Below are positions 1-64,000 of a stretch of DNA of 64,000 nt, one piece after another. How positions within the stretch are numbered: the first letter of the stretch is position 1; each line of letters begins with the position of its first letter. The notes beneath the pieces were generated by a model. That model was not told the origin of the DNA, did no database searches, and worked only from the letters and a program-made list of their open reading frames with translations. The stretch lies in sequence record JN849462.1, one strand, 5' to 3'. Both the position numbers and the translations under genes were made by a program.

Positions 1-237
1 TTCTTTTACTGATTGCATAATCTCAATGTTATCAAGCTGACTAGTATCAGGGTGATGATTTAGATTATCTAAGATAGGGAGTACTTGTTGATAGCAACCC
101 ATACCGATGAAGTTTATCATAAGTCTGTACTGCATTTCAACAGCAAATGTACAATATTTTCGAAGATTGCGTTTTACAATCTCACAGCGATGCAAGATAC
201 AATCAAGTTCGTCATTTATGTCATCAAACTTATTCAT
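1..237 (-). CDS. Hypothetical protein within the tRNA cluster (runs off the window edge; MNKFDDINDELDCILHRC...)
   Basis: Manually translated: ATG at 237 preceded by GAGG, open to base 1. Not in the supplied ORF track. Confidence 0.6.
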   Translation of the reverse strand, partial: MNKFDDINDELDCILHRCEIVKRNLRKYCTFAVEMQYRLMINFIGMGCYQQVLPILDNLNHHPDTSQLDNIEIMQSVKE

Positions 238-251
238 AAAACCTCGAAAAT

Positions 252-375
252 TGGTGGAGAGTGATGGATTTGAACCACCGACCAAAAGATTTACCTAGTT
301 ATTAAGGTTTGCAGCATGAATGCTTGTCAGTATTCTTTAACATTCTTTTGCTCTACCAGACTGAGCTAACTCTCC
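252..375 (-). ncRNA. tRNA-like RNA 1: 124 nt, encoded ACCA end, 54-nt expanded anticodon loop
   Basis: Minus strand: GGAGAGT/ACTCTCC acceptor, GCTC/GAGC D arm, AAAGA/TCTTT anticodon stem, GGTGG-TTCAAAT-CCATC T arm, ACCA. Loop spans 290-343. Confidence 0.85.
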
Positions 376-381
376 ATAATT

Positions 382-499
382 TGAGGGTGAAGTACAGGAC
401 TCGAACCTGCGACCTCCGGCGTGCATGTAAATGCAGAATGAAATCTTATCAGACTTCGTTTTTTGAGCCGGCATTCTAACCAACTGAACTAACTTCACC
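382..499 (-). ncRNA. tRNA-like RNA 2: 46-nt expanded anticodon loop, no encoded CCA
   Basis: GGTGAAGT/ACTTCACC acceptor, GTTC/GAAT D arm, CCGGC/GCCGG anticodon stem, AGGTC variable loop, GCAGG-TTCGAGT-CCTGT T arm. Loop spans 421-466. Confidence 0.85.
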
Positions 500-503
500 A
501 TAG

Positions 504-597
504 TGATCAACAGCCCTCAGAATACCCGCAGTCTACACCCTATAATAAGGGACTATACTGAGTCGTTTAATGAGTCGGATAACTCAACTGTTAATCA
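504..597 (-). ncRNA. Candidate structured ncRNA of about 94 nt
   Basis: Terminal stem TGATTAACAG/CTGTTGATCA encloses a TGAGT/ACTCA hairpin and a nested CTCAG/CTGAG, AGTC/GACT, CCCT/AGGG arm. Lies between two tRNA-like genes. Confidence 0.55.
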
Positions 598-613
598 AAT
601 TGTTAAAAACATA

Positions 614-739
614 TAGTTGCGGGTGCAGGATTCGAACCTACATCACGATCTTATGAATGATATGCGAAATTGATTGCCGTACAGATTCTTATCAGAATCA
701 GTTTTGTGCTACGTGTGCTACCACTTACACCAACCCGCA
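614..739 (-). ncRNA. tRNA-like RNA 3: expanded anticodon arm, 3' end ACTA instead of ACCA
   Basis: TGCGGGT/ACCCGCA acceptor, GTGT/GCAC D arm, GTAGG-TTCGAAT-CCTGC T arm, with an insert of about 65 nt. Confidence 0.8.
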
Positions 740-814
740 ACTATATGCTTTCGGGATGCTTACGCAGGTTCTTCTCTACGTAAGCACAGATCCTCAATGT
801 ATATTTTGCCTTAG

Positions 815-970
815 CTAATCACAACACAACCCAATATCGTGCGCTTTAATTACGGGATTGATGACCCGTTCGCATGTGATTAGCGTAAAAGTATGATTAC
901 GCACCTTTTCTTCTTCAATGTCCAAGGCAAAGAGGACTATGAATACCAGTGCGAGAAGATATACAATCAA
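815..970 (-). CDS. Possible small membrane protein (about 51 aa)
   Basis: GAGGTG six bases before a TTG start and a hydrophobic N-terminus (LIVYLLALVFIVLFAL). The longer ORF-track start overlaps tRNA-like RNA 4. Confidence 0.4.
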   Translation of the reverse strand: MIVYLLALVFIVLFALDIEEEKVRNHTFTLITCERVINPVIKAHDIGLCCD

Positions 971-1003
971 ATTGCTCACCTCGCTTAATAAGTGAGAGTA
1001 CAT

Positions 1004-1126
1004 TGGTCGAGTGTAACGGAATCGAACCGTTCCCACGATCTCCCTATGATATGCGTAAATTGGTTGCTGAATATAATCATGTCTGATTACAGTATGCTAC
1101 GTGTGCTGCCACTACACCAACACTCG
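1004..1126 (-). ncRNA. tRNA-like RNA 4: 123 nt, encoded ACCA end, paralogue of RNA 3
   Basis: CGAGTGT/ACACTCG acceptor, GTGT/GCAC D arm, AACGG-TTCGATT-CCGTT T arm, ACCA. Shares GCACACGTAGCA and CGCATATCAT...AGATCGTG with RNA 3. Confidence 0.85.
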
Positions 1127-1141
1127 ACCAATATACTCTCG

Positions 1142-1293
1142 ATATTTTAAATGTGCGCTACTTGCACGCCGACTGAGCGAATTTTAACTCAGCTAGTTTT
1201 TGTTTGAGACATCGTCCGCTAAGACTATTCTCTGCATGCCAGAACTTATACTGGCTCTATGTATTCATTTCGGCTAACGCACATTTAAAATAT
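1142..1293 (-). ncRNA. Candidate structured ncRNA of about 150 nt
   Basis: Perfect 16-bp terminal inverted repeat (1142-1157/1278-1293), GCCGA/TCGGC inner stem, and hairpins CTGAG/CTCAG (1173-1192) and GCCAG/CTGGC (1238-1255). Confidence 0.65.
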
Positions 1294-1294
1294 T

Positions 1295-1399
1295 ACTCAT
1301 CTTCAGAGAAGAGACAGAAACGATGAGTCTAGTCTGTTTAATCAATGTTGTTCATCTTCAAGAAGAGGCGAGAACGATGAACTTAGCTCGCTTAATCAA
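1295..1399 (-). repeat. Two tandem units of about 50 nt (1295-1345, 1350-1399), each a predicted pseudoknot
   Basis: Shared invariant segments (TTGATTAA, TCATCGTT, TCTTC, GAAGATGA) with compensatory changes in two interleaved stems. Confidence 0.75.
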
Positions 1400-1407
1400 C
1401 TGTGTTA

Positions 1408-1435
1408 ATCTTATCAGCTTCTCAGCGAAAGTCAA
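1408..1435 (-). promoter_or_regulatory. Sigma70-type promoter for the tRNA cluster (downstream promoter)
   Basis: TTGACT-N16-TAAGAT with an upstream A-tract. Confidence 0.65.
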
Positions 1436-1499
1436 CATCTTTTTCAAATATTTCATCGAGTTGAAAGTTTGTTTTCTGTCTCTCGACTCGATGAAATAC

Positions 1500-1527
1500 A
1501 TTCTACATCCTTTTCAGATGAAGTCAA
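1500..1527 (-). promoter_or_regulatory. Sigma70-type promoter for the tRNA cluster (upstream promoter)
   Basis: TTGACT-N16-TAGAAT with an upstream A-tract; followed by a 13-bp perfect hairpin (1449-1461/1486-1498). Confidence 0.65.
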
Positions 1528-1543
1528 CAACTATTTTAACTTT

Positions 1544-1798
1544 TTAAACGGAAATGATAATGCCGCTTTCAGTCTCACCTCGTTCAAGCGCAGCGTGCTT
1601 GATCTGAAGTTGTGATACTGCTTGCTGAAGTTCAATAATAGCTTTGTCATAAAGCTTGTTGTTCTCTTTAAGCAAAGCAATCTGATCGGTCTGCATACCA
1701 ATGATGTACGTTAGTAGAACAACGTTCTCATCAGTCGTCAGCGTTTCAGGCGCTTCATTGTACTTCTTCAGCACCGCTTCGGTAGATAGATCAGTCAT
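1544..1798 (-). CDS. Hypothetical coiled-coil protein (84 aa)
   Basis: ORF whose ATG overlaps the 57B stop (ATGA coupling); heptad-like C-terminal half. Confidence 0.7.
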   Translation of the reverse strand: MTDLSTEAVLKKYNEAPETLTTDENVVLLTYIIGMQTDQIALLKENNKLYDKAIIELQQAVSQLQIKHAALERGETESGIIISV

Positions 1799-2246
1799 TA
1801 TTAGCAACCCATTCTAGATCTAATGGTTCGATATATTCATCGACAAGGCGAACCTCTGTATTGATGAACATAGGGGTGATTACGTCGTCATAAGACAATG
1901 TGACGTGCGGAGTATAGTCAGGGTAATCGTGAGTACCACCGATAGAGATAAGGTCTTCGTGACGTTCTACAAGAGCAGGACATGACATCTTAGCAACGAC
2001 CGCGTGTTTACCGTCTTGCGTTTTCCAACAGTCAACTTGTTCAACAGTGGCAACGAAAGTGGTATCTACAACGGGCACATCAATTTGCTTACGACTATAA
2101 AGCACAGTCACGTGGAATTTATCGGGATCTAACGGATTTTTTAGACGAAGCGTTTTTTGCAAGCGAACTAGTTCTTGCTTACTTGCTTCGTCTAATTTGA
2201 TACCAACGTAAGTTCCCTGACTCTCAAGGAACTTAGATAGTTTCAT
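1791..2246 (-). CDS. 57B: gp57B-like 2H phosphoesterase (Acb1 anti-CBASS family)
   Basis: Two HxT motifs (FHVTVLYS, PHVTLSY); WKTQDG, THDYPDYTPH and EYIEPLDLEW match recalled T4 gp57B; syntenic with 57A and 1. Confidence 0.85.
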   Translation of the reverse strand: MKLSKFLESQGTYVGIKLDEASKQELVRLQKTLRLKNPLDPDKFHVTVLYSRKQIDVPVVDTTFVATVEQVDCWKTQDGKHAVVAKMSCPALVERHEDLISIGGTHDYPDYTPHVTLSYDDVITPMFINTEVRLVDEYIEPLDLEWVANND

Positions 2247-2512
2247 TATTCAGCTTCTTTCTCTTTTTCGCCGTCGCCTTCTACAGGGCGTTCAGCTTTA
2301 CCGGTTAGATAAGCGACTTCATCAACATAGTTCTGTAGAGAACTTGCTTTTTCTTGATCGAAGTCTAGCAGTTGAGCTAGTACACCAACGAATTGACCAA
2401 ATGAATTGCGTTCAGCTTGAAGTGCTTCTTGCAAGTCAAATGTACGAACTTTCAGATCTTTGATTTGCGCGTCTTTCTGTTCGATTACTTGTTCTGGAGT
2501 TTGTTGTGACAT
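2246..2512 (-). CDS. 57A: gp57A tail-fibre assembly chaperone
   Basis: Size, MSQQTPEQ start, coiled coil and acidic tail; position between genes 1 and 57B. Confidence 0.7.
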   Translation of the reverse strand: MSQQTPEQVIEQKDAQIKDLKVRTFDLQEALQAERNSFGQFVGVLAQLLDFDQEKASSLQNYVDEVAYLTGKAERPVEGDGEKEKEAE

Positions 2513-2521
2513 TTCTTCACC

Positions 2522-3160
2522 TTAAAATAATTTGTTGATTTGTTCATGTAGTTCTTCAAGAGAACCATTATTGTCTATTTGAATTGCATCTTTGATAAAA
2601 CCCAATTCAGTATCGCTAACGTGATTAGATGCAAGCGAACCTTCTCGGTTAACTTGAAGCATCGTGCCACCAAGCTCTTGTACCAATTCTAATTCGTTTT
2701 GAAAACGAACATCAGTGATTATAAACACCAAATCCGGGTTTTTAAACACTAGCTCATTGTATTTATTACGTGCGTAATTGATCCAATGTTGATCATCAAG
2801 CGAACGTGCAACGTCAGTGCCAGTCATTTGCAGTAAATCACGAATGCTGAACAGTTTCGTGTGAGGGAGCAACGTGTAGTAGACATAATCATAATCAGCG
2901 TCTACATTCGCGTACTCACAACAAGTCAAAACAAGTTCAATTGCTTCGTCGAGGGTAAATGTCGGGACTTCTCTATCAAAATTGTTTTGCCCGTCGATGT
3001 CTGCATACTCATAGCCATATTCTTTCAATCCAATGTACAAACCCTCTTTAATCGGGTCTGCAAACTTGTAAATGTAAGCATTATCACTATGAATATCTTG
3101 AATGGCTTGAGCTACAGTATCTTTGCCTGAGCGTTTTTGTCCATTTATTCCTATTATCAT
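2522..3160 (-). CDS. 1: gp1 deoxynucleoside monophosphate kinase
   Basis: GINGQKRSGKDT P-loop, RDLLQMTGTD and ITDVRFQNE motifs. Confidence 0.92.
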   Translation of the reverse strand: MIIGINGQKRSGKDTVAQAIQDIHSDNAYIYKFADPIKEGLYIGLKEYGYEYADIDGQNNFDREVPTFTLDEAIELVLTCCEYANVDADYDYVYYTLLPHTKLFSIRDLLQMTGTDVARSLDDQHWINYARNKYNELVFKNPDLVFIITDVRFQNELELVQELGGTMLQVNREGSLASNHVSDTELGFIKDAIQIDNNGSLEELHEQINKLF

Positions 3161-3196
3161 AATGAGTTACCAGTCAATAGTGTGTTTCGTCTATTG

Positions 3197-3380
3197 ATTA
3201 TACGACGAAAGTGCTATCTTCTAAACATGCACCAGCCATACTAGTTTCTCTAATATTTCTAATATCCCTAACTTCACTAAAACTACTAATACTACTAAGA
3301 TGATGCCCAATTTTTGGGCCTCAAATCCAAACCTGCCGCTTCGCTCTAGATTTAGATACAAAAAAGCCCCGAAAGGGGCT
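3197..3380 (-). repeat. Conserved intergenic element, copy A: terminator + GC hairpin + six CTAA at 9-bp period + promoter
   Basis: CTAA at 3250, 3259, 3268, 3277, 3286, 3295; terminator hairpin 3365-3380; TTTAGA-N17-TATAAT at 3197-3225. Homologous to copies at about 29.3 kb and 57.4 kb. Confidence 0.8.
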
Positions 3381-3392
3381 TATTGCTTTTTA

Positions 3393-3926
3393 CTAACCCA
3401 TATAGGGTGTGATGACTTCTTCTTTGCCATCGACTTTATGGATCATTTCAAAGTACGAGTATTCAAACTCAACATCACACGTTACAGTTTCAACATCACC
3501 TGCTTCAGTGTAGTTCCATTCAATAGCACTTAGAGACTTTGGAAACGCATTGACAAAGCGATACGTTGCAACAATCTTGTCTTTGTTATTGTCTAAAACA
3601 TGAAGCAACATAGTAACTGGAACAATCCCGTCACTTGTACTAGCACCAGTTGGGTTATTCATGGTGATTAACCACTTGTATAACTCAGCATAAGTACGCA
3701 TTTCTTCATCGACTAGAAACTGAATCGACAGGTCATCGTAAGATGTACCAGAACCTGCTACATGGTTGTTCGCTAGTTTGGCATATTTGGGACCTCGTGT
3801 AATACTTGCAATTTCCATATTAACACCCGGGATAGTGGCAGTTTGAATCTGCCACTGAAACGTTTGTGTTGCGTTGTTATCTGGGATGTCGATTCGGAAA
3901 TTATTCTTCATCGTCAAGTTTTTCAT
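3393..3926 (-). CDS. 3: gp3 tail tube terminator / tail completion protein
   Basis: TIPGV, YDDLSIQFLVDEEM and LHVLDNNK match T4 gp3; 177 aa. Confidence 0.85.
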   Translation of the reverse strand: MKNLTMKNNFRIDIPDNNATQTFQWQIQTATIPGVNMEIASITRGPKYAKLANNHVAGSGTSYDDLSIQFLVDEEMRTYAELYKWLITMNNPTGASTSDGIVPVTMLLHVLDNNKDKIVATYRFVNAFPKSLSAIEWNYTEAGDVETVTCDVEFEYSYFEMIHKVDGKEEVITPYMG

Positions 3927-5896
3927 TAGTTCACGTTACCTCTTGTAGACGGAATCTTAGCTTCACCGCTCGTAGTCAATGGGCGAGTGAAGTTGGTTGT
4001 ATTTTGCACTGAACTTACAGCGTTGTTGACGAAGTTCGTCCCAACTTCTTTTGTTTGTTGTGCTGCTCTGTATGCTGCTTCACGCGCTGCGACAGCTTCT
4101 AAGATCACTGAACGTTTAATCTCTTGGAATGGCTTAATCAACCCTTCTTCAATCATACGTTGTCTCTCAGCAGCAACGATAGCGTCTTCTTGCATTTGTT
4201 TCTTCTCAACTTCAGCCGCTAGGAACTTGTCTAGCGATTCAGTTGAACTTGCTAATGACTCGACTGGTCGTTTGATTGCATCGGCAGCGTTCTTAGCACC
4301 GTCTATAACCGCTTGTGCTGTATTCTTAGCACCGTCTACGATCATATCCCCTGCTTTCCCTAGATAGTCAGTTTGATAGCGTGCATTGAGTCTGTCCTTG
4401 ACTTCAGCCTTGCTTGCGTCAATACGCGCTCGGTTGCCTTCGATGTCTGCGCCAGCAATGAACTTCTCCATGCCTTCTGACTTCAGAAAATCAGGTAGTG
4501 CATTTAATGCATTCACGACGAACTCTTTAACGTTTAACATTAGGTCATCTATTGCTAACATAAGAAGTCTGAATGAGTCGGGGATTGATAGCCAACTTGC
4601 AATGATCTTATTAACCGCATTGACATACATTTGAAACGCACTTCTAACGAAAGAAGTTACCTTCTCGAAGCCAGATACGATTCCCTCAACTGCGCCTTCT
4701 GGTACAGCGTCTTTGATGTTTTCGCCGACGATTCCGAACCATTCACCAATCCCTCGAACCATATCCGTGAACCAGTTCGAGATTATACTGAATAGCATTG
4801 CTCGTTTTTCGGGGTCGCTAAAAATGTTCTTCAGCGCGCCGAAGATTCTGTCTAGCTCTTCTTCGAAGATTTTGTAAATACCATAACCTGCAACCATTGC
4901 AACTAGAGCCGCTGGGTTTAGCATTATCGCAACCATTCTACCTAGACCTAAGAATAATTGACGAACAACAGTCCACATCCATCCTTTTATGGTGCCGCTC
5001 ATATCAGTAGCAAGAGCTTGAACTATATTACCTGTTCCTTTACTAAACTTACCGAACCCTAGAAGAATGTTAGATGCGATTTTACCGAGCGTTCCGAATT
5101 TTGTTGCAGTCGAAGCAGCCATTGCCATTGATGTACTGAATGTCACCAATTGACCGCCTAACATCACTAACCCAACGCCGACAAGTCTGAATAATTTAGC
5201 AATCCATCCTAGTTTTTCACCAGCAAGGTGATTCGCGATACGTCGCAGATCACTAGCTTGATTGCGCTGAACTTTCATATTCTCTTTGTAGCGTAGTTGT
5301 TCAGTCTTACGATTGCGAGTTTCGGTAACGACTTGATACGCGAAAATTTTCTTGTACAATGCGCTTATAAAGCCCACAGTCAACGGGGCGTTGTTACCCG
5401 CACCGTTCTGTAGAAAACTGTTTAAATCGTCGGCAGCCGTCTTCTGAAGCCCTATAACGCGCTTCATGTCGTTGACTCTAAAGATCAGACGTTCAAACCA
5501 ACGATTAAAGCCCTCCTGCATACGTGCGAACTGCATTTTTGCAGTTAAGCGCATTTCTTGAATGCCACGATCAATACGAGACAAATGTCCTTTAAAGTCA
5601 AGAGTAGTCTTGATAATATCCGTTAGTGATATAATCGAAGCACGAACTTTATTGGAAGTTTGCTCAAAGTTTTCGATAACGCGCTGAAACAGATTCTTTT
5701 GCTGCGCCACCGCCTTTTCGTTTGTTTTAAACACCGACTGCATAGTTTCGAGCATAGACGTGGTCGTAATATCAATGTTGTTGATATGACGAGCGACGCG
5801 CTGCATCGTATAAACTTCAGGTCGGTCTTCTTGTTGGAGAATGATATGATCTAATCTTCCGATTATCTCATTCATTTTCTTGTCGTCAGCCGCCAT
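3926..5896 (-). CDS. 29: gp29-like tape measure / baseplate hub protein
   Basis: 656 aa, largely helical and Ala/Gly-rich with hydrophobic stretches; follows the gp26/gp51 chaperone genes. Confidence 0.6.
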   Translation of the reverse strand: MAADDKKMNEIIGRLDHIILQQEDRPEVYTMQRVARHINNIDITTTSMLETMQSVFKTNEKAVAQQKNLFQRVIENFEQTSNKVRASIISLTDIIKTTLDFKGHLSRIDRGIQEMRLTAKMQFARMQEGFNRWFERLIFRVNDMKRVIGLQKTAADDLNSFLQNGAGNNAPLTVGFISALYKKIFAYQVVTETRNRKTEQLRYKENMKVQRNQASDLRRIANHLAGEKLGWIAKLFRLVGVGLVMLGGQLVTFSTSMAMAASTATKFGTLGKIASNILLGFGKFSKGTGNIVQALATDMSGTIKGWMWTVVRQLFLGLGRMVAIMLNPAALVAMVAGYGIYKIFEEELDRIFGALKNIFSDPEKRAMLFSIISNWFTDMVRGIGEWFGIVGENIKDAVPEGAVEGIVSGFEKVTSFVRSAFQMYVNAVNKIIASWLSIPDSFRLLMLAIDDLMLNVKEFVVNALNALPDFLKSEGMEKFIAGADIEGNRARIDASKAEVKDRLNARYQTDYLGKAGDMIVDGAKNTAQAVIDGAKNAADAIKRPVESLASSTESLDKFLAAEVEKKQMQEDAIVAAERQRMIEEGLIKPFQEIKRSVILEAVAAREAAYRAAQQTKEVGTNFVNNAVSSVQNTTNFTRPLTTSGEAKIPSTRGNVN

Positions 5897-6063
5897 TATT
5901 GTTGTTCCTTATTCTTTTCTTGAATGTAATGTATAAGCTGTGCGGCATAGATTTCACGCTCGAATAGAACCATCGTTTCTAAGTCGTGAAGAGAAAAATT
6001 GCCATGAGTGATCATGGCAAAGTTTTCCTTGTAATACTCTTCGAGTGAGTATCTACCGAGCAT
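5896..6063 (-). CDS. 51: Small gp51-like ORF (55 aa, MLGRYSLEEYYKENFAMITHG...)
   Basis: Manually translated; TAATG overlaps at both ends; resembles the C-terminal part of T4 gp51. Not in the ORF track. Confidence 0.7.
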   Translation of the reverse strand: MLGRYSLEEYYKENFAMITHGNFSLHDLETMVLFEREIYAAQLIHYIQEKNKEQQ

Positions 6064-6911
6064 TATACGAAAAAATCTTCGATGCCTCTTAGCGTAACTT
6101 TCTCGTGATTACCACACTTAGGACATTTAACGTCAACGTATGTCGTAATTCGTGGAACTGAATCGACGAATGTCTGAACTTTTTTGAATGCTGCCGTATC
6201 AAGTTCGCCCATGATGTTCACAAGCTGACCTTGCTCTTCAAGTTCTTCTTTGGTGTAAACAGTATCACCAACATGAACTTCTTTAATTGATTCAACCGCA
6301 ATATTGAACAGACCTTGTGGTGTATTCGGGTCGTTGTTCTCATACACTCGAATTGTCGGGTGTTGGAGTTTGATAACAACTTTTGGGTTGACTCGAACTG
6401 TATCTTCACCTGTAAATTCAGGCACGAATGCAGCTTTCAAGTCGATATTGGTTCTGATACGTTCACCGCATAAGTGCTTCTCAGGTGCAAACACTGCTTC
6501 AATCGCTTCTTCGTTTGATTGATTCATAATCTCGGCAAAAATATCATCAGCCGATTTAGCCAGTTCAGCCTCTTCTTCTTCAGAAAGCTTTTGAAGTTCT
6601 TCTTCTGACTTCGGAGCACAGCAGTTGTATTCTGCTTGAATGTTAGTCACACCGTTACTGTTCATATACATATGCAGAAACAGATACTCAGAGTCACCAA
6701 CCGTTAGGTCATCCATTTTGATGTCAGATACAATGCAGTTTTCAAGACACTGTTCGATTGCGTCAATCTTCTCATCAGATTCATTTGCGATAAGCAATGC
6801 TTTATGCTCTTTTGCAAGCATTGCACGCAGTTTAATTTCTTCACCAGTTGATGGTAGTTTTACAGTATATTGTGGCGCAGCAAGTACGCTAATATCAAAT
6901 GCTTTAGTCAT
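6063..6911 (-). CDS. 26: gp26 baseplate hub assembly chaperone
   Basis: VKLPSTGEEIKLRAM, GDSEYLFLHM and the CPKC...LRGIEDFF C-terminus match gp26. Confidence 0.8.
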   Translation of the reverse strand: MTKAFDISVLAAPQYTVKLPSTGEEIKLRAMLAKEHKALLIANESDEKIDAIEQCLENCIVSDIKMDDLTVGDSEYLFLHMYMNSNGVTNIQAEYNCCAPKSEEELQKLSEEEEAELAKSADDIFAEIMNQSNEEAIEAVFAPEKHLCGERIRTNIDLKAAFVPEFTGEDTVRVNPKVVIKLQHPTIRVYENNDPNTPQGLFNIAVESIKEVHVGDTVYTKEELEEQGQLVNIMGELDTAAFKKVQTFVDSVPRITTYVDVKCPKCGNHEKVTLRGIEDFFV

Positions 6912-6922
6912 GATGTTTTACC

Positions 6923-7669
6923 TTAGAATAGACCTGAAATGGCTTCAGCGCCTGTATTGAAAAAGCTGTTATATGTTTTCTCGAAGTTTTGAGTAATACC
7001 CAGTTTATCCGAGATTGTGCTTGATAGATCTTCAGTCATGTATGTTGCGCTTTCGTAAACAAACTCGACTTCGAATTCAGCCACTGCGTTGTTATTCTCG
7101 TATCCTAACTGAACCCCACCTACTCGAATCGGATACGCATTCTTCAAGCTAGTCATCGTAACCATTTCTGCGTTACGATTGTATGTGTAAATCTCAATTG
7201 TTCGAGCATAGTTCGAGAAGAAACCGACTTGAGCAGAATCATTTGAATAAATCTGCTTAAACCAACCAAGTAACATTTTACGTTCTGGGTGTGTTGGTGA
7301 CAGATACAATGACATGGTCACTGTTTCGTCGGTTTTCGCTTTTACTACGTGATGTGGCTTACGTCTAGTTTTATCTACGTCAGTTTCGTATGACGACCCT
7401 GGGATGTTAACAGATTTCACCATCATTCCGATGTTTCGTTCGAACTCAAATCCTGAGCCGAAAAGAGAAGCAGTTGACGCAAGGGCATCTTGTACCCCTA
7501 CGCCTTTGATGTCTGAAAAGTCAGCATTCAAAAATGCCTCACCTGTATTCATCAACTGCTTTGCTGTATCTTGTAGCGATGCAAATCGCACCGCATACAA
7601 GTTTTGTCTGGCTAAGTCGTTCTTTGTAATTTGAGATAAGAACTTCTTAACATCTATTCCGATTGCCAT
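6923..7669 (-). CDS. 54: gp54 baseplate tail-tube initiator
   Basis: DLARQNLYAVRF, VKSVNIPG and FEVEFVY tube-fold motifs. Confidence 0.75.
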   Translation of the reverse strand: MAIGIDVKKFLSQITKNDLARQNLYAVRFASLQDTAKQLMNTGEAFLNADFSDIKGVGVQDALASTASLFGSGFEFERNIGMMVKSVNIPGSSYETDVDKTRRKPHHVVKAKTDETVTMSLYLSPTHPERKMLLGWFKQIYSNDSAQVGFFSNYARTIEIYTYNRNAEMVTMTSLKNAYPIRVGGVQLGYENNNAVAEFEVEFVYESATYMTEDLSSTISDKLGITQNFEKTYNSFFNTGAEAISGLF

Positions 7670-7672
7670 TCG

Positions 7673-8268
7673 TTATCTCCTTCTATAACGATCATCGTAA
7701 GCACGAACAGCAGAAATGTTGCGACCATTTTTAGCAACGAATTGTTGCAATGGCATGTGAATAACGTTGTACCAGTCATGTGGCTTGACTTCTTCAAGCG
7801 ACCCTTTAATTCGCTTGAGAATGTATAATTTCACCATATGTTTACTGAACTTGATGTTTTTCACTCGACCCCAATCGATCATTAATCGTGTGGAGTTGCT
7901 CACTGTTTTCGTGTTAGCATATCTAAGTAATGTGGTTAAAAATTTCTCGCGATCTTTGGGTGGGATGTAATGCAAGTTCAAGCCTAGCATATAGCCTTTT
8001 TGTTGCCCCAAGCAGATGATGCACGGAAATTTATCCCAGTATGGTAACTGGTGTTTAGTTTTTGCGTCGTACGCGAAAACATACATGTTGCCTTTGTGAG
8101 GAACTTGCACTTTTCGACTACGAATTGCATCATGAACGCGCTTTTTGAACCACGCCAGTGATTTGCGCTGATTCTTTGCAATTGGAGTACGACCAAGCTC
8201 GTGTGTTTGAGCCTTGAAGCTATCAAGAAGACTTTCTTTTTCTTCTTTGCTCTTTCTGGTCTAGCCAT
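7673..8268 (-). CDS. 2: gp2 DNA end protector, apparently split by a 1-nt frameshift near 8246
   Basis: MYVFAYDAK, YWDKFP and GLNLHYIPP are gp2 motifs. The gp2 frame is open from 8260, but the coupled ATG at 8268 is in another frame. Confidence 0.8.
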
Positions 8269-8723
8269 TACACTCTCAGTCCTATTAGTTTACGAAGTCC
8301 GACTTCAGTCAAGACTTTGAATTGCCATCCTTTCTGCTTTGCGAATTTAATCGCAGCAGCCCACTTATCTTGGTTTACTTGATACGTATATATCTCTTTC
8401 AGTAAACGCTTCTTAGCCTTTTCAGTAAGTCTCTGTGGTTTCTCGGGTGGCAATGTTTCTTTGTTGGGTTTGATCTCGAATATGAATTCTCGACCGTCAC
8501 TGAACTTCACGTAAAAGTCCATGAAATATCTACGTTTTTTCCCACCGTCAGCAGAACTAACATAAGGGATAACGATTTCTTCAGAGTTCCAGCGAACTAC
8601 ATGCGGGTTGTTGTCACACCAGCGCATGAAAGACAATTCCCATGAGCTTCTGTACTCAATTTTCTGATAGTTGCCTTTGTATTTCGATTTGTTTGTTGGA
8701 ACGTATTTGCCAGAATATGCCAT
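8268..8723 (-). CDS. 4: gp4 head completion nuclease
   Basis: MAYSGKY, YRSSWE, RRYFMDF and IFEIKP (TnsA-like) motifs match T4 gp4. Confidence 0.92.
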   Translation of the reverse strand: MAYSGKYVPTNKSKYKGNYQKIEYRSSWELSFMRWCDNNPHVVRWNSEEIVIPYVSSADGGKKRRYFMDFYVKFSDGREFIFEIKPNKETLPPEKPQRLTEKAKKRLLKEIYTYQVNQDKWAAAIKFAKQKGWQFKVLTEVGLRKLIGLRV

Positions 8724-8741
8724 AAAACGCCTCCTTTCATT

Positions 8742-8763
8742 TATTTAGTATCGAGTCTAAATA
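8742..8763. promoter_or_regulatory. Divergent late-type promoters (ACTAAATA minus, TCTAAATA plus)
   Basis: TAAATA cores on both strands between genes 4 and 48; variants of the T4 gp55 TATAAATA box. Confidence 0.55.
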
Positions 8764-8789
8764 CAGATATATTTTAAAGGAGATCTAAC

Positions 8790-9929
8790 ATGGGATTTTT
8801 AAGTTACGTCGGTCTTAGCGGAAAACAAAGTGATACTCTTGATCGTGTACTGTCTTTTGATGGAGGCGTTGAAAGTAGTACAACTGAGATTACCCAAGAC
8901 ACAGATCAGGGCAGAGTTAGCACGTCTAATATAGTTGCACTGACATATCCGCCCAATCTTGGCGCGAGATCTGGACACTCGAACTTTTTTATTTTTCGAG
9001 CGTATGACTTGGCTAGCACAACAAAGCAACATTACACTGACATGCGGCAGTCATTCACAGCATCATCGAAAGAATCTAAGCAGGCGTCTGAAATTCCTAG
9101 TGAGTTGATGGCGACTATGGCTCTTTACGCGCCAAACTTAGTTGAAGAAGTTTCGCATGAATATGACAAAACACCGACTTCAGTTTTGAATGACTTCTTA
9201 GCCGCTGCCGCTACAGCAGCCGGTGCAGATACTGTTTCTCAGGGTGTAGAAGCGGGTAAGAAAGCCGTATCAACCGCAGCCGGTGCTACGTTAGCACAGA
9301 TCAAGCGTTCGTTCATTCAATCAAATGCTGCCGGTCAGCTTGAGAAGAACAGCAGCGTAGTTACGGATAACGTTACTGTAACTGCGTACAAAGGGACCGC
9401 TCAACGTCAGCAAACATTGATGTATCAATTTCACCCTAAATCACTAGATGAACTGAAGATCGTCGGTGAGGTCATCAAAACATTCTATCGACTTTCTCTA
9501 CCAGTGAAAGGTCAGATTAGTTCTGATTTGCTAGATACTGGTAATGCTGCATTAGGTTCAGGGTTTTCAAATGGCTTTGCGAAGTATGCAACGCTATTGA
9601 AGACGCCGCCAGTGTGGATGATTGAAGAAGTTTCAGATGTTGACGCGACACGATACACCCCGAGATTCGTTTTCGGACCCGCGGGTATCACGTCAGTGAA
9701 ATTAAACAGAACACCAGATCAGTATTGGCGCACATTTCGCGGTACAGCAGGCGACCCAGCAGGCATTGAACTTGAAGTAACATTCACTGAGCTTATCCCT
9801 ATGGATCGTGCAATGTACGAGCGAGATCAAGCAAGTAGCATTCGTGGTTACGACAACGGTACCACTACTGCAAGTGGTAACAGTAATGATTCTGGTTCAT
9901 TCTTTGGTGATATTGGGAGTTTATTCTAA
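8790..9929 (+). CDS. 48: gp48 baseplate tail-tube cap
   Basis: PPVWMIE, FGPAGITSVKLNRTP and LEVTFTEL match gp48. Confidence 0.75.
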   Translation: MGFLSYVGLSGKQSDTLDRVLSFDGGVESSTTEITQDTDQGRVSTSNIVALTYPPNLGARSGHSNFFIFRAYDLASTTKQHYTDMRQSFTASSKESKQASEIPSELMATMALYAPNLVEEVSHEYDKTPTSVLNDFLAAAATAAGADTVSQGVEAGKKAVSTAAGATLAQIKRSFIQSNAAGQLEKNSSVVTDNVTVTAYKGTAQRQQTLMYQFHPKSLDELKIVGEVIKTFYRLSLPVKGQISSDLLDTGNAALGSGFSNGFAKYATLLKTPPVWMIEEVSDVDATRYTPRFVFGPAGITSVKLNRTPDQYWRTFRGTAGDPAGIELEVTFTELIPMDRAMYERDQASSIRGYDNGTTTASGNSNDSGSFFGDIGSLF

Positions 9930-10507
9930 TGATTTTCGCGATATTTGACAAGACTGAATATCTTGGTGTTGAGACTGCGAATATTTTCAAGAATTTGAAT
10001 TATTATCATAAGCAGATCATCCCATCATTCACGACTATTCAGTACAAAATCAGGGGCGACTATCGCCCTGAACAGATTGCATATGAACTGTATGGCGATA
10101 CGTCGTTATACTGGTTGATTATGCTTCTAAACGAACGAGTTGACCCTTTTTATGATTGGGTTCAGCCCAACGAATCGGTTTCTGAGAACGCTATTTATCG
10201 TTATCAGTTTATTGGCGGCAACGAGCAAGTTCATCATCACGTAGATGAGCAAGGTCGATGGTGGTATGACGTGGTCGAAGACCCAGAAAATCCTCGAAAT
10301 TGGTACAATAAATTCGATTGGGAAAACAACGCGCCTGAAGAAGGGCAGGAAGATTATCGTGAGCTTCTATATCACGGCGTGATGATCCCTGTTTCCGTTG
10401 ACGAATATGAATTCAACCGAAACGAAGAAAATCGCGTAATCAATGTACTATCGAGGGATGATGTTAGTACATACATTAGCACATTCATGAAATTAGCAGG
10501 GGTATAA
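9929..10507 (+). CDS. 53: gp53 baseplate wedge protein
   Basis: RPEQIAYELYG..LYWLIMLLN...DPFYDW LysM-like motif. Confidence 0.88.
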   Translation: MIFAIFDKTEYLGVETANIFKNLNYYHKQIIPSFTTIQYKIRGDYRPEQIAYELYGDTSLYWLIMLLNERVDPFYDWVQPNESVSENAIYRYQFIGGNEQVHHHVDEQGRWWYDVVEDPENPRNWYNKFDWENNAPEEGQEDYRELLYHGVMIPVSVDEYEFNRNEENRVINVLSRDDVSTYISTFMKLAGV

Positions 10508-10508
10508 C

Positions 10509-11780
10509 ATGTTTGAAATGCGCTCCGCTAACCCAATTGAGAACTTTGTGGTTAGCAAGATTCACATACGCGGTCTTGATTTTGCAGCGTCGGTGGAGAA
10601 TGAAATCACACACATGGAAATTTATGAATCGCTTAACGGGTTGGTTTCTGGCATGTTCATGTTCAAGGATTCGGTTGGCGTCGTTGACACAATTAGAATG
10701 ACTGGATTTGAAGCAATTGACGTTGAATTTGCGTCGTATGTCGGGGAGCAAGCAAATCGAGTCTATCAAAAATCATTTCGTGCAACGGGTATTTCTAGAA
10801 TGCCCGCACGTACTGGTGGTTTTGAGACTGTATTGGTGCGTTTCACAAATAACTTACTGACTCTTAACGATTACGTTAAAAGACCTTATGTATTCAAGAA
10901 GACTAGTATTTCGAATATCATAAAATCTATTTTGGATAATCTAGGCGATGAGAAGCCAAAATATGAAATTGAAACGTCGTTATATCAACGTGATTTTGTG
11001 ACTAAGATCGGTAAACCGTACGACATCATCCAAAGCATCGTCGATCATGCTAGTACAGACGTGAATAACAGTTGTAAATTCATGTTCTATGAAGATCGCG
11101 ACTCAGTTAAATTCGCATCACTCGGGTCAATTCGTGACAAAGAATACGAATACATCATCCGTAAAGGTGCTGATACTGGCGATGGTAAATGGACATCAGG
11201 TAATACGAATACAATCACAGCATTGCGAGTTGTGGTGAAAGAACAATCTAATATGCACGAGATTTCTAGTGGTTTATTCGGGTCTAGAACATATTCTCAT
11301 AGTTTAATTCGGAAGAAATTGACTACAAAAGATGTTCGTAGAAATGATTATATCGCGCAAGTTGGTATTTTGAATGACCGCGCTCATATGTACACGAATG
11401 AACTTGAGTTTGCAAGTGAAGTTCCTGAAACTGAACAGCCATTGAACAGTATTCAGCTACTACCAAACGATGGTTTTTACGAGCATGACAACAAACACCC
11501 ACTAGGGTCTATTCACGGCGTATCTCTTATGGAAGAGACGTATTTGAAGGCTAAGCAGATCATCGTTGAAATACCCGGGAACACTAACATCACGGTTGGT
11601 GACGTTGTATTTCTTGATTATCACGCGGTGACTGGTGAGAATCATTCTAGTTTAGACGCATCGGGTCGTTGGATTGTTCATGAGTTGAAGCACCGTGTTG
11701 AACCCAACTCATTTATAACTACTCTTGAATTGTCTAGTGATTCATCGGTTAATATCGCAATTGCGGGGAGCAAGAAATAA
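10509..11780 (+). CDS. 27: gp27 baseplate hub
   Basis: EIYESL, FMFYEDRD and IPGNTNITVGD motifs; precedes gp5. Confidence 0.7.
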   Translation: MFEMRSANPIENFVVSKIHIRGLDFAASVENEITHMEIYESLNGLVSGMFMFKDSVGVVDTIRMTGFEAIDVEFASYVGEQANRVYQKSFRATGISRMPARTGGFETVLVRFTNNLLTLNDYVKRPYVFKKTSISNIIKSILDNLGDEKPKYEIETSLYQRDFVTKIGKPYDIIQSIVDHASTDVNNSCKFMFYEDRDSVKFASLGSIRDKEYEYIIRKGADTGDGKWTSGNTNTITALRVVVKEQSNMHEISSGLFGSRTYSHSLIRKKLTTKDVRRNDYIAQVGILNDRAHMYTNELEFASEVPETEQPLNSIQLLPNDGFYEHDNKHPLGSIHGVSLMEETYLKAKQIIVEIPGNTNITVGDVVFLDYHAVTGENHSSLDASGRWIVHELKHRVEPNSFITTLELSSDSSVNIAIAGSKK

Positions 11781-13045
11781 TGTTTATGGGATTAGATGGG
11801 TTCGAGTGGTGGACTGGCGTTGTCGAAGATCGAACAACCGACCCACTCAAACTTGGTAGAATTAAAGTTCGAATGATTGGTCTGCACCCAGATAAGAAAA
11901 GTTCAGAACAAGGTATTCGAACTGAAGAACTGCTTTGGGTTCATCCCATGCAGTCTCTTGATAATGCAGCAATGAACGGAATCGGGAATGCTCCTATAGG
12001 CGTCGTTGAGGGAACGTGGGTTTTTGGTTTCTTCAGAGACAAGTTGCGTCAAGATGCAGTCGCCATGGGTGTATTGCCCGGGATTCCCGAAGATTTGCCG
12101 AACGGTAGCGTTGGGTTTAATGACCCGAATGAGAAATATCCGTTAGCAGATAAGCTTAATGAGCCAGATACAAACCGTCTAGCTCGTAATGACGTTGACC
12201 CTGACGTATATGACGAAAGTCAATCCCAGACTGCGTTTGATAACGGCGAAGCGCCTTATGTATATCGACCGCACCCGATCATTGCAAGTAAACGAGCGGC
12301 TGAAGAGAAAGAAATCCCGCTTGCTGGTTACAATGCAGAGGGTCCGAAGTACGATGAGAAAGTTACTCCGTATGCAGCACAGTACCCATACAATCATGTT
12401 CGTGAATCAGAATCAGGTCACATTCATGAGATTGATGACACAGAGGGGGCGGAGCGTCTTCATACGTATCATAGAACTGGGACGTTTGAAGAAATTCACC
12501 CAGATGGTAGCCGAGTTACAAAGATTGTAGGTGATGATTTTGAGATTGTTCATAAAAATCAAAACGTGTACATCAAAGGTAATTTGAATATCACAGTTGT
12601 GGGTGACGCGACTTTTTATTGTCAGCAAAACGTTACTCAACAGATTGACGGTGATTTGAAACAACATGTCAAGGGTAATGTAGATCAGCATGTAGAAATG
12701 AACGTAACTCAGACAGTTGACCAAGATGTGACTCAAGTCGTTCATCAGAACGTTACACAAACCGTCGATATGAATGTCACTCAGACAGTGCATCAGAACG
12801 TTACACAGACGGTTGACGGGAATGTTAGTCAAACTGTGGGCGGTAACGTTCAAAGTAACGTCACGGGCGATTACACGCAGAATATCAGCGGTAATTACAC
12901 AATCACAGTGGGCGGTTCTATGTCTGAAAGTGTTAGTTCATCGTATACCCGTTCAGCAGCATCAATCAGTGATGATGGTGGTGGCGCAACTTTGAATTTA
13001 GCAGGTTCAGCAGCATTGGACGGCACAACAGTAAGTCTAGGTTAA
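11780..13045 (+). CDS. 5: gp5 central spike (OB fold + beta-helix, no lysozyme domain)
   Basis: GVVEDRTTDPLKLGRIKVR, YPYNHVRESESGH and C-terminal 8-residue VxxNxTQT repeats; 421 aa. Confidence 0.9.
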   Translation: MFMGLDGFEWWTGVVEDRTTDPLKLGRIKVRMIGLHPDKKSSEQGIRTEELLWVHPMQSLDNAAMNGIGNAPIGVVEGTWVFGFFRDKLRQDAVAMGVLPGIPEDLPNGSVGFNDPNEKYPLADKLNEPDTNRLARNDVDPDVYDESQSQTAFDNGEAPYVYRPHPIIASKRAAEEKEIPLAGYNAEGPKYDEKVTPYAAQYPYNHVRESESGHIHEIDDTEGAERLHTYHRTGTFEEIHPDGSRVTKIVGDDFEIVHKNQNVYIKGNLNITVVGDATFYCQQNVTQQIDGDLKQHVKGNVDQHVEMNVTQTVDQDVTQVVHQNVTQTVDMNVTQTVHQNVTQTVDGNVSQTVGGNVQSNVTGDYTQNISGNYTITVGGSMSESVSSSYTRSAASISDDGGGATLNLAGSAALDGTTVSLG

Positions 13046-13049
13046 TTGA

Positions 13050-13535
13050 ATGGCTAGTATTACACCAACAACATTGCCAATCATTGCAGAGGGTGAGAAC
13101 GTCGATGTGACGTTCTCCGCTGTTATGGATGAAGGCGAAACATTAGTTGACATAAACATCACGAATTTTATACCAAATACGGGTATCACGATTGTGGGTG
13201 CTCGTTATTACGGTCAATATCAGGATTCGTTTGATTTGGGACCAAGTGGCTTGAAGTATCGCGACACGCGAGACAACAGCTATCATGAAGTGAGTAAGTT
13301 CAGTGATTTACCCGCGAACCCCGCTCATGGTCACGTGTATCGCTTTGAAGCGCCTAGTCCGCTGTCAACTGATTACACATACGAAGTAACAGTCAATTAC
13401 GAGTATGAAGATCCACTTGTGCCTGGTGTTATCGAAGAGCGTCAGCTAATCGAAACGTTCAGTCAGACCGTAAAAGGTAAATGGGATAATTGGGCACAGC
13501 AACTTAGAGATTATATAGCAGCGGGAGGTAATTAA
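13050..13535 (+). CDS. 5.1: gp5.1-like protein
   Basis: Position after gene 5, size, and the W..WAQQLRDYI C-terminus. Confidence 0.6.
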   Translation: MASITPTTLPIIAEGENVDVTFSAVMDEGETLVDINITNFIPNTGITIVGARYYGQYQDSFDLGPSGLKYRDTRDNSYHEVSKFSDLPANPAHGHVYRFEAPSPLSTDYTYEVTVNYEYEDPLVPGVIEERQLIETFSQTVKGKWDNWAQQLRDYIAAGGN

Positions 13536-13831
13536 TGCCAGCTTTAGCAGGTGCAGACGAACCGACTACTGGTCACGGAACATATCCACCGACAGTAGTA
13601 ACAGGGGGTAGTGGGAGAGTTACAGTACAAGGCAAACCTGCGTTATCGAAAGATAACATGGTTCATGTTACTCATTGTAACACAGTTCCGAATCATGATT
13701 GTCACGCCGGTAGTGCAGCAACGTTTAGTCCGAAAGTGTTTATTGAGGGGAGTAATGCAATCCGTATCGGCGACACATTGACGTGCGGCGATACGGTAGC
13801 AGGTGGTGCAGGGAAGGTTACTAGTTCGTAG
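13535..13831 (+). CDS. 5.4: PAAR spike-tip protein gp5.4
   Basis: TTGHG.YPP, HCN...H, VFIEG..AIRIGD.L.CGD PAAR-like motifs; 98 aa. Confidence 0.9.
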   Translation: MPALAGADEPTTGHGTYPPTVVTGGSGRVTVQGKPALSKDNMVHVTHCNTVPNHDCHAGSAATFSPKVFIEGSNAIRIGDTLTCGDTVAGGAGKVTSS

Positions 13832-14180
13832 CGTTGTGCGATTTGATTCGCTCTTCACTATTCAGAGTCGTAACGTCAACTTCTTCAGCTTTGAATGAAT
13901 TATCGACCATTTTGGGTGCTTCGACAGTCGTCATTGGATCGACTTTGTATTTTGCAGTGTCGTTTACGACTTCGGTCGCTGTAGGGCGTGTGATTGGTGA
14001 TGTGAACACTTTAAACGCGCCAGCAGCAAGTGTCAGAACTAGAGCTACTGCAATGATTTTGCCGTAAGGTAGTTTCAAATCAAACTTGAAGATCTTTGAC
14101 AAGATGAACGCAACAAGCAAGATTAGCAGTAATGAAACGAATACGCCAACGACTGGTGCGAGAACTAATAAAAATTCCAT
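13821..14180 (-). CDS. Hypothetical membrane protein with two hydrophobic segments
   Basis: AGGA RBS and two N-terminal hydrophobic helices. Confidence 0.7.
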   Translation of the reverse strand: MEFLLVLAPVVGVFVSLLLILLVAFILSKIFKFDLKLPYGKIIAVALVLTLAAGAFKVFTSPITRPTATEVVNDTAKYKVDPMTTVEAPKMVDNSFKAEEVDVTTLNSEERIKSHNATN

Positions 14181-14208
14181 TGTATTTTCCTATTTCGTGT
14201 GAAACAAA

Positions 14209-14227
14209 GGGGCGGCATTGCCGCCCC
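14209..14227. terminator. GC-rich hairpin, probable terminator
   Basis: GGGGCGGC-ATT-GCCGCCCC with T-rich flanks. Confidence 0.6.
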
Positions 14228-14234
14228 GTTTTGA

Positions 14235-15110
14235 TTATTTAATCGGAGTTTGCACTGCGATTTTGTCAAGCATTTCAGTAGGTACGAATACCTTGTTGTT
14301 TGATTTCGCAAGCTCACGTAGAGTTTTTTGCTCTTCTAGGAAGCGTACGTTGTTGTTCATCAGCTTGTCAGCAACCAGTTTCTTGGTTTCTGCTTCGTAC
14401 AGTTCGATTTCGCGTTGACGTTTTGAAACTTCTTCACGAGTCGCAATCTGTAGCAGATCAAGTTTACGTTGTGCTTTTACAGTATCTTCTTGCTGACGAC
14501 GTTCAGCCGATGCTTCTTGTGCAGCAGTAATCGTTTTAGGGTAAACTACGTCAGTAACACCTACGACTTTAAGAATGAATGGCGTATCTTTCAGTTCTTG
14601 ATTAAGACGCTGTTTCACGAACTGGTTAAGCTTTTCGCGGTTAGATGCGACTTCCGAAATGCTGTATTCAGCAATGATTGACGGAATAATCGTGTTCAGT
14701 TTAGCTCGTGCATAACGAACGAACACATCTTGCTGTGAAATCACACCTAGTTGATCAGTCTGCGATTTGAACGGCACCTTCGCAAAAACGAAGTTGTATT
14801 TCGCAGGATCGACCGCCATGGTCATTTCAACGTCGTACTTCAGCATTAGTTCGTCTTTCGGCATGAAAGTGTCAAACTTCATTTCGTAGAAGCTGTCAGA
14901 TACATCAAGCAGTACTAGACGATCTGGGTAGCGCCATGCCCAATCGAGACGGAACTTAGATGGTTGACGTGGCTCTTGAGTCAAATCGAAGCCGTCTTTA
15001 GTCTGAATCTTACCAACGAAGCCGGTTGGGATTTCAGCAGGAGTACCACAGCCAGTTAGTGCGAATCCCAGTGCTGCTACTGAAAGAAGTTTAGCGATAT
15101 TTTTAAACAT
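14235..15110 (-). CDS. SPFH/band-7 family lipoprotein
   Basis: Lipobox LTGC after a signal peptide, IPTGFVGK start, and a C-terminal coiled coil ending KVFVP. Confidence 0.7.
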   Translation of the reverse strand: MFKNIAKLLSVAALGFALTGCGTPAEIPTGFVGKIQTKDGFDLTQEPRQPSKFRLDWAWRYPDRLVLLDVSDSFYEMKFDTFMPKDELMLKYDVEMTMAVDPAKYNFVFAKVPFKSQTDQLGVISQQDVFVRYARAKLNTIIPSIIAEYSISEVASNREKLNQFVKQRLNQELKDTPFILKVVGVTDVVYPKTITAAQEASAERRQQEDTVKAQRKLDLLQIATREEVSKRQREIELYEAETKKLVADKLMNNNVRFLEEQKTLRELAKSNNKVFVPTEMLDKIAVQTPIK

Positions 15111-15142
15111 GTTTTGCTCTCTTAGTTAAGTTGACGATGTGA

Positions 15143-15256
15143 ATGATACGTTGTGTAGTTCAGCATGTCAAGTTGTTTTTCACAAATTTCTCATTTTGTT
15201 TGTGCGCTTCGTTGCGCTGAGGAGTACATAGTAGGCAAAACAAACACCCCTGTCAA
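15143..15256 (-). promoter_or_regulatory. Two tandem sigma70 (early-type) promoters for the SPFH unit
   Basis: TTGACA-N17-TATCAT (15143-15171) and TTGACA-N17-TACTAT (15228-15256). Confidence 0.75.
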
Positions 15257-15264
15257 CACTTTTC

Positions 15265-15272
15265 TATAAATA
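15265..15272 (+). promoter_or_regulatory. Late promoter TATAAATA
   Basis: Exact T4 late box upstream of gene 25. Confidence 0.8.
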
Positions 15273-15295
15273 AATTTAAAATTCGGAGAAAATCT

Positions 15296-15715
15296 ATGGC
15301 AATTGCAGAGTTGAACACTCTAAAGCCAGGGAGTTACTACTTCAGTGACATCCCAGCAAATTTCGGCAAGAGTGTTGTAAACAATGACTTGAGCGCATCA
15401 TATGACTTGAAAGCAATACAGGAATCAATCATCGGAATCGTGAGTACAAAGAAAGGCGAGCGACCTTTCAATCCCGAATTCGGATGTGACATCAGCAATC
15501 AGCTATTTGAAAACATTTCGCCTGCAAGTGCGTTTGCAATCAAATACAGTATTGAGAACGCGATTTCTAAATGGGAACCGCGTGTGGTGATTCAAAAGAT
15601 TGAAGTTCTACCGCTTTATGATAAGAACACATACGAAATTGTGGTTCAGTATCATCTACGCACCAACTTTGATCGACTATTTGCGCTTAAAACAAGACTT
15701 GTGAATCGTCTTTAA
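15296..15715 (+). CDS. 25: gp25 baseplate wedge / sheath initiator
   Basis: AIQESIIGIVSTKKGERPFNPEFGC and WEPRV motifs. Confidence 0.92.
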   Translation: MAIAELNTLKPGSYYFSDIPANFGKSVVNNDLSASYDLKAIQESIIGIVSTKKGERPFNPEFGCDISNQLFENISPASAFAIKYSIENAISKWEPRVVIQKIEVLPLYDKNTYEIVVQYHLRTNFDRLFALKTRLVNRL

Positions 15716-15720
15716 TGAAC

Positions 15721-15745
15721 AGCCCGCCATTGTGCGGGCTTTTTT
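15721..15745 (+). terminator. Rho-independent terminator
   Basis: AGCCCGC-N6-GCGGGCT-TTTTT. Confidence 0.75.
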
Positions 15746-15801
15746 GTGCATTAAATATAAGAAACGAAATTTACATAATTTTACCAACAGGGGAATATAA
15801 C

Positions 15802-17760
15802 ATGACAACTAACTCGAATTTGCCTGTTAGTTCTGGCTCGTTTGAGACAATCAAACAAGACCTTATTCAATATCTGAAAGGTCAAGACGAGTTCAAGGAT
15901 TACGACTTTAAAGGTAGTCGCCTGAACGTACTAACAGATTTGCTTGCATACAACACAATGTATCTTCAGCACTACTCGAATGCAGCACTATTCGAGGGAT
16001 TTATTCGCACTGCACAGAAACACAGCAGTGTGGTTCAGCACGCTCAAGATATGGGTTATGCGCCAAGCTCTTTGTCGGCAGCAACACATACTATCGGTAT
16101 CAAAGCGTATCACGCTGAAAACCCAGTTGAGATCACATTAGGTACAGGTACTCGATTCAGTGCAGACGTTGACGGCGTTGATTACTACAGCTACATCGTA
16201 TGGGAACCTCATATTCTAATCGGTGCGAAGCAAGACCCGCTTGATCCTGCGAGTCCCTTAGTGTATCAAGACCAGATTGATTTGGTTCAAGGAACGCTAG
16301 GTCGCTATGAAACGATTTTCAGTGAAAGTGAGTCGATTACGATCAAAGACCCAGATTTAGACAGAAATTATGTTCGTGTGTTCGTAGATAATGCAGAATG
16401 GACGAACTGGACTGACAAATCAATCGTGAACGTAACTGGTGGCTCGAATGTATTCTATCTCCGCGAAACAGTAGACGGGTACACTGAGGTTTACTTCGGC
16501 GAGGGTGTTCTGACTGATTTTACCGAGAACGCAGGTGCATACAATCCCGGTTATATCGGTGGTTTGCGACCAATTGAAGGTCAGCGCATTCGTGTTCAAT
16601 ACGTGAAAACATCGGGACCGCTTGCGAACGGTTCACAGCGTTTCACATGGGCAGATGACATCCCGAATTTCCAATTGGATGACAAGAACATCGACGATAA
16701 TCCGAATAACGATGAGAACTTCGTGGGATCTATCGGCGGTGGCTATGCTGAAGGCACAGAACGTATTAGAGAACTCGCACCGATTTTCCGCGAGTCGCAA
16801 CGTCGATGCGTGACTAAACTTGACTATGAAACGTTCGTTTCTCAGAAGTTCGGTAATATCGTTCAGGCTGTTCAAGCGTTCGGTAGCTCAGATAAGCCGG
16901 GATATGTGTTCATTTCGATTAAGCCGAAAAGCGGATTGACTCTGCCTCAAGTCGCTCGTAACGACATCGAAGAATATCTGAAAGAATTCAATATTGTAAC
17001 AGTAACACCTAAAGTTGTTGACCCTGATTACTTGTACATCAAGCACAATCTGAGAATCAACTATCGTACCGGTTCATTGGCTGAGGGTGCTGACTATCTG
17101 AAAGCTCAGATCATCAATGCGATTTCAGATTACTACTACAACGAAGTTGAGATTTTCAACGCATCGTTTCACGTGTCAAAGATGTTGAGCTACGTAGATG
17201 ACGCACACCCGTCTATTCTAGGTTCACGCTGTGACATCAGCTTGATTCGCGAGTTGACCAACTTTGCACAAACTCCTATGAGTGGCTACAGTTTCTTGAA
17301 CCCAATTACACCAGCAACTGTGAAGTCTGAAGACATCACGTTTACCCCGGGTAATTACAAAGTTCAAATGAGAACAACTGAAGCTCGTACTGCACCGACA
17401 CAAGAAGATATTGGTACAATTTTATTGGGTCCATTTGCAGCAGGTGACATCACAGCGCCAGTTGACCCAGAGACTGGCTTGCCAACTGGCGCATACACAG
17501 ACAACGACTTTGATCGCGAAGTAATTGGCGGTCGCAGTCTATATTACCGTGTGGGTACAATTAACTACGCATCGGGCATGATGGATTATGACTTCATCAA
17601 CTTGGGTATCAACTCATCAGATTGGGATGTTACTGGCAACCTGATCGTGTCAGCAACGCCAACACGTGTGAATATATACACAGACGACGGTAGCTTGATT
17701 GTATACGAGAACGAGCTGCGTCCTCAATACACAGACATCGTCCTAGAGGGTATTTCTTAA
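15802..17760 (+). CDS. 6: gp6 baseplate wedge
   Basis: DYDFKGSRLNVLTDLLAYNT and QRRCVTKLDYE motifs. Start moved to the ATG at 15802 with a GGGGA RBS. Confidence 0.93.
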   Translation: MTTNSNLPVSSGSFETIKQDLIQYLKGQDEFKDYDFKGSRLNVLTDLLAYNTMYLQHYSNAALFEGFIRTAQKHSSVVQHAQDMGYAPSSLSAATHTIGIKAYHAENPVEITLGTGTRFSADVDGVDYYSYIVWEPHILIGAKQDPLDPASPLVYQDQIDLVQGTLGRYETIFSESESITIKDPDLDRNYVRVFVDNAEWTNWTDKSIVNVTGGSNVFYLRETVDGYTEVYFGEGVLTDFTENAGAYNPGYIGGLRPIEGQRIRVQYVKTSGPLANGSQRFTWADDIPNFQLDDKNIDDNPNNDENFVGSIGGGYAEGTERIRELAPIFRESQRRCVTKLDYETFVSQKFGNIVQAVQAFGSSDKPGYVFISIKPKSGLTLPQVARNDIEEYLKEFNIVTVTPKVVDPDYLYIKHNLRINYRTGSLAEGADYLKAQIINAISDYYYNEVEIFNASFHVSKMLSYVDDAHPSILGSRCDISLIRELTNFAQTPMSGYSFLNPITPATVKSEDITFTPGNYKVQMRTTEARTAPTQEDIGTILLGPFAAGDITAPVDPETGLPTGAYTDNDFDREVIGGRSLYYRVGTINYASGMMDYDFINLGINSSDWDVTGNLIVSATPTRVNIYTDDGSLIVYENELRPQYTDIVLEGIS

Positions 17761-20700
17761 TGGCAAATGTATTACAGGCACCGCCAATTATGGAAGTGTC
17801 GATTAACAAATTGACACGAAACTATGCTGAACTTTCGTGGACAACCGTGGGTGAGAATTTCCGTTATGAAATTCACGTGCGCTCGGCGGTCAGTGCTGAA
17901 CTGCTTTTAACGCAGCCTTTCGCGCCGTTATACCCAAACCCGTTCACGGCTGAAACACGTCTGTTTACAAACATTAATGAATCAGTGCGCTACTATCAGT
18001 GGCGCATTCGTTCAGTTTATCAAGGATTTAATCCAAGTGAATGGATTCAGTCAGACATCGGTTACACGTCTGAAACAAACGATTACGATATTGTTACGCA
18101 AGACGAATTCACTCCTGCTAGTTCGTTCATTGAAGCGCGTCTTAACAACGACAACGATCAGTATCTTAACAGCCGTAACCAGTTGCAAGCAACCTTAGTA
18201 AGACCAGGGTTTGAATTTGACCCAAATATGTTCAATGCTGATTCAGCCGCGTATTGGTTCGTTACTAACCCGGGATTCAGCGCAAATTACGGGAAAGTTC
18301 CGTCAGTTTGTCAGAGCAACAGTCGAGTGATCCCGTCGGTGATCGACGATGTGATATATGCATTCGAGCGTTGGCAGCAAGTTTGTAAAGTATCAAACGA
18401 CGGCGGTAAAACATGGCAGACATACAAGGCAACCAACTCGCGTCTAGGTAGCCCTGTGTACGACTGTATCTGTAAGCAGTCTAACACGTTTAGTTATCTT
18501 CTAGGGTACGATTACCTTATTCAGGGCGTTTCGTCTACTGACATTGATTACTCGCACGATAACGGACTGGAATACTCACACGCTTCGGTTGATCTTACGT
18601 TCGATAAACTAGACTTTGACTTGGGTTTTGGTTTTGATGTTGAGCGTTTCAAAGATCTTGCTATTTTACCACCACAAGTGCGTCATAAAGCAGATGCGTT
18701 CGGGGTTGATGATGTAATGACCGTTGTAACATACGGAAACACATACGTATGGCACAACAATAGAATCCCACGTATTTTCGACAACGTTCAATCTGACCTA
18801 TACGGTGAACGTATTTTCGAAACAGTAGGTGAGCTTGATAATGAGCCGGTCTATTTCGAAGCTCGTATTGTTCAGAACGATATTAGTCGCCCAGATTTCG
18901 ACGAAAATACTGCCGATGTTTGCGTGAAAAAGATTCAGTACTTTGATGATCCTGAGCAAGGTCTTGATTATCAAGATGGTCACATGTATGCGCTGGTTAT
19001 AGGTGAGTGGGAGCATGATAGTAACGGCAAACGAATCGGAACTTCTGATCCAAATGAGATTCGCGGTGTATATCGTCTGAATCGTACTGCGATTATGAAT
19101 GGTGACATCGTTGTGGGCTACTCAGGTCTATCTTGGGAGCGTGTATACGGGAACATTGCTGAAGAGCGTTTGCTGCTAAACGAACGTTCGGTTATTTCTC
19201 GCGATAACACTCATCTAATAGTTGGGCATGACTTGACAAAGAACTATGGTGAAGAAGGCAACCCTGCTTATGATAATCGTCAAGAATCTAGCGGCGCGCC
19301 TGGCAACTATCACTCAACTCCCGGTAGCAATTACGGCACAGTCGATGACCCGTACCTAGTTGCAGACAACGATGAAGTTGACGAAGCAGTTCGCATGTTT
19401 ACTAAGCCGTTCTTTACGACTTATGTTAAGCCGATGACTCAGATTATCGCAACGAAAGACGGGAATACATGGGATTATAAGCCACAAGATTACTACGGTT
19501 CAGCGCACTTTAACTGGATGCAGCGTGCAGAAACGCGAGATTGGAAATCGTGGGCAAACGAAATCATGTACTACAAGAAAGAGTCTATCTTCCGTCATGA
19601 TTTTGCTGATCTTGATGATGTTCGTTGGAAAGAAACGTTCAACGAAGGCGAATACACATTTGAAGCACCGAACTTATCTATTTTCGGTTTCAATGGGTAT
19701 GCGGCAGGTGCAATCATTCACTCAAAGAATGATAACAAAGTGATTGGTTACTACAAGTTCCCTTATCGCGTTGACATCACCGCACCGATTCGTTGGTCGC
19801 CAGAGCGTCGTGTGATAACTGCTAGTCTGTCAAATTACACACCTGTAATCATCGAGCCGCCAGCAGAAGATCCAACGACTATGCTCGATCCTACGTTGAC
19901 GCCACTGATTTACAAAATGATGCCAGAAAACTACTTAGATGCAGACGGATTTTACAAGCAATTCGCGAAGCACTACTTGGATTTCATCAGTAAAGGCGAC
20001 GGAACAGCGTATAATAACGTGTACAACTTGCTGAACAGCAAAAACCCGTTAGATGACCATTACACTGAATACTTGCACAAGCTTGTATACGAACGAAATC
20101 GTATTCTTGAGCCTGAGAAACGCGACGCAGTTGTTAAGTTCTTCTTAGCACGCAGAGCAGACTTTTACAGCACGAAGGGTATTTTGGACTCGTACAAGTT
20201 TCTGTTCAAGTTACTGTACAACGAAGATGTTGAAGTTGAGATTGAATCGCTTAACACATTTGAGTATGCAATTGTGGTAAATTCAAATGATGTAACAGAT
20301 GATATTGTCGGTCGACGTATCTACTCAGGTACAGGCAATGCGGATGTTACGTATATCGCTAGACATTACATTGAGGGTAAACGTTACTGGAAATTGACGT
20401 TGAACAACTTAATCGGTGAATTGAACATCGGTGATGTGCTGTCAATCGACGGTCTTGATTTTACCGCTACTGCGATTACTCGCGTACAAGGTGAACGAAT
20501 CGACTACGACTCAAACGAGTTCTTAGATCGAAGCAAGTCATACTACGTGATGAAATTGCGTTCTGAAATGCAATTGAGTCAGTACAAAGATGATGTAATT
20601 CGATTTGTGCATCCAATTGGATTTGGGTTTTTGGGTATTACGCTACTAACTGTACTGATCAATCATGGTATCTCAGTAGAGCACCATGAAACAATCGTTG

Positions 20701-21257
20701 ATTCGTATCGTTTGATTAGATACGACAATGGTATCGGTCTAAACTTCACAGAAGAAACGTCATTACTTGACATGTATGAAGAGCGTGTTTACAACTCGTT
20801 CGGTGAGCTTCAAGTGAAGCCGCATCCGTTAGCTCTTGAAAATCCGTTAGACCATGTGATTCATGATCGTATTCTGAACACGCAAGGCGTGACAATCACA
20901 GAATACAACGACTACTGGCGTAATGATCGCGTAATCGCCCTTGACGAATCGGTTGCGATTGATGAGCAACGATATATAGAGACAGATACGGGTGATATTA
21001 ACGACATTTGGGGTGGGAAACAGCGCGTGCTTAACCCGAATTACAACCCAACTGCGAAAATTCAACCAGCAGACGCGAACAACTCAGAGCAATGGGGAAT
21101 GACGCCGTACGAACGTGCGCCTGCATTCATGTTTGACTGGTCGACAGGGGCAACGAGTATTTCAGATATGTACGAGGATACTGACTACAGACTGAAAGAC
21201 AACGTAGGTAACCCATACGACCCAGAAACGCCGACTCAAAAACAAATAGGTGAATAA
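17760..21257 (+). CDS. 7: gp7 baseplate wedge initiator
   Basis: INKLTRNYAELSWTTVGENFRY, SNDGGKTW, KGILDSYKFLFKLLYNEDV and FVHPIGFGF motifs. Confidence 0.9.
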   Translation: MANVLQAPPIMEVSINKLTRNYAELSWTTVGENFRYEIHVRSAVSAELLLTQPFAPLYPNPFTAETRLFTNINESVRYYQWRIRSVYQGFNPSEWIQSDIGYTSETNDYDIVTQDEFTPASSFIEARLNNDNDQYLNSRNQLQATLVRPGFEFDPNMFNADSAAYWFVTNPGFSANYGKVPSVCQSNSRVIPSVIDDVIYAFERWQQVCKVSNDGGKTWQTYKATNSRLGSPVYDCICKQSNTFSYLLGYDYLIQGVSSTDIDYSHDNGLEYSHASVDLTFDKLDFDLGFGFDVERFKDLAILPPQVRHKADAFGVDDVMTVVTYGNTYVWHNNRIPRIFDNVQSDLYGERIFETVGELDNEPVYFEARIVQNDISRPDFDENTADVCVKKIQYFDDPEQGLDYQDGHMYALVIGEWEHDSNGKRIGTSDPNEIRGVYRLNRTAIMNGDIVVGYSGLSWERVYGNIAEERLLLNERSVISRDNTHLIVGHDLTKNYGEEGNPAYDNRQESSGAPGNYHSTPGSNYGTVDDPYLVADNDEVDEAVRMFTKPFFTTYVKPMTQIIATKDGNTWDYKPQDYYGSAHFNWMQRAETRDWKSWANEIMYYKKESIFRHDFADLDDVRWKETFNEGEYTFEAPNLSIFGFNGYAAGAIIHSKNDNKVIGYYKFPYRVDITAPIRWSPERRVITASLSNYTPVIIEPPAEDPTTMLDPTLTPLIYKMMPENYLDADGFYKQFAKHYLDFISKGDGTAYNNVYNLLNSKNPLDDHYTEYLHKLVYERNRILEPEKRDAVVKFFLARRADFYSTKGILDSYKFLFKLLYNEDVEVEIESLNTFEYAIVVNSNDVTDDIVGRRIYSGTGNADVTYIARHYIEGKRYWKLTLNNLIGELNIGDVLSIDGLDFTATAITRVQGERIDYDSNEFLDRSKSYYVMKLRSEMQLSQYKDDVIRFVHPIGFGFLGITLLTVLINHGISVEHHETIVDSYRLIRYDNGIGLNFTEETSLLDMYEERVYNSFGELQVKPHPLALENPLDHVIHDRILNTQGVTITEYNDYWRNDRVIALDESVAIDEQRYIETDTGDINDIWGGKQRVLNPNYNPTAKIQPADANNSEQWGMTPYERAPAFMFDWSTGATSISDMYEDTDYRLKDNVGNPYDPETPTQKQIGE

Positions 21258-22281
21258 AGTGGCAAAAATTTACAGATCAACAATCACAACAGAATATCGA
21301 GTTAACAACTTGATGAACTTCTACGAAAACGTAGGTGATGAAGACGACAAGAACACAATTTACCTTATGTTCGGTCGTAATGAGCCTTGGTCAGACCGCG
21401 AAGATGAAATAAACTTCGCGCCACCTTACCCGAACGACAGCCCAGACGGAAAAGCCGACGTTTGGGCGCGTGCGCTCGGTCTGATCAAGATTCCAAAAGC
21501 ACAGCTTCGCCCTGTTCTTCCTCGTAAGGACTGGGGCGACCCTGATTTGAATAACTCGCTTCGATTCACATTCGGTGATATTGTAACAGTTAACACTATG
21601 CCGATCAATAGTCACCCAAGTGCATTGAACGGCTACATGGTTTATCGTTGCATAGACATCCCAGAAACAGACCCGAATAACACAAACATTCGCGGTACGT
21701 GTTCGATTGCGACAGTAACGAACAAAAATGACTGTGTAGCAGTCGGCGGGGAATGGAATGCACCATCATCACCAGGTAACCAAGAAAACATCCCACACGG
21801 CACAGGGAATGCTATCGAAACAGGTGATGGGTACGTATGGGAATATCTTTACACTATTCCACCGAGTGAAGTTCTTACGAACGTAACTCAAGAATACATC
21901 GTTTGCCCGTTCCCTGAAGACATTATCGCTGATCGTGTTGCATGGGGTCTAGATCAGAACATCGTTTTCAATGAAAACTACGATGAGACGATTTACAGTG
22001 TAGGCGCAGTGCAGTTGCGATTTCGAGCTAAACTAGCAGGTGCAGACTTCATTCACTTGTTTGGTCCCGGTAATCAGGGCTATCGCCAGATTTCGCTAGT
22101 TCAAAACCCGTTGCTGGTTCGAGAAGAAGGCGCAACGTCGGATACGAAAGCGACTGAAACACGTTATGACCCACACGAGATTCAAGCAGGGACTGGTCAG
22201 ATAATTTACATGGAAAATCGCCAGCCGATTCGTAAAACACTTGACCAAGTAGAAGAGTTCAACTTGATCTACAACTTCTAA
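21250..22281 (+). CDS. 8: gp8 baseplate wedge
   Basis: IYLMFGRNEPW, VYRCIDIP, GDGYVWEYLYTIP and IYMENRQPI motifs. Confidence 0.92.
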   Translation: MNKVAKIYRSTITTEYRVNNLMNFYENVGDEDDKNTIYLMFGRNEPWSDREDEINFAPPYPNDSPDGKADVWARALGLIKIPKAQLRPVLPRKDWGDPDLNNSLRFTFGDIVTVNTMPINSHPSALNGYMVYRCIDIPETDPNNTNIRGTCSIATVTNKNDCVAVGGEWNAPSSPGNQENIPHGTGNAIETGDGYVWEYLYTIPPSEVLTNVTQEYIVCPFPEDIIADRVAWGLDQNIVFNENYDETIYSVGAVQLRFRAKLAGADFIHLFGPGNQGYRQISLVQNPLLVREEGATSDTKATETRYDPHEIQAGTGQIIYMENRQPIRKTLDQVEEFNLIYNF

Positions 22282-22336
22282 TAAATAAAGTAAACAACTC
22301 ATTAGGCGCGTGTTCGCGCCTTTCTTGGAGATTAAG

Positions 22337-23293
22337 ATGGGACGACAAAGATTAGAAACTGGTACTGCGGGTTCGGTTGGTACTGGTGATACAATTCACA
22401 ACGGTGGTAATAAGCTGCGTGACAACTCTGACGAGTTCTACCACATTAACGCAGACTTTGAACTAACTGAAGCAGGTGAAAACTATATCCCTGCTTACAA
22501 TGACACGTCGCCACGCCCTTTTGCAGGTGGCTATTGGCAGAGAATTCCGCCAAGCTCAACTGCGGGTGGTTCAGGTGGACCGAACAACACTAACTTGCTA
22601 ACATCAATCATTACTGGTGGCAAGTATGACATTGACACGTCAGCACTAGGCGGCGGGGCATCAATGACATTAAACTTGCCGAAAATCGGTACAACAGCGG
22701 GCATGGCGAAGCGCGGTGAGAGAATTGAATTTCAAAACACGACTGCGACTCTAGACACAAACCCGATTGTTATCTCACCATCAGCAGGTGATGCAATTGT
22801 TGGTGCGACTGAACTCAACGGCACACAAATCGTTCGTAACAATTACTGCCACATAATCTGTACAGTAATTGATGATGGTACTGGTCTAGCAGGCACACCT
22901 CAGTGGGGTATTAAAATCATCCCAATTTTAGGTGACTTCGGTGCGCCAGTTAACGACACGATTTACACAATCCCAGAGACAGTGACAGTCACAATGCCGC
23001 TATTTGATACTTTATCGTATGCAGCGTGTAAGTTGATGGTTTACGCAGAAAACAGCGACCCAGCTCAGGGTGGTGCGGTTACTCGTCGTATGTCATCAGA
23101 ATTGTTGCTGCTAAATAATGTAACAGACGTTTATATTGATGAATACTCAGTAATCAATACAGACAAAGATTTCGGTAACTTGGTTCTAATTGAACCGCGA
23201 GTTGATAACGGAACAATCGTTCTCGATATTACATCAAATGACGATAACGTGTCAATTTCAATCAAATCTATCGAAACAATCAGACTATCGTAA
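22337..23293 (+). CDS. 9: gp9 baseplate long-tail-fibre connector
   Basis: GTGDTIHNGGNKL N-terminus; GGAG RBS before 22337; synteny. Confidence 0.8.
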   Translation: MGRQRLETGTAGSVGTGDTIHNGGNKLRDNSDEFYHINADFELTEAGENYIPAYNDTSPRPFAGGYWQRIPPSSTAGGSGGPNNTNLLTSIITGGKYDIDTSALGGGASMTLNLPKIGTTAGMAKRGERIEFQNTTATLDTNPIVISPSAGDAIVGATELNGTQIVRNNYCHIICTVIDDGTGLAGTPQWGIKIIPILGDFGAPVNDTIYTIPETVTVTMPLFDTLSYAACKLMVYAENSDPAQGGAVTRRMSSELLLLNNVTDVYIDEYSVINTDKDFGNLVLIEPRVDNGTIVLDITSNDDNVSISIKSIETIRLS

Positions 23294-23302
23294 GGGACAA
23301 TA

Positions 23303-25549
23303 ATGAAACAGACGATCAACGTCGGGCAAATTGTTGATGACGGTACTGGTGATTACCTACGACAAGGTGGCATTAAGACCCGTGACAATTTCGACGAAAT
23401 ATACAGTCACTTAGGCGACGGTAGCAGACTCTATGCTGCCGGTGCTTGGCGCAATTGGAAATTTGCTTCTACATATCTAAACGGTGATACATCGTACAAC
23501 CCTGCTAACGCTGAACTGTATTTCGACGAGAACGGCGATGGTCAGGGTCCTGAACTACATACGAATTTCGGCGAGTCATGGACAGTCGATACGTCGCTTG
23601 GTGCAGTCGATGTATATCTCCCAAGTGGTGTTGAAGAAGCCGACTATGGTAAAGCGATTCGCGTGCGTGATGTTAAAGGTACGTGGGACAAACAACTTGT
23701 AACAATATACCCAGATTCGAAAGACTCAATCAAACGTGTTGCGGGTTCAACTCAGAACGAACTAGGTTCAGGTGCCGAATTCAGCAACGCATATCAAGAT
23801 CTTGAACTAGTGTTTACGCCACCCCGTCACTGGGAATATGTTGCTCAGAAATACGTAAACGGGTTGACATTTGGCGATGTTCCGAGTGTATTACGTCGCG
23901 CAATTATTGCACGTCAAGATCAACGTGATTTCAACATGTCACTTGAATTGAATGGTGGCGTGTACAACCAAGCCGCGGTTGAAGTATACCGTCGCGGTAA
24001 CTTGCTGTACTTCGGAAACGACCTGAATGACTTCAGTGACTACGGATCAGTTCCGCTTCACACAGTCGATCCATGGGTTGCTAATAACCCTGAAACGTAT
24101 TACGTAGGTGACTTAGTTCGCGGTGACGTGGTTACAGGTCGGGATGACCGAGTATGGCAGTGTATTGTTGAACACAACAGCATCGGTACGTGGGAAGAGA
24201 ACAACTGGGCGGAATTTGCAGATTTTCCTGATTATCAACCACATGCAGGTTCAACTGCATATTCAGTAGGTGATGTGGTTACTCAAGTTGTAGGCGGTTT
24301 TGTTCAAACATTTGAATGCTTGATTTCACACACATCAGCGGCGGGTACAACTGACTTAACTACTGATAATCGCTGGAAGCAATTGACAAATGACGACTTA
24401 GCACCACTTGATGGGCGTACAATTCGTCTTCGATTGCCTGCAAATGAGGCAGACCCGGTCGCAATGGTCACTTATTTGAGTGACGTATCAAGCTTCCGTA
24501 GTAGCTATGTTCTGAAGTCAATCAAAGTGATTGATGAAAATAACTATGGTGTTCAAGAATCACCGGGCGCGGTTGTTAAAAAAGATTTCGTACCGGGAAT
24601 GGAAGTTACACTATCAGATTTTGGTCTGCCTGAATATACTCAATTCAATACAGAAACGCTTGAAGTTCTACTTAACGGTACTCAGTTGACAAAATCAAAC
24701 ACTGCGGGGAATGGTGACAGCCAGAACGGCGGTGATTATGATTATGACTACATTCAAGATGCTGAAGGGCGCTGGAATACAATCGTATTTGCAGAAGCAT
24801 TGGCTGATAGTGATGTGATCACAGTCAGATGGTACGATAACGTAATCGGAACTCTTTTGACATGGGATGAAGGCGATGACAACTTGCAAGAGCGTACACG
24901 TGAGATTTTCGTTTCTCGTGACGACTGGGCAGACGTTCGTCGATTCAACAAGATCATTTACACTGATCCACAAAACCCGTCTGCGGCTGTTACTGAAGTT
25001 CTACCAGACCCAGAGACATTTGCACCGGGCGGAACGCTAGTTTCGTTATTTGAAAGTATATTCCCGATTGGCTCAGTGTATACGAATGCAAACAACCCGA
25101 ACAACCCCGCCGATTACATGGGATTTGGTACTTGGGTTCGCTATGCGCCAGGTCGTACAATCGTGGGATGGAACCCAAATGATGATGGAAAATTCCATCG
25201 AAACAATAACAACGAAAACATTGTTCAAGCAGGTGGTACAGGCGGCTCGATTGGTGTGACTCTTACTAAAGAGAACATCCCTGAGCTAATAAGTACAACA
25301 AACCCTGACTACAACAGTGCTGGTGAACGCGACATCGGAAATGTCAACGAGCAATATAGCTTAGTTGCGCGTTCAGCAACATCGGGTGGTGACATTAACT
25401 TGAACGGCTGTCTTGGTGACCCAGAGAACACAGTTCCTCTAGCTTACTACAAAGAAGAGCCAATCAAAGTCAACCACGGTCAAATCGCACAAGCAGTTGA
25501 CGTAACTCAGCCATACATCACTGCATACACTTGGTTAAGGACTGCATAA
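23303..25549 (+). CDS. 10: gp10 baseplate wedge / tail pin, with inserted carbohydrate-binding-like modules
   Basis: MKQTINVGQIVDDGTGDYLRQGG, FPIGSVY and QPYITAYTWLRTA motifs; 748 aa. Confidence 0.92.
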   Translation: MKQTINVGQIVDDGTGDYLRQGGIKTRDNFDEIYSHLGDGSRLYAAGAWRNWKFASTYLNGDTSYNPANAELYFDENGDGQGPELHTNFGESWTVDTSLGAVDVYLPSGVEEADYGKAIRVRDVKGTWDKQLVTIYPDSKDSIKRVAGSTQNELGSGAEFSNAYQDLELVFTPPRHWEYVAQKYVNGLTFGDVPSVLRRAIIARQDQRDFNMSLELNGGVYNQAAVEVYRRGNLLYFGNDLNDFSDYGSVPLHTVDPWVANNPETYYVGDLVRGDVVTGRDDRVWQCIVEHNSIGTWEENNWAEFADFPDYQPHAGSTAYSVGDVVTQVVGGFVQTFECLISHTSAAGTTDLTTDNRWKQLTNDDLAPLDGRTIRLRLPANEADPVAMVTYLSDVSSFRSSYVLKSIKVIDENNYGVQESPGAVVKKDFVPGMEVTLSDFGLPEYTQFNTETLEVLLNGTQLTKSNTAGNGDSQNGGDYDYDYIQDAEGRWNTIVFAEALADSDVITVRWYDNVIGTLLTWDEGDDNLQERTREIFVSRDDWADVRRFNKIIYTDPQNPSAAVTEVLPDPETFAPGGTLVSLFESIFPIGSVYTNANNPNNPADYMGFGTWVRYAPGRTIVGWNPNDDGKFHRNNNNENIVQAGGTGGSIGVTLTKENIPELISTTNPDYNSAGERDIGNVNEQYSLVARSATSGGDINLNGCLGDPENTVPLAYYKEEPIKVNHGQIAQAVDVTQPYITAYTWLRTA

Positions 25550-26235
25550 TGACAACTAAAGCAAGACATGCGTCACGAGTGTGGAGCAATGACTCGCGCA
25601 TGAAGATTTTCGATCAAACAGCAATTGACGACTCGGGTTTATTCCCGGGTGGTCGCTTCAATTTCCGCGGTGCGGTATTAGGCGATTCAACAATTGACGA
25701 AATTCAAGAAGGCGCGTGGGATCCGAACGTTCAAGCTGCAATTATGCAGCTTGCAATGGCAGCAATTTTGCCAGTCGGTACTATTATCTCGTCAACAGAC
25801 GCAACGAACCCGTTTAACACGAACCAGTTCAACGAAACAATTACATTCACTGGGACTTCGGCAGTTGATAACATCAGCTTATATGGCGTTTCAGTGCAGT
25901 TGACTGTGGGCGATTCAGATAATGACATTGCAGAAAAAGTTTTCACGGCTCTGCACGCATCGAATCTGTTTGACACCGTTCCGACAGACCACGTCGCGCC
26001 GTCAAACACGTTTCTATTGAAGCACCGCAGTTCTAGACCGCACAATCCTGCGTACTCAACGACGTTTGAAGACATTTTAGACCCAGAAGGTAGTCCAACT
26101 GGGATTCAAGCTAAAAGCGTCGTCACGGGTTCGTCAGACGGTCAGAAGAGCTTAGGTTACGGGGAATGGGAATTGTATCACACTGATACAACAACATTCA
26201 CTGATACTGTATATTACTACAGAAGGATTGCATAA
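25549..26235 (+). CDS. 11: gp11 baseplate short-fibre adapter
   Basis: PVGTII and LGYGEW...YYYRRIA C-terminus; start at the coupled ATG 25549. Confidence 0.75.
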   Translation: MTTKARHASRVWSNDSRMKIFDQTAIDDSGLFPGGRFNFRGAVLGDSTIDEIQEGAWDPNVQAAIMQLAMAAILPVGTIISSTDATNPFNTNQFNETITFTGTSAVDNISLYGVSVQLTVGDSDNDIAEKVFTALHASNLFDTVPTDHVAPSNTFLLKHRSSRPHNPAYSTTFEDILDPEGSPTGIQAKSVVTGSSDGQKSLGYGEWELYHTDTTTFTDTVYYYRRIA

Positions 26236-27773
26236 TGTCAGGAACAAACATATTCACGCACGCGAGTGACGAGGCAAAATATGTTTACCTGCAACCGTTC
26301 ACTTCTCCCGGTTCAGCTTTTGAAGCGGGAGGAGATGTTCAGAGTATTTTGGAGCAAATTGATCCAAGCGCATTGCTACCACTGCCGCCGTTACCTTATG
26401 CAACTCCGACTGAGGACGGTGCAGTTGAGTACTCAACTCAAGCAGAAGCTAATGCACTTGATGATTTATTGACTGTTCTTACACCCGAAACATTAGACGG
26501 TGTTGATCAGTTTGTATCACCAGCAACCGATACTCAGCTAGGTAACTTACTTGAATTACGTTCAAGTGATTTGACTCGAACATATGCATCGTCAGATGCT
26601 AGTCGTTTGCTTTCATACCGTCGTCTTGAAGAAATGATGACGACTAGAAATGCACTTGCCGATGACACAACTAATGAATCTCAGGGGTTTGCTCAGTTTG
26701 CAACTCTAGCTGAATCATTAGCATACAACCCATCACGCATAATCTCGCCTATGCGAACTTGGAACTTGATTAAAAAAGAAATTCCAAACCCGTGGGCGCA
26801 AGCAACCGAGACATCAACCGGTGTCGTTAGAACAGTAGCACCGAGTGATTCATTGAAATCAGATGCTTCTATCGCGATTAGTGTCAAAGGGTTGAATCAT
26901 GTATCAGCAACAACTTCAAAGCGAGGTGCGTTTAAGTTAACACAAAACAACTATGACCGCAATGCAAGTGATGCAAACGAATATGCAATAACTCCCGGTA
27001 CGATTGATAATTTATTGGCAACGAGTGATAAGGTTGGATTCTTTCAACTTCCTGCTACGTTCACAAATGACTCAACTCAAGCAACTAGTGCGGCATTAGG
27101 CTACGAACTTGCAAGTAAACTAGGTCCAGATGGTGGTACGATTACAGGCACGCTTCAATGTGACAACATTTACAGTAATATTGTCACGAGACAAAAGCAA
27201 TACAGCTATGGCGGCTCATATTACGTTAATGTAAAAGAGACACGAGAAGTATTCCCGAATAATCAACTTGATGCTAAAATCGGATTAGCAGGTCGACCAG
27301 TCGGAAGTATTTTCCATTGTACTGAAAATGTAGACCCGAATGTTGTATTTGGCGGCGTGTGGTATAGAATCAGAGCAGGTCAAACAATGATCGGTCAAGG
27401 TACGGGTGATGATGGCGTGCGTCGTCGTTACTTCTCAGCCGGAACATATGGTGATGATGATCGAGTTACATTGTACGAACGTCATTTGCCTAGTCACAGT
27501 CACAAAAGCTGGGGTGAAACATACTCAGGTTCGAAATCTTCATGTGTTAAGTACGGTACATACCGAAACCCGTACGGCGTGACATATTACTGTAAAGAAT
27601 ACAGTTATGTTGATTACTGGCGATTCGGTTATACGGGTAGTCGGAATAATATAGGCATGGGTTCTACTGACCGAGATAATTACATGTATTACACATCACC
27701 GGTAGGTGGCGGTCAAGCTCATGAAAACATGATGCCATTCTATCCCGTTTATATTTGGAGACGAGTTAAATGA
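26235..27773 (+). CDS. 12: Short tail fibre gp12, paralogue 1
   Basis: YATPTEDGAVE-type repeats, collar-like PVGSIF segment, HSH motif. Confidence 0.75.
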   Translation: MSGTNIFTHASDEAKYVYLQPFTSPGSAFEAGGDVQSILEQIDPSALLPLPPLPYATPTEDGAVEYSTQAEANALDDLLTVLTPETLDGVDQFVSPATDTQLGNLLELRSSDLTRTYASSDASRLLSYRRLEEMMTTRNALADDTTNESQGFAQFATLAESLAYNPSRIISPMRTWNLIKKEIPNPWAQATETSTGVVRTVAPSDSLKSDASIAISVKGLNHVSATTSKRGAFKLTQNNYDRNASDANEYAITPGTIDNLLATSDKVGFFQLPATFTNDSTQATSAALGYELASKLGPDGGTITGTLQCDNIYSNIVTRQKQYSYGGSYYVNVKETREVFPNNQLDAKIGLAGRPVGSIFHCTENVDPNVVFGGVWYRIRAGQTMIGQGTGDDGVRRRYFSAGTYGDDDRVTLYERHLPSHSHKSWGETYSGSKSSCVKYGTYRNPYGVTYYCKEYSYVDYWRFGYTGSRNNIGMGSTDRDNYMYYTSPVGGGQAHENMMPFYPVYIWRRVK

Positions 27774-29191
27774 GTAAAGGAACTCAAATTTTCAATCACG
27801 TGATTGATGATGCGGGTACGGTTACAGTTGAAGTCGCTGGTACTGCCTTTGACGGGCAGACTGGCGGCAACGATGATCTTCAGACGTGTCTTGAATTGAT
27901 TCAAGATCACGCTGTTCAGCCGTTACCTGATTACCCAGTCGCGTCAACGACTGTGGCTGGTATTACGAAATTAAGTGATGAAGCCGCTGTAATTGATCCG
28001 CTAAACACAGATAGCGCGGTTACGCCAAGTTCGCTTGATTATTGGATGCAAAATCACGCAACCGCAACTGAATTGCAGTATGGTTTCGTAAAGCTGATAA
28101 CCGAAAGCACAATCGACACAGTAGCACCGTCAGACCCTGTAGAAGCTGCACAAAAGCACGCATTCACGTTAAAAACGCTGAACTACGCTCTTAACACTCG
28201 ATTTTACGCGACTGAATCTGATCCAGGTGCTGTGCGTCTCGCGACGAATGCGCAAGCAACGACAACAGGCACACTTTCAACTACTGTAGCAATGACGCCG
28301 CAGCGAGTTAAAGAAATGCTTGACGTATGGGCAAACACAACTGCATCAGATGCATCCGAAACTACAAAGGGGTTGATTCGTCTAGCAAACGGGACTGAAG
28401 TCAACAGTACATTAGCGACTGAAGATAACTTGGCAATTTCGCCATATCGTTTTAACTTTAGAACAGCAACCACGACTCGTAAGGCAGGGTTTTATCTACC
28501 CGACGCTACAGTTGCCAACGCTCGTGCGTCGAACGAACATGCAGTTACAGTGGGCACATTGAATCTATTCAGTGCAAATAGTTCTCGTGTGGGTGTTGCT
28601 AAAATAGCAAACAATCTGACGACGAATGATCCGTTACAAGCTCTAAGTGCAGCAATGGGTTATAAGTTGAACAACGAGAAGATTGGCGATGCGGGTGGTA
28701 CAGTCACGGGTACGCTGAAGATCAACAATGTTCAGTCAGTCGGCGGAACTCAGTTGATGACTAATGGTCTAATTGAATCACGGGCAATGCTTAATATGTA
28801 TCCAGTCGGTTCAGTTTACATGTCGTTAGTATCAACATCACCTGCTACGCTTTTCGGCGGTACATGGGCTAGATTAGCACAAGGTCGTGTTCTTGTTTCA
28901 GAGGGTTCATATGGCGGGAGAACTTTTGCAGTTCGCCAAACTGGCGGCGAGTATGAAGTTCAGCTAACTGAAGCAACAATACCAGCTCATAAACACGCTG
29001 GTTGGGGTGAACATTACGACGGTAACGGTATCGGGTTTGGCGTTGCGAAGCAATACGGGCGTAATAACCCAGGTTCTCGTAGAACAGACAGTGACAACTA
29101 TCTATACTACACATCGCCGGTCGGCGGTAACCAAGCACACAACAACGTACAGCCATACTATACTGTTTACATGTGGGAAAGAACTGCATAA
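27770..29191 (+). CDS. 12: Short tail fibre gp12, paralogue 2
   Basis: ASETTKGLIRLA repeats, YPVGSVYMS...FGGTW and HKH motifs. Confidence 0.75.
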   Translation: MSKGTQIFNHVIDDAGTVTVEVAGTAFDGQTGGNDDLQTCLELIQDHAVQPLPDYPVASTTVAGITKLSDEAAVIDPLNTDSAVTPSSLDYWMQNHATATELQYGFVKLITESTIDTVAPSDPVEAAQKHAFTLKTLNYALNTRFYATESDPGAVRLATNAQATTTGTLSTTVAMTPQRVKEMLDVWANTTASDASETTKGLIRLANGTEVNSTLATEDNLAISPYRFNFRTATTTRKAGFYLPDATVANARASNEHAVTVGTLNLFSANSSRVGVAKIANNLTTNDPLQALSAAMGYKLNNEKIGDAGGTVTGTLKINNVQSVGGTQLMTNGLIESRAMLNMYPVGSVYMSLVSTSPATLFGGTWARLAQGRVLVSEGSYGGRTFAVRQTGGEYEVQLTEATIPAHKHAGWGEHYDGNGIGFGVAKQYGRNNPGSRRTDSDNYLYYTSPVGGNQAHNNVQPYYTVYMWERTA

Positions 29192-29231
29192 AGACAAGCA
29201 TAGTATAACGCATATGTCAATGTGAATAAAC

Positions 29232-29401
29232 GGGTGAGATTGATTTCTCACCCTTTTTTGTATGAGCGAAGCGGTAGAAACGGATCGAGGCGGAAAAATT
29301 CCGTCTCATCTTAGTAGTATTAGTGGTTTTAGTGAAGTTAGAGATATTAGTATGATTAGTATTAAATACTTGTTTAAATCCATGAATGTACCTGCTATTA
29401 T
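29232..29401 (+). repeat. Conserved intergenic element, copy B (inverted relative to A and C)
   Basis: Terminator 29232-29259, AGCGAAGCGG, hairpin with AAAATT loop, TTAG at 29311, 29320, 29329, 29338, 29347, 29356, then TTTAAA-N17-TATTAT (29373-29401). Confidence 0.8.
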
Positions 29402-29442
29402 AAACGCATAAAGACATCTCCCTCCTTGATCCTTTGTATTGC

Positions 29443-29450
29443 TATAAATA
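29443..29450 (+). promoter_or_regulatory. Late promoter TATAAATA
   Basis: Exact late box upstream of wac. Confidence 0.8.
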
Positions 29451-29489
29451 GTAGTAAGCTATGTTCATTTACAATACAAGGGAACAAAA

Positions 29490-31169
29490 ATGACAATTCA
29501 AAAGCCTATCATTACAGAGCTTAGATATGTAAATGGTCAACCAGATCCTTCTCAACGTCCCGATCAAACTCGAATTAACTGGGCTAAGAATGGTGAAAGC
29601 ATCAATGGTGCTTCTGGTGACACAGTTTCTGACGGTGTGTTAAACCGAGCAGGAGTACAGATCCAAGAAAACGTTCTGAACACACATTATAATACAAAAG
29701 CACAGCAAACGACAATCGAGGAACTTGTCGATACCGTAAACGAACTGACGGGTGGTGGCGACGCAAACCTTGGTGCTCGTGTTTCTCAGACTGAATTCGA
29801 TATTGATGTTCTTGAAAATCAAGTAGATGATCTTCAAGACAATGTTGGTGTACCGTCTACTATTGATGTTATGGCAACCGGTTTATATCGTCGCGCTGAA
29901 GACATCGAAGCTGATATTGGTGTTCGTAACCCAAATGACATCCCAAATGACGTTGAGAATAATGACACGATTCGTAAAGACTTGTATTTCATCAAACGTC
30001 GTATTGGTAACGACCGTAACTATGATGTAAACGGGAATTCTTCTCCAAGTACAAACCCAACTGGTATGAAATATCAGATTGAAGATTTGTATAACAAAAC
30101 TGCAACGATCAATGCTGAAATTGGTGAAAACGCAATCCCGTTGACTATCAATGGTCGTCTGTATGAGTTGGAGCAGAACTCACAGGTCGGTGATGTTGCT
30201 GAAATTCGTAGCGAAATCGGTGATTCTCAAGATGCAGACCCTGCTCGTACGATTTATTTGCGCCTTGACGACGCAGAAAGTGCGATTAGTGACAACTCAT
30301 CAGACATCAATTTGTTGCAACAAGAAATCGAGACTCCAACAACTGGTCTAATTGATCGTGTTTCGGCTAATGAAACTGCAATTTCAGACGGTCAGACGCA
30401 AATCACTGCTAATGCTCAGTCGATTACTGATATTACAACTGATCTCGGATCGTACTCAGTAGGTGACGTGTATGCAGGTACCGTTAAAGCTCGTCTATCG
30501 ACGTTTAACGACGACATTTCTAATCTATGGAGCCGTTTAGGGGCTACTGACGCAGAGACCGGCACAGTGTCTTATAGAGTGGCAGGATTAGAGGCTAGTC
30601 TCGGGGATCGCGATAGCCCGGTTGAATTCACAGCTTGGTACACTATTCAAGAAAACCGTGGTCTGATTGATTCTGCTCAGTCTGAGGTTGACGGTCTTTT
30701 GACTGTGGTTGGTCAGAGTGATACGGAAGTGGGTACTTTGCGTGCTCGTGTTCTTGAGCTTGAAGCCAATTTGGATTATGCAATGTTGACTTCAGACACG
30801 CCAAACACAGCATCATTGACAACAACACCGACAGACATGTTCAGTTTATTCAACGTTGAATCGGACGTAAGTGGTTTTACATACACTGGTGGCGTTTTGA
30901 CCAGAACTGGTCTTGATATTAAGAAGCCGATCATGTTGAACTGGGTAGTTGTTTCTCCGACTACAACAACACTTACAATCAAGATTGATATTGTCAATCC
31001 GAGTGGTAGTGTTACTATCGAAAAAACACGTACGCTTCGTGCGGGATTGGTTACACCGATCAATATTGTTCACGTTGCTGACATTGAAGACACTGGTGAT
31101 ATTACTATTCTTGCTAGTACTGCGGCAAACGTTACGATTGAACACGAATCGTTCTTCATGCAACTATAA
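29490..31169 (+). CDS. wac: Fibritin (Wac), lacking the T4 foldon
   Basis: RINWAKNGE and GVLNRAGVQIQEN N-terminus; long segmented coiled coil. Confidence 0.88.
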   Translation: MTIQKPIITELRYVNGQPDPSQRPDQTRINWAKNGESINGASGDTVSDGVLNRAGVQIQENVLNTHYNTKAQQTTIEELVDTVNELTGGGDANLGARVSQTEFDIDVLENQVDDLQDNVGVPSTIDVMATGLYRRAEDIEADIGVRNPNDIPNDVENNDTIRKDLYFIKRRIGNDRNYDVNGNSSPSTNPTGMKYQIEDLYNKTATINAEIGENAIPLTINGRLYELEQNSQVGDVAEIRSEIGDSQDADPARTIYLRLDDAESAISDNSSDINLLQQEIETPTTGLIDRVSANETAISDGQTQITANAQSITDITTDLGSYSVGDVYAGTVKARLSTFNDDISNLWSRLGATDAETGTVSYRVAGLEASLGDRDSPVEFTAWYTIQENRGLIDSAQSEVDGLLTVVGQSDTEVGTLRARVLELEANLDYAMLTSDTPNTASLTTTPTDMFSLFNVESDVSGFTYTGGVLTRTGLDIKKPIMLNWVVVSPTTTTLTIKIDIVNPSGSVTIEKTRTLRAGLVTPINIVHVADIEDTGDITILASTAANVTIEHESFFMQL

Positions 31170-31179
31170 GGGGTAATTT

Positions 31180-32103
31180 ATGCAAGCGTATAACGCTACA
31201 TCGCCTCGCGAAATGAAAGATTTGATTTTAAGGCGCCTAGGTGCGCCTATTGTCAACGTCGAAGTATCTGAAGATCAGGTATACGACTGTATTTCTCGTG
31301 CGCTTGAATTATACATTGAGTATCACCCAGACGGTGTTAATAAAACGTATTCTATCATTTCATTATCTGAAGAGCAAGCTCAGACAGGCATCATCGACTT
31401 GGATATCCCTGCGACTGCTATCACTAAGATTTTGCGTGCAGAAAGTTCGTTTTTCACTATGGATGGTAATGCTACTTACTCATGGTTTAGTGATTTTCTA
31501 CAAGGTCTAGCTGGCGGTCCCGGTGCAGGATCGTGTAACTCATATCATCAGGGGATGTTAGGTCAAGGTAGTCTAAGTGACTACTGGAACTTGATGTCCT
31601 ACAAAAATATGTTGACTGACTTGTTATCGCCTGAATACGATTATTGGTATAATGGCGTAAACAAGCAGCTTCGAATCAATGCAAACTTGAGTGCAGGTGA
31701 GCTTATTGTAGTTGAAGCATTTGTTCCTAGCGCGTTATTGGTTTCTGAATCAGCAACTGGTATTATAGGTAACAAAGCAGCGACTATCGGCTCGTATGAA
31801 GATACGACTTCACAAGAACGTTGGGATGACCCATACAGCATTCTTCGTCAGAACAACACAATCGGTAACCCGAACCAATTCGCTGAACAAAATGCTTATT
31901 CAGTTCGCTGGGTTAAAGACATGGCAACCGCTATGACTAAGCAAATGAACGGCATTATCTTGAAGAAACATCAAGGGTTGCAATTGCCAGGTGGAATTAC
32001 AATTGATGGTAAGGAAATTTACGATGAGGCAACTCAAGAGATTGAGAGACTACGTGAAGAGCTAATGTCATTGACTGTTCCACTAGGCGTATTCATGGGG
32101 TGA
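31180..32103 (+). CDS. 13: gp13 neck protein
   Basis: LILRRLGAPIVNVEV and LPGGITIDG motifs. Confidence 0.92.
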   Translation: MQAYNATSPREMKDLILRRLGAPIVNVEVSEDQVYDCISRALELYIEYHPDGVNKTYSIISLSEEQAQTGIIDLDIPATAITKILRAESSFFTMDGNATYSWFSDFLQGLAGGPGAGSCNSYHQGMLGQGSLSDYWNLMSYKNMLTDLLSPEYDYWYNGVNKQLRINANLSAGELIVVEAFVPSALLVSESATGIIGNKAATIGSYEDTTSQERWDDPYSILRQNNTIGNPNQFAEQNAYSVRWVKDMATAMTKQMNGIILKKHQGLQLPGGITIDGKEIYDEATQEIERLREELMSLTVPLGVFMG

Positions 32104-32106
32104 TTT

Positions 32107-32943
32107 ATGGGAGCATACGACACTAATACGGGTGGTATGTTCGCTAAGTTAGAAAGTCAAAAAGGGTATGATCAGATTTACAACAATCACTTGGTCAACC
32201 CTTATTTTAACTGGGTGAATCATACTAATGAGCAGAATCTAACTGACATGCTCGTAGCAGAATCAATCATCAACCGAGGGGTTGAATGTGTGTATCTGCG
32301 AAGAGAAATGGAAAAAGTCGATCTTGTGTTCGGCGAAGACCCAATGAGTAAATTCACTCAGAACTTTCGAATGTCTCTTTACGTCGAATCATTTGAGGGG
32401 TGGGATGGTGACGGCGATTGGTACAGTAAATTCGGATTTCAAGTGAATGATGAAATGAACGTCTGTATCAACCCGAAATTATTCGCTCAACAAGGCGACG
32501 GTAAGCAGCCGTTAATGGGTGATTTAATTTACTTCCCGCTTGCAAATAGTCTTTTTGAGATTAGTTGGATTGAGCGCGAAGACCCGTGGTATATGAACGG
32601 TGTTTTACCTATGCGCAAGATGAAAATGACCAAATTCGTTTACTCTGGTGAAGAAATTAATCTTGAGAAGCCAGAGGCAGTCATTGATTCAATTGACGAT
32701 ATTCTAAACTTTGGAGAAGATACTGACGAAATGATTGACATTGACAAAATCAATGCACTTGACGGGCGTTGGGATATTGGTATCGAACAAGGTGCTGAAA
32801 TTACTCAAATCGAAGATGAAGTTGACAAGTTCTATGAGTCTGAGCAAGTCGTGCCTAGCGGCAGTGATGTTCAGCCTACAGACCCGCGCAACGCAACGAT
32901 TGGTTTCAATGTAAATAACAGTAATCCATTCGACAGTTTTTAA
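32107..32943 (+). CDS. 14: gp14 neck protein
   Basis: LVAESIINRGVECVYLRRE, FGEDP and GDLIYFP motifs. Confidence 0.92.
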   Translation: MGAYDTNTGGMFAKLESQKGYDQIYNNHLVNPYFNWVNHTNEQNLTDMLVAESIINRGVECVYLRREMEKVDLVFGEDPMSKFTQNFRMSLYVESFEGWDGDGDWYSKFGFQVNDEMNVCINPKLFAQQGDGKQPLMGDLIYFPLANSLFEISWIEREDPWYMNGVLPMRKMKMTKFVYSGEEINLEKPEAVIDSIDDILNFGEDTDEMIDIDKINALDGRWDIGIEQGAEITQIEDEVDKFYESEQVVPSGSDVQPTDPRNATIGFNVNNSNPFDSF

Positions 32944-32952
32944 GGGGGCATC

Positions 32953-34305
32953 GTGAAAGGGTATTTCTATCACAGATCGATACGAAAATACGTTCTCTTG
33001 ATGGGAAACTTGTTCTCTAACATATACGTGTCTCGCGGAGACGGGTATAGAAAGGTGCCAATTACAGTTTCATCAAAGGAGCACTTTGTTGCATCTTTGA
33101 ACAGTCAAGAGCTTAACGGCGACGGTAGCGTGGCAAATGTAGCTACGCTGCTACCAAGAATTGGCTTGGACATGGTTTCGTGTACGTATGACGCTACGCG
33201 AAAGACAAACATTGCAAATCGTAAGCTGACACGTGACTTTACGGGAGACCGACCTAAGTCGAACAAGTTGTTTAACCCTGTCCCTTACGACTTCGAATTT
33301 GAAGTGAGCGTTTATACGCGACATCAGGATGATGCATTTCAGATTATAGAACAAATACTACCATACTTTCAACCTCAGTTCAATACAATGATCAAAGAGC
33401 TTGATGAAAATGAAGTTGTGGTAGACCAGCGTGATATTCCGATCATCTTAGAATCGGCTGTTCCTGAGACAACGTTCGAGGGTGCGGCTGGTGATATGAG
33501 ACACATCGAATGGACGCTTAACTTGCGAATGAAAGGTTGGCTATATCCGCCTACAAACGCACAGTTTGGTGAAATCAGAACGATTTACCTAAACTTTCAA
33601 GATGAAGAACAAACGATCATTCACGCAGAGCGCGAAGCGGTTACAAGCTCTTACGACATTCTTTGGAAAGTTCGCTCAGAGGTTGAAGCACTTAATACGT
33701 TCGGATGGCGTCATAGCGTTGATAGTCTATACGGTCTTGTATGGAACACACGTGGTGATATTGTCAGCGATCTTGAAATTGACTGGAATCGTCGATTCAG
33801 CATCACAGATGCATTGCAAATTGATTGGTCAACACGTTCAAGCGCGAGTTCTGAGCTATTGGTTGATTGGAATATTCGTGATGTCGTCGGTCGAGACTAC
33901 GATGTTGACTGGTACAACCGTCAGATCATTGAAAGCACATACGAATCGCCTTGGGGCGTATCACCAATTGCTTCTAATGAACTGGCAATCGACTGGGATA
34001 CACGTGAGTTTGTTGAACTCAACACCGACATTCAGTGGTCAGAGGGTGCAATTGCTGAAAGTAGCTTAGATGTTGATTGGAATCGTTCTCAATATGTTGA
34101 AGCAGTGTCAGACATAGATTGGTCGACTCGCGCAGTCGTAACATCGGTCAATGACATAGATTGGTCAACACGTTCTGAACTATCGGCATCTACTGATATT
34201 AACTACAACATGTCTTCACAAGTAACAAGCAGCTACGTAATGTACTACCTACCGGGTGAACTTGCTTGGAACTTCACTGACGTGACGTACAACATTGAAA
34301 ACTAA
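32953..34305 (+). CDS. 15: gp15 tail terminator with a C-terminal 14-residue repeat extension
   Basis: YFYHRSIRKY, LLPRIG and QIIEQILPYFQP motifs; residues about 230-450 are repetitive. Confidence 0.9.
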   Translation: MKGYFYHRSIRKYVLLMGNLFSNIYVSRGDGYRKVPITVSSKEHFVASLNSQELNGDGSVANVATLLPRIGLDMVSCTYDATRKTNIANRKLTRDFTGDRPKSNKLFNPVPYDFEFEVSVYTRHQDDAFQIIEQILPYFQPQFNTMIKELDENEVVVDQRDIPIILESAVPETTFEGAAGDMRHIEWTLNLRMKGWLYPPTNAQFGEIRTIYLNFQDEEQTIIHAEREAVTSSYDILWKVRSEVEALNTFGWRHSVDSLYGLVWNTRGDIVSDLEIDWNRRFSITDALQIDWSTRSSASSELLVDWNIRDVVGRDYDVDWYNRQIIESTYESPWGVSPIASNELAIDWDTREFVELNTDIQWSEGAIAESSLDVDWNRSQYVEAVSDIDWSTRAVVTSVNDIDWSTRSELSASTDINYNMSSQVTSSYVMYYLPGELAWNFTDVTYNIEN

Positions 34306-34359
34306 TACGTATGGTCTTCTAAATATGAAGACCATCCTTATCTTTTTGGAGAGCTAACA

Positions 34360-34908
34360 ATGCCTATCGTAACAGGTGATTTGAAATTTAAGAAAAGTCT
34401 GCACGTAGTTGCAGCGGGACCGGGTAACGGCAATACGCATGATCTAGAAATTGATTCACTTGGTGGCGGTATTAGTGCTACTGAATTAGTGTCTGGTGAA
34501 TTGCACGGTCTTTTTGATGCTGTGCCGTCAGCGGAAGCAGCATCAGGACGTGTTGAGTATCGTTTGATTTACGTACAGAACACACACGCTACATTGACAC
34601 TGTATGATGCGAAAGTATTCATCTTTGCAAATACAGCATCGCCGGATTCAACAATCGAAATCGGTCTGGACCCTGTAGCAGGCAATGGCGTTGACTCGCT
34701 GATCTTGCTAGATGATGAAGTTGACTCAGGCAATGAATTGTCTGCGGTAGTATTCGGTGAACATTCTGATTTCGCATCAGGTCTAGACATCGGTAATCTA
34801 CAAGCAGGTGAACAACGCGCCGTTTGGGTTCGTCGTACAATCAGTCCGGGTGCAGCGGCAGCGGCAGAAACTGCAACAATATCATTGCGCGGTGACACTG
34901 ACGCTTAA
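34360..34908 (+). CDS. Hypothetical, probably a virion protein (182 aa)
   Basis: GGAG RBS, TCTAAATA late-type box at 34318, beta-rich composition. Confidence 0.75.
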   Translation: MPIVTGDLKFKKSLHVVAAGPGNGNTHDLEIDSLGGGISATELVSGELHGLFDAVPSAEAASGRVEYRLIYVQNTHATLTLYDAKVFIFANTASPDSTIEIGLDPVAGNGVDSLILLDDEVDSGNELSAVVFGEHSDFASGLDIGNLQAGEQRAVWVRRTISPGAAAAAETATISLRGDTDA

Positions 34909-35019
34909 ATGCTTATTTTAACGCTGTGTGCAGCTCGTACGCAGCGTTTGTCTATTTTATTGAGTGTTTGTACTCATATTATTGAAAAGACGCTCACAGA
35001 GCGTTTTAGAGAGGAACGT

Positions 35020-37330
<2,311 letters not shown>

Positions 37331-37331
37331 T

Positions 37332-37339
37332 TATAAATA
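37332..37339 (+). promoter_or_regulatory. Late promoter TATAAATA
   Basis: Exact late box upstream of gene 18. Confidence 0.8.
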
Positions 37340-37376
37340 TTGAATGAACAAACAACTTAATGGTAAGGAAAAATAA

Positions 37377-39392
37377 ATGACTCTTTTATCTCCGGGCATC
37401 GAAAATAAAGAGATTAACCTTGCAAGTGCTATCGGTCGTGCGGCTACAGGTCGTGCGGCTATGGTGGGGAAATTTGAGTGGGGTCCAGCTTACAGCATCA
37501 CTCAGGTAACTTCAGAGTCTGACTTGGTTACTATTTTCGGTCGTCCAAACGACTATACCGCAGCTTCATTCATGACTGCAAACAACTTCTTGAAGTATGG
37601 TAACGATCTGCGTTTGGTTCGTATCTGTGATGCAACAACTGCACAGAACGCGACTCCACTGTACAACGCAGTTGAATACACCATCGGTGCTTCAAACGGT
37701 TGTGTTGTGGGTGATGACATTACAATCACTTACTCGGGCGTTGGTGCGCTAACTGCAAAGGGTAAAGTTCTAGAAGTTGACGCTGGTAACAACAACGCTG
37801 CATCGAAGATTTTCTTGCCTTCTGCTGAAATCGTCGCTGCTGCGAAAGCTGACGGGAACTACCCGAGTGTGGGTACTATCACACTTCAGCCAACTCAAGG
37901 TGACATTGCACTAACAAACATTGAAATTATCGACACGGGTTCAGTTTACTTCCCTAACATCGAGCTTGCTTTTGATGCGTTGACAGCAATCGAAACTGAA
38001 GGCGGTGCGCTGAAATACGCTGATCTAATCGAGAAGCAAGGTTTCCCACGTCTTTCTGCACGCTATGTAGGCGACTTTGGTGATGCAATCTCAGTAGAGA
38101 TCATCAACTACGCTGATTATCAGACTGCATTTGCATTCGCAGCGGGTCACACACTAGGCGACATCGAACTTCCAATCTACCCAGATGGCGGTACACGTTC
38201 GATCAACCTATCGAGCTACTTCACATTCGGTCCGTCGAACAGCAATCAATACGCTGTAATCGTTCGTGTATCTGGTGAAGTTGAAGAAGCGTTCATCGTT
38301 TCGACTAACCCAGGCGACAAAGACGTAAACGGTCAATCAATCTTCATTGATGAGTACTTTGAAAACAGTGGGTCGGCTTACATCACTGCTATCGCAGAGG
38401 GATGGAAAACTGAATCTGGTGCGTACAACTTCGGTGGTGGCTCAGATGCTAACGCAGGTGCTGACGATTGGATGTTCGGTCTAGACATGCTATCTGACCC
38501 AGAAGTGCTTTACACTAACCTAGTTATTGCGGGTAACGCGGCGGCTGAAGAAGTTTCAATTGCTTCAACTGTTCAGAAATACGCGATTGACTCAGTTGGT
38601 AACGTTCGTCAAGACTGTGTGGTATTCGTATCTCCGCCTCAGTCACTGATTGTTAACAAGCAAGCAGGTACTGCGGTAGCGAATATTCAAGGCTGGCGTA
38701 CGGGCATCGACCCTACGAATGGTCAAGCAGTAGTTGACAATCTAAACGTAAGCACAACTTACGCAGTGATTGACGGCAACTATAAGTATCAATACGACAA
38801 GTACAACGACCGCAATCGCTGGGTTCCACTAGCAGGTGATATTGCTGGTCTATGTGCGTACACTGATCAAGTATCACAACCTTGGATGTCGCCAGCGGGC
38901 TTCAACCGTGGTCAGATCAAGGGCGTAAACCGTCTAGCAGTAGACTTGCGTCGTGCGCATCGTGATGCACTGTATCAAATCGGTATCAACCCTGTAGTCG
39001 GCTTTGCTGGTCAAGGTTTCGTACTGTACGGTGATAAGACTGCTACACAGCAAGCAAGTGCATTTGACCGCATCAACGTGCGTCGCCTGTTCAACTTGCT
39101 GAAGAAAGCAATCTCAGACGCTGCTAAGTACCGCCTATTTGAATTGAACGATGAGTTCACACGCTCAAGCTTCAAGTCAGAGATCGACGCTTACTTGACT
39201 AACATTCAAGATCTAGGTGGCGTATACGACTTCCGCGTTGTGTGTGATGAGACTAACAACCCTGGCTCTGTCATCGACAGAAACGAGTTTGTGGCAAGTA
39301 TCTACGTGAAACCTGCTAAGTCAATCAACTTCATTACGCTGAACTTCGTAGCAACGTCAACTGACGCTGACTTCGCAGAAATCATCGGTTAA
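37377..39392 (+). CDS. 18: gp18 tail sheath
   Basis: MTLLSPGIE, GKFEWGP and FDRINVRRLF motifs. Confidence 0.96.
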   Translation: MTLLSPGIENKEINLASAIGRAATGRAAMVGKFEWGPAYSITQVTSESDLVTIFGRPNDYTAASFMTANNFLKYGNDLRLVRICDATTAQNATPLYNAVEYTIGASNGCVVGDDITITYSGVGALTAKGKVLEVDAGNNNAASKIFLPSAEIVAAAKADGNYPSVGTITLQPTQGDIALTNIEIIDTGSVYFPNIELAFDALTAIETEGGALKYADLIEKQGFPRLSARYVGDFGDAISVEIINYADYQTAFAFAAGHTLGDIELPIYPDGGTRSINLSSYFTFGPSNSNQYAVIVRVSGEVEEAFIVSTNPGDKDVNGQSIFIDEYFENSGSAYITAIAEGWKTESGAYNFGGGSDANAGADDWMFGLDMLSDPEVLYTNLVIAGNAAAEEVSIASTVQKYAIDSVGNVRQDCVVFVSPPQSLIVNKQAGTAVANIQGWRTGIDPTNGQAVVDNLNVSTTYAVIDGNYKYQYDKYNDRNRWVPLAGDIAGLCAYTDQVSQPWMSPAGFNRGQIKGVNRLAVDLRRAHRDALYQIGINPVVGFAGQGFVLYGDKTATQQASAFDRINVRRLFNLLKKAISDAAKYRLFELNDEFTRSSFKSEIDAYLTNIQDLGGVYDFRVVCDETNNPGSVIDRNEFVASIYVKPAKSINFITLNFVATSTDADFAEIIG

Positions 39393-39442
39393 GAGCAATC
39401 ACGAGGGGCTAAAAAGCCCCTCTAAATAAAAGGTAAGAGAAA

Positions 39443-39943
39443 ATGGCACTTAATGTAGACAACATTAAAAGAGCTTTCAGCAACGGTGATTTCGCTCGTC
39501 CTAACTTGTTCGAAGTTGAGATTCCGTATCTGGGACAGAACTTTAAATTTCAATGTCGCGCCTCTTCAATGCCGCCGGGCAGTGTTGAGAAAGTGGAAGT
39601 TTCATATCAAAACCGTAAGTACAACATTGCGGGCGACCGTACGTTCGACGATTGGAACGTTACTGTGTACAACGATGAAACTCACGACATTCGCAAAGCA
39701 ATTATGGCATGGCAAGCTCGTGCTGTAGGCTTAGGCAAAGACATTTCAGGTGAAACGCCTGATCAGTACAAACGTACTGGTACAATCACACAGTTAGACC
39801 GTAACGGTGATCCGACTACTTCGGCAACTGTATACGGAATTTTCCCGACTGTGGTGGGTGAAGTTGCGCTTGACTGGGATTCAAACAACGAAATCGAAAC
39901 GTTTGAAGTAACATTCAGCCTTGATTACTTCACATTAGATTAA
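39443..39943 (+). CDS. 19: gp19 tail tube
   Basis: GDFARPNLFEV and AGDRTFDDWNVTVYND motifs. Confidence 0.96.
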   Translation: MALNVDNIKRAFSNGDFARPNLFEVEIPYLGQNFKFQCRASSMPPGSVEKVEVSYQNRKYNIAGDRTFDDWNVTVYNDETHDIRKAIMAWQARAVGLGKDISGETPDQYKRTGTITQLDRNGDPTTSATVYGIFPTVVGEVALDWDSNNEIETFEVTFSLDYFTLD

Positions 39944-39982
39944 GAACAATAGGGGCGTTCAGCCCCTTTATTGAGGTAAAAT

Positions 39983-41530
39983 ATGTTAGAGTTTATGAAA
40001 TTCTGGACAAAAGAAGAAGAGCAGGACATTCAAAAAATCGAGAAAAACCCTGTCCGTTCGTTTTCTGCGCCAGATAACGTAGATGGTGCTAAAGAGATTC
40101 ATACTAACTTATTAGCACCTCAACTTGGTCATGCAATTATCCCGTCGGATGCTCAATCTGAAGGGACGATTCCAGTTAAGGAACTAATCAAGAGCTATCG
40201 TGCTCTAGCAGAATATCACGAAGTCGATGATGCGATTCAAGAAATCGTCGATGAAGCAATCGTTTATGAAAACGATAAAGAAGTTGTGTGGTTGAACTTA
40301 GACAACACCGACTTTTCAGAAAATATCAAAGCTAAGATCAATGAAGAATTCGACCGCGTTGTAAGCTTGCTTCAAATGCGTAAACATGGTTACAAGTGGT
40401 TTAGAAAGTGGTATGTTGACTCTCGAATCTATTTCCACAAAATCTTAGACAAAGATAACAACATTATCGAATTGCGCCCGCTAAACCCGATGAAAATGGA
40501 GCTAGTGCGCGAGATTCAGAAAGAAACTATTGATGGCGTAGAAGTTGTAAAAGGAACGCTTGAGTATTACGTTTACAAGCAGTCTGACTACAAAATGCCG
40601 TCATGGATGAGCGCAACAAACCGTGCTCAGACATCATTCAGAATTCCAAAAGATGCAATTGTTTTCGCTCACAGCGGATTAATGCGCGGTTGTGCCGATG
40701 ACCCGTACATTATCGGTTATCTTGATCGTGCTATCAAGCCTGCAAACCAGTTGAAAATGCTAGAAGATGCGTTGGTAATCTATCGTCTAGCACGTGCGCC
40801 CGAGCGTCGCGTATTCTATGTTGACGTTGGTAACTTGCCGACTCAGAAAGCACAGCAATACGTAAATGGTATCATGCAAAACGTTAAAAATCGCGTTGTG
40901 TACGACACACAGACTGGTCAAGTTAAAAATACGACTAATGCAATGTCGATGCTTGAAGACTACTACCTACCACGCCGAGAAGGTTCGAAGGGTACTGAGG
41001 TAAGCACACTACCTGGCGGTCAGTCGCTTGGAGACATCGAAGACGTATTGTACTTCAACCGTAAGTTGTATAAAGCAATGCGAATTCCGACATCACGTGC
41101 AGCGTCTGAAGATCAGACGGGCGGTATTAACTTCGGTCAGGGTGCAGAAATCACACGTGACGAATTGAAGTTTACTAAATTCGTGAAGCGTTTGCAAACA
41201 AAATTCGAAACTGTAATTACCGATCCGCTTAAACATCAGTTGATTGTAAATAATATCATAACTGAAGAAGAGTGGGATGCTAATCATGAAAAACTTTACG
41301 TTGTATTCAACCAAGACTCATATTTTGAAGAGGCTAAGGAATTAGAGATTCTAAATAGTCGTATGAACGCAATGCGTGACATTCAAGATTATGCTGGGAA
41401 ATATTACAGTCATAAATACATTCAGAAAAACATTTTACGTTTGTCTGACGATCAGATCACTGCAATGCAGAGCGAAATTGATGAAGAAGAGACAAACCCA
41501 CGATTCCAACAAGACGATCAAGGATTTTAG
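39983..41530 (+). CDS. 20: gp20 portal
   Basis: LKMLEDALVIYRLARAPERRVFYVDVGN and ITRDELKF motifs. Confidence 0.97.
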   Translation: MLEFMKFWTKEEEQDIQKIEKNPVRSFSAPDNVDGAKEIHTNLLAPQLGHAIIPSDAQSEGTIPVKELIKSYRALAEYHEVDDAIQEIVDEAIVYENDKEVVWLNLDNTDFSENIKAKINEEFDRVVSLLQMRKHGYKWFRKWYVDSRIYFHKILDKDNNIIELRPLNPMKMELVREIQKETIDGVEVVKGTLEYYVYKQSDYKMPSWMSATNRAQTSFRIPKDAIVFAHSGLMRGCADDPYIIGYLDRAIKPANQLKMLEDALVIYRLARAPERRVFYVDVGNLPTQKAQQYVNGIMQNVKNRVVYDTQTGQVKNTTNAMSMLEDYYLPRREGSKGTEVSTLPGGQSLGDIEDVLYFNRKLYKAMRIPTSRAASEDQTGGINFGQGAEITRDELKFTKFVKRLQTKFETVITDPLKHQLIVNNIITEEEWDANHEKLYVVFNQDSYFEEAKELEILNSRMNAMRDIQDYAGKYYSHKYIQKNILRLSDDQITAMQSEIDEEETNPRFQQDDQGF

Positions 41531-41542
41531 AGGTAGCAGATT

Positions 41543-41710
41543 ATGAGCTTAGAAACAATGGTAGCAGCGGCACGCGACGGTAAACTAGCAGATTTTGAAG
41601 CGCAATTCCGCCAAGAAATCGGGCAACGTGTAGCGGCTCGCATTGACGACATGAAGCAAGAGCTTGGTCGCTCAATCAAAGTAGACGGTGAAATCAATCA
41701 GGAGGACTAA
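41543..41710 (+). CDS. 67: gp67 prohead core protein (55 aa)
   Basis: Manually translated (MSLETMVAAARDGKLADFEAQF...); GAGG RBS; position between 20 and 68. Not in the ORF track. Confidence 0.75.
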   Translation: MSLETMVAAARDGKLADFEAQFRQEIGQRVAARIDDMKQELGRSIKVDGEINQED

Positions 41711-42201
41711 TGAAGTTCATTTCCGAAGCCGTACAAGAGAAAATGGTTGAAGACTTGGTTGAAGCAGTACTTGGCGGTCATCTTGATCGTCAAGATATTA
41801 GCGACACAATCAAGGCGTTCGCCGAAGCTGAAGACATCGGCGTACACAGCAATAAAGACATCACAGATGAAGTCAATGTTGTTCTTGACGTGCTGAGTTC
41901 TCTTGAAAACGGATTAACATTTGAAGAAGCATGTGCAGAGTTCAATCTGTCTGAAAAACTGGTTAAGCAAGTATCGGTAGCTAATCAGAAAGCGGGCGGG
42001 CCTCTGATCTCTAAGCGCATCGACCGAAAAACTGCCTCACGAAAAGCGACGCAGACAACTGGTCTAAGTAAATCGAAGAGACAAAAAACGGCTCGCAAAG
42101 CAGCTAAAACGCGCAGACGCCAAAAGGGCACAAGTGCAGAGCGAAAAGCTAATAAGTTGCGTAAAAAGTCGCTGAAGAAGCGTAAGCAAATGGGGCTTTA
42201 A
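41710..42201 (+). CDS. 68: gp68 prohead core protein
   Basis: Basic C-terminus ATQTTGLSKSKRQKTARKAAKT; synteny. Confidence 0.85.
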   Translation: MKFISEAVQEKMVEDLVEAVLGGHLDRQDISDTIKAFAEAEDIGVHSNKDITDEVNVVLDVLSSLENGLTFEEACAEFNLSEKLVKQVSVANQKAGGPLISKRIDRKTASRKATQTTGLSKSKRQKTARKAAKTRRRQKGTSAERKANKLRKKSLKKRKQMGL

Positions 42202-42203
42202 TT

Positions 42204-42845
42204 ATGGAATTACAACTCTTAATTGAAGACTGGGGCGTATCGAGCTATGCAACTGCTGAGACTGGCGAAAAGCCGCTTGTTGAAGCGAAAATGCCCGCTG
42301 AAAAAGGCGGCGACTTGTACATTGAGGGTATTTTCATGCAATCGAATGTCGTGAACCGTAATGGTCGCAGATATCCGAAAAAAGTCATGGAAAATGCCGT
42401 ATCTAAATACATTCAAGAGCAAGTCAAGACGAATCAAGCGTTGGGCGAGCTTAATCACCCTAGCCGTTCGAACGTCGATCCTGCTGAAGCTGCAATTCGT
42501 ATCACTGAGTTGTGGTGGGATGGCGATAACGTAATGGGAAAAGCAATCGTACTAAATACTCCGAAGGGACAAATCGTACGCGGTCTAATCGAAGGCGGTT
42601 GGGTTCCGGGCGTAAGTTCACGAGGTCTTGGTTCAGTTAAGCAAGTTGACGGGATCAACGAAGTACAAGACTTTCGTCTTACAGTTGGTGTAGATGTAGT
42701 GTGGGGTCCGAGTGCGCCTGCTGCATACGTTAAGCCAGTAACTGAGTCAAATGAAGCTGCTAAATCAGTAAAAACAGAAGAAATTACAGAAAGTAATGAC
42801 GCTGAGTTTGCGAAACTAGCGGAAACGTTAAAAACTCTCTTATAA
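42204..42845 (+). CDS. 21: gp21 prohead protease
   Basis: IEGIFMQ, NRNGRRY, GELNHP and GVSSRGLG motifs. Confidence 0.96.
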   Translation: MELQLLIEDWGVSSYATAETGEKPLVEAKMPAEKGGDLYIEGIFMQSNVVNRNGRRYPKKVMENAVSKYIQEQVKTNQALGELNHPSRSNVDPAEAAIRITELWWDGDNVMGKAIVLNTPKGQIVRGLIEGGWVPGVSSRGLGSVKQVDGINEVQDFRLTVGVDVVWGPSAPAAYVKPVTESNEAAKSVKTEEITESNDAEFAKLAETLKTLL

Positions 42846-42877
42846 ATATATAAAACATATTTAAGGAATTGAAGAAG

Positions 42878-43720
42878 ATGCAAATCAAAGAGCAACTACT
42901 TGAAGCGGTATCAAAAGACGATACTAAAATCACTACTGCTTTGGATGGCATTTTTGAATCAGTTGAACTTTCCGAAGATGTTCGTAATAAGTTCAGCACT
43001 GTTTTCGAAAGTGTAATCAAGACTAAAGCCGTTGAGCTTGCTGAAGCACATATTGCTGAAGCTGCTGAAAAGGCTGAAGCAGTAATCAACGAACACAAAG
43101 AAGAGCTAAATGAAGCTGCTGAAAAATACGGCGAACATCTAGCAGAGCAAATGGCGAACAAACTTGATTCATACCTAGATCACGTTGTTGAAGCTTGGAT
43201 GGCTGAAAACAAACTAGCGGTTGAAAATGGTCTGAAAGTTTCTATGTTCGACGGCTTGATGGAAGGCATGAAAAATGTATTCATCGAGAACAACGTTCAC
43301 TGCCCAGACGAGAAGATCGACATGATCGAAGCTCTTGAAGAAAACATTCAAGATCTTGAAAGCCGTCTAGACGCAGTTATCGTCGAAAACCGCCAACACA
43401 AAGAATACGCTAACTACGTAGAGAAAAACATCATCATCGAGCGCGTGACTGCTGGTATGGCTGAATCTCAAAAAGAGAAAGTTGCTGACCTAGCCGAGTC
43501 AATCCGCTTCGACGAGAACTTTGAAGACAATCTAAATAGTGTTATCAAGTTCGCTTCTGGTATCAAGCTTGCTGAAAAAGAAGATATGGAAGACGACAAG
43601 AAGCCGGCTGAGAAAAAAGACGGTGAAGACGACGCTGAGAAGAAAGACGACAAAGAAATGAAAGAATCCGCAGTACCATCTATGGCTGCATACTTGAAAG
43701 CTGCTCGTACTACTCGATAA
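42878..43720 (+). CDS. 22: gp22 prohead scaffold
   Basis: FSTVFES and YLDHVVEAWMAENKLAV motifs; TATAAATA at 42841. Confidence 0.92.
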   Translation: MQIKEQLLEAVSKDDTKITTALDGIFESVELSEDVRNKFSTVFESVIKTKAVELAEAHIAEAAEKAEAVINEHKEELNEAAEKYGEHLAEQMANKLDSYLDHVVEAWMAENKLAVENGLKVSMFDGLMEGMKNVFIENNVHCPDEKIDMIEALEENIQDLESRLDAVIVENRQHKEYANYVEKNIIIERVTAGMAESQKEKVADLAESIRFDENFEDNLNSVIKFASGIKLAEKEDMEDDKKPAEKKDGEDDAEKKDDKEMKESAVPSMAAYLKAARTTR

Positions 43721-43744
43721 GCAATAAAACGTGATTTCACGTTA

Positions 43745-43752
43745 TATAAATA
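43745..43752 (+). promoter_or_regulatory. Late promoter TATAAATA
   Basis: Exact late box upstream of gene 23. Confidence 0.8.
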
Positions 43753-43790
43753 CTTTTGTAAATTTTAGAATTAATTAAGGAATCATTCAA

Positions 43791-45335
43791 ATGAACCTAA
43801 CTGAAAAATGGAAAGACTTGCTTGAAGCAGAAGGTGCGGATATGCCAGAGATTGCAACTGCAACTAAGCAAAAAATCATGTCGAAAATCTTTGAAAACCA
43901 AGATCGCGACATCAACAACGATCCGATGTATCGTGACCCGCAACTAGTTGAAGCATTCAACGCTGGTCTTAACGAAGCTGTAGTTAACGGCGACCACGGT
44001 TACGATCCTGCGAATATCGCACAAGGCGTTACTACTGGTGCAGTAACTAACATCGGCCCTACCGTAATGGGTATGGTACGTCGTGCTATTCCACAGCTTA
44101 TCGCTTTCGATATTGCTGGTGTTCAGCCAATGACTGGTCCAACTAGCCAAGTATTCACACTTCGCTCAGTATACGGTAAAGATCCTCTAACTGGCGCAGA
44201 AGCATTCCATCCGACTCGTCAAGCTGACGCTTCGTTCTCTGGTCAGGCTGCTGCATCGACAATTGCAGACTTCCCAACTACTGGTGCTGCAACTGACGGT
44301 ACTCCGTACAAAGCTGAAGTAACTACTTCTGGTGGCGACGTTTCAATGCGTTACTTCCTAGCACTAGGCGCTGTTACTCTAGCAGTAGCTGGTGAAATGA
44401 CTGCAACTGAATACACTGACGGTGTTGCGGGTGGTCTGCTTGTTGAAATCGACGCTGGTATGGCAACTTCTCAGGCTGAACTACAAGAGAACTTCAACGG
44501 TTCAAGCAACAACGAGTGGAACGAAATGTCATTCCGCATCGACAAACAAGTTGTTGAAGCGAAATCTCGTCAATTGAAAGCTCAATACTCAATCGAGCTT
44601 GCGCAAGACCTACGTGCTGTACACGGTCTAGACGCTGACGCTGAACTGAGCGGTATCCTAGCTAACGAAGTAATGGTTGAACTGAACCGTGAAATCGTTA
44701 ACCTAGTTAACTCTCAAGCTCAAATCGGTAAGTCTGGCTGGACTCAAGGCGCAGGTGCTGCTGGTGTGTTTGACTTCTCAGACGCAGTAGACGTGAAAGG
44801 CGCTCGTTGGGCTGGTGAAGCTTACAAAGCTCTATTGATCCAAATCGAAAAAGAAGCGAACGAAATCGGTCGTCAAACTGGTCGTGGTAACGGTAACTTC
44901 ATCATTGCATCACGCAACGTAGTTTCTGCACTATCAATGACTGATACTCTTGTTGGCCCTGCTGCACAAGGTATGCAAGACGGTTCAATGAACACTGACA
45001 CTAACCAAACTGTGTTCGCGGGTGTTCTAGGTGGTCGCTTCAAAGTGTACATCGACCAATACGCAGTGAACGATTACTTCACAGTTGGTTTCAAAGGTTC
45101 TACTGAAATGGACGCTGGTGTGTTCTACTCACCTTACGTACCGCTGACTCCACTACGTGGTTCAGACAGCAAGAACTTCCAACCAGTAATCGGGTTCAAG
45201 ACTCGTTACGGTGTGCAAGTTAACCCATTCGCAGATCCAACTGCTTCGGCAACTAAAGTTGGCAACGGTGCTCCAATCGCTGCATCAATGGGCAAAAACG
45301 CTTACTTCCGTCGCGTATTCGTTAAGGGTCTGTAA
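43791..45335 (+). CDS. 23: gp23 major capsid protein
   Basis: GVQPMTGPTSQVF, KSRQLKAQYSIELAQDLRAVHG and GFKTRYG motifs. Confidence 0.98.
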   Translation: MNLTEKWKDLLEAEGADMPEIATATKQKIMSKIFENQDRDINNDPMYRDPQLVEAFNAGLNEAVVNGDHGYDPANIAQGVTTGAVTNIGPTVMGMVRRAIPQLIAFDIAGVQPMTGPTSQVFTLRSVYGKDPLTGAEAFHPTRQADASFSGQAAASTIADFPTTGAATDGTPYKAEVTTSGGDVSMRYFLALGAVTLAVAGEMTATEYTDGVAGGLLVEIDAGMATSQAELQENFNGSSNNEWNEMSFRIDKQVVEAKSRQLKAQYSIELAQDLRAVHGLDADAELSGILANEVMVELNREIVNLVNSQAQIGKSGWTQGAGAAGVFDFSDAVDVKGARWAGEAYKALLIQIEKEANEIGRQTGRGNGNFIIASRNVVSALSMTDTLVGPAAQGMQDGSMNTDTNQTVFAGVLGGRFKVYIDQYAVNDYFTVGFKGSTEMDAGVFYSPYVPLTPLRGSDSKNFQPVIGFKTRYGVQVNPFADPTASATKVGNGAPIAASMGKNAYFRRVFVKGL

Positions 45336-45364
45336 TAGACTCTTAATTGAAACAGACAACAAAG

Positions 45365-45387
45365 GGGACTCTTCGGAGTCCCTTTTT
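45365..45387. terminator. Bidirectional terminator with a UUCG loop
   Basis: GGGACTC-TTCG-GAGTCCC-TTTTT between convergent genes 23 and cca. Confidence 0.85.
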
Positions 45388-45391
45388 GCGT

Positions 45392-46489
45392 TTATAGACT
45401 ATGCAAATAATTGTAGGCGATACTGACTCGCTTATCTTCTAGTGCTTCGCCGTATGCAGGTCCCGGTTCAACGTCAACTTTGACATTTCGAGTTAGTTCA
45501 ATTAACTCAATAAGCATTTTACGCTTCACTTCATCTTTTACTTGCGATAATGCAACTTCGAACGGTAGACCTTCTTTGTATGCACCTAGTTTACGTAAAA
45601 CAATGACAATCGTTTCATCAAATGCATTAGCAACGTTTAGACTCATCAAGATCTCAGATGCTTTATCAAATTGCTTAGTCGCACCGAATTTTCGAGTGTA
45701 ACGATTACGATGGTCGAATGATGCCCATTTAGCAATTAGCTGCACGTCTTCACACTTGAAAGGCATACGATTGTAGAACTTCAATTCAAGCAATTCACGG
45801 GCGCTTGGTACTGCACAGAACCCAATTTGACCTAAAAATGCGAAGTACATGTGCGCGTCTTTCTCAGACAGTGCTTTTTGAGTCTCTAGCCACACACGTT
45901 CTTTAGGTAGATTCTCAAGCATGCCGTCATTGATCATCTTCTTGCATAGCTCAATCGTTTCTTCTGCGACTGTAAATCCCATACTGTAGTAACGAGCATA
46001 GAAACGAGCAACACGCAGAACACGCAATGGATCTTCAGCAAATGCTTCAGTCGTGTGGCGAAGAATCTTATTTTTCAAGTCGTCTAGACCCCCGTACGGG
46101 TCGATGACATCATCAGTCGAGCCCCACATAAACAGACTATTTGGTGTCATGTCTGGTATAGCCATTGAGTTGATAGTCAGATCTCGACGAGATAAGTCGT
46201 CTTCTAACGTAACACCGTCAGTCGTGAAAGTGAAGTCAGTAGTTTTACCGCCAGTGCTACGCTCTACACGAGCAAGCGCGACTTCATTACCGTCTTTATC
46301 AAGCCAAACAGGGAAATCAGCGCCGATTGGTTCACCGTACATAGCCATCATTTGCTCATGCGTACAACCGGTTACGACGTAATCAATGTCTTTCGGGAAT
46401 CTAGACCAACCCTCGACATGTTTCAGAATAGAGTCGCGTACTGCGCCACCGACAATGTATTTTTTCATCAAGTTAAGATTCGCTTTCAT
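45392..46489 (-). CDS. cca: tRNA nucleotidyltransferase (CCA-adding enzyme family)
   Basis: VGGAVRD, DIDYVV, DLSRRDLTINSMA, EDPLRVLRVARF and PGPAYGE motifs; AGGAG RBS. Confidence 0.9.
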   Translation of the reverse strand: MKANLNLMKKYIVGGAVRDSILKHVEGWSRFPKDIDYVVTGCTHEQMMAMYGEPIGADFPVWLDKDGNEVALARVERSTGGKTTDFTFTTDGVTLEDDLSRRDLTINSMAIPDMTPNSLFMWGSTDDVIDPYGGLDDLKNKILRHTTEAFAEDPLRVLRVARFYARYYSMGFTVAEETIELCKKMINDGMLENLPKERVWLETQKALSEKDAHMYFAFLGQIGFCAVPSARELLELKFYNRMPFKCEDVQLIAKWASFDHRNRYTRKFGATKQFDKASEILMSLNVANAFDETIVIVLRKLGAYKEGLPFEVALSQVKDEVKRKMLIELIELTRNVKVDVEPGPAYGEALEDKRVSIAYNYLHSL

Positions 46490-46511
46490 TGTGTTCTCCT
46501 TTTGAACCTAT

Positions 46512-46540
46512 ACAGTACATGACTAAATAATATAAGTCAA
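46512..46540 (-). promoter_or_regulatory. Sigma70-type promoter for cca, overlapping a divergent late-type ACTAAATA box
   Basis: TTGACT-N17-TACTGT on the minus strand; ACTAAATA at 46522 on the plus strand. Confidence 0.55.
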
Positions 46541-46548
46541 CCAGATTT

Positions 46549-46902
46549 ATGGGAAGATTTATGGAATACACAAAATACGAGATTCAGAAATATCGTAGTC
46601 GTCGAAGTCATGGCATCAATCTGCCAGATTACAACGGAGCGATATACATCGACTTGCCAAGTAGCCCGTGTGGGTCTGATAGCAATTACTTTGCTGTACT
46701 GAACAGCGAAGAGCAAATCGCAGTTGAGATTGCATTTGGTGGGTATTACAACGAAACTGAGGGTGATAGAGACCCTATACCAGAAGATACCGATTTTCAT
46801 TTGATTGGTTCTCAGGGTCATTATGAAGCTCAGGGGCGAATGTTTAATAGCAACTTGCGCGTATGGCTGCGAGGGGCAGGTAAAATCACTATAATTTACT
46901 AA
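46549..46902 (+). CDS. Hypothetical late protein
   Basis: ORF after a late-type box, in an operon with the next gene. Confidence 0.65.
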   Translation: MGRFMEYTKYEIQKYRSRRSHGINLPDYNGAIYIDLPSSPCGSDSNYFAVLNSEEQIAVEIAFGGYYNETEGDRDPIPEDTDFHLIGSQGHYEAQGRMFNSNLRVWLRGAGKITIIY

Positions 46903-46911
46903 GGGAATACT

Positions 46912-48366
46912 ATGTCAAGTATTAATATACCTGGCTTCGGCTACTCGGCTGTACCTGAATCGCCAAACGATGGGCAGCTATACGGTAGACGAAATGCCAC
47001 ATGGGAGTTAATTTCTCTCTCAGACGGTGTGCTAGAAGCACCCGCCGACGGACAAGAATATGTTCGAAAAGATTATCAATGGGTTTTGCCAAATTACCCA
47101 ACTTATAACGCAAGTAATATTAGCCTAACGTCGTCGTTATTCGCGTCAACGAATGTTCACGATGCGCTTGAGGAACTTTACTACGAAAACCCACTCAATG
47201 TCGTGCTTGTTCGCAGCGAAGATGACCTGCCAGCACCGCAACTTATCAATGGTGTGTTGACGCACAAACTCGAAGAAAAGGAATATGTCATTGATGGTAA
47301 TGTTACGATTGCCAATTCACTAGGGTTTCCGGGAGCGGGGATCAGTGCAACGATTAAAGCGATAAACCGTTCAGTGTTGACTTATACTGGAACCGATGCC
47401 ATGTTCTACGATCAAGGTGCACAGGGTAGTATTGAAATCGCTGGCCAAACTGAGTTTCAAGCGCCGAATGGTGACATGTTCAATTTGATTTCTGGTGCAG
47501 GTGGTTTCTCATTTCAGTCACGATATGCTGACCGCTTCATTAACTGTGATCGTATAGGTGAAGTTTACTGCGGTGGATTATCTACGATTGTGTTCAATAA
47601 CGGTACATTCAGAAACTTCAATCAAGGACTTGTTGTTCACGACCCGGGCTTTTTTGAAGTAAATACGTTCTTCGTATTCGGTAATAACCAAGCTGGATGC
47701 ACATATTTCACAGTACAAGGGACATCATCAACTGGCTCGATTAACATCGACACAGTGACATGTTCTATCGGGACAAATGAGACAATTTTCAATTTCAACC
47801 CGAATATTCAGGCAACGATTGATACGATCAACGTTCGAAACTGTAGTCTTCGTGGACCACTGAACGGTACGCTATTTGCACCGGGAAGCTTGACACCGCG
47901 TGATTTCAAATTTGAAAGTCTTGGTAACACTCTTATCCCAAATACGGTTCAGGGTGGTTTATTGTCACTATCTGGCAATGCGACCCCAACTGTAGTCGGT
48001 GCAGTAAATACTCCAACACTTGCGGCAGGTACATGGGTTGTTCAAGAAACATCACATTTCATAGGTTCAACGGGAGGTCGTTTGACTTCTCAAGTAATCA
48101 GAGATATTTCGACTAGTATTGATGCGTCAATTACGGTTGAGCCATCATCGGGTCAGGGTATTGTAATTCGCGCATACTTAGCTAAAAACGGCGTTCCAAT
48201 TGCCGCTAGTGCGAAAACAACGACGGCTGATAGTGGCAGAGAGGGCTTCTTGTCATTGACATGGCAAATGGACATATCTAAAGACGATTATATCGAGTTA
48301 TTTGTTGAAAACCGTTCTGGTTCAACGTCGATCATTGTCACAGATGCTGCGTTACGCATCCCGTAA
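46912..48366 (+). CDS. Putative virion fibre or decoration protein with two N-terminal foldon-like motifs
   Basis: VPESPNDGQLYGRRNATW and VLEAPADGQEYVRKDYQWVL resemble the T4 fibritin foldon; the body is Gly/Asn/beta-rich. Confidence 0.7.
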   Translation: MSSINIPGFGYSAVPESPNDGQLYGRRNATWELISLSDGVLEAPADGQEYVRKDYQWVLPNYPTYNASNISLTSSLFASTNVHDALEELYYENPLNVVLVRSEDDLPAPQLINGVLTHKLEEKEYVIDGNVTIANSLGFPGAGISATIKAINRSVLTYTGTDAMFYDQGAQGSIEIAGQTEFQAPNGDMFNLISGAGGFSFQSRYADRFINCDRIGEVYCGGLSTIVFNNGTFRNFNQGLVVHDPGFFEVNTFFVFGNNQAGCTYFTVQGTSSTGSINIDTVTCSIGTNETIFNFNPNIQATIDTINVRNCSLRGPLNGTLFAPGSLTPRDFKFESLGNTLIPNTVQGGLLSLSGNATPTVVGAVNTPTLAAGTWVVQETSHFIGSTGGRLTSQVIRDISTSIDASITVEPSSGQGIVIRAYLAKNGVPIAASAKTTTADSGREGFLSLTWQMDISKDDYIELFVENRSGSTSIIVTDAALRIP

Positions 48367-48402
48367 TAAATATAATTGAATGAATAAATTTGGAGATTCA
48401 CA

Positions 48403-48894
48403 ATGAGTCAATTGAAAACACACGCAGATTCACTAACTAAAGCCGAACTAGATGAGTTTGCACAAGAATATTACGGCATCGAGCTTGATCGTCGTAAATC
48501 AAAAGGCGCTATGACTAAAGCTCTTCTTGAAGGCGCTGAAGGTAAAACTCCGCTGAAGCAACTTCCATGGGAAGAACTTCTTCTTGAAGAAACACCTGAG
48601 CCAGTCGTAGAGACGAAAGTCAAAGAAGAATCCGAAGCTGTTAAAGTTGAGCTTCCGAAAGATGATTCTTTCGAGCCTCTACCACTACCTTTCAAACGCG
48701 GTCATGAACGTTTCATGATTGCGTCTGATTCTGCCGTTGAATCGGCAAAGGGAATTGTTGCAGGTAAAGCCTCGCTTGACGATGTGCTTGCATCAGATCT
48801 TCGCGTAGTTAAATCAATCTTGCATTATGTCGAGCAAGACGGCAAGGTGCTAGTGCGTGAAACTCGCAATAGTCAATTCATCACAATTAAATAG
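48403..48894 (+). CDS. Inh-like protein (paralogue)
   Basis: YYGIELDRRKSK N-terminus and YVEQDGKVLVRETRNSQFITIK C-terminus match T4 Inh; AATAAATA at 48365. Confidence 0.7.
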   Translation: MSQLKTHADSLTKAELDEFAQEYYGIELDRRKSKGAMTKALLEGAEGKTPLKQLPWEELLLEETPEPVVETKVKEESEAVKVELPKDDSFEPLPLPFKRGHERFMIASDSAVESAKGIVAGKASLDDVLASDLRVVKSILHYVEQDGKVLVRETRNSQFITIK

Positions 48895-48902
48895 GAACTG
48901 AA

Positions 48903-49235
48903 ATGACAACACCAATCAATACTGATATGAACCTTGCAGTCGAACTTGATGATTTGACTGTAGCAGCGGCAATCGCTGCGAAAAGTGGGTACGATGATGT
49001 GACAACTTCCGCGCTAAATCACGCGGGTGAGTCATACATCATTGTAGACAAGCAAACTTATGAAGAGCTTAAAGCTGCGATTGAGACTGCTAGTCCGCTG
49101 AGTTCAATTACTGGTCTTTCTCAAGAGTGCATTGACATTCTAGCAGGAGCAGTTGATTCAGCAACGACACTTTGCCGCGAACACACTAACAGTCGATTCT
49201 TCCGAATCGCATGGACTGTTACAGTAACGCCATAA
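48903..49235 (+). CDS. Hypothetical protein with a weak Inh-like C-terminal motif
   Basis: AGGA RBS; LCREHTNSRFFRI. Confidence 0.6.
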   Translation: MTTPINTDMNLAVELDDLTVAAAIAAKSGYDDVTTSALNHAGESYIIVDKQTYEELKAAIETASPLSSITGLSQECIDILAGAVDSATTLCREHTNSRFFRIAWTVTVTP

Positions 49236-49241
49236 TAGAAA

Positions 49242-49265
49242 AGCCCGCATTTAGCGGGCTTTTTT
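49242..49265. terminator. Bidirectional terminator
   Basis: AAAAGCCCGC-N5-GCGGGCT-TTTTT between convergent genes. Confidence 0.8.
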
Positions 49266-49293
49266 GTGTCTACGAGACGCGCTGTAAGCGATT

Positions 49294-50478
49294 CTAAGCG
49301 ACGAACGCTACGCGCTGTACGATTGTCTGTTTTTCGTCGCGAAACTCGTCGTGAGCTTTTACAGTCGCTTTTACAGTTACTGTAGTGCCGTTCTCAATCG
49401 TTTCGCCGTCTTTGTCACGTAGGCGAGTTGAGCCAAACCACACGATTAGGTTGTTTTGTCCGTCGCGGAAATGATGAATGAACGTGTCGCCATAGTAGCC
49501 TTCAGATACGATGACTTTTTCAAGTGTCACATTGAAGTTTTCACGTTTTTTGATAGTACCGACGTGCTCAGATTCTGGTAACTCTGCTTTACGTTCAGCT
49601 TCGCGTTTAGCTAGAATCTCACGCTCTTTTGCTTTGTTAAAAGCCAAGATAGCTGCTGCAATGTAACCAGTTTGCTTGTACTCGATGAATGGAGCAGCAC
49701 ATGACGCGATAACATTGTGCATGAAATCGTTCGTCGCTTCTTGAGTTGCAACCCATTCTAAGATCTCTTTTGCTTGCTCTTCACACTTATCGTAATCGTA
49801 TTCAGCAAGCATTGCATCACGCTCTTCACGCAGTGCTGGTGAACCAACATTAATCATGTCGATAACCCACTGACGAGTCACGCCACCACCATGGTAACAG
49901 CCTTTGTGCTTAACATACATAGCAGCCCATGTAACAATCTGAAGTGCGTTGTATGAGATTTTACGAGAACCACCACCCCATGACTCTTCATCACCGAAAT
50001 CAGCGATTGCAGTGTAGAACGTAGCTAGTGAGTCGATAGATTTAGTTGGTAGGTAGTATTTCAAGCATGAACCACCGACGCGCATTTCTTCTTTCGTCTC
50101 TTCATTTTGAATGACGTAAGTTACATTACGCTGACGCTTAGAGTTGCAGTGATCGCAAGTTGTGTCACCTAGAAGATGACGATGATTAGTCTCGTTGTTA
50201 GATCGAACAAGATTTGTTGCGTGGTCAAGTTGAGTCAAGAAAGACCAACCTTTAGTTGAAGGGTATTCACCGCGAATAGTCACATCAACGTAATATTCAC
50301 GATATTTTTGATGATTGATTATAATGACTTCCGAGTACACTTCACCGAACTCAAATGTGATTTCAGCAACACCAAGACGTTTTGCAATCTTGTTAGTAGA
50401 TGCAACACGCGCTTCGAACTCGCTCATGTAGATTGATTTGATTGTGTAAGTGTTTTCGAATTTGTTTAGTGAAGTCAT
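49294..50478 (-). CDS. Hypothetical early protein with a Cys cluster and a C-terminal OB-fold-like domain
   Basis: CDHC...VGGSCL and a beta-rich C-terminus; TTGACG-N17-TAATAT promoter at 50521-50549. Confidence 0.75.
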   Translation of the reverse strand: MTSLNKFENTYTIKSIYMSEFEARVASTNKIAKRLGVAEITFEFGEVYSEVIIINHQKYREYYVDVTIRGEYPSTKGWSFLTQLDHATNLVRSNNETNHRHLLGDTTCDHCNSKRQRNVTYVIQNEETKEEMRVGGSCLKYYLPTKSIDSLATFYTAIADFGDEESWGGGSRKISYNALQIVTWAAMYVKHKGCYHGGGVTRQWVIDMINVGSPALREERDAMLAEYDYDKCEEQAKEILEWVATQEATNDFMHNVIASCAAPFIEYKQTGYIAAAILAFNKAKEREILAKREAERKAELPESEHVGTIKKRENFNVTLEKVIVSEGYYGDTFIHHFRDGQNNLIVWFGSTRLRDKDGETIENGTTVTVKATVKAHDEFRDEKQTIVQRVAFVA

Positions 50479-50587
50479 AATATTCTCTCTTGTTGTGGAC
50501 GATTCGTTTCGTTGATAGAGATATTACGGCTTTTTGGTGTAGTCGTCAACCAATAGATACAAAAAAAGCGCAAAAATGCGCTTTTCT

Positions 50588-51550
50588 TTATTTGTCGAGC
50601 ATGAATATTGTCACATCATCTTGAGATTCAAACGATGGTTTGTAACCGTATTGCGGTCCAAGACGATTGAATAAACGCTTGTACAGACTGATTCGTTTCT
50701 CGTTTCCATCTTTGATTGATGTTGCAATTGTCTCACAGTTGTATTTCTTAGCAAAGTTCACTGTTTCATTGACTACCGTTGCAAATACTTGCATTGGGTT
50801 TTCAGAAGCAGTCAGATCATTAGTCCAACCACTCTCACCGCGAACTTGAAAATGCACTTCAACAGCTTTTACAAACTCAGGCGGATTGAAATTGAAAATC
50901 TCATCATTACTACCCCAATCAATGCCTCGCGGTATTAGAATGACGCGATAAACTTGTTTACCTATCTGAAATAGACCCTCAATTGGTTTCTTGTTACCCA
51001 CGGGAACGTCGCCTTTCGGGTACATGACTTTAGCGGGCTTGTCAAGTGATTCCGTCAAATTAACCGAAGACAGCCACTCGCGCCATGTCTTTTTATTTCC
51101 GATTTTCGCAAACGGAATATCGTCATGATCTAGCCACTGTGCCGAGCGGTCATACGACTGAGAAGTATCAAATCCGCGGTAATCATCGCCAACCCATAGC
51201 CATTTATGATGCCAGATTTGATTGACTTGACGTGGCTTAGAAACAGCACCGTCTTTGTAAGTGATCATCATACCCGCGGCTGGTTCTTGTACAGTGTCAA
51301 ATTCAACTGAGTCATAGAACGCAACGCCACCTTTTTTATAGTCAATTCTGACAATGTTCGGTGTGAATTGCGGATTTGCTATTGATACTTGAGTACGAGC
51401 ATCAGCAACCATTTGCTTGAACTCGTCAGGAACATAGTCAACGTGAACATATAATGAACCGCCAATGTCTTTACCAACGCCCCATTTGCTGCGTTTTACT
51501 GCACTACCTTTTCGGGTTTTTAATGTAGCGCGTTCAAAAATTATGCTCAT
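50588..51550 (-). CDS. Two-domain hypothetical protein, probably a late or internal head protein
   Basis: N-domain GKDIGGSLYVH...EFDT.QEP...IWHHK; internal NLTES; C-domain ending RISLYKRL. Confidence 0.75.
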   Translation of the reverse strand: MSIIFERATLKTRKGSAVKRSKWGVGKDIGGSLYVHVDYVPDEFKQMVADARTQVSIANPQFTPNIVRIDYKKGGVAFYDSVEFDTVQEPAAGMMITYKDGAVSKPRQVNQIWHHKWLWVGDDYRGFDTSQSYDRSAQWLDHDDIPFAKIGNKKTWREWLSSVNLTESLDKPAKVMYPKGDVPVGNKKPIEGLFQIGKQVYRVILIPRGIDWGSNDEIFNFNPPEFVKAVEVHFQVRGESGWTNDLTASENPMQVFATVVNETVNFAKKYNCETIATSIKDGNEKRISLYKRLFNRLGPQYGYKPSFESQDDVTIFMLDK

Positions 51551-51552
51551 TA

Positions 51553-52146
51553 TTACCTCGTTGCTGCGTTTGTGATATTTCTGATCATACGCACTGCGAA
51601 TTGAGTGTCGCCTGTCATGGCTGCTGACGCCGCCTTATCAACGTAAAACGTGCTATCTTCGATCATGTTCAAGTGATGATAGATTTCACGAAAATCGTGA
51701 CGGTCGAACTCTTTAGTCGTGAATCGAAGTGCACCTGCTTTCTTGTCATCATCGTGAACACGTTTGTATTCATCAATGACTCGAATCATTTCACTAGCGT
51801 ATTTCTTCATTTCCATGTTATCGAGCTTCAAACGTTTTGCTGCTTGAATTACCTCGTCACGAGGACGCTCAAGTTCAATCGCATCTTTAAGAATGTTCAG
51901 ACTGTGAATGGTATTCACTGCTGCCTTTTCCATTTGTAATTTGTGATCTTCAAGCGTTCGATTGTGCTTTCTCAATTCACCGGTTGCGGTAGCACTTGCA
52001 ATCAAGCCAGCAAAAACGCCCCAGAACCCGCCTTTACGCTGCAAGCGTTTCTTAACTTCGCCTTTCGAACCTGCTGTAATTGCTTGAAATTGCGCCCATT
52101 TTCCGCTTTTTCTTGCTTTATCCATTTCTGTTAAAAATTCAATCAT
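51553..52146 (-). CDS. Hypothetical helical protein, candidate internal head protein
   Basis: MIEFLTEM N-terminus; TCTAAATA late-type box at 52172-52179. Confidence 0.7.
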   Translation of the reverse strand: MIEFLTEMDKARKSGKWAQFQAITAGSKGEVKKRLQRKGGFWGVFAGLIASATATGELRKHNRTLEDHKLQMEKAAVNTIHSLNILKDAIELERPRDEVIQAAKRLKLDNMEMKKYASEMIRVIDEYKRVHDDDKKAGALRFTTKEFDRHDFREIYHHLNMIEDSTFYVDKAASAAMTGDTQFAVRMIRNITNAATR

Positions 52147-52187
52147 AGTTTTAACCCCTTATTGTTTACTGTATTTAGACGTAAACG

Positions 52188-52211
52188 AAAAAAGGGCGAC
52201 CGAAGTCACCC
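52188..52211 (-). terminator. Rho-independent terminator
   Basis: GGGTGAC-TTCG-GTCGCCC-TTTTTT. Confidence 0.8.
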
Positions 52212-52228
52212 TTTAACAGTTGGTTAAA

Positions 52229-52855
52229 TTAACCGTAGATTGCTTTGATGTTATCAAAGAATGCGCTTGATTTGTTCACTTTCGCAATGACATACCGAGC
52301 GTTAGTGCAAACTAGCGACTTAACATTGATGTTCTCTAGTTCAGATTTCGTTAGATTTGCGTTTTGCACAAGTGTTAGGATCTCACGAGCGTCGTCGCGT
52401 AGTGCAATAGATGCCAAATAACGAACCTGCTGCTTTGTTTCGAGATTCTTGAAGGCATCAATCGCATTCTGACCTGCGATAGCTACTGAAGCGCCTAGAC
52501 CACGATTCAGTGCGCGAGTCAAAAGCTTCTCAAGACCAACAATCGGGTTTCGCGGTGTTCCACGCTGTGGAATATCAACTGAAAGCTTACCACTGTTCTT
52601 CAGTGAGTATACGTGAACTTCTTTCGATCCGAACTTCTCAAAACGACATACGATAATCTCGTCTGATTTTTGAACGTTGTCTTGAACTCGACGGCGAAGT
52701 TGTTCGTTATATTCACCGCCATTCAGCGCATACACGATTTCAGCAACTGTTAGATCGCGTTTCGAAAGGAGTTCGATGATCGCAGGGCGAAAATTAGTAC
52801 GGCTAACAGTTTCGTTGTTTGCTAGTGCTTTGCGTACGATTTCAATATTTTTCAT
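52229..52855 (-). CDS. Hypothetical protein, possible N-terminal winged helix
   Basis: GAGAA RBS; IIELLSKRDLTVAEIVYAL helix pattern. Confidence 0.7.
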   Translation of the reverse strand: MKNIEIVRKALANNETVSRTNFRPAIIELLSKRDLTVAEIVYALNGGEYNEQLRRRVQDNVQKSDEIIVCRFEKFGSKEVHVYSLKNSGKLSVDIPQRGTPRNPIVGLEKLLTRALNRGLGASVAIAGQNAIDAFKNLETKQQVRYLASIALRDDAREILTLVQNANLTKSELENINVKSLVCTNARYVIAKVNKSSAFFDNIKAIYG

Positions 52856-52871
52856 GATATAATTCTCTCAA

Positions 52872-53147
52872 TTAAATTTGTTTTTCGACGGGAACTTGTG
52901 TTTCGTTGAAATACTTACCTGTATATTCAGTGTAAGCTTCGTGAAAGCTGTCAAGCTCATCATCTACAATAATCTGTTCGCCGGTTTCGAATGTATACAT
53001 GATACAATCATATAAACCCGTGGCAGCATTGTACATTGGTTCAGTTGTGAATCTCACACCGCACGGCGTGAAAAGCTCAATTCTGACTTCAGGGACTGGT
53101 ACTTGCTCTGCATTGTGTACTGCAAATGCTTGTTCTAATCTAGTCAT
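52872..53147 (-). CDS. Hypothetical early protein (91 aa)
   Basis: ATG at 53147 with an AGAGAG RBS; TTGACA-N17-TAAACT promoter at 53180-53208. Confidence 0.65.
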   Translation of the reverse strand: MTRLEQAFAVHNAEQVPVPEVRIELFTPCGVRFTTEPMYNAATGLYDCIMYTFETGEQIIVDDELDSFHEAYTEYTGKYFNETQVPVEKQI

Positions 53148-53208
53148 AATGTGCTCTCTGTATTGTCTCAACGAAAACAAGTTTAGGTCAAGACAATACT
53201 AATGTCAA

Positions 53209-53697
53209 TTACTTTTTGCGCCATTTTGCAAGTTTTTCATCGTATTCACTGTGCTTCCACAAATCAAACACGATAGTACCGCTCTGAAACCACCACACAA
53301 GTGAGATTGTATCATTCAGCTTAGGATCTTTAGGGTTCTTTCCTAAGTAAAGCTCAGTACTCGGGTGCGAGTGGTAGATTGCTTTTTTGACAGCGAACTT
53401 ATATCCGCCTTCTGGCATACCAATTTCTTTCGGTGGGTAGATATTACCCAGATACGCTACTTGGTATACTGTGTTTTTGAACACAACACGAGCCGAGTCA
53501 ATATTGAAAAGCAAGTTTTGATACTTAGCAGCATTCGGGGCAATCTTCCATTTATTCTTAGGCTTGGTTTCGAGTAGTTTATCAATCTCTGGTTCTGGTA
53601 TCAATTTACCGAGATTGTGATTTCCCCATTCTTCCTCAAGAGAAAGACTAATATGAATGCCGTAAAGCGTGTTTTCATATTCGTTAAATCGAAGCAT
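53209..53697 (-). CDS. Hypothetical protein
   Basis: GAGG RBS; MLRFNEYE N-terminus. Confidence 0.7.
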   Translation of the reverse strand: MLRFNEYENTLYGIHISLSLEEEWGNHNLGKLIPEPEIDKLLETKPKNKWKIAPNAAKYQNLLFNIDSARVVFKNTVYQVAYLGNIYPPKEIGMPEGGYKFAVKKAIYHSHPSTELYLGKNPKDPKLNDTISLVWWFQSGTIVFDLWKHSEYDEKLAKWRKK

Positions 53698-53701
53698 GTT
53701 G

Positions 53702-54208
53702 TTACCTCAGATAAGTGAAGCTATTTGAATTGCGTTCATGAACTAACAATTCACCGCGAAGCTTAACCCAATGTTCAATTGTCTTTAGATCGTGCGAGTC
53801 TCGACGACCGATGTGCCAATCATGAATGATTTCAGCCGATAACGGTTGATATAATTCATCACCGCGACGATATGTAGGCATCCATTTAGGTTTGAATTCA
53901 TCTTCGACCTTAATCGCATCAACTGGATCGACTAGAACTACGTCAACACGTTCTAAATGCTCGTGAGATTCAACGTCAACGAATTCAGTGTCTTTGGCAT
54001 CTGATTCATCGACTAAATCACAACGAGCCTCAGAATCAATTACAGCGCATTCTAGCGGCACTTCAGTTTGAGATACGATTTCATGAGCGATAAGCTCTTC
54101 GATCATTTTGCTCTTGGTAAGTGATTTGTCAAGTTCGATGTCATAATGTTTCAACGCGAATTCAGCGACACCTCGCTTAGTCTGTTTCTTTAGATATTCA
54201 GTAATCAT
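53702..54208 (-). CDS. inh: Inh (inhibitor of prohead protease gp21) homologue
   Basis: HYDIELDKSLTKSKMIEEL and RGELLVHERNSNSF motifs; divergent from uvsW as in T4; AAGGA RBS before 54208. Confidence 0.6.
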   Translation of the reverse strand: MITEYLKKQTKRGVAEFALKHYDIELDKSLTKSKMIEELIAHEIVSQTEVPLECAVIDSEARCDLVDESDAKDTEFVDVESHEHLERVDVVLVDPVDAIKVEDEFKPKWMPTYRRGDELYQPLSAEIIHDWHIGRRDSHDLKTIEHWVKLRGELLVHERNSNSFTYLR

Positions 54209-54216
54209 ATTATTCC

Positions 54217-54423
54217 TTAGCAATTAATAGTGACCCATTCGTTTTGGTTCAAGTCAAAGAATGTCAGAGTATCGACACAACGTTCATTCTTCCTCATTTC
54301 TTCGCGATTCGTTTCAAGAACAGGCAAATAATGCTTGCACAATGTGGCGTGATATTGGCACCCGTCGCGTTCTAATTTAAGACATCCTTGCGTCATACAG
54401 GACATCATTTCTTCTCGTGTCAT
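54217..54423 (-). CDS. Small hypothetical protein
   Basis: GAGG RBS; 68 aa. Confidence 0.55.
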   Translation of the reverse strand: MTREEMMSCMTQGCLKLERDGCQYHATLCKHYLPVLETNREEMRKNERCVDTLTFFDLNQNEWVTINC

Positions 54424-54436
54424 GATTTTAGACCTC

Positions 54437-54444
54437 TATAAATA
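54437..54444 (+). promoter_or_regulatory. Late promoter TATAAATA
   Basis: Exact late box upstream of uvsW. Confidence 0.8.
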
Positions 54445-54486
54445 CAGTTATACATATTTAGACAAAACTCGCATAGAGAGAAAAAC

Positions 54487-56010
54487 ATGACAGATATTAA
54501 AATTGAGTACTTCGATGAGAGTTATGCGAGAGTCGTAGCCGAGCCAAGCATTACTCATGAAATGATTGATTACTTTTCATTTCTAACTGACGGGTACAAA
54601 TTCAACCCTAAATTTAAAATGGGCATATGGGATGGCAAGATTCGACTAATGACGTATCAAGGTCTATTACCATACGGTCTAGTCGGTCAAGCTAAAGCGT
54701 TTGCATCAAACATGATGTACACGATTGAAACTGATCCACTACTTGATCCGATTGAGAAAATTTCTCGTGAAGATTTTGAAGCATGGGTTGCTTCTCTTGA
54801 TATTTACGGTGGCAGCAATAAAATTAGCCCGTACTGGTATCAAATGGATTCAGTATTTCACGGTATTAACAATCAGCACAGCCTTTTGAATCTACCAACA
54901 TCTGCGGGTAAGTCGCTGATTCAGTCACTTTTGACACGTTGGTTTTTAGAAAATCACGAAGCTCAGAAAGTGTTGATTATCGTCCCAACGACTGCACTAG
55001 TTCAGCAAATGCGTGACGACTTTTTAGACTATCGCTTGTTTGAACATGGTGACATATATCAAATTCGAGGTGGCGTAGATAGAGACGCAATCGGAGATTG
55101 TCGTATTGTTGTTTCAACATGGCAATCGGCTGTTAAGCAAGATAAAGCATGGTTCGATCAGTTCGGTATGCTTCTAGTCGATGAATGTCACTTAGCAACG
55201 GGTAAGTCGCTTGACGGCATCATCAAAAAAATGACCAGTTGTGAATACAAAATCGGTCTTACTGGTTCACTTAGAGACGGTAAAGCTAATATTCTACAGT
55301 ACGTGGGTTCATTTGGTGATATTTTCAGACCTGTATCGACTGCACAGCTAATGGAAGAAGGGCAAGTAACTGATCTGAAGATCAATTGCTTGATGCTTGA
55401 ATATCCTCAGCCACTACGTGATGAAATGAAAGGCAGTTCATATCAAGAAGAAATGAAATTCATTCTTGAGAACAAACAGCGAAATCGTTACCTGATTAAG
55501 CTTGCTCATCATCTGAGTGCTAAGAAAGGCGAGAACACGCTATTACTGTTCAAGAACATCAAACATGGTAAATTGCTTTACGAAGCATTGAAGAAAGTAT
55601 ACGACCCTGAGAAAGTGTTCTACGTATCAGGTGAAACTAAGACTGACGACCGTACGCATGTTAAGAAAATTGCAGAAGATATTGACGGGGCAGTTATTGT
55701 CGCATCATACGGTGTATTCTCGACTGGTATCAGTATCAAGAAACTACACAACGTAATTTTCGCACACCCGACAAAGAGTAAGATCATCAACTTACAGTCG
55801 ATTGGTCGTATTCTACGTAAGCACGGTTCGAAAGTTACTGCGAAGCTGTTTGACATTATCGACAACTTAGCGATCAAGCCGAAACGAGCTAACGCTAAGA
55901 AGCCGTATACGCATGTCAATTATACTATGAAGCATGGGATGCAGCGTATTGAGCTTTACAACCAAGAAGAGTTCAAGTACGCAGTCAAAAAAGTTGACCT
56001 TGCTGCATAA
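54487..56010 (+). CDS. uvsW: UvsW helicase
   Basis: LPTSAGKS, VDECH, GLTGS and QSIGRILR superfamily 2 motifs. Confidence 0.96.
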   Translation: MTDIKIEYFDESYARVVAEPSITHEMIDYFSFLTDGYKFNPKFKMGIWDGKIRLMTYQGLLPYGLVGQAKAFASNMMYTIETDPLLDPIEKISREDFEAWVASLDIYGGSNKISPYWYQMDSVFHGINNQHSLLNLPTSAGKSLIQSLLTRWFLENHEAQKVLIIVPTTALVQQMRDDFLDYRLFEHGDIYQIRGGVDRDAIGDCRIVVSTWQSAVKQDKAWFDQFGMLLVDECHLATGKSLDGIIKKMTSCEYKIGLTGSLRDGKANILQYVGSFGDIFRPVSTAQLMEEGQVTDLKINCLMLEYPQPLRDEMKGSSYQEEMKFILENKQRNRYLIKLAHHLSAKKGENTLLLFKNIKHGKLLYEALKKVYDPEKVFYVSGETKTDDRTHVKKIAEDIDGAVIVASYGVFSTGISIKKLHNVIFAHPTKSKIINLQSIGRILRKHGSKVTAKLFDIIDNLAIKPKRANAKKPYTHVNYTMKHGMQRIELYNQEEFKYAVKKVDLAA

Positions 56011-56022
56011 TAGATACGAAAA

Positions 56023-56046
56023 AGGGAGCAAATTGCTCCCTTTTTT
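56023..56046. terminator. Bidirectional terminator
   Basis: AAAAGGGAGCA-AAT-TGCTCCC-TTTTTTT. Confidence 0.8.
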
Positions 56047-56047
56047 A

Positions 56048-56158
56048 TTAGTCAGAAAAGATTGCCGAGAGAATCGCACCGATTAACTCGAACAGAAATT
56101 CAAATGGCGCCCAGAGCCAGTCGAAAAACCCACGATCTCGTTTACGATCTCTGCTCAT
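56048..56158 (-). CDS. Possible 36-aa peptide (MSRDRKRDRGFFDWLWAP...)
   Basis: AAGG RBS; fills the gap before the terminator. Confidence 0.35.
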   Translation of the reverse strand: MSRDRKRDRGFFDWLWAPFEFLFELIGAILSAIFSD

Positions 56159-56162
56159 ACCT

Positions 56163-56333
56163 TTACCCGTTTAGAAGTTGTGTTTCGACAAGTTGCTGAT
56201 CGCCGCCAGATTCAGAAATAGCCATTTCTGCTAGATGTTGCTGACATTGACCTGCGTGAACTGTGCCTTGTGGCGTATCAATCGTGACATCGCCTTCTTT
56301 GATAGGTTGCTTGCATACAACACAATGTGCCAT
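56163..56333 (-). CDS. uvsY.-2: UvsY.-2-like small protein
   Basis: CVVCKQPI...GTVHAGQC...ETQLL matches the T4 ORF. Confidence 0.8.
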   Translation of the reverse strand: MAHCVVCKQPIKEGDVTIDTPQGTVHAGQCQQHLAEMAISESGGDQQLVETQLLNG

Positions 56334-56506
56334 TAGTCTAACCCCGATTTTGTAAGTGATTGGTAGAGTGCGAAGTCGTTGACTTGCAATGAGCCATTCA
56401 ATTCCCACCCGTCGTTTAGTAGCTCTTGCACCTCTTCTTCGAATTCATCTGCGAACTCATGACGCCGAGATACTACTTTGTATTTATGTCTAAGCCAGTT
56501 CTGCAT
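56333..56506 (-). CDS. Small hypothetical protein (57 aa, MQNWLRHKYKVV...LLNDGWELNG)
   Basis: Manually translated; TAATG coupling with the next ORF. Not in the ORF track. Confidence 0.65.
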   Translation of the reverse strand: MQNWLRHKYKVVSRRHEFADEFEEEVQELLNDGWELNGSLQVNDFALYQSLTKSGLD

Positions 56507-56507
56507 A

Positions 56508-56921
56508 CTACATACCTATTGCTAGTTTGAATAGAGCAGACGCTTTACCACCATCGAAAACTTTACCTGTAGCCTTTAGAGCGCCCATTAGTTTGCCCAT
56601 ATCACGCATAGAATCTGCACCAGTTTCTAGCACGAAGTTAGAAACAAACGTGTCTAGCTCTGAATCGGATATTTTTGCTGGTAGCAAAGACTCAAGAACA
56701 GCGTTTTCAGCGTTCAGAATGTCAACATGGTCGCCCTGTGCGTGTTCAAGTGCGAGTTTGTTGTTGTCGATTGCGCTTGAGATCACTTTGATGCAAGATT
56801 CATCATCGTGTTTTTGACGACGGTCAAGTTCACCCATAATGACACCCAAGACAGACGCAACTGCGTTGTTGCGGTCTTTACGAGCTTGTAGGCGTGTTGC
56901 TTTGATTGTTTCGATGATCAT
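56508..56921 (-). CDS. GatB/YqeY-domain protein
   Basis: ARKDRN...LGVIMGEL and DMGKLMGALK...FDGGKAS motifs. Confidence 0.8.
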   Translation of the reverse strand: MIIETIKATRLQARKDRNNAVASVLGVIMGELDRRQKHDDESCIKVISSAIDNNKLALEHAQGDHVDILNAENAVLESLLPAKISDSELDTFVSNFVLETGADSMRDMGKLMGALKATGKVFDGGKASALFKLAIGM

Positions 56922-57331
56922 ACTATACCACTCTCAATTTTTCTATTATCAATAATGTGTTTAATTGTGAAGCCCATTTGGCTAATGCCTTTCAAAGCTT
57001 CTTCGATGAAAGATAACACATCTTTCATGTGTTGAAAACGTGCAATCGCTAATTGAAGAGCCTCATCACCAGCGAGTGCGTATTTCATTTCACTTTTTTC
57101 AACGATAAAATCACAAACTTCATCGTCATGCTTGCCGCTATAAAAGAGCCAGCGGTCTTTTCTCACTGCTTCCATTTTCATTTCAGCTTTAATAAGAAGC
57201 TGTCTTGCATCGGCTCTATATGCAAGCCACTTTGCATGAAGTACTGGGATTCGAATGGCTGCTGTTTCTAGTGCAGTCGTATCGATCTTAACGTCTTCAT
57301 GGTATTCTGCTTTTAAATCTTGTAACTTCAT
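56918..57331 (-). CDS. uvsY: UvsY recombination mediator
   Basis: MKLQDLK, DVKID and GFTIKHIIDNRKIESG motifs; 137 aa from ATG 57331 with a GAGG RBS. Confidence 0.92.
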   Translation of the reverse strand: MKLQDLKAEYHEDVKIDTTALETAAIRIPVLHAKWLAYRADARQLLIKAEMKMEAVRKDRWLFYSGKHDDEVCDFIVEKSEMKYALAGDEALQLAIARFQHMKDVLSFIEEALKGISQMGFTIKHIIDNRKIESGIV

Positions 57332-57351
57332 ATAATACCCTCGCTTCATCA

Positions 57352-57495
57352 AGTATACATATCAAACGGGTTTTTGTAAACACGAATCTCACTAATACTT
57401 CTAATATCACTAAAAGCACTAATTCTACTAAGATGATGCGGAATTTTTCCGCATCTTACCTTTTGCTTCGCGTATAAAAAAGCCCCGAAGGGCTT
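57352..57495 (-). repeat. Conserved intergenic element, copy C, upstream of uvsY
   Basis: Terminator 57476-57494, TGCGG-AATTTT-TCCGCA hairpin, CTAA at 57392, 57401, 57410, 57419, 57428, then TTTACA-N17-TATACT (57352-57380). Confidence 0.8.
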
Positions 57496-57497
57496 TC

Positions 57498-60182
57498 TTA
57501 TTGCATTGCGTAATCAATCGCAGTGATTGTGTCTTCATAGAAACAAGCAACTTTGACTTCAGACACGATAGGCAAAGCCCACATTGTCTGGCTTTCAGTT
57601 ACAGATCCCTCATCACGATAGCGCAAGAACATCTTGGCGTGGTCTGATTTCCATCTGTAGAAGCTAACTGCGTTCGGTGTGTATGAACCAACGCCTTTTG
57701 CTGTTAAGCTACTTGGATCATCTTCAGGGTTGTAAACGCCGAAGTAGTTTTCATATTTGTCTTGGAACGCTTGATGTTGAGCATCTGTCCACGTATGCGG
57801 TAGAATGAATGCTTGCATCAGAATCCATTTTCCGTTAGCGGCTGGGAAGTTATCAACACGATCAATCGTTGCAAATGTTGAAGCATCTGTCCCGTCAGCT
57901 AATTTCAATGTGCTAAACGCATCAGCGCCATCTTTGACTCGACAACTAAAATGTAAATAACCCGCGTCTTTATCAATTGAGTTTACCCACAATGACAAGA
58001 AGTATGGTCTTGTCGGGTCAATATTGATTTCAGACATTTCAATCATTGATTGTGTGCCTGTAGAGCGTGTGAAACACTTCTCGCCATTCGAAAGAACATA
58101 ATTCCCCCAATGAACGTTATCTGTTTCTCTGACTGGCATATTGACATTCTCGTATAGATTCGAGTTCGAGTTGTATGCATTAAACCAGCTTGTGTCATTC
58201 ACTACGTTGCCTGATATTGGTGAATTTACAATATCTTGAGCAGCTAGACCATTTATATTCGAAATCAAATGAGGAGTTCCGCTAGGAACTGCAAACCCGC
58301 CTTTGTAAACGAGTGCATAATCGAAGTACTCTTGGTCAAGATCTGACCAAACGCCAAATGTAACTGCACCTGCTGGGACTTGAACAAAAAACTCTTGAGT
58401 TTCGAATAATTCCGATGACCCGAAGAAAATATTCTGCCTTGCAACTTCAGTGTTCACTGCATTGTACATTCTCAAGTTACACGACTTCGTACCGCCACCG
58501 ATAGCAGTAGTTCTATCAATACACGCTCTTACTTTGTAGATCAGGTATTGACCTTCAACAACACCGAAGTCAGATAGATTGTATCGAGTATCAACGGGTA
58601 CCGTATCACGTGCTAGAAGCGCGTTTCCGAATCCTGCTGAACCGATTCCATCTTTGTCTTCGAATGCAGTATCAACAATGCTGTCGCCGTCTGACGGGTG
58701 GTCGAATATACATCGATCATATACAATACCTAAATCAGCACGACCGAATGCTGCATAACTGTAGCTGTATTGGCTGAAGTACGAACTTCCTCTATACTCG
58801 ACGGGATTGTATTGATTAATTGCAGCATCAACCGCCACATCGCCGTACATCGAACCGTTCGATACGATGATGAATATTTCATTCGTCAGGTTATTCAACG
58901 CATTGACGAAGTTTCCGCGTTCAGTTGAACTACTCAAAAGATACTTGCTGCTTGTTTTCACTGTCAAATCATCATTCATAATCAGAAGACGAATTTGATA
59001 TGCTTGTTTAGTTTCGGGCGTGAATAGACTAACATCATTCAAATAACATGATGCTAGATTCGAACTACCGTTTGCAACACCAGTAGCAACTAGACGATAA
59101 TTGTTATTCGAGAACTCGCGAATGTGTCTAGCCGCAAGTTCATATTCACCTACTCGTGATCCTACAGGCGCATAGATCCACAATTCAGTTACATTGACTG
59201 TTTGTCCGGGACCTGGCGTAGAGCCGCCCGACGCAGCTTGCGCACCGATTGCATAATACCAGTTTGAGTGATTCACTGACCCATCAGCAAGTGAGTTTGA
59301 GCCTGTGTTGTACTCAATACCACCCCAATACTGAACGTCAGATTGGATTGAAATCGCTTCGTAGCCACGAACCCCACCAGTACGAGCATCATAATCCCCT
59401 GTGTAGTTTTTAATCAACGGAGCATCGGAAATCATGAAGTTAGTCAACCAACGTTTTCCAGTTGGTAGTTTAGCAACATCTGACGTATACCCACAATACC
59501 AGTACATATTACTTGTTGACAGAGTACTAGGCGTCGTGAAACGAGCATAATGACGCTTCCATAGAATCCCATCAACTATGCGTTCATTGCCTGCTGACTC
59601 AAACACATCACCCGGGATGTGACCTAGTGTATATGGGTTTGATGCACCGTCATACCAGCGAGAATGAAACAGAGCTGCGGTATCATGATCAGTATCGACT
59701 TCATATCCAACCCAACATGACATTGTGTATGTTCGATTCGGAAGAAGTCGAGTTTGTGGAACTGAAAATACAATTTGATCGAAGATCGCCGCAGTTGGCT
59801 GCTCGACAACGTATTTTGATGACCCTGGGTTTTCTTTTTCAACAACGACCCATGAGCCTGTTTTTGTCGTTTGTTCAGTAACAAATTGACCTCCAGCCAA
59901 GTTACCGTTTGTCAGATACTGACCTACGCCTTTCGCTGCGAAGTTGTTACTTTGTTTCCAAATATTCGTAATGCCGACTTCAGGGTAATGCAGCTTGAAT
60001 TGGAATTTACCGTCCTCACGACGAAATTCTTCAAGTGAGTTTAACGCACTGAATTTGGCTTCAATGTCGGGATCCGTCCCGACACTTCTAGCCTCAGCAT
60101 CGGAGGTGAAAAATACACCTCCTGTAGAATCATGGCGAAAGATTAGTAACCAATCGCCTTCACGTTTAAGTCTTTCGTACAT
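57498..60182 (-). CDS. 35: gp35 long-tail-fibre hinge, extended (894 aa)
   Basis: Central region resembles T4 gp35 (FVNALNNLTNEIFIIVSNG, AFEDKDGIGSAGF); follows gene 34. Confidence 0.7.
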   Translation of the reverse strand: MYERLKREGDWLLIFRHDSTGGVFFTSDAEARSVGTDPDIEAKFSALNSLEEFRREDGKFQFKLHYPEVGITNIWKQSNNFAAKGVGQYLTNGNLAGGQFVTEQTTKTGSWVVVEKENPGSSKYVVEQPTAAIFDQIVFSVPQTRLLPNRTYTMSCWVGYEVDTDHDTAALFHSRWYDGASNPYTLGHIPGDVFESAGNERIVDGILWKRHYARFTTPSTLSTSNMYWYCGYTSDVAKLPTGKRWLTNFMISDAPLIKNYTGDYDARTGGVRGYEAISIQSDVQYWGGIEYNTGSNSLADGSVNHSNWYYAIGAQAASGGSTPGPGQTVNVTELWIYAPVGSRVGEYELAARHIREFSNNNYRLVATGVANGSSNLASCYLNDVSLFTPETKQAYQIRLLIMNDDLTVKTSSKYLLSSSTERGNFVNALNNLTNEIFIIVSNGSMYGDVAVDAAINQYNPVEYRGSSYFSQYSYSYAAFGRADLGIVYDRCIFDHPSDGDSIVDTAFEDKDGIGSAGFGNALLARDTVPVDTRYNLSDFGVVEGQYLIYKVRACIDRTTAIGGGTKSCNLRMYNAVNTEVARQNIFFGSSELFETQEFFVQVPAGAVTFGVWSDLDQEYFDYALVYKGGFAVPSGTPHLISNINGLAAQDIVNSPISGNVVNDTSWFNAYNSNSNLYENVNMPVRETDNVHWGNYVLSNGEKCFTRSTGTQSMIEMSEINIDPTRPYFLSLWVNSIDKDAGYLHFSCRVKDGADAFSTLKLADGTDASTFATIDRVDNFPAANGKWILMQAFILPHTWTDAQHQAFQDKYENYFGVYNPEDDPSSLTAKGVGSYTPNAVSFYRWKSDHAKMFLRYRDEGSVTESQTMWALPIVSEVKVACFYEDTITAIDYAMQ

Positions 60183-60190
60183 AAGTCACC

Positions 60191-63100
60191 TTAAATTGCG
60201 TGACCGAATGTGAACTCCAGCACGCCTTGATTGTTTGTTGACATTCTTACAGAGCCAACTTGAATGTAGTCTCTGTATTTAACGTTGTCACCAGTACCGC
60301 CATCTGGCGTGAACAAGTCAATTCGCTCAGATAGAGTCTTACCTGCACCAGCCGATAGAGCTTGGTGTGGGTCTGAAGCATTCACTGGGTCTGCTGTACG
60401 TACATCACTTGTTACTTGAACAATACCCGGGTTCGTACGACTTGACTTGATTAGTCGGTCGTTCGAGATCGTACCGCTCGTGATGTTCTCACCTGAGTGA
60501 TTGTGACTATTGTCGTTAACTTGCACGTTTGTAGAAACGTTTCCGCTTCCGTCAATTGTGAAGTTACCAGTCAAGTCGCCAGTGAACGTCACTGTACGCG
60601 CTGTAACCCACTTCTCAGCCGCTTTTGCTACGTTATTGATACCCAAGTACTTCTGACGAAGTGTACCTGCTGCTGGGCTTGAATAAGTCCCGTATGTTGC
60701 ATCAACGTTTGCGCTTGATTCGTTTTCAGTAACTGTGCTACCGAAAGTCGCACCACTTGCTTGTGTAGTATAACCAGACGAATTAACTTGCCAGCGAACA
60801 AAATCAGCCGCGCCTTGAATCGAGAACGTAGCAGTTGATGAAGCACCGCTTCCCCCGACGCGAATGCGGGGAGCAGAATCAAACCAATCTAGCTTAACAA
60901 TATCACCAGTCGGTGCATTCTGTACTTGAAGCCAGCCACCTGCATTAATTTCGACGTTTTTAGCATTGAACGTATAAGTTCCGTTGATCGTTTGATTAAT
61001 ATCACGACGAGCAAACTGAGTACTGTCTAAACCATCTAGCAATTCTGAGTCATCAGCCTTTGCATTCAATGGCAAGTAGTTGCGCAATGCATAATGCAAG
61101 CTGTACGGCGTAACTGCATACGGTGTACGCAAGTAAGCTGTATATGCTTGAGTTGAACCGTCAGTGCTGTTACCAACGAATGTTTCTGCTGGCGTAGCTA
61201 GACGAACAACACCGAAGCGTGTTTCATCAGAACGTGAATTCGTAGAAGTACGAGTCCAACGAAGCAAGTCTTTTGGCGATACGTAAACTGGTGTGTTATC
61301 AACGCCACCGATTGTCGCAGTGTCAATTTCAGCATTTGTTGCACGACGTGCAAGACCGTATTGTGTTTCAGTGGCACGACGGCGATCAAGTGTCAATGGT
61401 GTGACAATTTTATCGGCTGCTGCTGCTGTGCCGTCCCAAGACGTACCGTTCCACGTTTGCTGAACTTTAGCTTCTGTTTCAGTCGCTGTTTCTAGAGTAC
61501 CGCGTTGCGTTGTTGTTGCAAGTGCGATTTCTAGATTGATGCCGTTCCAAATGTCACCTGTATGTGAGATACCCGATACGCCGTAACCGGCGCCTTGAGC
61601 AACCCCATCACTAGTAAAGTGATCGTATGCAAGCCATGTTGCAACTTTCAGAGGCGTAACGATACGTGTATCATCAGTCCCTGCGTCAACTTCTACTTGA
61701 GTTGCAATCTCAGCTACGCCTCGACGAGATTCAGTCGCTGTACGACTGTTTAATGTCTCGGGTGTAACGAAAACAGTTGTCCATGCTTCACCTGTTCCGC
61801 TGATTGCGTTTGTTTCAGCTTGGGTTGCCGAACGTGCAATACCGCGAATTGTAGAGCTTGCTTTCCACGCTGCTAATTTCTTAGGCGTGATGATTGCATC
61901 ATCAACTGTTGAGTCGTTTACACGAAGCTCAGTGCTCTTAGCAACCCATAGAGTACCCGGTTGGTTCTCAGTAGCTCGATATTCATCAAGCATTTTCGGA
62001 GTTACAATGCGAAGATGATCAGTTTTGTCATATACAGTATCAACAACACCGTTAACTGTTCTATCAGAACGCATATTTGCAGTAGAAGCTACTGTGCCAT
62101 TAGCGTTAATGTTGTTTGACGCCTTGACAAGTTCTGCAACGCCTGTTAAATTCTCTTCCGCTTGCGCAGCATGAAACTTCTTAGGCGTGATCACTTGCAC
62201 ATCGTTAGTTGTGCTACGTGTTTCAGTCTGTGTCGCAATTTCAACAACACCGCGACGTGTTTCAGTTGCTGTACGAGCGTTCAAGCTTCTCGGCGTGATC
62301 ATGATGTCATGACGGAATGCACTATCTGGGTAGCGAACTAACGCGCCAGAACGTGATTCTTCAAGTGCTTCATCAACACCAAGAGTCGCGATACGAGCCA
62401 TACCGACTTGATCTTCGGCTGCACGACGTGCATCTAAAGTTTCAACGGTAATTACGTGATCTTTCAACGGACTCTGATCAGCCCATGGTTTTGCAACATC
62501 TTCTGGATGTGCATATTCAATGCCGTGAGCTAGAGCCTCAGTTGGGTCAGCTAGTGGCACGATACCCGGACGTTTGCGGTGAAGTTCATCTGCAATGTCG
62601 ATACGAGTTGCAATGTTACCGAATGACCATACTTTACGAGTTCCGTCATAGTACAGTACGAATGAGTAACCGCTGTCATAGTCGCTAATATCGAACGATT
62701 CTACGAAGAATGGAACGAAATCGACGTAATGACGATATTTTTGATAACGGTAAGTCTCGAAGTCCAAGAATACTTTGTATTCATCTGGGCCGTGACCTGG
62801 GTCATCATCGCCAAAATTCGGGTGAACTTGAACTGTTACAGGTTTGTGCGCAGTCTTGTTGTGTGAAATCTCGATCCAGTCACCATCAACTGGTTTTTCT
62901 GGTAGCGTGATTGTCATTGCACTAACTGCATCAGCGATTTCAATCGCGTAACGAGTACGTGGTTTTAGCGTAACTGCACTTGATTCACCCACATAGTTCC
63001 ACAAATGCGGGTTGTTCGCAATAGTGACAACCCAAACGCCAGTGCCGTTGTCATCAATAAACGTGATGTCAGCTCCACCTATTGTGTCTAAGCTGATTAC

Positions 63101-63961
63101 TGCACTGCGATCACCTGAAACAGGGTCTTGAACAACCTGACCTACTGCTGTTGGTCGAACGCCGATTTGAATTGTCGTTTGACTTTCAAGATATGCAACA
63201 TCTTTAAGATGAATTGTATCGCCCACGTTCGGGTGTAGCGGTAGAGAGATCGCGATTGTTTTTACTGAACCTTCGTATGTGACAGTTTCACCTACGTTCG
63301 TAAAGTAACCACCAGTAGTTAGATAGCCACCTTGTTGACTTGGATGGCTGTCATCTAGGTACGTGTGGTATAGTTGCTGTTCAATTTGATACGTCCATGC
63401 AATCCCGTTGTACACAAGATAAATTGTACTGTTCGGGCGATTGAATGATAGACTTGCATCAGATTGAATTCCGCCATTAATGCCATACGACTGGATAGTT
63501 AGACCGCCTGCTGCTGCAATCGTACATGGGTAAGTCGATAGAATACCGCGCCCATCTTTGATTGTAACAGTATCGCCGGTTAATGGCGTTTCTGGTAGTG
63601 TAATTGTAATTGCTGAACTAGCTGTCAACAATAAGAAGTCACCTACGTTTGCACCAACTGAAGAATCTGTATCTTCCCACTCTGGGTCGGTACGCATCTT
63701 CTTCCACTTCTGTGGGTCAAATGGTTCGGGCGCGGTGATTTCAATGATGTTTTTGTAGAGACGTTGGTTAAATTCAACGATGAAATCTACTTTGTAGTGC
63801 GCTCGTGATGGATCATACTCTTGAACAGTGTTTTCATCAATGAAGTAGCCTTGGTTAATACCGTCGAGCAATTCATCTACTCGTGGGTTTGCTACGTTAA
63901 TTACATTTTGACCACTTGCATCAAGACCTGACGCACGAAATGCTCTGCGGAATTCCGACAT
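60191..63961 (-). CDS. 34: gp34 proximal long tail fibre
   Basis: RRAFRASGLDASGQNVINVA start and repeated ATETRRGVVEIAT-type units. Confidence 0.95.
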   Translation of the reverse strand: MSEFRRAFRASGLDASGQNVINVANPRVDELLDGINQGYFIDENTVQEYDPSRAHYKVDFIVEFNQRLYKNIIEITAPEPFDPQKWKKMRTDPEWEDTDSSVGANVGDFLLLTASSAITITLPETPLTGDTVTIKDGRGILSTYPCTIAAAGGLTIQSYGINGGIQSDASLSFNRPNSTIYLVYNGIAWTYQIEQQLYHTYLDDSHPSQQGGYLTTGGYFTNVGETVTYEGSVKTIAISLPLHPNVGDTIHLKDVAYLESQTTIQIGVRPTAVGQVVQDPVSGDRSAVISLDTIGGADITFIDDNGTGVWVVTIANNPHLWNYVGESSAVTLKPRTRYAIEIADAVSAMTITLPEKPVDGDWIEISHNKTAHKPVTVQVHPNFGDDDPGHGPDEYKVFLDFETYRYQKYRHYVDFVPFFVESFDISDYDSGYSFVLYYDGTRKVWSFGNIATRIDIADELHRKRPGIVPLADPTEALAHGIEYAHPEDVAKPWADQSPLKDHVITVETLDARRAAEDQVGMARIATLGVDEALEESRSGALVRYPDSAFRHDIMITPRSLNARTATETRRGVVEIATQTETRSTTNDVQVITPKKFHAAQAEENLTGVAELVKASNNINANGTVASTANMRSDRTVNGVVDTVYDKTDHLRIVTPKMLDEYRATENQPGTLWVAKSTELRVNDSTVDDAIITPKKLAAWKASSTIRGIARSATQAETNAISGTGEAWTTVFVTPETLNSRTATESRRGVAEIATQVEVDAGTDDTRIVTPLKVATWLAYDHFTSDGVAQGAGYGVSGISHTGDIWNGINLEIALATTTQRGTLETATETEAKVQQTWNGTSWDGTAAAADKIVTPLTLDRRRATETQYGLARRATNAEIDTATIGGVDNTPVYVSPKDLLRWTRTSTNSRSDETRFGVVRLATPAETFVGNSTDGSTQAYTAYLRTPYAVTPYSLHYALRNYLPLNAKADDSELLDGLDSTQFARRDINQTINGTYTFNAKNVEINAGGWLQVQNAPTGDIVKLDWFDSAPRIRVGGSGASSTATFSIQGAADFVRWQVNSSGYTTQASGATFGSTVTENESSANVDATYGTYSSPAAGTLRQKYLGINNVAKAAEKWVTARTVTFTGDLTGNFTIDGSGNVSTNVQVNDNSHNHSGENITSGTISNDRLIKSSRTNPGIVQVTSDVRTADPVNASDPHQALSAGAGKTLSERIDLFTPDGGTGDNVKYRDYIQVGSVRMSTNNQGVLEFTFGHAI

Positions 63962-64000
63962 TTCATTGCTCCTTTGTTTAGATATGCAATTCGCTATGTT

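What the first reader, a model, noticed from the sequence alone, without database searches (positions are those of the whole stretch)
252..1126. Family of four tRNA-shaped RNAs sharing a 26-nt module in place of the anticodon loop
Each RNA keeps intact acceptor, D and T arms, but its anticodon region is expanded by about 40-55 nt. All four inserts contain the same architecture: a 7-bp stem with a GAYA tetraloop followed immediately by RTNCNGCA. The modules are GAATACT-GACA-AGCATTC-ATGCTGCA (310-335), GAAGTCT-GATA-AGATTTC-ATTCTGCA (432-457), TGATTCT-GATA-AGAATCT-GTACGGCA (675-700) and GTAATCA-GACA-TGATTAT-ATTCAGCA (1065-1090). The stems differ in sequence yet keep pairing across different tRNA bodies, which argues for selection rather than pseudogene decay. 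Inference: these are tRNA-scaffolded functional RNAs, such as decoys for host anticodon nucleases or tRNA-sensing defences, protein-binding aptamers, or carriers of a mini-intron. Precedent: the T4 tRNA cluster encodes stable non-tRNA species C and D of unknown function.
Basis: partly seen in the sequence, partly recalled or inferred. Interest (0 to 1): 0.9.

Follow-up and report, generated by a model that had tools for sequence, protein, structure and literature searches.

The report
Phage tRNAs carrying a Ro-docking module
Four tRNA-shaped genes of vibriophage KVP40, long annotated as tRNA pseudogenes, carry in their anticodon arm the small RNA element that marks the RNA partners of a widespread phage relative of the Ro60 RNA-surveillance protein, so they look like a new tRNA/Y-RNA hybrid rather than dead genes.

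Summary
The window is Vibrio phage KVP40. On the minus strand lie four tRNA-like genes (252-375, 386-498, 617-739, 1004-1126). Each has intact acceptor, D and T arms and a shared module: an A-rich linker, a 6-7 bp hairpin closed by GAYA, then N-U-N-C-N-G-C-A-A. A fifth copy (KVP40 tRNA-Pseudo-3) lies just outside the window.

The module is not peculiar to KVP40. A strict pattern finds it in 49 viral contigs, and in no real case among 185,579 cellular genomes. In most hits it interrupts the 5' strand of the anticodon stem and leaves a normal anticodon loop; 12 anticodons were seen.

The same helix, CAGCAA motif and A-rich strand form the 5'/3' ends of free-standing RNAs next to a DUF2828/DUF7788 gene, on the same strand. 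That protein's model matches Ro60 over its full length (TM 0.62). KVP40 encodes it as KVP40.0300. A covariance model built only from those RNA ends, permuted in silico, recovers exactly the four window modules.

Best reading: a docking site for the phage Ro60-like protein on a tRNA frame, a circular permutation of YrlA-type Y RNAs. Binding and biological role are inferred, not shown. This is a new variant of a known kind.

The parts
252..375 (-). R1 RNA gene (KVP40 tRNA-Pseudo-4). tRNA frame with encoded CCA. A 5-bp closing stem (344-348 / 285-289) encloses the linker AUGUUAAA (336-343), the module and a second small hairpin (293-308).
   Evidence: Rfam tRNA 55.5 bits; coordinates; orthologues in 7 Vibrio phages.
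309..335 (-). R1 module: hairpin GAAUACU-GACA-AGCAUUC (318-335) followed by A-UGCUGCA-A (309-317).
   Evidence: Model R1 hit at 308-341, 32.9 bits; independent model R2 16.2 bits.
386..498 (-). R2 RNA gene (KVP40 tRNA-Pseudo-5). tRNA frame. The closing stem CCGGC/GCCGG (467-471 / 416-420) encloses the A-rich linker UCAAAAAAC (458-466), the module and a 10-nt tail. There is no anticodon loop.
   Evidence: Rfam tRNA 51.9 bits; orthologues; Aeromonas phage APT65 homologue.
431..457 (-). R2 module: hairpin GAAGUCU-GAUA-AGAUUUC (440-457) followed by A-UUCUGCA-U (431-439).
   Evidence: Model R1 41.2 bits; model R2 21.5 bits.
617..739 (-). R3 RNA gene (not annotated in KVP40). tRNA frame whose anticodon stem is split as CG (712-713) | insert (662-711) | AUC-loop-GAUCG (646-661). 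The loop is the 8-nt AUUCAUAA.
   Evidence: After deleting the insert in silico, ARAGORN calls a tRNA with the 4-nt anticodon UCAU.
674..700 (-). R3 module: hairpin (U)GAUUCU-GAUA-AGAAUC(U) (683-700) followed by G-UACGGCA-A (674-682).
   Evidence: Model R1 38.7 bits; model R2 27.3 bits, the top hit in the window.
1004..1126 (-). R4 RNA gene (not annotated in KVP40; trnX in phi-pp2). tRNA frame with encoded CCA. The anticodon stem is split as CG (1100-1101) | insert (1051-1099) | AUC-AUAGGGA-GAUCG (1036-1050).
   Evidence: ARAGORN after in-silico deletion of the insert: tRNA-Pro(AGG).
1064..1090 (-). R4 module: hairpin GUAAUCA-GACA-UGAUUAU (1073-1090) followed by A-UUCAGCA-A (1064-1072).
   Evidence: Model R1 38.5 bits; model R2 25.9 bits.
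1408..1527 (-). Two sigma-70-like promoter matches, TTGACT-16-TAGAAT (1527..1500) and TTGACT-16-TAAGAT (1435..1408), facing the four RNA genes. They sit inside a 92-nt direct repeat.
   Evidence: These are consensus matches only; no transcript evidence.

Best explanation
The four RNAs, plus a fifth just outside the window, are tRNA-framed partners of the phage's Ro60-like protein, KVP40.0300 (DUF2828/DUF7788).

The shared module has three elements: an A-rich strand, a helix closed by GAYA, and N-U-N-C-A/N-G-C-A-A. In many other phages the same three elements form the paired 5'/3' ends and adjacent internal loop of free-standing RNAs encoded beside that gene. KVP40 therefore carries a circular permutation of those RNAs. 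The ends are sealed by a tetraloop, and the RNA opens at a normal tRNA acceptor stem. The docking site thus projects from the top of the anticodon stem.

Inferred steps:
1. The RNAs are transcribed with the tRNA cluster.
2. They are trimmed like tRNAs; CCA is encoded in R1, R4 and Pseudo-3.
3. The Ro-like ring binds the helix and loop, as Ro60 binds the conserved stem of Y RNAs.
4. The tRNA body, with an anticodon-like loop in R3, R4 and Pseudo-3, serves as the effector or bait. It brings the ring to tRNA-handling enzymes or to tRNA damage.

Shown here: the anatomy, the covariation, the sequence-level homology to the gene-adjacent RNAs, the gene-RNA linkage and the Ro60-like fold.
Inferred only: physical binding, persistence of the module in the mature RNA, and the biological role (RNA or tRNA surveillance, repair or counter-defence).
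For: 1. Linkage to the gene.
- A DUF2828+DUF7788 gene lies on the same strand, 0.2-6 kb from the module, in 12 of the pattern-hit or related loci. In Cronobacter phage LPCS28 and Aeromonas phage APT65 it is directly upstream.
- KVP40 has the gene at record 168283-169719, same strand, at the far end of the same tRNA cluster.

2. Two independent sets of 80 viral loci centred on the gene show the motif next to it, on the gene's strand only.
- Set 1: TNCNGCAA occurs 112 times on the + strand and 14 on the - strand in the 500 nt downstream. Background is about 0.33 per kb. 56 of 77 loci have it.
- Set 2: 113+49 (+) against 5+11 (-) in the 500 nt upstream.

3. Those RNAs read 5'-AGGAUAG-G-UACAGCAA ... 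AAAAAG..-CUAUCCU(G)-3', and their stems covary. tRNA-embedded modules read ...CUAUCCU-GACA-AGGAUAG-U-UACAGCAA, i.e. the same letters joined by a loop.

4. Independent model. Model R2 was built only from in-silico permuted ends with a random loop. Its four best hits in the 64-kb window are the four modules, in register (27.3, 25.9, 21.5 and 16.2 bits; the next hit is 11.5). It also finds Pseudo-3.

5. Both topologies occur side by side in one phage, LPCS28: two tRNA-topology RNAs, then a YrlA-like permuted one, all after the gene.

6. The protein. The model (pLDDT 89, pTM 0.89) matches only Ro60/TROVE structures over its full length: 2i91 TMq 0.62, 1yvr, 9kop, 9l5y, 9nfa, with E 3e-8 to 2e-6.

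7. Precedent. Ro60 orthologues have Y RNAs encoded within 4 kb on the same strand. These carry a tRNA-like domain and a short 5' motif near the terminal stem (PMC4201824; PMC12135203). In mycobacteriophage LeBron the RNA after the DUF2828 gene is a weak YrlA match (39.8 bits) and carries CAGCAAU three times.

8. The hairpin covaries, and the module is kept in all orthologues across Vibrio phages.
Against: - No binding, expression or processing data exist. The protein-RNA link is guilt by association plus analogy to Ro60.
- In KVP40 the gene is 9.6-13 kb from the five RNAs, not adjacent.
- For 37 of the 49 pattern-hit loci the gene is not within the fetched flanks. Genome-level co-occurrence was not measured. 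Among 160 gene-centred loci only a few carry the hairpin (tRNA-embedded) form.
- DUF2828 shows no sequence-level match to Ro60 in the PDB. The motif differs from the GNCGAA/CGAA of canonical Y RNAs.
- Deleting the insert in silico gives perfect tRNAs, and 30 of 47 distinct examples keep a canonical 7-nt loop. That would also suit an excised intron.
- Thermodynamic folding of single sequences does not single out the proposed arm (z-scores -0.9 to -2.6).
Confidence: 0.6

Rival explanations
1. The insert is a new kind of small tRNA intron. It bulges from the 5' strand of the anticodon stem and is cut out by phage or host enzymes. The nick, held together by the intact 3' strand, is then sealed to give ordinary tRNAs. 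The conserved module would be the recognition element for that machinery, possibly with the Ro-like protein as a cofactor.
For: - In-silico deletion of the insert yields tRNAs that ARAGORN accepts: Pseudo-3 gives Asn(GUU), R4 gives Pro(AGG), and examples from other phages give Lys(UUU) and Glu(UUC).
- 30 of 47 distinct module RNAs keep a 5-bp (split) stem and a 7-nt loop with U33 and R37.
- The Pseudo-3 anticodon GUU is conserved, with a covarying stem, in five phages.
- RNA-end-processing genes (PF04308 RNaseH-like, metallophosphoesterase; in a Listeria phage RtcB and an RNA ligase) lie near the Ro-like gene.
Against: - The same core forms the free 5'/3' ends of stand-alone RNAs that have no exons to join.
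- R1, R2, APT65 and LPCS28-A have no anticodon loop to restore.
- R3 orthologues carry 8-nt loops and change anticodon between close relatives.
- KVP40 already has an uninterrupted tRNA-Asn(GUU).
- There is no bulge-helix-bulge, and 41-54 nt is far too short for a group I intron.
- No intron-less allele was seen among the orthologues.
Confidence: 0.15
2. The RNAs are decoys or sponges for host tRNA-directed defences (anticodon nucleases, tRNA-sensing systems) and act without the Ro-like protein. The module would only make them non-translatable or nuclease-trapping.
For: - One tRNA frame carries different anticodon loops in related phages. Acceptor GCCGCUG occurs with GUC, GUU, UCU and UUC. R3 has AUUCAUAA, AUUUCCAA, CUUCAAA or AUUCUAA. 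R4 has AUAGGGA or AUUAGGA.
- GUN and UUN anticodons are common among the loops seen. From general knowledge, these are the tRNA families attacked by colicin E5-type and PrrC-type nucleases.
Against: - It does not explain why the module's helix, CAGCAA motif and A-rich strand are shared with the RNAs flanking the Ro-like gene.
- R1 and R2 lack any anticodon loop.
- No defence gene or nuclease was tested.
Confidence: 0.1
3. They are tRNA pseudogenes disrupted by a small mobile DNA element (MITE-like, with inverted repeats), as the 'tRNA-Pseudo' annotations imply.
For: - KVP40, phi-pp2 and phi-Grn1 annotate them as pseudo or low-score tRNAs.
- The helix looks like a short inverted repeat.
- Homing endonuclease genes (GIY-YIG, HNH) occur in several loci.
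Against: - The stems change by compensatory substitutions rather than being conserved in sequence.
- Tertiary-interaction nucleotides and all three arms are intact.
- Orthologues keep the module over 20-50% divergence.
- The motif shows a strict strand bias relative to the gene (112 vs 14; 162 vs 16), which is not expected for DNA insertions.
- The insertion point is the same in unrelated tRNA frames.
Confidence: 0.04
4. The module is a small self-cleaving or self-splicing ribozyme embedded in tRNAs.
For: Small ribozymes are known next to phage tRNAs (general knowledge). The module has a conserved single-stranded segment beside a helix.
Against: - No Rfam ribozyme family matches, even at E<=10.
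- Only about 15 conserved positions and one helix are present.
- The same core is terminal in stand-alone RNAs.
Confidence: 0.02

Closest known systems
YrlA-type bacterial/phage Y RNAs with Ro60 (Rsr) (Rfam RF02553; Chen et al. 2014, PMC4201824)
   Same: - A small RNA with a tRNA-like domain (T arm, D arm, acceptor) joined to a helix plus a short conserved motif that docks a Ro60-fold ring protein.
- The RNA genes lie near the protein gene on the same strand.
- Several paralogous RNAs occur per genome.
- Free-standing relatives of the KVP40 module have exactly the YrlA layout.
   Different: - The topology is permuted. KVP40 RNAs open at a normal acceptor stem (CCA encoded) and the docking helix is closed by GAYA. 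YrlA opens at the docking helix and closes the acceptor.
- The motif is N-U-N-CAGCAA opposite an A-rich strand, not GNCGAA.
- The protein is DUF2828/DUF7788, not Pfam TROVE.
- Many members keep a true anticodon stem-loop.
- Rfam YrlA scores are 29.8-39.8 bits against a threshold of 69.
Thermus phage phiLo Ro60 with Yrl1/Yrl2 (PMC12135203)
   Same: A phage-encoded Ro60-fold protein binds phage-encoded stem-bulge-stem RNAs found next to its gene. 9kop and 9l5y are among the best structural matches of the KVP40-type protein.
   Different: The Yrl RNAs use a CGAA bulge and are not tRNA-framed. Sequence identity to DUF2828 is about 14-16%.
Intron-containing tRNAs (archaeal/eukaryal bulge-helix-bulge introns; bacterial and phage group I introns)
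   Same: An extra segment interrupts the anticodon arm of an otherwise complete tRNA gene, and its removal in silico restores a standard tRNA.
   Different: - The position is in the stem's 5' strand (about 27/28-28/29), not 37/38.
- There is no bulge-helix-bulge and no group I core.
- The insert is a conserved structured module shared with non-tRNA RNAs.
T4 stable RNAs C and D (species 1 and 2)
   Same: Stable non-tRNA RNAs encoded in the tRNA cluster of a T4-type phage, with tRNA-like 3' parts and unknown function.
   Different: They have no GAYA hairpin and no CAGCAA core. Neither covariance model scores above noise in the T4 tRNA region (best 11.4 bits).
Class II tRNAs (long variable arm)
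   Same: An extra helix leaves the tRNA core at the junction of the D stem and the anticodon stem.
   Different: The extra arm here leaves from the 5' strand of the anticodon stem, not from positions 44-48. It carries a conserved sequence motif.

Membership tests
tRNA (Rfam RF00005) | Acceptor stem, D arm and T arm with conserved tertiary nucleotides | tested here: met
   R1 55.5 bits and R2 51.9 bits. R3 and R4 have 7/7 acceptor pairs, 4/4 D-stem pairs and GGTTCGAnTCC.
tRNA (Rfam RF00005) | Continuous 5-bp anticodon stem closing a 7-nt loop with U33 and a purine at 37 | tested here: not met
   ARAGORN finds none. The stem is split by 41-54 nt, or the loop is replaced. The R3 loop is 8 nt.
tRNA (Rfam RF00005) | Aminoacylation and decoding | not testable with these tools
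   Needs acid-gel Northern blots or tRNA-seq of infected cells.
YrlA / Y RNA (Rfam RF02553) | Score at or above the family threshold | tested here: not met
   29.8 bits against 69. The match spans the R2 T arm to the R1 D arm, so it only reflects tRNA-likeness.
YrlA / Y RNA (Rfam RF02553) | 5'/3' ends paired in the Ro-binding stem, acceptor closed by a loop | tested here: not met
   KVP40 RNAs have the opposite (normal tRNA) topology. Permuted relatives exist in LPCS28, Felix-like and LeBron phages.
YrlA / Y RNA (Rfam RF02553) | GNCGAA(N)G motif near the 5' end | tested here: not met
   The motif here is N-U-N-C-N-G-C-A-A. The paper's motif is from PMC4201824.
YrlA / Y RNA (Rfam RF02553) | Encoded near a Ro60 orthologue on the same strand | tested here: inconclusive
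   The partner gene has a Ro60-like fold but is DUF2828, not TROVE. It is adjacent in LPCS28 and APT65, but 9.6-13 kb away in KVP40.
YrlA / Y RNA (Rfam RF02553) | Bound by the Ro protein | not testable with these tools
   Needs RIP/CLIP or EMSA.
RNAs flanking phage DUF2828 (Ro60-like) genes (class defined here) | Helix whose one strand is followed by N-U/A-N-CAGCAA and whose other strand is preceded by an A-rich run | tested here: met
   Consensus of the permuted ends is AnAnnAnnATCCT-nnnn-AGGATnG-n-TnCAGCAA. Module consensus is AAAAAnnnATnCT-GACA-AGnnTAnn-TnCAGCAA. Model R2 recovers all four window modules and Pseudo-3.
RNAs flanking phage DUF2828 (Ro60-like) genes (class defined here) | Same strand as, and close to, the DUF2828 gene | tested here: inconclusive
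   Same strand and same tRNA cluster in KVP40, but about 10-13 kb apart. Adjacent in 12 other loci.
Spliced tRNA introns (bulge-helix-bulge or group I) | Bulge-helix-bulge at the exon-intron junctions, or a group I catalytic core; insertion at 37/38 or in the loop | tested here: not met
   The junctions lie on one strand of the stem. The insert is 41-54 nt. No Rfam intron match at E<=10.
T4 rnaC / rnaD | Sequence or structure similarity to T4 species 1 and 2 RNAs | tested here: not met
   No module is visible in the T4 sequences. Models R1 and R2 give nothing above 11.4 bits in the T4 tRNA region.

The most novel reading that the evidence does not exclude
A Ro-like ring is docked a few nucleotides from a real, exchangeable anticodon loop, so each RNA is a bait for one class of anticodon-directed attack. 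When a host nuclease cuts the loop, the new single-stranded 3' end lies next to the docking helix and can thread into the ring's central hole, the way Ro60 holds the 3' ends of misfolded RNAs. The RNP would then hold the halves for repair by neighbouring end-healing or sealing enzymes (PF04308 RNaseH-like, metallophosphoesterase, RtcB or Rnl in some phages), or report the attack. On this reading, phages carry a modular tRNA-damage surveillance particle. The 50-year-old puzzle of why Y RNAs mimic tRNA would gain a direct test system.
Probability: 0.2. Interest if true: 0.9.

Novelty: new variant of a known kind. Interest (0 to 1): 0.78.

Why it matters
- It re-reads five KVP40 'tRNA pseudogenes', and many look-alikes in other phages, as members of an unrecognised RNA class.
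- It gives a candidate RNA partner and a recognisable docking motif (helix + NUN-CAGCAA + A-rich strand) to DUF2828/PHROG 850. That family is found in 711 deposited phage genomes and has no known ligand.
- It shows that the tRNA/Y-RNA relationship exists in both circular permutations. One form keeps a working-looking anticodon loop, which makes the role of tRNA mimicry in Ro RNPs experimentally approachable in a T4-type phage.
- It also warns annotators that 110-125-nt 'tRNA-OTHER' calls in phage tRNA clusters are not junk.

Tried and rejected
- tmRNA-like reading (GCA as a resume codon). In-frame stops follow in only 3 of 5 KVP40 copies and in none of the LPCS28 copies. There is no G3:U70. 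Dropped.
- GCA as a Cys anticodon, as tRNAscan-based annotations assume. Position 33 is not U, and no stem closes around it.
- T4 RNA C/D homology. Fetched and read; no module and no model hit.
- gp57B next door as a tRNA-splicing 2'-5' ligase. It is Acb1, the anti-CBASS phosphodiesterase (PF23474, 1.7e-46), and is unrelated.
- Sequence search of the DUF2828 profile against the PDB. No Ro60 hit; the fold comparison was needed.
- A 6-mer complement test for the terminal stems over 400 nt was uninformative, because shuffled controls did as well. It was replaced by a stricter 7-mer definition and model R2.
- Scanning gene-centred loci with model R1. Few hits, because most of those RNAs have the open (permuted) topology. 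This led to the permutation idea.
- Literature. The library held no paper on DUF2828 RNAs or on tRNA genes with this insert. Burroughs & Aravind 2016 on RNA-repair systems is not held.
Full report
**Where we are.** The window is Vibrio phage KVP40 (AY283928.2). Window base 1 corresponds to record base 180716. The finding lies at the upstream end of the phage's large tRNA cluster, which is transcribed on the minus strand. KVP40 annotates two of the four elements as tRNA-Pseudo-4 and tRNA-Pseudo-5. The near-identical phage phi-pp2 annotates all four, as Asn, Phe, OTHER and trnX. The papers on phi-pp2 and phi-Grn1 mention them only as low-score 'pseudo-forms' with GCA/TGC anticodons (PMC3468402; PMC5107563).

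**Checking the observation.** Read on the minus strand, four RNAs of 113-124 nt are present: R1 375..252, R2 498..386, R3 739..617 and R4 1126..1004.
- Rfam's tRNA model scores R1 at 55.5 bits and R2 at 51.9 bits, with 49- and 45-nt insertions in the anticodon region.
- ARAGORN finds no tRNA anywhere in the window.
- R3 and R4 escape Rfam but have perfect acceptor stems, D arms and T loops.
- Each RNA contains an A-rich linker, a 6-7 bp hairpin closed by GACA or GAUA, one nucleotide, and then U-N-C-N-G-C-A-A.
The description is right except that R3 and R4 keep an anticodon-like hairpin after the module, and two of the stems have one mismatch.
- A fifth copy, KVP40 tRNA-Pseudo-3, lies 1.3 kb outside the window.

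**Not chance, and not private to KVP40.**
- A strict pattern (CTGAYAAG-N6-TNCNGCA, then a T loop within 20-50 nt) hits 49 stretches of IMG/VR viral contigs.
- In 35 distinct modules the hairpin, which the pattern does not specify, is 86% paired. It has 56 double-sided changes against 18.9 in shuffles, and no shuffle reaches that.
- The same pattern in one genome per species of 185,579 bacteria and archaea gives 16 matches. These have 3-6 of 7 pairs and no tRNA context, i.e. chance level. By my own arithmetic, about 30 chance matches are expected in 596 Gb.
- A covariance model of the module (R1) finds exactly four hits in the window at 32.9-41.2 bits. The next hit scores 13.2 bits.
- Related copies occur in a Cronobacter T4-like phage (LPCS28) and in an unrelated 85-kb Aeromonas phage (APT65).

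**Anatomy across the family.**
- In 30 of 47 distinct viral examples the RNA parses as a complete cloverleaf. The 5-bp anticodon stem is split on its 5' strand (0-2 nt before the insert, 3-5 nt after) by a 41-54-nt insert. A canonical 7-nt loop with U33 and R37 follows.
- Twelve anticodons occur. One acceptor stem (GCCGCUG) is found with GUC, GUU, UCU and UUC.
- Deleting the insert in silico gives tRNAs that ARAGORN accepts: Pseudo-3 gives Asn(GUU), R4 gives Pro(AGG), and R3 gives a tRNA with an 8-nt loop.
- Among orthologues in eight Vibrio phages the module is always kept, with compensatory stem changes.
- The Pseudo-3 loop keeps GUU, with a covarying stem. The R3 loop changes between AUUCAUAA, AUUUCCAA, CUUCAAA and AUUCUAA. 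R4 has AUAGGGA or AUUAGGA.
- R1 and R2 have a continuous 5-bp stem that encloses the module. R2 has no anticodon loop. R1 has only a vestigial AUGUUAA within the linker.

**The lead: a neighbouring gene.**
- Clustering ORFs around the pattern hits showed one family in 12 loci, always on the RNA's strand and often only 0.2-0.5 kb away. It is DUF2828 + DUF7788, which is PHROG 850 'RNA-binding protein'. Mycobacteriophage annotators call it 'Ro-like RNA binding protein'.
- tblastn finds it in 711 deposited phage genomes. These include KVP40 (KVP40.0300, 49% identity, same strand, at the other end of the tRNA cluster), Felix O1-like, Listeria, Staphylococcus, Campylobacter, cyanophage, Lak phages and mycobacteriophages.
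- Its profile does not hit Ro60 by sequence.
- An AlphaFold model of the KVP40-type protein (pLDDT 89.1, pTM 0.89) matches only Ro60/TROVE structures over its full length. The matches are Xenopus Ro60 (TMq 0.62), human Ro60 and Thermus phage Ro60, with E 3e-8 to 2e-6. Bare vWA domains follow far behind.

**The link between gene and motif.** Two independent sets of 80 viral loci centred on the gene were fetched.
- Set 1: CAGCAA piles up on the gene's strand just after the stop codon. TNCNGCAA occurs 112 times on that strand and 14 on the other within 500 nt, against about 0.33 per kb elsewhere. 56 of 77 loci have it.
- Set 2: the pile-up is just upstream of the gene, 162 against 16.
- The RNAs there have a terminal stem with covarying strands. 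The 5' strand is followed by N-U-N-CAGCAA, and the 3' strand is preceded by an A-rich run.
- Their middle part varies. It can be a small hairpin, a YrlA-like permuted tRNA domain (T arm, closed acceptor, D arm), or a domain of 150-300 nt.
- The same layout appears after the gene in Felix-like phage 'dune' and in LeBron. In LeBron one of three copies is a weak Rfam YrlA match at 39.8 bits. In Listeria phage LMSP-25 three copies lie upstream of the gene.
- No Rfam family covers these RNAs at gathering threshold.

**Circular permutation.**
- Typical free-standing ends read 5'-AGGAUAG-G-UACAGCAA ... AAAAAG..-CUAUCCU(G)-3'. tRNA-embedded modules read ...A-rich-CUAUCCU-GACA-AGGAUAG-U-UACAGCAA... (for example L037, L018, L053).
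- So the module is the two ends of such an RNA joined by a tetraloop, and the RNA is opened instead at a tRNA acceptor stem.
- As a test that does not use any tRNA-embedded example, I took 80 gene-adjacent RNAs and joined their 3' end to their 5' end in silico with four random letters. I built model R2 from these and searched the window.
- Its four best hits are the four modules, full length and in register (27.3, 25.9, 21.5 and 16.2 bits). The next hit is 11.5 bits. Pseudo-3 scores 16.2 bits.
- LPCS28 has both topologies in a row after the gene.

**Mechanism.**
- Established knowledge: Ro60 binds the conserved stem and motif near the paired ends of Y RNAs. Bacterial and phage YrlA RNAs carry a tRNA-like effector domain. 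Their genes sit within 4 kb of the Ro gene on the same strand (PMC4201824). A phage Ro60 binds Yrl RNAs found next to its gene (PMC12135203). Jumbo-phage ROT/TROVE proteins have been proposed to form an RNA-repair platform with a tRNA-like partner (PMC7824862).
- By analogy, I infer that the KVP40 module docks KVP40.0300, and that the tRNA body is the effector or bait.
- The genes most often found beside DUF2828 on the same strand are a PF04308 RNaseH-like protein (57 of 160 loci, and the next gene in KVP40) and a metallophosphoesterase (41 of 160). A Listeria phage adds RtcB and an RNA ligase. That points to RNA end-processing or repair, but it is context only.
- Binding, the mature form of the RNAs and the biological role are not shown.

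**Rivals.**
- An excised intron fits the perfect tRNAs obtained by deletion. It does not fit the exon-less free-standing relatives, the copies without an anticodon loop, or the absence of intron-less alleles.
- A Ro-independent decoy does not explain the shared core.
- A pseudogene or mobile-DNA reading is contradicted by the covariation and the strand bias.
- A ribozyme has no support.
- T4 RNA C/D are unrelated by sequence and by both models.

**Verdict.** The best explanation is a tRNA-topology member of a large, undescribed class of RNAs that partner a phage Ro60-like protein. This is a new variant of the Ro/Y-RNA theme. Confidence in the homology to the gene-adjacent RNAs is about 0.85. 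Confidence in the full explanation, including protein binding, is about 0.6.

Noticed in passing
outside the window: L001 4387-4502 (-), AY283928.2 179301-179416: Fifth family member, KVP40 tRNA-Pseudo-3. It is a complete tRNA-Asn(GUU) frame with a 41-nt module insert between stem positions 28 and 29. It is identical in VH7D and ValKK3, and the anticodon is conserved in K567 and D479.
   Followed up: yes
window 1791-2246 (-): gp57B, annotated in relatives as 'RNA ligase/cyclic nucleotide phosphodiesterase', is Acb1, the anti-CBASS 2H phosphodiesterase (PF23474, E 1.7e-46). It is not a tRNA ligase and not part of this system.
   Followed up: yes
window 1142-1160 / 1275-1293: A 19-nt inverted repeat (95% complementary) encloses 114 nt. 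It lies between the promoter-like sites and R4 on the transcribed strand. It could be another structured RNA or a processing signal; it has no CAGCAA motif.
   Followed up: no
window 1418-1458 / 1510-1550 and 1449-1498: A 41-nt direct repeat (73% identical, 92 nt apart), each copy holding a TTGACT-16-TAnnAT promoter-like site on the minus strand. A 19-nt palindrome lies between the copies. It looks like a duplicated early promoter unit.
   Followed up: partly
window 815-1036 (-): The 73-aa ORF KVP40.0319 between R4 and R3 has no Pfam match. This stretch is deleted or replaced in several relatives (BLAST coverage drops to 75-89%).
   Followed up: no
L145 6982-7509 (+), AY283928.2 167708-168238: The gene right after the Ro-like gene in KVP40 is a PF04308 RNaseH-like protein. 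The same family is the commonest same-strand neighbour of DUF2828 genes (57 of 160 viral loci). A metallophosphoesterase is second (41 of 160).
   Followed up: partly
L004 3731-3867 (-) (Cronobacter phage LPCS28): A YrlA-like, circularly permuted tRNA-like RNA with the terminal stem AGGAUGC/GCAUCCU and CU-ACAGCAA. It sits directly after two tRNA-topology module RNAs and the Ro-like gene. A clear TTGACT...TATTAT promoter precedes the first RNA.
   Followed up: partly
L058 4422-4973 and 1935-2033 (Listeria phage LMSP-25): A ROOL RNA match (88.5 bits, just under threshold, E 1e-16) and a drum RNA match (50.2 bits) lie in the same tRNA cluster, about 1 kb and 4 kb from the Ro-like gene. Three small AGGAAnC-NAA-CAGCAA RNAs lie directly upstream of the gene, with RtcB and an RNA ligase downstream.
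   Followed up: no
L006 3430-3463 region (Vibrio phage 1.081.O) and R3 orthologues: The R3 orthologue of phage 1.081.O has the 7-nt loop CUUCAAA (anticodon UCA, which would read UGA). KVP40, nt-1 and F86 have 8-nt loops. These are possible suppressor or frameshift-type loops, if the RNAs decode at all.
   Followed up: no
L062, L148, L188 and other loci, 150-300 nt beside the DUF2828 gene: Larger RNAs (about 190-300 nt) share the same terminal stem and CAGCAA core. They have conserved interiors (for example ...GAGAGUUUCGAUUUUCUCUC...AAAAAGUAG...) and match no Rfam family at gathering threshold.
   Followed up: no

Follow-up and report, generated by a model that had tools for sequence, protein, structure and literature searches.

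Vibriophage KVP40 encodes two small RNA pseudoknots in tandem at the head of its tRNA region, and compensatory changes between the copies and among related phages make a selected RNA pseudoknot fold near-certain. The units occupy positions 1295-1399 on the minus strand of the window, by which we mean the whole 64,000-nucleotide stretch of record JN849462.1 that was analysed. A preliminary description, made from the letters of this DNA, had reported tandem units there, and its coordinates and minus-strand sequence are exact. As far as Rfam 15 and the literature searched show, the fold is undescribed; the literature search returned no KVP40 transcriptome paper and no earlier mention of the pseudoknot.

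KVP40 is a reference phage related to T4, and its genome was reportedly published in 2003. Bases 1-2400 of the window match Vibrio phages KVP40 and phi-pp2 (Straboviridae, Schizotequatrovirus) with 100% identity, and a window position w corresponds to w + 180715 in the KVP40 record. The gene order on the minus strand is gene 3, gene 1, a tail-fibre chaperone, 57B, the small ORF KVP40.0321, a non-coding stretch and the tRNA region, and the pseudoknot array sits within the non-coding stretch between KVP40.0321 and the 9-kb tRNA region. Its neighbours in KVP40 are Acb1, two small hypothetical ORFs and non-coding RNAs. The Acb1 protein, an anti-CBASS phosphodiesterase, is the product of 57B, two genes upstream of the pseudoknots (Pfam PF23474, E 1.7e-46), a match at odds with the RefSeq label of 'RNA ligase'. 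A reading of 57B as an RNA ligase that hinted at tRNA splicing was dropped on the strength of this Pfam match.

The region lies behind two near-consensus early-type promoters, both of the sigma70 type and both on the minus strand. The upstream promoter (1500..1527; TTGACT, 16 nt, TAGAAT; 10 of 12 consensus matches) has both hexamers invariant in 17 phages, and transcripts from this predicted promoter cross a hairpin at 1449..1498 on the minus strand, the second promoter and the pseudoknots. The hairpin, an inverted repeat with 19-nt arms and a 12-nt loop, would form the 5' end of such transcripts; it is conserved (mean column identity 0.94), with G-U wobbles on the minus strand in D480 and 1.081.O. 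The hairpin loop also carries 11 nt of perfect complementarity to unit 2, and a functional pairing between the two was rejected on the evidence of uncompensated changes in phiST2, D480 and F86. The second promoter (1408..1435) combines TTGACT at 1435-1430 and, after a 16-nt spacer, TAAGAT at 1413-1408 with an extended -10 TG at 1416-1415; its -35 is invariant and its -10 is kept in 16 of the 17 phages. Its transcription start is predicted near 1401, in agreement with the earlier proposal that unit 1 is the first sequence transcribed from the downstream promoter.

The array also lies, as had been described, on the minus strand at the head of the tRNA region and ahead of the tRNA-like genes. The next module of the same transcription unit is a structured RNA of ~150 nt (1144..1293, minus strand) with a closing stem of ~23 bp and a fold z-score of -5.5; compensatory changes occur at 22 of the 42 pairs in its alifold consensus from 11 phages, and an Rfam search with it gave no match. 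Four tRNA-like genes follow on the minus strand (~1003-1127, 612-736, 386-498 and 255-375), with anticodon-loop inserts of 45-60 nt. ARAGORN called no tRNA in the 255..1127 region, the Rfam tRNA model detects two of these genes (inserts of 45 and 49 nt), and GenBank records label them pseudo-tRNA or tRNA-OTHER/Phe/Asn. In 6 phages both the Asn-like gene and its insert are conserved. After the four tRNA-like genes, ordinary tRNA genes continue past the start of the window.

Each unit of the array is ~50-54 nt long and consists of a 5-bp helix P1, a 5-7-bp helix P2 and one small hairpin, and Tandem Repeats Finder reports an array at 1297-1412 with a period of 54 and 2.1 copies. Unit 1 (1350..1399, minus strand) begins with the 5' flank UUGAUUAA (1399-1392), followed by P1a GCGAG (1391-1387), loop 1 CUAA (1386-1383), P2a GUUCAUC (1382-1376), the triplet GUU (1375-1373), P1b CUCGC (1372-1368), a single C (1367), the hairpin UCUUC (1366-1362), UU (1361-1360) and GAAGA (1359-1355), and P2b GAUGAAC (1356-1350). 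Unit 2 (1295..1345, minus strand) has the same order of elements, with the flank UUGAUUAA at 1345-1338, P1a ACAGA (1337-1333), loop 1 CUAG (1332-1329), P2a ACUCAUC (1328-1322), GUU (1321-1319), P1b UCUGU (1318-1314), C (1313), the hairpin UCUUC (1312-1308), UCU (1307-1305) and GAAGA (1304-1300), and P2b GAUGAGU (1301-1295). The helices interleave in the order a-b-a'-b' and both are supported by covariation, which places the fold in the H-type class. The comparison thus shows each unit as a predicted autonomously folding three-stem H-type pseudoknot with a short hairpin in the third loop. The loops of this fold (4 nt; 3 nt; C plus hairpin) seem to give P1 and P2 enough room to coexist.

The UCUUC/GAAGA hairpin that the preliminary description assigned to the linker is present in both units, though not quite in the form given, as its 3' arm shares 2 nt with P2b in each. 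Either P2 has 7 bp beside a very short hairpin, or it has 5 bp stacked on a hairpin of 4-5 bp; for unit 1 the realistic form of the hairpin is 4 bp with a 4-nt loop, since 5 bp leaves a 2-nt loop. Minimum free energy folding of the units gave no signal (z -0.5 and +0.2), and these scores carry no weight either way because pseudoknots fall outside the nested folds that ViennaRNA can score. The support for the fold is evolutionary, not thermodynamic.

This support begins with the two copies themselves. Units 1 and 2 are 71% identical and differ at 15 aligned positions, 12 of which lie in P1 and P2 and form six compensatory pairs (four in P1 and two in P2, as first noted) with no one-sided stem change; 3 of the 23 aligned unpaired columns differ, and the hairpin arms are the same in both. 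A 431-nt region containing the array was found in 50 vibriophage records, one copy in each genome, with identities of 75-100%, and 17 of these records (KVP40 and 16 relatives) were used for an alignment of orthologues. The orthologues add four further independent compensatory events together with G-U wobbles. The last P1 pair of unit 1, G-C in both the KVP40 clade and the phiST2 clade, is A-U, changed on both sides, in nt-1, CZ01, D480, K566, D482 and F86; the first P1 pair of unit 2 is A-U in most phages, G-C in phiST2, ValKK3 and VH7D, and G-U in 1.081.O; and in the D480 clade two P2 pairs of unit 2 have changed on both sides. Among the orthologues the closing pair of the hairpin alternates between C-G and U-G. 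In phage 1.081.O there is only one unit, whose P1 resembles that of unit 2 and whose P2 resembles that of unit 1.

Over 18 distinct units, which provide 267 pair cells, standard pairs are found in 99.6% of cells, as against 36-49% in controls with the partners slid by 1-3 columns, and the covariation score was matched by none of 500 shuffles. Both P1 (columns 10-14 with 30-34) and P2 (columns 20-24 with 49-53) are 100% paired, with double changes at four of five pairs and at three of five pairs, respectively. The interleaved pairing, whose loss in homologues had been named beforehand as evidence against the fold, is therefore kept across all 18 units, and the earlier conclusion of a selected RNA pseudoknot stands. 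Against this freedom of the stems to vary by compensatory change, 26 columns are invariant across the 18 units and the hairpin stem, unlike P1 and P2, never covaries. A covariance model of the family scores unit 1 at 69 bits and unit 2 at 82.6 bits and picks up no other, diverged copy in either the 64-kb window or the marine loci described below. A core pattern free of stem demands except for one P1b base likewise finds only two copies in a complete KVP40 contig from IMG/VR.

That the repeat acts at the level of DNA as a protein-binding site, belongs to the plus-strand ORF KVP40.0320 or arose by chance is barely credible in view of these data. Some GenBank records do annotate a hypothetical plus-strand ORF across the region, but KVP40.0320 varies in length between records or is absent from them and has no family match, and it was rejected as a candidate. 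Chance is excluded by at least 10 pair-preserving double changes without a disruption. On the minus strand 266 of the 267 cells pair, compared with 258 of 267 on the complement, where eight G-U pairs become A-C mismatches; because the wobbles pair on the minus strand only, the selected molecule is the minus-strand RNA. Mini-ORFs starting from the AUG inside GAAGAUGA were also considered and rejected, as neither the D480 clade nor the marine unit has this AUG.

The marine unit was found with a stem-agnostic pattern of the invariant core, which we scanned through metagenome and GTDB collections with subsequent filtering of matches for P1/P2 pairing. The scan gave 107 matches, of which the three that passed the pairing filter are near-identical and represent one lineage: two contigs from Tara Oceans and one of 75 kb that was assigned, probably by mis-binning, to a Chloroflexota MAG. 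The proteins of the marine contigs are almost all orphans, with a DUF4942 protein and a NinI-like phosphatase as the sole matches, and we take the contigs to be an unclassified phage-like element. Their single unit has new stems, with a different pair type at P1 position 4 and P2 position 2, and retains the flank, loop 1, AUC-GUU junction and hairpin of KVP40, so that the unpaired blocks and the hairpin stem are constant even in this lineage. The unit, at 10309-10362 on the minus strand of marine contig L186, has a structured RNA of ~130 nt on one side and, on the other, an intact tRNA-Asn(GUU) starting 8 nt downstream of P2b.

BLAST with the marine locus uncovered a further RNA in common, an element 95 nt long and containing a T-arm-like hairpin, which is present in the marine contigs and in phiST2, ValKK3, VH1_2019 and PVA8. 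In these four phages it stands directly upstream of the interrupted tRNA-Asn-like gene. Because this element is common to both lineages, the pseudoknot, the tRNA-Asn and the T-arm element appear to travel together in the two, and no protein similarity was detected between the KVP40-like phages and the marine lineage. The ORF neighbouring the marine unit has no relative in IMG/VR, and the search with it returned one protein cluster, on a contig ending inside the tRNA-Asn. Further pattern searches of IMG/VR did not enlarge the family: among the matches listed for a loose core pattern, the best 'paired' ones belong to a conserved coding region rather than to an RNA, a second core pattern matched an unrelated coding region and otherwise KVP40 and VH7D only, and two further patterns added nothing. 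The family thus comprises the KVP40-like phages and one marine lineage, and statistics on its genomic context are weak because it is so small.

To compare the units with known RNA families, we searched 4227 Rfam 15 models at E<=10, using a 2-kb stretch and, with the most permissive filters, a 131-nt stretch alone. Neither search detected any family except a sub-threshold alignment to tmRNA (RF00023) at model positions ~174-299, which scored 12.5 and 9.3 bits (gathering score 47). The tmRNA pseudoknots PK2-PK4 are, like the phage units, head-to-tail H-type pseudoknots, and this sole aligning model places the two units on its tandem pseudoknots. The likeness is architectural only, as the phage units have neither a tRNA-like domain nor a tag reading frame, and ARAGORN found no tmRNA. 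The antitoxin, preQ1 and ribozyme models, against which the preliminary description had proposed to check the units, were all among those without a match at this threshold.

The first of two hypotheses offered at the outset was a type III antitoxin mimic that would neutralise a host endoribonuclease of the ToxN, CptN or TenpN type. Phage pseudo-antitoxins exist. The antitoxins ToxI, CptI and TenpI and the phage pseudo-ToxI share with the present units a tandem arrangement of short pseudoknots (here of ~50 nt, in a phage), and pseudo-ToxI is, as these units might be, a phage RNA able to neutralise a host protein. However, the units are not near-identical, their stems differ, and a single unit suffices in two lineages; the motif lies inside a tRNA/ncRNA precursor and is an old, group-wide conserved feature of these phages rather than an escape locus. 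No adjacent or cognate toxin is evident either, since no toxin-like ORF was found among the neighbouring genes and PADLOC gave no hit near the pseudoknots. A search of 185,579 species genomes of bacteria and archaea (GTDB; exact pattern) found the invariant core with P1/P2 pairing in none of them, one contig identical to the marine lineage aside, and because of this absence there would be no host antitoxin to mimic. Together with the lack of an Rfam match, these observations leave the antitoxin hypothesis highly improbable.

The second hypothesis, a ligand-binding aptamer resembling the class II preQ1 riboswitch, fails as a family assignment. The preQ1-II riboswitch (RF01054) has an HLout fold with helices P1-P4 and a length of ~77 nt or more, is restricted to Bacillota, and acts upstream of queT with P3 sequestering the Shine-Dalgarno sequence (PMC11625349). 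It resembles the phage units in its embedded extra hairpin, conserved junction bases and covarying stems, and the phage makes 7-deazaguanine precursors. The phage unit, by contrast, is an H-type fold of three helices and ~50 nt with its hairpin in loop 3, occurs in phages of Vibrio hosts, and matches RF01054 in neither stretch searched; downstream of the units there is no ORF, Shine-Dalgarno sequence or terminator, and non-coding RNAs come next.

As a broader proposition, the units might form a small-molecule aptamer without a classical expression platform, serving as a sensor or sponge for a 7-deazaguanine (preQ0/preQ1) or a nucleotide signal. The combination of invariant junctions and covarying stems is a classic aptamer signature, tandem aptamers provide a known precedent, and the neighbouring acb1 degrades nucleotide signals. 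In addition, KVP40, phi-pp2, nt-1 and relatives encode DpdA2 and the preQ0 synthesis genes (PMC6884629), and yet nt-1 DNA is scarcely modified (0.02-0.11% of G residues). We nevertheless consider an aptamer quite unlikely: no riboswitch family was detected at E<=10 even with the 131-nt stretch alone, the downstream sequence offers no element for the control of expression, no que gene adjoins the knot, and the marine ORFs scanned (10 on contig L186 and 5 on contig L238) include no que-family match.

Self-cleavage of the precursor at the unit borders, by a new small ribozyme, would also account for several features, namely the size of the units, their conservation pattern and their position between RNA modules in need of separation. 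The helix order partly recalls that of nested double-pseudoknot ribozymes. It is a very unlikely explanation, given that the models for hammerhead, HDV-like, twister, twister-sister, pistol, hatchet and hairpin ribozymes gave no match and that the units have no junction between hairpin and P2b to seat a catalytic base.

Two further groups of phage RNA provide useful comparisons. The leader pseudoknot of T4-type gene 32 is a small H-type fold, followed by A/U-rich sequence, that acts by protein binding (PMC3014915). The present units are likewise small H-type pseudoknots with A/U-rich sequence after them in a T4-related phage; they differ in being part of an untranslated tRNA/ncRNA cluster, whereas the gene 32 leader is a translational operator in an mRNA. 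Searches of the window with the Rfam models for GOLLD, ROOL and the T4 species RNAs gave no match. The T4 species 1 and 2 RNAs and GOLLD/ROOL are structured RNAs of unknown function that are co-located and co-transcribed with phage tRNA genes; they are much larger than the pseudoknot units and have other folds.

The surroundings of the units in both lineages bear on whether the pseudoknot acts in cis or in trans. A cis-acting element could mark or insulate processing sites, protect the ends of the co-transcribed tRNAs and tRNA-like RNAs, or bind the transcribing RNA polymerase as a put-type antiterminator that would help it cross the long untranslated cluster. In every case the knot forms part of an ncRNA/tRNA precursor and is joined to its neighbours by linkers 5-12 nt long; in the KVP40-like phages it would be the first element copied from a conserved promoter, if the predicted start is correct, and in the marine lineage it is only 8 nt from the tRNA-Asn; a universally conserved host machine, such as an RNase or RNA polymerase, would moreover explain loops that are identical across unrelated lineages. 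Neither the promoter distance nor the immediate neighbours are conserved between the lineages, however, the nearest tRNA-like gene in KVP40 is ~170 nt from the pseudoknots with another RNA between, and a mere roadblock needs no invariant loop bases. The bases 3' of P2b are AACA in unit 1, AAUA in unit 2 and ACUU in the marine unit. RNase P cleavage of a pseudoknot substrate in loop 1 is reported to depend on a 3' RCCA (PMC12710915), and the absence of this motif after P2b in all three units makes an RNase P substrate or acceptor mimic unlikely and weighs against a cis role of that kind. On balance a cis-acting element is a possible explanation to which we assign a rather low probability.

We tentatively favour the alternative that the pseudoknot is a candidate trans-acting, protein-binding decoy RNA, a reading that we regard as possible while recognising a good chance that it is wrong. 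The order of elements is promoter, pseudoknots and 150-nt RNA in the KVP40-like phages and structured RNA, pseudoknot and tRNA-Asn in the marine lineage, and both phage 1.081.O and the marine lineage make do with a single copy. Because neighbours and promoter distance differ in this way and one copy is enough, the unit would appear to be a self-contained module rather than the leader of one RNA. A specific partner is suggested by the invariant bases, including those of the stem that never covaries. We commit to a decoy because of the early promoters, the acb1 neighbour and the role in counter-defence that is documented for phage tRNA genes (PMC10264068, PMC11464382 and PMC11555353). A counter-defence role argued in this manner from the acb1 and tRNA neighbourhood amounts to no more than guilt by association. 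An aptamer or a ribozyme would also fit the conservation pattern, and a cis-acting element the position right after a promoter.

The mechanism that we propose for such a decoy is a weakly supported best guess. The units would be released from their polycistronic precursor by cuts in the short A/U-rich linkers, as would the neighbouring tRNAs, tRNA-like RNAs and other structured RNAs, and, assuming both excision and stability, would accumulate as small stable RNAs. The rigid knot would then display its invariant bases, namely the UAA before P1, loop 1, the AUC-GUU junction and the UCUU/GAAGAU hairpin, for recognition by one specific partner, which would probably be a protein that handles tRNA or other RNA. 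Acting in trans, the RNA would serve as a decoy or ligand in an early programme of counter-defence and tRNA supply, in which the tandem copy would provide dosage.

A more specific version of the decoy can be envisaged from the junction. The exposed, invariant C-GUU contains the same triplet as the anticodon of tRNA-Asn, and the interrupted tRNA-Asn-like gene carries the same C-GUU in some relatives. The pseudoknot might be an RNA-based counter-defence module that moves between unrelated marine phages in an RNA cassette with tRNA-Asn, in which C-GUU would trap an enzyme acting on position 34 of tRNAs with GUN anticodons, such as a defence nuclease or a transglycosylase-family enzyme, or in which the knot would soak up a ligand, possibly a small signalling molecule or a 7-deazapurine. 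We put this version forward as an unlikely one.

The head of the KVP40 tRNA region is thus a chain of conserved and undescribed RNAs, comprising the tandem pseudoknot, the 150-nt RNA and the insert-bearing tRNA-like genes. That the pseudoknot recurs with new stems and identical loops beside a tRNA-Asn, in a lineage without detectable protein similarity to the KVP40-like phages, implies an RNA function that is portable and linked to the biology of tRNA. Should the partner of the pseudoknot be a host processing enzyme or RNA polymerase, the units would represent a new cis signal for untranslated phage operons; if it is a defence protein or a signal molecule, they would represent a new class of RNA counter-defence.

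Gene 57B (window 1791-2246, minus strand) carries the RefSeq annotation 'RNA ligase'. In Pfam it matched the anti-CBASS protein Acb1 (E 1.7e-46) and gave only weak matches to 2H-phosphoesterase families; from the Acb1 match, the RNA cluster therefore begins two genes past an anti-defence gene. The annotated hypothetical ORF KVP40.0320 (window 1323-1547, plus strand) lies antisense to both promoters, the upstream hairpin and the tandem pseudoknots. It is probably not a gene, as its length is different in each record carrying it and a family search returned no match.

The hairpin (window 1449-1498, minus strand) starts at the predicted transcript start of the upstream promoter. Its loop shows perfect complementarity, over 11 bases, to the part of unit 2, the second pseudoknot, that holds P1b, the 3' strand of helix P1 (1310-1320, minus strand); phages phiST2, D480 and F86 do not preserve this match. 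Immediately following unit 2 is a structured RNA of 150 nt (window ~1144-1293, minus strand), in which a closing stem of ~23 bp surrounds three hairpins. Folding gave a z-score of -5.5, and the alifold consensus from 11 phages comprises 42 pairs, 22 of them with compensatory changes; a search of the same segment against Rfam gave no match. In VH7D and R10Z, 63 nt of this RNA are missing and both pseudoknots are retained.

Upstream of the single knot in the marine metagenome contigs lie repeated units of ~200 nt (~10400-10950 of contig L186, minus strand). By eye, each marine unit looks like a short RNA preceded by a TTGTAT..TATAAT promoter-like pair and followed by a hairpin and then a T-rich run; a consensus scan of the repeat stretch called none of these elements on the minus strand, with 0 terminator-like sites there. 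In a related contig (L256, 1333-2616), an IS605-type TnpB gene is inserted nearby. In phage TCU-VP03-AIR1, whose locus is L018, the pseudoknots are intact, and the region of tRNA-like genes downstream of them is interrupted by a gene for a homing endonuclease (2193-2846).

The marine contigs and some KVP40-like phages (phiST2, ValKK3, VH1_2019 and PVA8) have in common, at ~80% identity, an element of 95 nt that includes a T-arm-like hairpin (L186 ~9864-9958, minus strand; ~2243-2345 and ~2267-2370 in the KVP40-like loci L007 and L017). Rfam searches with the element returned nothing at E<=0.01 (L007, L017) or E<=0.1 (L186). Directly downstream of it, these four phages carry an interrupted tRNA-Asn-like gene, and the position of the 95-nt element is occupied in KVP40 and phi-pp2 by interrupted tRNA-like gene 3.

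Four such tRNA-like genes (window 255-375, 386-498, ~612-736 and ~1003-1127, minus strand) each bear an insert of 45-60 nt in the anticodon loop, and GenBank labels them pseudo-tRNAs. ARAGORN called none of the four (window 255-1127, minus strand), and the Rfam tRNA model detected two, at 55.5 and 51.9 bits, with inserts of 49 and 45 nt. The Asn-like gene has the anticodon GUU with the insert immediately 3' of it, and the base preceding GUU is C in D480 and K566, in place of U. Both this gene and its insert, which contains a covarying hairpin, are kept in six phages. Such conservation argues that the insert-bearing tRNA-like genes are functional RNAs, despite their GenBank label.

Follow-up and report, generated by a model that had tools for sequence, protein, structure and literature searches.

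A conserved hairpin and phased TTAG array at six syntenic sites in KVP40-like Vibrio phages, tentatively read as an origin-like element

The recurrence of one ordered set of short elements at distant intergenic positions of a phage genome raises the question of whether the set serves the genes beside it or the genome as a whole. The 64-kb window analysed here (64,000 nucleotides of record JN849462.1) is the terminal part of the genome of Vibrio phage phi-pp2, a KVP40-like, T4-type phage. Three ordered cassettes had been claimed in the window, and every listed part was found in its place.

Anatomy of the cassettes in the window

Copy A is situated on the minus strand between gene 3 (tail completion) and gene 1 (dNMP kinase). 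Gene 3 has its intrinsic terminator hairpin at positions 3364–3381 (consensus scan), with a T-run after it; a GCGAAGC box (3338–3344) comes next, part of AGCGAAGCGG and present in most copies of all phages. The conserved hairpin GAGGCCCAA-AAA-TTGGGCATC, of the CCC/GGG allele, spans 3302–3322, and the array (3241–3298) consists of six TTAG at an exact 9-bp period and a seventh unit, CTAG. A sigma-70-like promoter, TTTAGA-17-TATAAT (3197–3225, consensus scan; hexamers at 3220–3225 and 3197–3202), lies upstream of gene 1; its hexamers are kept in phages K566 and 1.081.O, and its spacer has diverged. The gene-1 site of 1.081.O carries a tandem duplication.

Copy B is situated on the plus strand, where the short tail fibre gene gp12-2 is followed by an intrinsic terminator (29232–29253, consensus scan), a GCGAAGC box (29266–29272), the hairpin GAGGCGGAA-AAA-TTCCGTCTC, which has the CGG/CCG allele with one G.T pair (29287–29307), and six TTAG at the exact 9-bp period (29311–29364). 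The sigma-70-like promoter TTTAAA-17-TATTAT (29373–29401, consensus scan) has its hexamers at 29373–29378 and 29396–29401, the second being preceded by TG. Nearby, upstream of wac, is TATAAATA (29443–29450, plus strand), which we take to be a T4-type late promoter box by the established T4 late-promoter consensus; it is an element of wac and no part of the cassette. This box is also found in 1.081.O, where the copy B-type promoter is absent from the wac site, the array is kept and only the late promoter follows it.

Copy C, on the minus strand between gene 35 (tail fibre hinge) and uvsY, begins with a terminator hairpin and T-run (57480–57495) that was recognized by eye and missed by the scan. 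The GCGAAGC box (57465–57471), the hairpin GATGCGGAA-AAA-TTCCGCATC with a perfect 9-bp stem (57435–57455), and an array of five TTAG and a sixth unit TTCG at the 9-bp period (57383–57431) come next. The predicted location of this copy at the uvsY promoter is borne out by the promoter-like pair TTTACA-17-TATACT upstream of uvsY (57352–57380, consensus scan; hexamers at 57375–57380 and 57352–57357). The uvsY promoter is kept even in the outgroup phage D479, which is without the TTAG array.

Copy number, conservation and structure of the core

Scanning the window for (TTAG-N5)x5 with at most one mismatch gave matches solely at copies A, B and C, and 100 dinucleotide shuffles of the window gave none. 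The element had been called triplicated, which holds for the window; the phi-pp2 genome has six cassettes, of which the window's three are half, so the number three is an effect of the window edge. A search for the repeat in relatives located the same six syntenic sites, nearly always six places, in about 50 Vibrio phage genomes of at least two genera. The cassette, about 80 bp of conserved hairpin and 5–8 TTAG motifs at exact 9-bp steps, is real and conserved across KVP40-like Vibrio phages. Synteny of the six sites extends over phi-pp2, KVP40, VH7D, nt-1 and the divergent 1.081.O, and a phage whose UvsY identity is only 79% also has them; bacterial genomes contain none.

The flanking genes are unlike one another at all six sites, three of which adjoin core genes (gene 1, wac and uvsY). 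None of the six is at a strand-switch point, and all six phi-pp2 copies have the orientation of their flanking genes. The claimed dispersal of the sites agrees with a smallest inter-cassette gap of 26 kb (P = 0.0065 against six randomly placed points), in a post hoc test based on a single syntenic arrangement. An Rfam 15 covariance-model scan of the whole window at the gathering score returned two tRNA matches only and none to the cassette. A protein-coding repeat (Leu-x-x, in the TTA frame) is ruled out by the lack of a start codon and by in-frame stops at variable, unconserved positions from −24 to −96.

The conserved core is made up of the hairpin (9-bp stem, AAA loop), followed by ATC and by five to eight repeats of (TTAG-N5). 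TTAG and the 9-bp register are constant in 26 copies of five phages, as expected for an array of the protein-binding type, and the array is supported, at the level of sequence, as behaving like a conserved, phased recognition array. The original prediction held that the spacers vary while the period is fixed. The period is indeed exact, but the spacers are constrained: units 1–3 are almost invariant at each position across phages. Conservation ends abruptly at −24 and +53 from the first TTAG. The GC hairpin had been assigned an AAAATT loop; its pairing is kept as claimed, whereas the stem is really 9 bp and the loop AAA. Pairing is seen in 90.5% of cells as against 84.9% in shuffles (0 of 500 reach the observed value), and the compensatory change from CGG/CCG to CCC/GGG comprises GC-to-CG double swaps at two adjacent pairs. 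The G.T pair is workable on the sense strand only. The strict TTAG, the register, the hairpin pairing and the sharp edges together indicate purifying selection.

The top strand of the array is almost devoid of C (17 of 1404 bases, 1.2%), and no structure is predicted within the array itself. At each site it forms the local minimum of duplex stability (99.8–99.98th percentile genome-wide), and five of the six arrays are among the 17 least stable loci of the genome. Unit sequences are shared by the copies within a genome and differ between genomes, so that copies of one genome are more alike than orthologous copies, a pattern of concerted evolution. At two sites, the left edge of the cassette replaces C-terminal codons of the upstream genes. 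Phage D479 has a repeat of its own at five places; at its uvsY and nrdH sites a hairpin with a 9-bp stem, recognized by eye, accompanies a C-poor, TAG-rich tract.

Terminator and promoter are optional parts. A terminator lies upstream at four of the six phi-pp2 sites, among them copies A, B and C, and is missing at the pp2_133/134 and pp2_246/247 sites. By consensus, a sigma-70-like promoter (-35/N17/-10) followed by a Shine-Dalgarno (SD) sequence and start codon is present at five of the six sites, 49–82 bp from the array, although the number of promoter matches does not exceed the level of shuffles in these short AT-rich stretches and support comes from the hexamers, which are constant in diverged phages while the spacers have changed. 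The lipoprotein-gene site is promoter-less in every phage examined, and there the last array units supply the SD and abut ATG or GTG. Orthologous sites are unequal in the distance from array to promoter (82 vs 65, 51 vs 60, 73 vs 71), and the first two pairs show that helical phasing is not fixed. The DNA 3' of the cassette promoters has ordinary stability.

Possible roles of the cassette

The six copies, their even spacing and synteny, the retention of the core without a promoter, the sharp edges, the low stability of the array, the covarying hairpin, the C-poor strand, concerted evolution, the D479 repeat and the precedent of T4 are best explained, tentatively, by an origin-like element: a site of protein binding and unwinding that acts at the genome level. 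In T4-type phages, replication starts from at least five dispersed origins (Kreuzer and Brister 2010, PMC3016281). Protein binding, unwinding and the link to replication are what we infer from these sequence features. Under the origin-like reading, the cassette would be a cis-acting DNA element that acts on the genome and not on one gene. It is probably a docking array for a putative sequence-specific factor, probably phage-encoded, to which the array would offer a cooperative platform. The six copies would be duplex-opening sites and serve as replication-initiation zones; the opened array would be bordered on its upstream side by the hairpin, extruded on the sense strand. The usual downstream promoter would fire away from the array and feed negative supercoils into it, and the usual upstream terminator would shut incoming RNA polymerase out.

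Several observations weigh on the other side. The co-orientation of all six copies with genes is simpler under a transcription-linked role, and we know of no precedent for six identical origins in one lytic phage. GC and AT skew track gene orientation only, with no inflection at the arrays. A bacterial oriC-like origin is disfavoured, since no consistent DnaA boxes, IHF sites or GATC clusters occur between −100 and +150 bp of the first TTAG in 13 copies from phi-pp2 and 1.081.O. The fuller version, in which six near-identical, evenly spaced origins or chromosome-organising sites combine the hairpin with a TTAG iteron array that doubles as unwinding element and is served by a putative co-evolving phage initiator, appears unlikely.

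Doubtful, though the leading alternative, is a role of the array as an upstream regulatory array (multi-site operator or activating sequence) of the adjacent promoter within an elaborated terminator-promoter cassette of the PeSL type. A phage factor, which may be the missing MotA-like partner of AsiA, or else a modified RNA polymerase would bind the array, and the array would set the timing or strength of a small promoter class comprising gene 1, uvsY, nrdH-24-55, wac and pp2_134. Co-orientation, the nearby promoters with kept hexamers, and the succession of stem-loop, AT-rich tract, -35, -10, SD and ATG, which is the published PeSL layout of nt-1 and KVP40, agree with such a role. In T4, genes 1, uvsY, 55 and dam have middle promoters that depend on MotA. 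KVP40-type phages possess AsiA, which is functional in KVP40, and no recognizable MotA; a conserved ORF of unassigned fold lies directly upstream of asiA, likewise in a distant metagenomic relative. The presence of AsiA without recognizable MotA is the part that stands of the suggestion that activator-dependent promoters replace MotA. Against it, the array is kept at the lipoprotein-gene site, where there is no room for a promoter before the start codon, and at the 1.081.O wac site ahead of a late promoter alone, and its distance to the promoter drifts. Only four of the 26 GTTTA-N19-TAnnnT promoters in the genome adjoin an array on the cassette's strand, D479 retains the uvsY promoter without one, and the covarying hairpin and even spacing are left unexplained. 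Replacement of the whole MotA middle mode is not supported by the numbers, with six sites against about 60 middle promoters in T4 and about 20 further GTTTA-type promoters that lack arrays.

Action as RNA is improbable. On this reading, an oligomeric RNA-binding protein comparable to TRAP or HutP would attach to the hairpin and UAG-N6 repeats of read-through transcripts, and translation or stability of the downstream gene would be controlled in this way. TRAP and HutP bind (U/G)AG triplets at fixed spacing as ring oligomers, and their NAG-repeat sites can overlap the ribosome-binding site. By analogy, the cassette has regularly spaced UAG, and its promoter-less copy overlaps the ribosome-binding site; the two sites without an upstream terminator imply that the element is transcribed there. 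The sense-strand G.U tolerance, the unstructured, almost C-free array and the sense orientation of all copies would fit as well. However, the period is 9 nt rather than 5–7 nt, no TRAP or HutP homologue was noted, and no Rfam family matches. Four of the six copies are flanked directly upstream by a strong intrinsic terminator and downstream by a promoter; this is the least-transcribed, or untranscribed, gap, so the main downstream mRNA would be without the element. The even spacing of six sites is not accounted for.

We give equally little weight to another genome-level site, such as a pac-like site of packaging initiation, a centromere-like or condensation anchor, or a strong topoisomerase site, at which the array would wrap an oligomeric protein. 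Pac sites and ParR or omega arrays are bound by rings or filaments, which a phased short-repeat array resembles, and even dispersal, fixed copy number and synteny would be expected. PhageTerm assigned a KVP40-like phage to the headful (pac) class, but the PhageTerm paper gives no terminus position, the terminase genes are without a cassette, no partition or tubulin-type genes are annotated, and strict co-orientation with transcription is unexplained. That the cassette has no dedicated function and is a PeSL-type sequence, mobile or recombinogenic, which has reached six places and is kept uniform by gene conversion, is likewise hard to credit: PeSLs are proposed to move and mediate shuffling (PMC4122927), and the within-genome similarity, the 1.081.O duplication and the replaced C-terminal codons fit, but the same six sites and no others persist in two genera, at a protein divergence of about 20%, without indel association and with the signs of purifying selection described above.

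Comparison with known systems

Phased direct repeats are shared with iteron origins (R6K gamma, P1 oriR, lambda ori). There, an initiator binds the repeats cooperatively, beside an A+T-rich region; classical iterons measure 17–22 bp, lie about two helical turns apart and have a Rep gene nearby. The cassette likewise has more than three direct repeats in constant register (5–8 units, exactly 9 bp, 26 copies). In contrast to iterons, its period is out of phase with the helix, and the low-stability segment is the array itself, with no separate A+T-rich element. Nor is there an adjacent Rep-like gene: the flanking genes differ at every site, and the 59 small ORFs common to phi-pp2 and 1.081.O include no RHH or HTH domain and no candidate for the binding protein.

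RHH proteins bind arrays such as the 8-bp metboxes of MetJ, the 7-bp heptads of omega and the parC of ParR, which act as operators and partition sites. These arrays have 2–10 contiguous units of 7–11 bp; one dimer occupies each unit, and the bound proteins wind around the DNA in a spiral. The TTAG array may be likened to them in its contiguous short units in series; the adjacent hairpin, the extreme strand asymmetry and the lack of an RHH protein among the 59 ORFs set it apart.

T4 oriE contains evenly spaced 12-nt repeats, conserved in relatives and of undefined role (PMC3016281). The cassette, too, is a cluster of short direct repeats at even spacing within a T4-type genome; it differs in having 9-bp units, six loci instead of one, and a conserved hairpin beside each. 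At T4 oriF (uvsY) and oriG, the transcript of a MotA-dependent promoter forms an R-loop, and oriF needs an A+T-rich unwinding element 3' of the promoter (PMC3016281). Copy C at the uvsY promoter, a promoter beside unusually meltable DNA and several dispersed sites are points of likeness. The comparison with ori(uvsY) nevertheless fails on anatomy: the lowest duplex stability falls in the array, upstream of the promoter, whereas the DNA after the promoter is ordinary, and in place of a MotA box at -30 the promoters have the -35/-10 architecture (TTTAGA, TTTAAA, TTTACA), no MotA homologue being known. Of the proposed dispersed origins, the well-spread sites stand and the oriF anatomy does not. 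The known T4 origins require no shared motif (PMC3016281), in contrast to six near-identical cassettes; if the origin-like reading is true, a T4-type phage would have a defined-sequence multi-origin system, unlike the heterogeneous, motif-less origins of T4.

The PeSL/PmSL elements of T4-type phages (Arbiol 2010; Comeau, Arbiol and Krisch 2014, PMC4122927) are, like the cassette, repeated and intergenic, and nt-1 and KVP40 are among the phages in which they were described. Both comprise a terminator stem-loop, an AT-rich tract, a sigma-70-like promoter, SD and start codon (PMC4122927), the cassette having the stem-loop upstream of the promoter at four of the six phi-pp2 sites and promoter, SD and start codon at five by consensus. 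PeSLs are many and lie in indel-rich hyperplastic regions; the six cassettes occupy fixed sites, syntenic in five phages and mostly by core genes, two of them without a terminator and one without a promoter. The second, covarying hairpin and the strictly phased TTAG array are not mentioned in the text of PMC4122927.

Sites and conserved core of the cassette in phi-pp2

The window forms the final 64 kb of the 246,421 bp record of phage phi-pp2 (JN849462.1); window 28000-31000 matches record positions 210421-213421 at 100% identity, and adding 182,421 converts window positions to genome coordinates. This phage is a T4-type myovirus resembling KVP40 (Straboviridae, Schizotequatrovirus). Every part of the cassette listed in the original prediction was found at the three window sites, and a motif search with (TTAG-N5)x5, allowing at most one mismatch, matched the window at these sites only. 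A chance or low-complexity artefact is ruled out, as 100 dinucleotide shuffles gave 0 matches. By annotation, copy A (minus strand) separates gene 3 (tail completion) from gene 1 (dNMP kinase), copy B (plus strand) has the second of the gp12 short-fibre genes on one side and wac on the other, and copy C (minus strand) is flanked by gene 35 (fibre hinge) and uvsY. A scan of the remaining genome located three others, upstream of nrdH (genome 35,907), in the pp2_133/pp2_134 gap (80,602) and in the pp2_246/pp2_247 gap (129,004), which brings the phi-pp2 total to six. A terminator is missing from the pp2_133/134 copy, and both terminator and promoter are missing from the pp2_246/247 copy, whose final array units constitute the Shine-Dalgarno sequence abutting the ATG of a lipoprotein-like ORF. 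All six copies have the orientation of both flanking genes (chance probability 1/64). They are separated by gaps of 44.7, 48.4, 56.7, 26.0, 28.1 and 42.5 kb, and in a post hoc test six random points on a circle all lie 26 kb or more apart with P = 0.0065.

In an alignment of 26 copies from five phages, positions -24 to +53, counted from the first TTAG, form a conserved block, and conservation drops sharply at either edge. The block consists of the hairpin GA(G/T)GC(GG/CC)AA-AAA-TT(CC/GG)G(C/T)(A/C)TC, followed by ATC and the array. The constraint extends past TTAG itself, since the first three array units hardly vary at any position (TTAGTAGWA TTAGTRNTT TTAGTG...), and C accounts for only 17 of 1404 bases on the array top strand of the aligned copies. 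A coding repeat is ruled out; translation in the TTA frame would yield L-x-x peptides, but this frame lacks a start codon and its stops are variably placed.

The 9-bp stem of the hairpin is paired in 90.5% of cells; shuffling the columns gives 84.9%, with none of 500 shuffles attaining the observed value, and pairing in slid registers is at most 55%. Two neighbouring stem pairs swap jointly between GC and CG, giving CGG/CCG and CCC/GGG alleles, and the allele at one site can vary between phages. The independent swap events are probably few, with one allele spread by conversion; the four-base compensatory change nevertheless argues that selection acts on hairpin pairing rather than on its sequence. 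At one stem position the commonest state is a G.T pair, which is workable on the sense strand only. Folding of single-stranded DNA predicts that the terminator and the conserved hairpin form while the array remains open. No Rfam family matches the cassette, and a known RNA family is thereby ruled out.

A AGCGAAGCG box precedes the hairpin by 15-30 nt in most copies, and two sites have it within the final codons of the upstream gene. We also note that AGCGAAGCG encodes the ends (..K-S-E-A..stop) of otherwise unrelated upstream genes (VH7D loci L168 and L157; phi-pp2 L005:29150-29200), which suggests that the left end of the cassette overwrote gene 3' ends by recombination.

Annotated tRNA genes of 113-123 nt occupy the minus strand of the window at 255-375, 386-498, 617-739 and 1007-1126. 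The full 71-position Rfam tRNA model spans 121 and 113 nt in two of them, indicating an intron-like insertion of ~45 nt; ARAGORN at default settings found none of these long genes.

Distribution and evolution

Searches by blastn with the 83-nt core returned 51 records, exclusively Vibrio phages, and complete genomes almost always carry the cassette at six places. Six cassettes each were observed in KVP40 and VH7D in IMG/VR, and nt-1, which belongs to another genus (Mylasvirus) and grows on the non-pathogenic laboratory species Vibrio natriegens, has one at the uvsY site. The most divergent carrier, phage 1.081.O (UvsY identity 79%), has the same six sites as phi-pp2 together with a tandem duplicate at gene 1. 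There, at the gene-3/gene-1 site (L178:16469-16700, minus strand), two full cassettes are located 164 bp apart, and these complete tandem copies show that the cassette duplicates locally. Unit sequences and the upstream flank are common to the copies within one genome and differ between genomes, a pattern of concerted evolution. In K566, TTCG occurs in two array units. The cassette marks six fixed recombination-prone homologies and should matter for engineering the genomes of these phages.

The combination of hairpin and array is absent from bacteria in a search of one genome each of 185,579 species, whose lone match is due to chance, and host copies are ruled out by that search. Among the matches listed, the IMG/VR scan with (TTAG-N5)x5 and a three-unit scan of metagenomes gave only unrelated tandem repeats, mostly of giant viruses and AT-rich contigs.

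The outgroup phage D479 (UvsY 49% identical) has no TTAG x6 array and retains the uvsY promoter GTTTAAC-N17-TATACT; the promoter is therefore independent of the array. D479 has a repeat of its own at five places, of which three were located. By eye, this repeat comprises a hairpin (9-bp stem and 3-nt loop at uvsY) followed by a C-poor, TAG-rich tract, TTATAGTAGTTATTGTATTAGGGG. The hairpin and GCGCTAAAATCCTCCAG..TTATAGTAGTTATTGTATTAGGGG are seen at the uvsY and nrdH sites (L179:1360-1442 and L181:49098-49318), and the repeat is present as two tandem copies at nrdH. It appears to be the TTAG cassette's counterpart in diverged form, so that the architecture would predate the strict array.

Promoters and candidate AsiA partners

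Consensus scans recover the terminators of copies A and B, and promoter-like pairs at all three window copies (A, TTTAGA-17-TATAAT; B, TTTAAA-17-TATTAT; C, TTTACA-17-TATACT), although the count of such pairs is not above that in shuffles of the same short AT-rich stretches. At the pp2_133/134 copy, 82 bp separate the first TTAG from the promoter TTGACA-17-TACTAT. At gene 1 and uvsY the hexamers are kept across diverged phages while the spacers are altered, and these two promoters are probably real. A special promoter class tied to the arrays is ruled out, because many GTTTA-type promoters lie elsewhere; of 26 GTTTA-N19-TAnnnT matches in the phi-pp2 genome, only four adjoin an array and share the strand of its cassette.

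In phi-pp2 the -35 hexamer is 49, 51, 62, 73 or 82 bp away from the first TTAG, and at orthologous sites this distance is 60, 65 and 71 in 1.081.O versus 51, 82 and 73 in phi-pp2. The wac copy of 1.081.O has only a late box, TATAAATA, and no sigma-70-like promoter. The drifting distances and the promoter-less copies thus indicate that the array persists whether or not a promoter is present, and with no set phasing. In phi-pp2, the T4-type late promoter box TATAAATA is present at window 29443-29450 (plus strand), ~40 bp upstream of wac and 3' of the sigma-70-like promoter of the cassette; two promoter classes may therefore drive wac in phi-pp2, and the late one alone in 1.081.O. A second promoter family, TTGAC(A/T)-NNGGTCAGCCCTTTCNNG-TATT(A/C)T, has a conserved spacer and five early-region copies (genome 21143, 60333, 86307, 98048 and 121316, plus strand), and is probably one of the published classes of promoter-early stem-loop (PeSL) cassettes.

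KVP40 and nt-1 have AsiA and no recognizable MotA, and P1, PuvsY, P55 and Pdam are among the T4 middle promoters; a functional MotA analogue is suspected because KVP40 AsiA co-activates with T4 MotA (Nolan 2006; Hinton 2010). Directly upstream of asiA (genome 160936-161235), and outside the window, lies pp2_292 (160201-160932; L006:10501-11232), a protein of 243 aa in a small PHROG of no assigned function. Five clusters match its family in a library of 1.84 billion proteins. A distant homologue of 218 aa on a metagenomic contig (L186:3001-3657) is likewise directly upstream of asiA, overlapping it, and follows phoH. With distant homologues in the alignment, the AlphaFold model reached a pLDDT of 79.9. 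A MotA homologue is rejected, as pp2_292 has no Pfam match and its model no fold match in the PDB, MotA included; by synteny only, it is a candidate MotA-like AsiA partner of KVP40-type phages. Among 59 small ORFs that phi-pp2 and 1.081.O have in common, Pfam matches were to DsbA, gp33, gp45.2, WYL_2 and similar families, and none was to a ribbon-helix-helix or HTH protein. Immediately 3' of asiA, the ORF at genome 161244-161540 (L006:11544-11840) matches the Pfam domain Tad2-like (Thoeris anti-defence 2) with E = 9e-26.

Duplex stability, readings and comparison with known systems

Each array is a local minimum of nearest-neighbour duplex stability, at the 99.8-99.98th percentile of genome-wide 40-bp windows; with 50-bp windows, five of the six rank 6th-17th among the least stable phi-pp2 loci. 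GC and AT skew reflect gene orientation alone, which rules out a compositional sign of origins, and the cassettes have no recurrent DnaA box, IHF site or GATC cluster.

We tentatively place first an origin-like cassette, a genome-level site that would be opened or bound as a single strand. It is preferred to a simple promoter accessory because the cassette is independent of promoters, its spacing drifts and its conservation edges are sharp, and further because the hairpin covaries, the strands are asymmetric, meltability is extreme, and the copies are fixed in number and evenly spread. Next comes an upstream regulatory array, a somewhat more doubtful reading. All cassettes are strictly co-oriented with genes, a conserved promoter usually adjoins, the layout is PeSL-like, and phages lacking MotA pose the question of the AsiA partner; against it, the array is kept independently of the promoter and the spacing between them drifts. 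Three further readings, an RNA-level operator, a pac-like, partition-like or architectural site (PhageTerm calls a KVP40-like phage headful (pac), without a position), and a conversion-homogenised element with no function of its own, each account for part of the data and are unlikely.

As an origin-like site or a regulatory array, the cassette would offer a compact, sequence-defined handle on one of two matters, the choice of replication start in T4-type phages or AsiA partnering without MotA. Such a handle would be useful in large marine Vibrio phages, with six copies, sharp edges, TTAG boxes that can be mutated and a ready bait for pull-down.

Terminator-promoter cassettes, PeSL and PmSL, were reported in nt-1 and KVP40 (Comeau et al. 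2014, PMC4122927); unlike the present cassette, the PeSL/PmSL text mentions neither a phased TTAG array nor a second hairpin. The phi-pp2 paper is silent on repeats and origins, and the KVP40 genome paper (Miller 2003) may mention the repeat; a literature search that did not extend to Miller 2003 found no paper pairing KVP40 with 'iteron'. T4 has at least five origins without a common motif, among which oriF and oriG consist of a MotA promoter with an unwinding element downstream, and oriE contains evenly spaced 12-nt repeats with no role assigned (Kreuzer and Brister 2010, PMC3016281). The proposed likeness to T4 ori(uvsY) does not hold in anatomy, as the low-stability element here is the array and the DNA downstream of the promoters is of ordinary stability. 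The wider proposal, that of a protein-binding array at dispersed sites, is supported. Either outcome, defined multi-copy origins or a phased promoter-upstream array of a new kind, would be new for Straboviridae.

What the first reader, a model, noticed from the sequence alone, without database searches (positions are those of the whole stretch)
5896..6075. Candidate -1 programmed frameshift fusing gp26 to a gp51-like ORF upstream of the tape-measure gene
gp26 ends GAT-TTT-TTC-GTA-TAA. The heptamer T-TTT-TTC (6069-6075) fits the X-XXY-YYZ slippery pattern, and the -1 frame reads FFRIMLGRYSLEEYY straight into the unannotated 55-aa ORF. This matches the established lambda G/GT tail-assembly-chaperone layout, directly before the tape-measure gene. 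T4 has separate gp26 and gp51, with gp51 being a gp26-like domain plus this small domain. Inference: T4's pair may be a duplicated, hard-wired version of a frameshifted ancestor.
Basis: partly seen in the sequence, partly recalled or inferred. Interest (0 to 1): 0.75.

Follow-up and report, generated by a model that had tools for sequence, protein, structure and literature searches.

The report
Frameshifted tail-chaperone gene pair, already described
This Vibrio phage almost certainly makes a short and a long tail-assembly chaperone from one gene by letting ribosomes slip back one base at a run of T's; the signal is conserved across hundreds of distant T4-like phages, but a 2022 paper appears to have described it already.

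Summary
The window is Vibrio phage phi-pp2 (KVP40 group). On the minus strand, the gp26-like gene (6063-6911) carries an in-phase T_TTT_TTC heptamer (6069-6075) one codon before its stop. The -1 frame runs open from there through the 55-aa ORF to 5896.

One sequence proves little, but comparison is decisive:
- All 87 diverged loci examined keep T_TTT_TTN at this spot, held at synonymous sites.
- The -1 frame stays open for 53-70 codons in 85 of 85 loci.
- 33 of 85 have no start codon at all for the downstream domain.
- The two pieces match, in order, the N- and C-terminal parts of single-frame gp51 in T4-type phages (RB9, phiP4-3, JC221). Those phages have no T-run at the junction.

A Shine-Dalgarno-like motif 9-10 nt upstream is also favoured at synonymous sites. 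No family-wide downstream RNA structure exists.

It is not new. Vladimirov, Gautam and Davidson (Virology 2022) identified gp26/gp51 as the T4-like tail assembly chaperones, and citing papers report both the poly-T slip sites and T4's two-gene solution.

Calling the downstream 656-aa protein a tape measure rests on position only. Public annotations still lack the joined product.

The parts
6063..6911 (-). gp26-like gene, the short chaperone form (TAC-N), 282 aa including its TAA stop at 6063-6065
   Evidence: ORF list. PF12322 T4_baseplate 3e-49 over residues 13-281. phrog_150 'baseplate hub' 8.5e-56, profile columns 4-232 of 282. AlphaFold2 model mean pLDDT 95.9.
6085..6089 (-). Shine-Dalgarno-like AGAGG, 9 nt upstream of the heptamer; candidate frameshift stimulator
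   Evidence: Sequence. Across 87 loci, SD-like 4-mers start 12-15 nt upstream of the heptamer. The Glu codon there is GAG in 53% against 21% background, and the Gly codon is GGA in 41% against 28%.
6069..6075 (-). Slippery heptamer T_TTT_TTC in the gp26 frame
   Evidence: Conserved as T_TTT_TTC (61 loci), T_TTT_TTT (23) or T_TTT_TTA (3) in 87 of 87 loci, 0-8 codons before the stop. Synonymous-site test.
5896..6069 (-). -1 frame extension (57 sense codons plus stop), homologous to the C-terminal domain of T4-type gp51; contains the 55-aa ORF whose ATG is at 6061-6063
   Evidence: phrog_634 'baseplate hub assembly catalyst' 3e-20, profile columns 59-113 of 121. BLASTP to phiP4-3 gp51 residues 210-249. 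A profile of 51 such pieces aligns to RB9 gp51 residues 206-244.
6032..6065 (-). Predicted stem (8 bp) starting 3 nt after the heptamer; its 5' arm holds the gp26 stop and the small-ORF ATG
   Evidence: RNA fold of 5980-6075 (minus strand): -25.1 kcal/mol, z = -4.19. Both arms are invariant in 7 KVP40-clade phages, so there is no covariation evidence. Not conserved family-wide.
5999..6020 (-). 9-bp hairpin followed by a T-rich tract, inside the small ORF
   Evidence: Invariant in the KVP40 clade. Function untested.
3926..5896 (-). 656-aa protein, putative tape measure; its ATG overlaps the stop of the -1 frame ORF by one base
   Evidence: Position between the chaperone pair and gp3 is conserved in all relatives examined. 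No family, PDB or gp29 match. Only the phiM19 positional equivalent hits tape-measure PHROGs weakly.
6923..7669 (-). Upstream neighbour: gp54/tail-tube-like protein (248 aa)
   Evidence: PF06841 and phrog_45. Annotated as tail tube or baseplate-tail tube initiator in relatives.
3393..3926 (-). Downstream neighbour: gp3 tail completion and sheath stabiliser (177 aa)

Best explanation
Two chaperone forms are made from one gene by a programmed -1 ribosomal frameshift.

Most ribosomes translating the gp26-like gene pass the U_UUU_UUC heptamer, read one more codon and stop, giving the 282-aa short form. A minority slip back one base, with the two Phe-tRNAs re-pairing on UUU UUU. They then read 57 more codons in the -1 frame, giving a long form of about 338 aa. 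Its C-terminal extension is the counterpart of the C-terminal domain of T4-type gp51.

The pair corresponds to lambda G/GT and to T4 gp26/gp51. These are hub or tail assembly chaperones needed to build the tail around the large protein encoded next, and they are absent from the finished particle. In T4-type phages the same two forms come from two separate genes.

Shown here: the conserved signal, the open and conserved -1 frame, the lack of start codons in many relatives, and colinearity with gp51.

Inferred: that the slip is ribosomal, its efficiency, the stimulatory role of the upstream SD-like motif and the nearby stop, and the chaperone and tape-measure roles.
For: - Heptamer in phase in 87 of 87 loci.
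- The preceding codon is always NNT and the first Phe codon always TTT. P is about 3e-9 over 26 clusters. By contrast, only 6 of 88 other Phe-Phe dipeptides in the same genes are T_TTT_TTY.
- Three loci changed the second residue to Leu but kept a slippery T_TTT_TTA.
- The -1 frame is open for 53-70 codons in 85 of 85 loci.
- 33 of 85 loci have no start codon for the small domain.
- The -1 frame peptide is conserved and gap-free from its first codon.
- 162 of 166 family proteins end 0-8 residues after F[FL].
- There is only one PF12322 gene per genome in frameshift-type phages, so no other gene can supply a long form.
- The gp26 profile aligns to RB9 gp51 residues 6-185 and the -1 piece profile to residues 206-244. 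PHROG and Pfam give the same order.
- T4-type gp51 has no T-run at the junction.
- The SD-like motif is enriched at synonymous sites 9-10 nt upstream.
- In the KVP40 clade, synonymous change in the small ORF is about 0.15, against 0.37-0.43 in the body of gp26.
- Literature: gp26 and gp51 are hub assembly chaperones, and gp51 is absent from virions (PMC3004832). Poly-T slip sites are reported in TAC-N genes of T4-like phages (PMC12846349 citing Vladimirov 2022).
Against: - No expression data of any kind were available.
- The window's small ORF has its own ATG in a TAATG overlap, so a free 55-aa product is possible here.
- No conserved downstream RNA structure exists across the family. The local structure in the KVP40 clade has no covariation support.
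- The gp26 fold has no significant match to solved tail assembly chaperones. HK97 2OB9 appears only at E = 1.4, probability 0.11.
- The 656-aa neighbour cannot be shown to be a tape measure by sequence.
Confidence: 0.8

Rival explanations
1. Two separate proteins only. Ribosomes finishing gp26 at TAA re-initiate at the overlapping ATG (TAATG), making a free 55-aa protein. The heptamer is just the codons of a conserved Phe-Phe motif.
For: The window and all 7 KVP40-clade phages have the ATG in a 1-nt stop/start overlap. ATGA and TAATG overlaps both place the downstream gene in the -1 frame. Databases annotate two genes.
Against: - 33 of 85 relatives have no start codon, and only 26 have an ATG.
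- Conservation of the -1 peptide begins upstream of the ATG position, directly at the heptamer.
- The synonymous-site constraint on the heptamer cannot be explained by protein conservation.
- No SD lies within 4-14 nt of the ATG, and the ATG sits in a predicted stem.
- The domain is a C-terminal extension, not a free protein, in T4-type gp51.

Re-initiation may still add a third product in this clade.
Confidence: 0.08
2. The long form is made by transcriptional slippage. RNA polymerase adds one extra U in the T-run, and the altered mRNA is read without any ribosomal slip.
For: A homopolymeric T-run is present in all loci, and 23 of 87 have 7-8 T's. No conserved downstream RNA structure exists. 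[quoted passage not shown]
Against: - 64 of 87 loci have only 6 T's. From general knowledge, efficient polymerase slippage needs runs of about 8-9 or more.
- The last position is C in 70% of loci, although TTT is 72% of Phe codons elsewhere in these genes. Selection therefore caps the run instead of lengthening it.
- An SD-like motif at dnaX-like spacing is selected upstream, and that acts on ribosomes.
Confidence: 0.08
3. Chance. An AT-rich genome gives a T-run at a Phe-Phe motif with no recoding function.
For: In a single sequence, about 4% of long ORFs have some in-phase heptamer in their last 15 codons.
Against: 87 of 87 loci conserve it, P about 3e-9 at the cluster level. There is also the open -1 frame, the missing start codons and colinearity with gp51.
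Confidence: 0.01

Closest known systems
T4-like phage tail assembly chaperones gp26 (TAC-N) and gp51 (TAC-NC), as described by Vladimirov, Gautam and Davidson, Virology 2022;566:9-15
   Same: Same protein family (PF12322 plus the gp51 C-terminal domain) and the same idea of a short and a long form. Citing papers report poly-T slip signals in the TAC-N genes of T4-like phages, and T4's use of two genes instead.
   Different: Nothing essential. This window is one more member. The paper itself was not held, so I could not check whether KVP40-type phages, the SD-like motif or the start-codon census are in it.
Bacteriophage lambda G/GT tail assembly chaperone frameshift (and the family of such frameshifts in long-tailed phages)
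   Same: A -1 slip on an X_XXY_YYZ heptamer a few codons before the stop of the short form, with a long form extended by a small domain. The gene pair sits between tail tube genes and the large downstream gene. No strong downstream RNA structure is needed (the last point is from general knowledge).
   Different: There is no detectable sequence similarity, and no significant fold similarity to a solved chaperone. The short form is about twice as large and carries four conserved Cys. The heptamer is U_UUU_UUY, not G_GGA_AAG.
T4-type (Tevenvirinae, Bragavirus) gene pair 26 and 51
   Same: gp26 corresponds to the short form. gp51 corresponds to the short-form domain plus the C-terminal domain, colinear with the two pieces here. 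Gene 51 sits at the head of the 27-28-29 (tape measure) block.
   Different: Two separate genes on opposite strands. No T-run at the domain junction and no Phe-Phe motif. Two PF12322 copies per genome instead of one.
E. coli dnaX -1 frameshift
   Same: An internal Shine-Dalgarno-like sequence about 10 nt upstream of the heptamer (spacing from general knowledge). Here the motif ends 9-10 nt upstream and is favoured at synonymous sites.
   Different: dnaX also uses a downstream stem-loop and the heptamer A_AAA_AAG, and its shifted product is the shorter one.

Membership tests
Programmed -1 ribosomal frameshift site (X_XXY_YYZ class) | Heptamer X_XXY_YYZ in the phase of the upstream frame | tested here: met
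   T_TTT_TTC at 6069-6075 on the minus strand.
Programmed -1 ribosomal frameshift site (X_XXY_YYZ class) | Heptamer conserved among relatives beyond what the protein requires | tested here: met
   87 of 87 loci. Synonymous-site P is about 3e-9 over 26 clusters. Other Phe-Phe dipeptides are rarely slippery.
Programmed -1 ribosomal frameshift site (X_XXY_YYZ class) | -1 frame open and coding from the heptamer onward, with no dependence on its own start codon | tested here: met
   Open for 53-70 codons in 85 of 85 loci. No start codon in 33 of 85. The peptide is conserved from its first codon.
Programmed -1 ribosomal frameshift site (X_XXY_YYZ class) | Stimulatory element (downstream structure or upstream SD-like sequence) | tested here: inconclusive
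   The upstream SD-like motif is enriched at synonymous sites. No conserved downstream structure exists. The local fold in the window has z = -4.19 but no covariation.
Programmed -1 ribosomal frameshift site (X_XXY_YYZ class) | Trans-frame protein actually made | not testable with these tools
   No proteomic or ribosome-profiling data were available.
gp26/gp51 family (Pfam PF12322 T4_baseplate; phrog_150 and phrog_634) | Significant match of the upstream ORF to PF12322 | tested here: met
   3e-49, 168 bits against a cut-off of 24.5.
gp26/gp51 family (Pfam PF12322 T4_baseplate; phrog_150 and phrog_634) | Downstream piece matches the C-terminal domain of gp51, colinear with full-length gp51 | tested here: met
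   phrog_634 3e-20. hhalign to RB9 gp51 residues 206-244, with the gp26 profile on residues 6-185.
Lambda-type tail assembly chaperone pair (G/GT) | Gene pair placed after tail tube genes and directly before the tape measure gene | tested here: inconclusive
   The synteny gp54/tube-like, then the pair, then a large protein, then gp3 is conserved. The 656-aa protein has no tape-measure match.
Lambda-type tail assembly chaperone pair (G/GT) | Sequence or fold homology to known chaperone families | tested here: not met
   129 members give no Pfam chaperone hit. Profile search against PDB sequences gives none. Foldseek against PDB has a best E of 0.6, and HK97 chaperone 2OB9 is at E = 1.4, probability 0.11.
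Lambda-type tail assembly chaperone pair (G/GT) | Both forms required for tail assembly and absent from virions | not testable with these tools
   For T4, gp51 is reported as required but absent from the particle (PMC3004832). Nothing is known for this phage.

The most novel reading that the evidence does not exclude
The recoding signal may be a conserved three-part cassette: an SD-like GAGG/AAGG selected at synonymous sites 9-10 nt upstream, U_UUU_UUY, and a zero-frame stop 0-1 codons later, with no downstream RNA structure. It would be ancestral to the whole T4-like superfamily (over 2,000 protein clusters), with T4's two-gene arrangement derived from it. In the KVP40 clade, the retained ATG and the strongly constrained small-ORF RNA could add a third product or a regulatory layer ahead of the putative tape-measure gene. 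Some of this may go beyond the 2022 paper, which I could not read.
Probability: 0.35. Interest if true: 0.4.

Novelty: already known. Interest (0 to 1): 0.3.

Why it matters
It corrects annotation. None of the 14 annotated records of frameshift-type phages that I examined carries the joined product. [quoted passage not shown] The frameshift explains all of these.

It also makes the T4-like phages, long the apparent exception, fit the general rule that long-tailed phages make a short and a long chaperone in a fixed ratio. As a discovery, though, it has been made before.

Tried and rejected
- Rfam scan of 5700-6400 found nothing relevant.
- RNAalifold on 63 representatives, anchored at the heptamer, gave an empty consensus. 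Per-locus fold z-scores were barely below an internal control: mean -1.1 against -0.7.
- Attempts to show the 656-aa protein is a tape measure all failed: Pfam, PHROGs, NCBIfam, PDB sequences, BLASTP against positional equivalents, and tblastn with RB9 gp29, gp27 and gp28.
- Sequence and profile searches of gp26 and of the small domain against PDB gave nothing.
- Foldseek against PDB gave no significant hit. Foldseek against the viral library returned only 'baseplate hub' or unnamed myophage proteins.
- The search for related loci with the single protein gave only 2 loci; the alignment query was needed.
- The search for homologous proteins returned only 17, mostly close, relatives.
- The 2022 Virology paper is not held, so its content is taken from its title and two citing papers.
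- I did not build or search any sequence joining the two frames. The pieces were always handled separately.
Full report
**What the window is.** Bases 3300-7700 are 100% identical to Vibrio phage phi-pp2 and 98.7% identical to KVP40 (genus Schizotequatrovirus, family Straboviridae). All genes discussed lie on the minus strand. In transcription order they are:
- a gp54/tail-tube-like gene (6923-7669);
- the gp26-like gene (6063-6911, 282 aa);
- a 55-aa ORF (5896-6063);
- a 656-aa ORF (3926-5896);
- gp3 (3393-3926).

**The observation.** It is correct.
- The gp26-like gene ends GAT-TTT-TTC-GTA-TAA.
- The heptamer T_TTT_TTC occupies 6069-6075 in the X_XXY_YYZ phase.
- The stop (6063-6065) overlaps the ATG of the 55-aa ORF by one base.
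- That ORF is in the -1 frame, which is open from 6108 to 5896.

The small ORF is not unannotated in the family. KVP40 lists it with a note on its likeness to the C-terminus of T4 gp51, and phi-pp2 lists a 39-aa version.

Taken alone, the heptamer is weak evidence: 2 of 48 long ORFs in the window have some in-phase heptamer in their last 15 codons. T_TTT_TTN is, however, unique among 18,517 in-phase positions. A TAATG or ATGA overlap also puts a downstream gene in the -1 frame, so the frame relation by itself does not separate frameshifting from ordinary translational coupling.

**What the proteins are.**
- The 282-aa protein is a clear member of Pfam PF12322 (T4_baseplate, 3e-49). It matches phrog_150 over profile columns 4-232 of 282.
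- The 55-aa ORF matches phrog_634, 'baseplate hub assembly catalyst' (the name used for gp51), over columns 59-113 of 121.
- In T4-type phages (Tequatrovirus RB9, Bragavirus phiP4-3, Yersinia phage JC221), gp26 (184-208 aa) is PF12322 only. gp51 (247-257 aa) is PF12322 over roughly residues 1-200 plus a C-terminal extension. That extension matches phrog_634 and columns 236-280 of phrog_150.
- A profile of 129 gp26-like proteins aligns to RB9 gp51 residues 6-185 (probability 95%). A profile of 51 of the -1 frame pieces aligns to residues 206-244 (probability 85%).

The two pieces in this window are therefore colinear with one full-length T4-type gp51. I tested it on RB9, phiP4-3 and JC221, not on the T4 record itself.

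**Comparative test of the frameshift.** I collected the gp26 3' junction from:
- the window and KVP40;
- a cyanophage (S-RIM14);
- a Pelagibacter phage (Mosig);
- Sinorhizobium phage phiM19;
- Cronobacter phage S13;
- Aeromonas phages Aeh1 and 65;
- 80 viral metagenome contigs with 23-31% protein identity to the window protein.

Leaving out the near-identical KVP40 locus, 87 loci were counted. They form 26 clusters at 50% protein identity.

Results:
- All 87 loci carry T_TTT_TTN in the gp26 frame: TTC in 61, TTT in 23, TTA in 3.
- The heptamer lies 0-8 codons before the stop. Exactly one codon intervenes in 68 loci and none in 12.
- The -1 frame stays open for 53-70 codons after the heptamer in all 85 loci with enough sequence.
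- The codon before the Phe-Phe motif ends in T in 87 of 87 (AGT, AAT, GAT, TCT, GCT, GGT), and the first Phe codon is TTT in 87 of 87. Given the amino acids and the pooled codon usage of these same genes, the chance for 26 cluster representatives is about 3e-9.
- Elsewhere in the same genes, only 6 of 88 Phe-Phe dipeptides form T_TTT_TTY.
- The final base is C in 70% of loci, although TTC is only 28% of Phe codons in these genes.
- Three loci changed the second Phe to Leu but kept a slippery T_TTT_TTA.
- At the protein level, 162 of 166 family members end 0-8 residues after F[FL]. These members include 150 representatives of clusters at 50% identity, drawn from a family of 2,386 such clusters.

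In the family it cannot be:
- 33 of 85 loci have no ATG, GTG or TTG anywhere in the -1 frame, from the preceding -1 stop to ten codons past the heptamer.
- 26 have only GTG or TTG, often at a conserved Leu codon.
- Only 26 have an ATG.
- Aeh1, phage 65 and Cronobacter S13 are among those with no start. Their records leave the region unannotated or call only a 26-aa fragment.
- The -1 frame peptide aligns without gaps from its very first codon after the heptamer, and conservation begins there.
- Frameshift-type genomes hold only one PF12322 gene, so no second gene could supply a long form.
- In T4-type gp51, where no slip is needed, the junction has neither the T-run nor the Phe-Phe motif.

**Stimulators.**
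- An SD-like purine motif (AGAGG at 6085-6089 in the window) ends 9-10 nt upstream of the heptamer.
- Across the family it arises from a conserved Glu/Lys-Gly pair, but codon choice is skewed towards it. GAG is used in 53% against 21% background, and GGA in 41% against 28%.
- The spacing resembles that of the internal SD of E. coli dnaX (general knowledge).
- No downstream RNA structure is conserved. RNAalifold on 63 representatives gives none, and fold z-scores are close to those of control segments.
- In the window, the 96 nt from the heptamer fold well (z = -4.19). There is an 8-bp stem starting 3 nt after the heptamer that holds the stop and the ATG, and a 9-bp hairpin at 5999-6020.
- In seven KVP40-clade phages, both stems and most of the ~85 nt after the heptamer are invariant; only five positions vary.
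- Synonymous change in the small ORF is about 0.15, against 0.37-0.43 in the body of gp26.
- This suggests an extra RNA-level constraint in this clade. Without covariation, its nature is open.

**Ribosomal or transcriptional slippage.** The T-run has 6 T's in 64 loci, 7 in 10 and 8 in 13. Selection for a terminal C keeps the run short, and an SD-like motif acts on ribosomes. I therefore favour ribosomal slippage. Only RNA and protein data can settle the question.

**Function.**
- In T4, gp26 and gp51 are hub assembly chaperones, and gp51 is required but absent from the particle (PMC3004832). This parallels lambda G and GT.
- The conserved gene order is gp4, gp2, gp54, gp26, small piece, large protein, gp3. 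This places the pair directly before a 567 to over 1,000 aa protein in every relative examined.
- In T4-type phages, gene 51 heads the 27-28-29 block, and gp29 is the tape measure (PF25671).
- The window's 656-aa protein has no detectable similarity to gp29 or to any tape-measure family. Only the phiM19 equivalent hits tape-measure PHROGs weakly. 'Tape measure' is therefore a positional inference.

**Structure.**
- The gp26 model is confident (mean pLDDT 95.9, pTM 0.87).
- It has no significant PDB neighbour. The HK97 tail assembly chaperone appears at rank 15 with E = 1.4 and probability 0.11, which is a hint at most.
- In the viral library, the fold is widespread among large myophages well beyond the T4-like group, including phiRSL1, PaBG, CP220, SP-15 and Ackermannviridae.
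- The element therefore works like a G/GT pair, but membership in the classical chaperone fold family is not shown.

**Novelty.** Full-text searches for gp26, gp51 and frameshift found nothing direct. [quoted passage not shown]
- PRFect summarises it as follows: some T4-like phages carry one short gene and one longer fusion gene instead of frameshifting (PMC10885494).
- A 2025 paper cites it for poly-T slip signals in the TAC-N genes of T4-like phages (PMC12846349).
- The paper itself is not held.

Earlier, Sullivan et al. 2010 noted that cyanophage and marine vibriophage gp51 lack the first ~200 residues, and that gp51 is missing in Aeh1, without proposing a frameshift (PMC3037559). Public annotation has not caught up: none of the 14 annotated records of frameshift-type phages I opened has a joined coding sequence.

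**Direction of evolution.**
- The frameshift type occurs in Kyanoviridae, Emdodecavirus, several Straboviridae genera outside Tevenvirinae (Schizotequatrovirus, Mylasvirus, Cinqassovirus, Ishigurovirus) and many uncultured phages.
- The two-gene type was found in 1,381 records, mainly of enterobacterial, Acinetobacter and some Aeromonas phages.
- This distribution fits a frameshifted ancestor with T4's pair as a later duplication. I built no rooted tree, so this remains an inference.

Noticed in passing
window 5999-6020 (minus strand): A 9-bp hairpin followed by a T-rich tract, scored as terminator-like, lies inside the small ORF about 49 nt 3' of the heptamer. It is invariant in seven KVP40-clade phages. 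It could be an attenuator ahead of the 656-aa gene, part of a frameshift-stimulating fold, or chance.
   Followed up: partly
window 6063-6911 (minus strand), protein residues 97, 148, 263, 266: Four Cys are conserved in 90% or more of 129 family members, and many members give weak zinc-ribbon Pfam hits, suggesting a zinc site in the short chaperone form. The window protein also has an acidic insertion of about 45 residues (roughly 100-145) that most relatives lack.
   Followed up: partly
window 5896-5898 (minus strand): The stop of the -1 frame ORF overlaps the ATG of the 656-aa gene in a second TAATG, with an AAGGAA motif 7 nt upstream. The large gene is therefore in the -1 frame relative to the small ORF and probably has its own initiation.
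   Followed up: no
L011 2501-2674 (Aeromonas phage Aeh1); L012 2501-2671 (phage 65); L008 3723-3893 (Cronobacter phage S13): These genomes carry the gp51 C-terminal domain in the -1 frame with no start codon. It is unannotated or called as a 26-aa fragment. A 2010 comparative study listed gp51 as missing in Aeh1.
   Followed up: yes
L009 (Yersinia phage JC221, MN508817.1) 2392-3682: In this T4-type record, genes 51 and 26 lie head to tail on the same strand with an 8-nt overlap, after gp54. In RB9 and phiP4-3 they are divergently oriented. This is a different local arrangement or an assembly or orientation quirk of a partial genome.
   Followed up: no
structure model m050538e04352 against the viral library: The gp26 fold is found with E < 1e-5 in large myophages far from T4, including Ralstonia phiRSL1, Pseudomonas PaBG, Campylobacter CP220, Bacillus SP-15 and BCD7, Leptospira LE4 and an Ackermannviridae 'cysteine-rich protein'. 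Some of these proteins are 380-670 aa long. Whether they too use a frameshift or are natural fusions was not examined.
   Followed up: no
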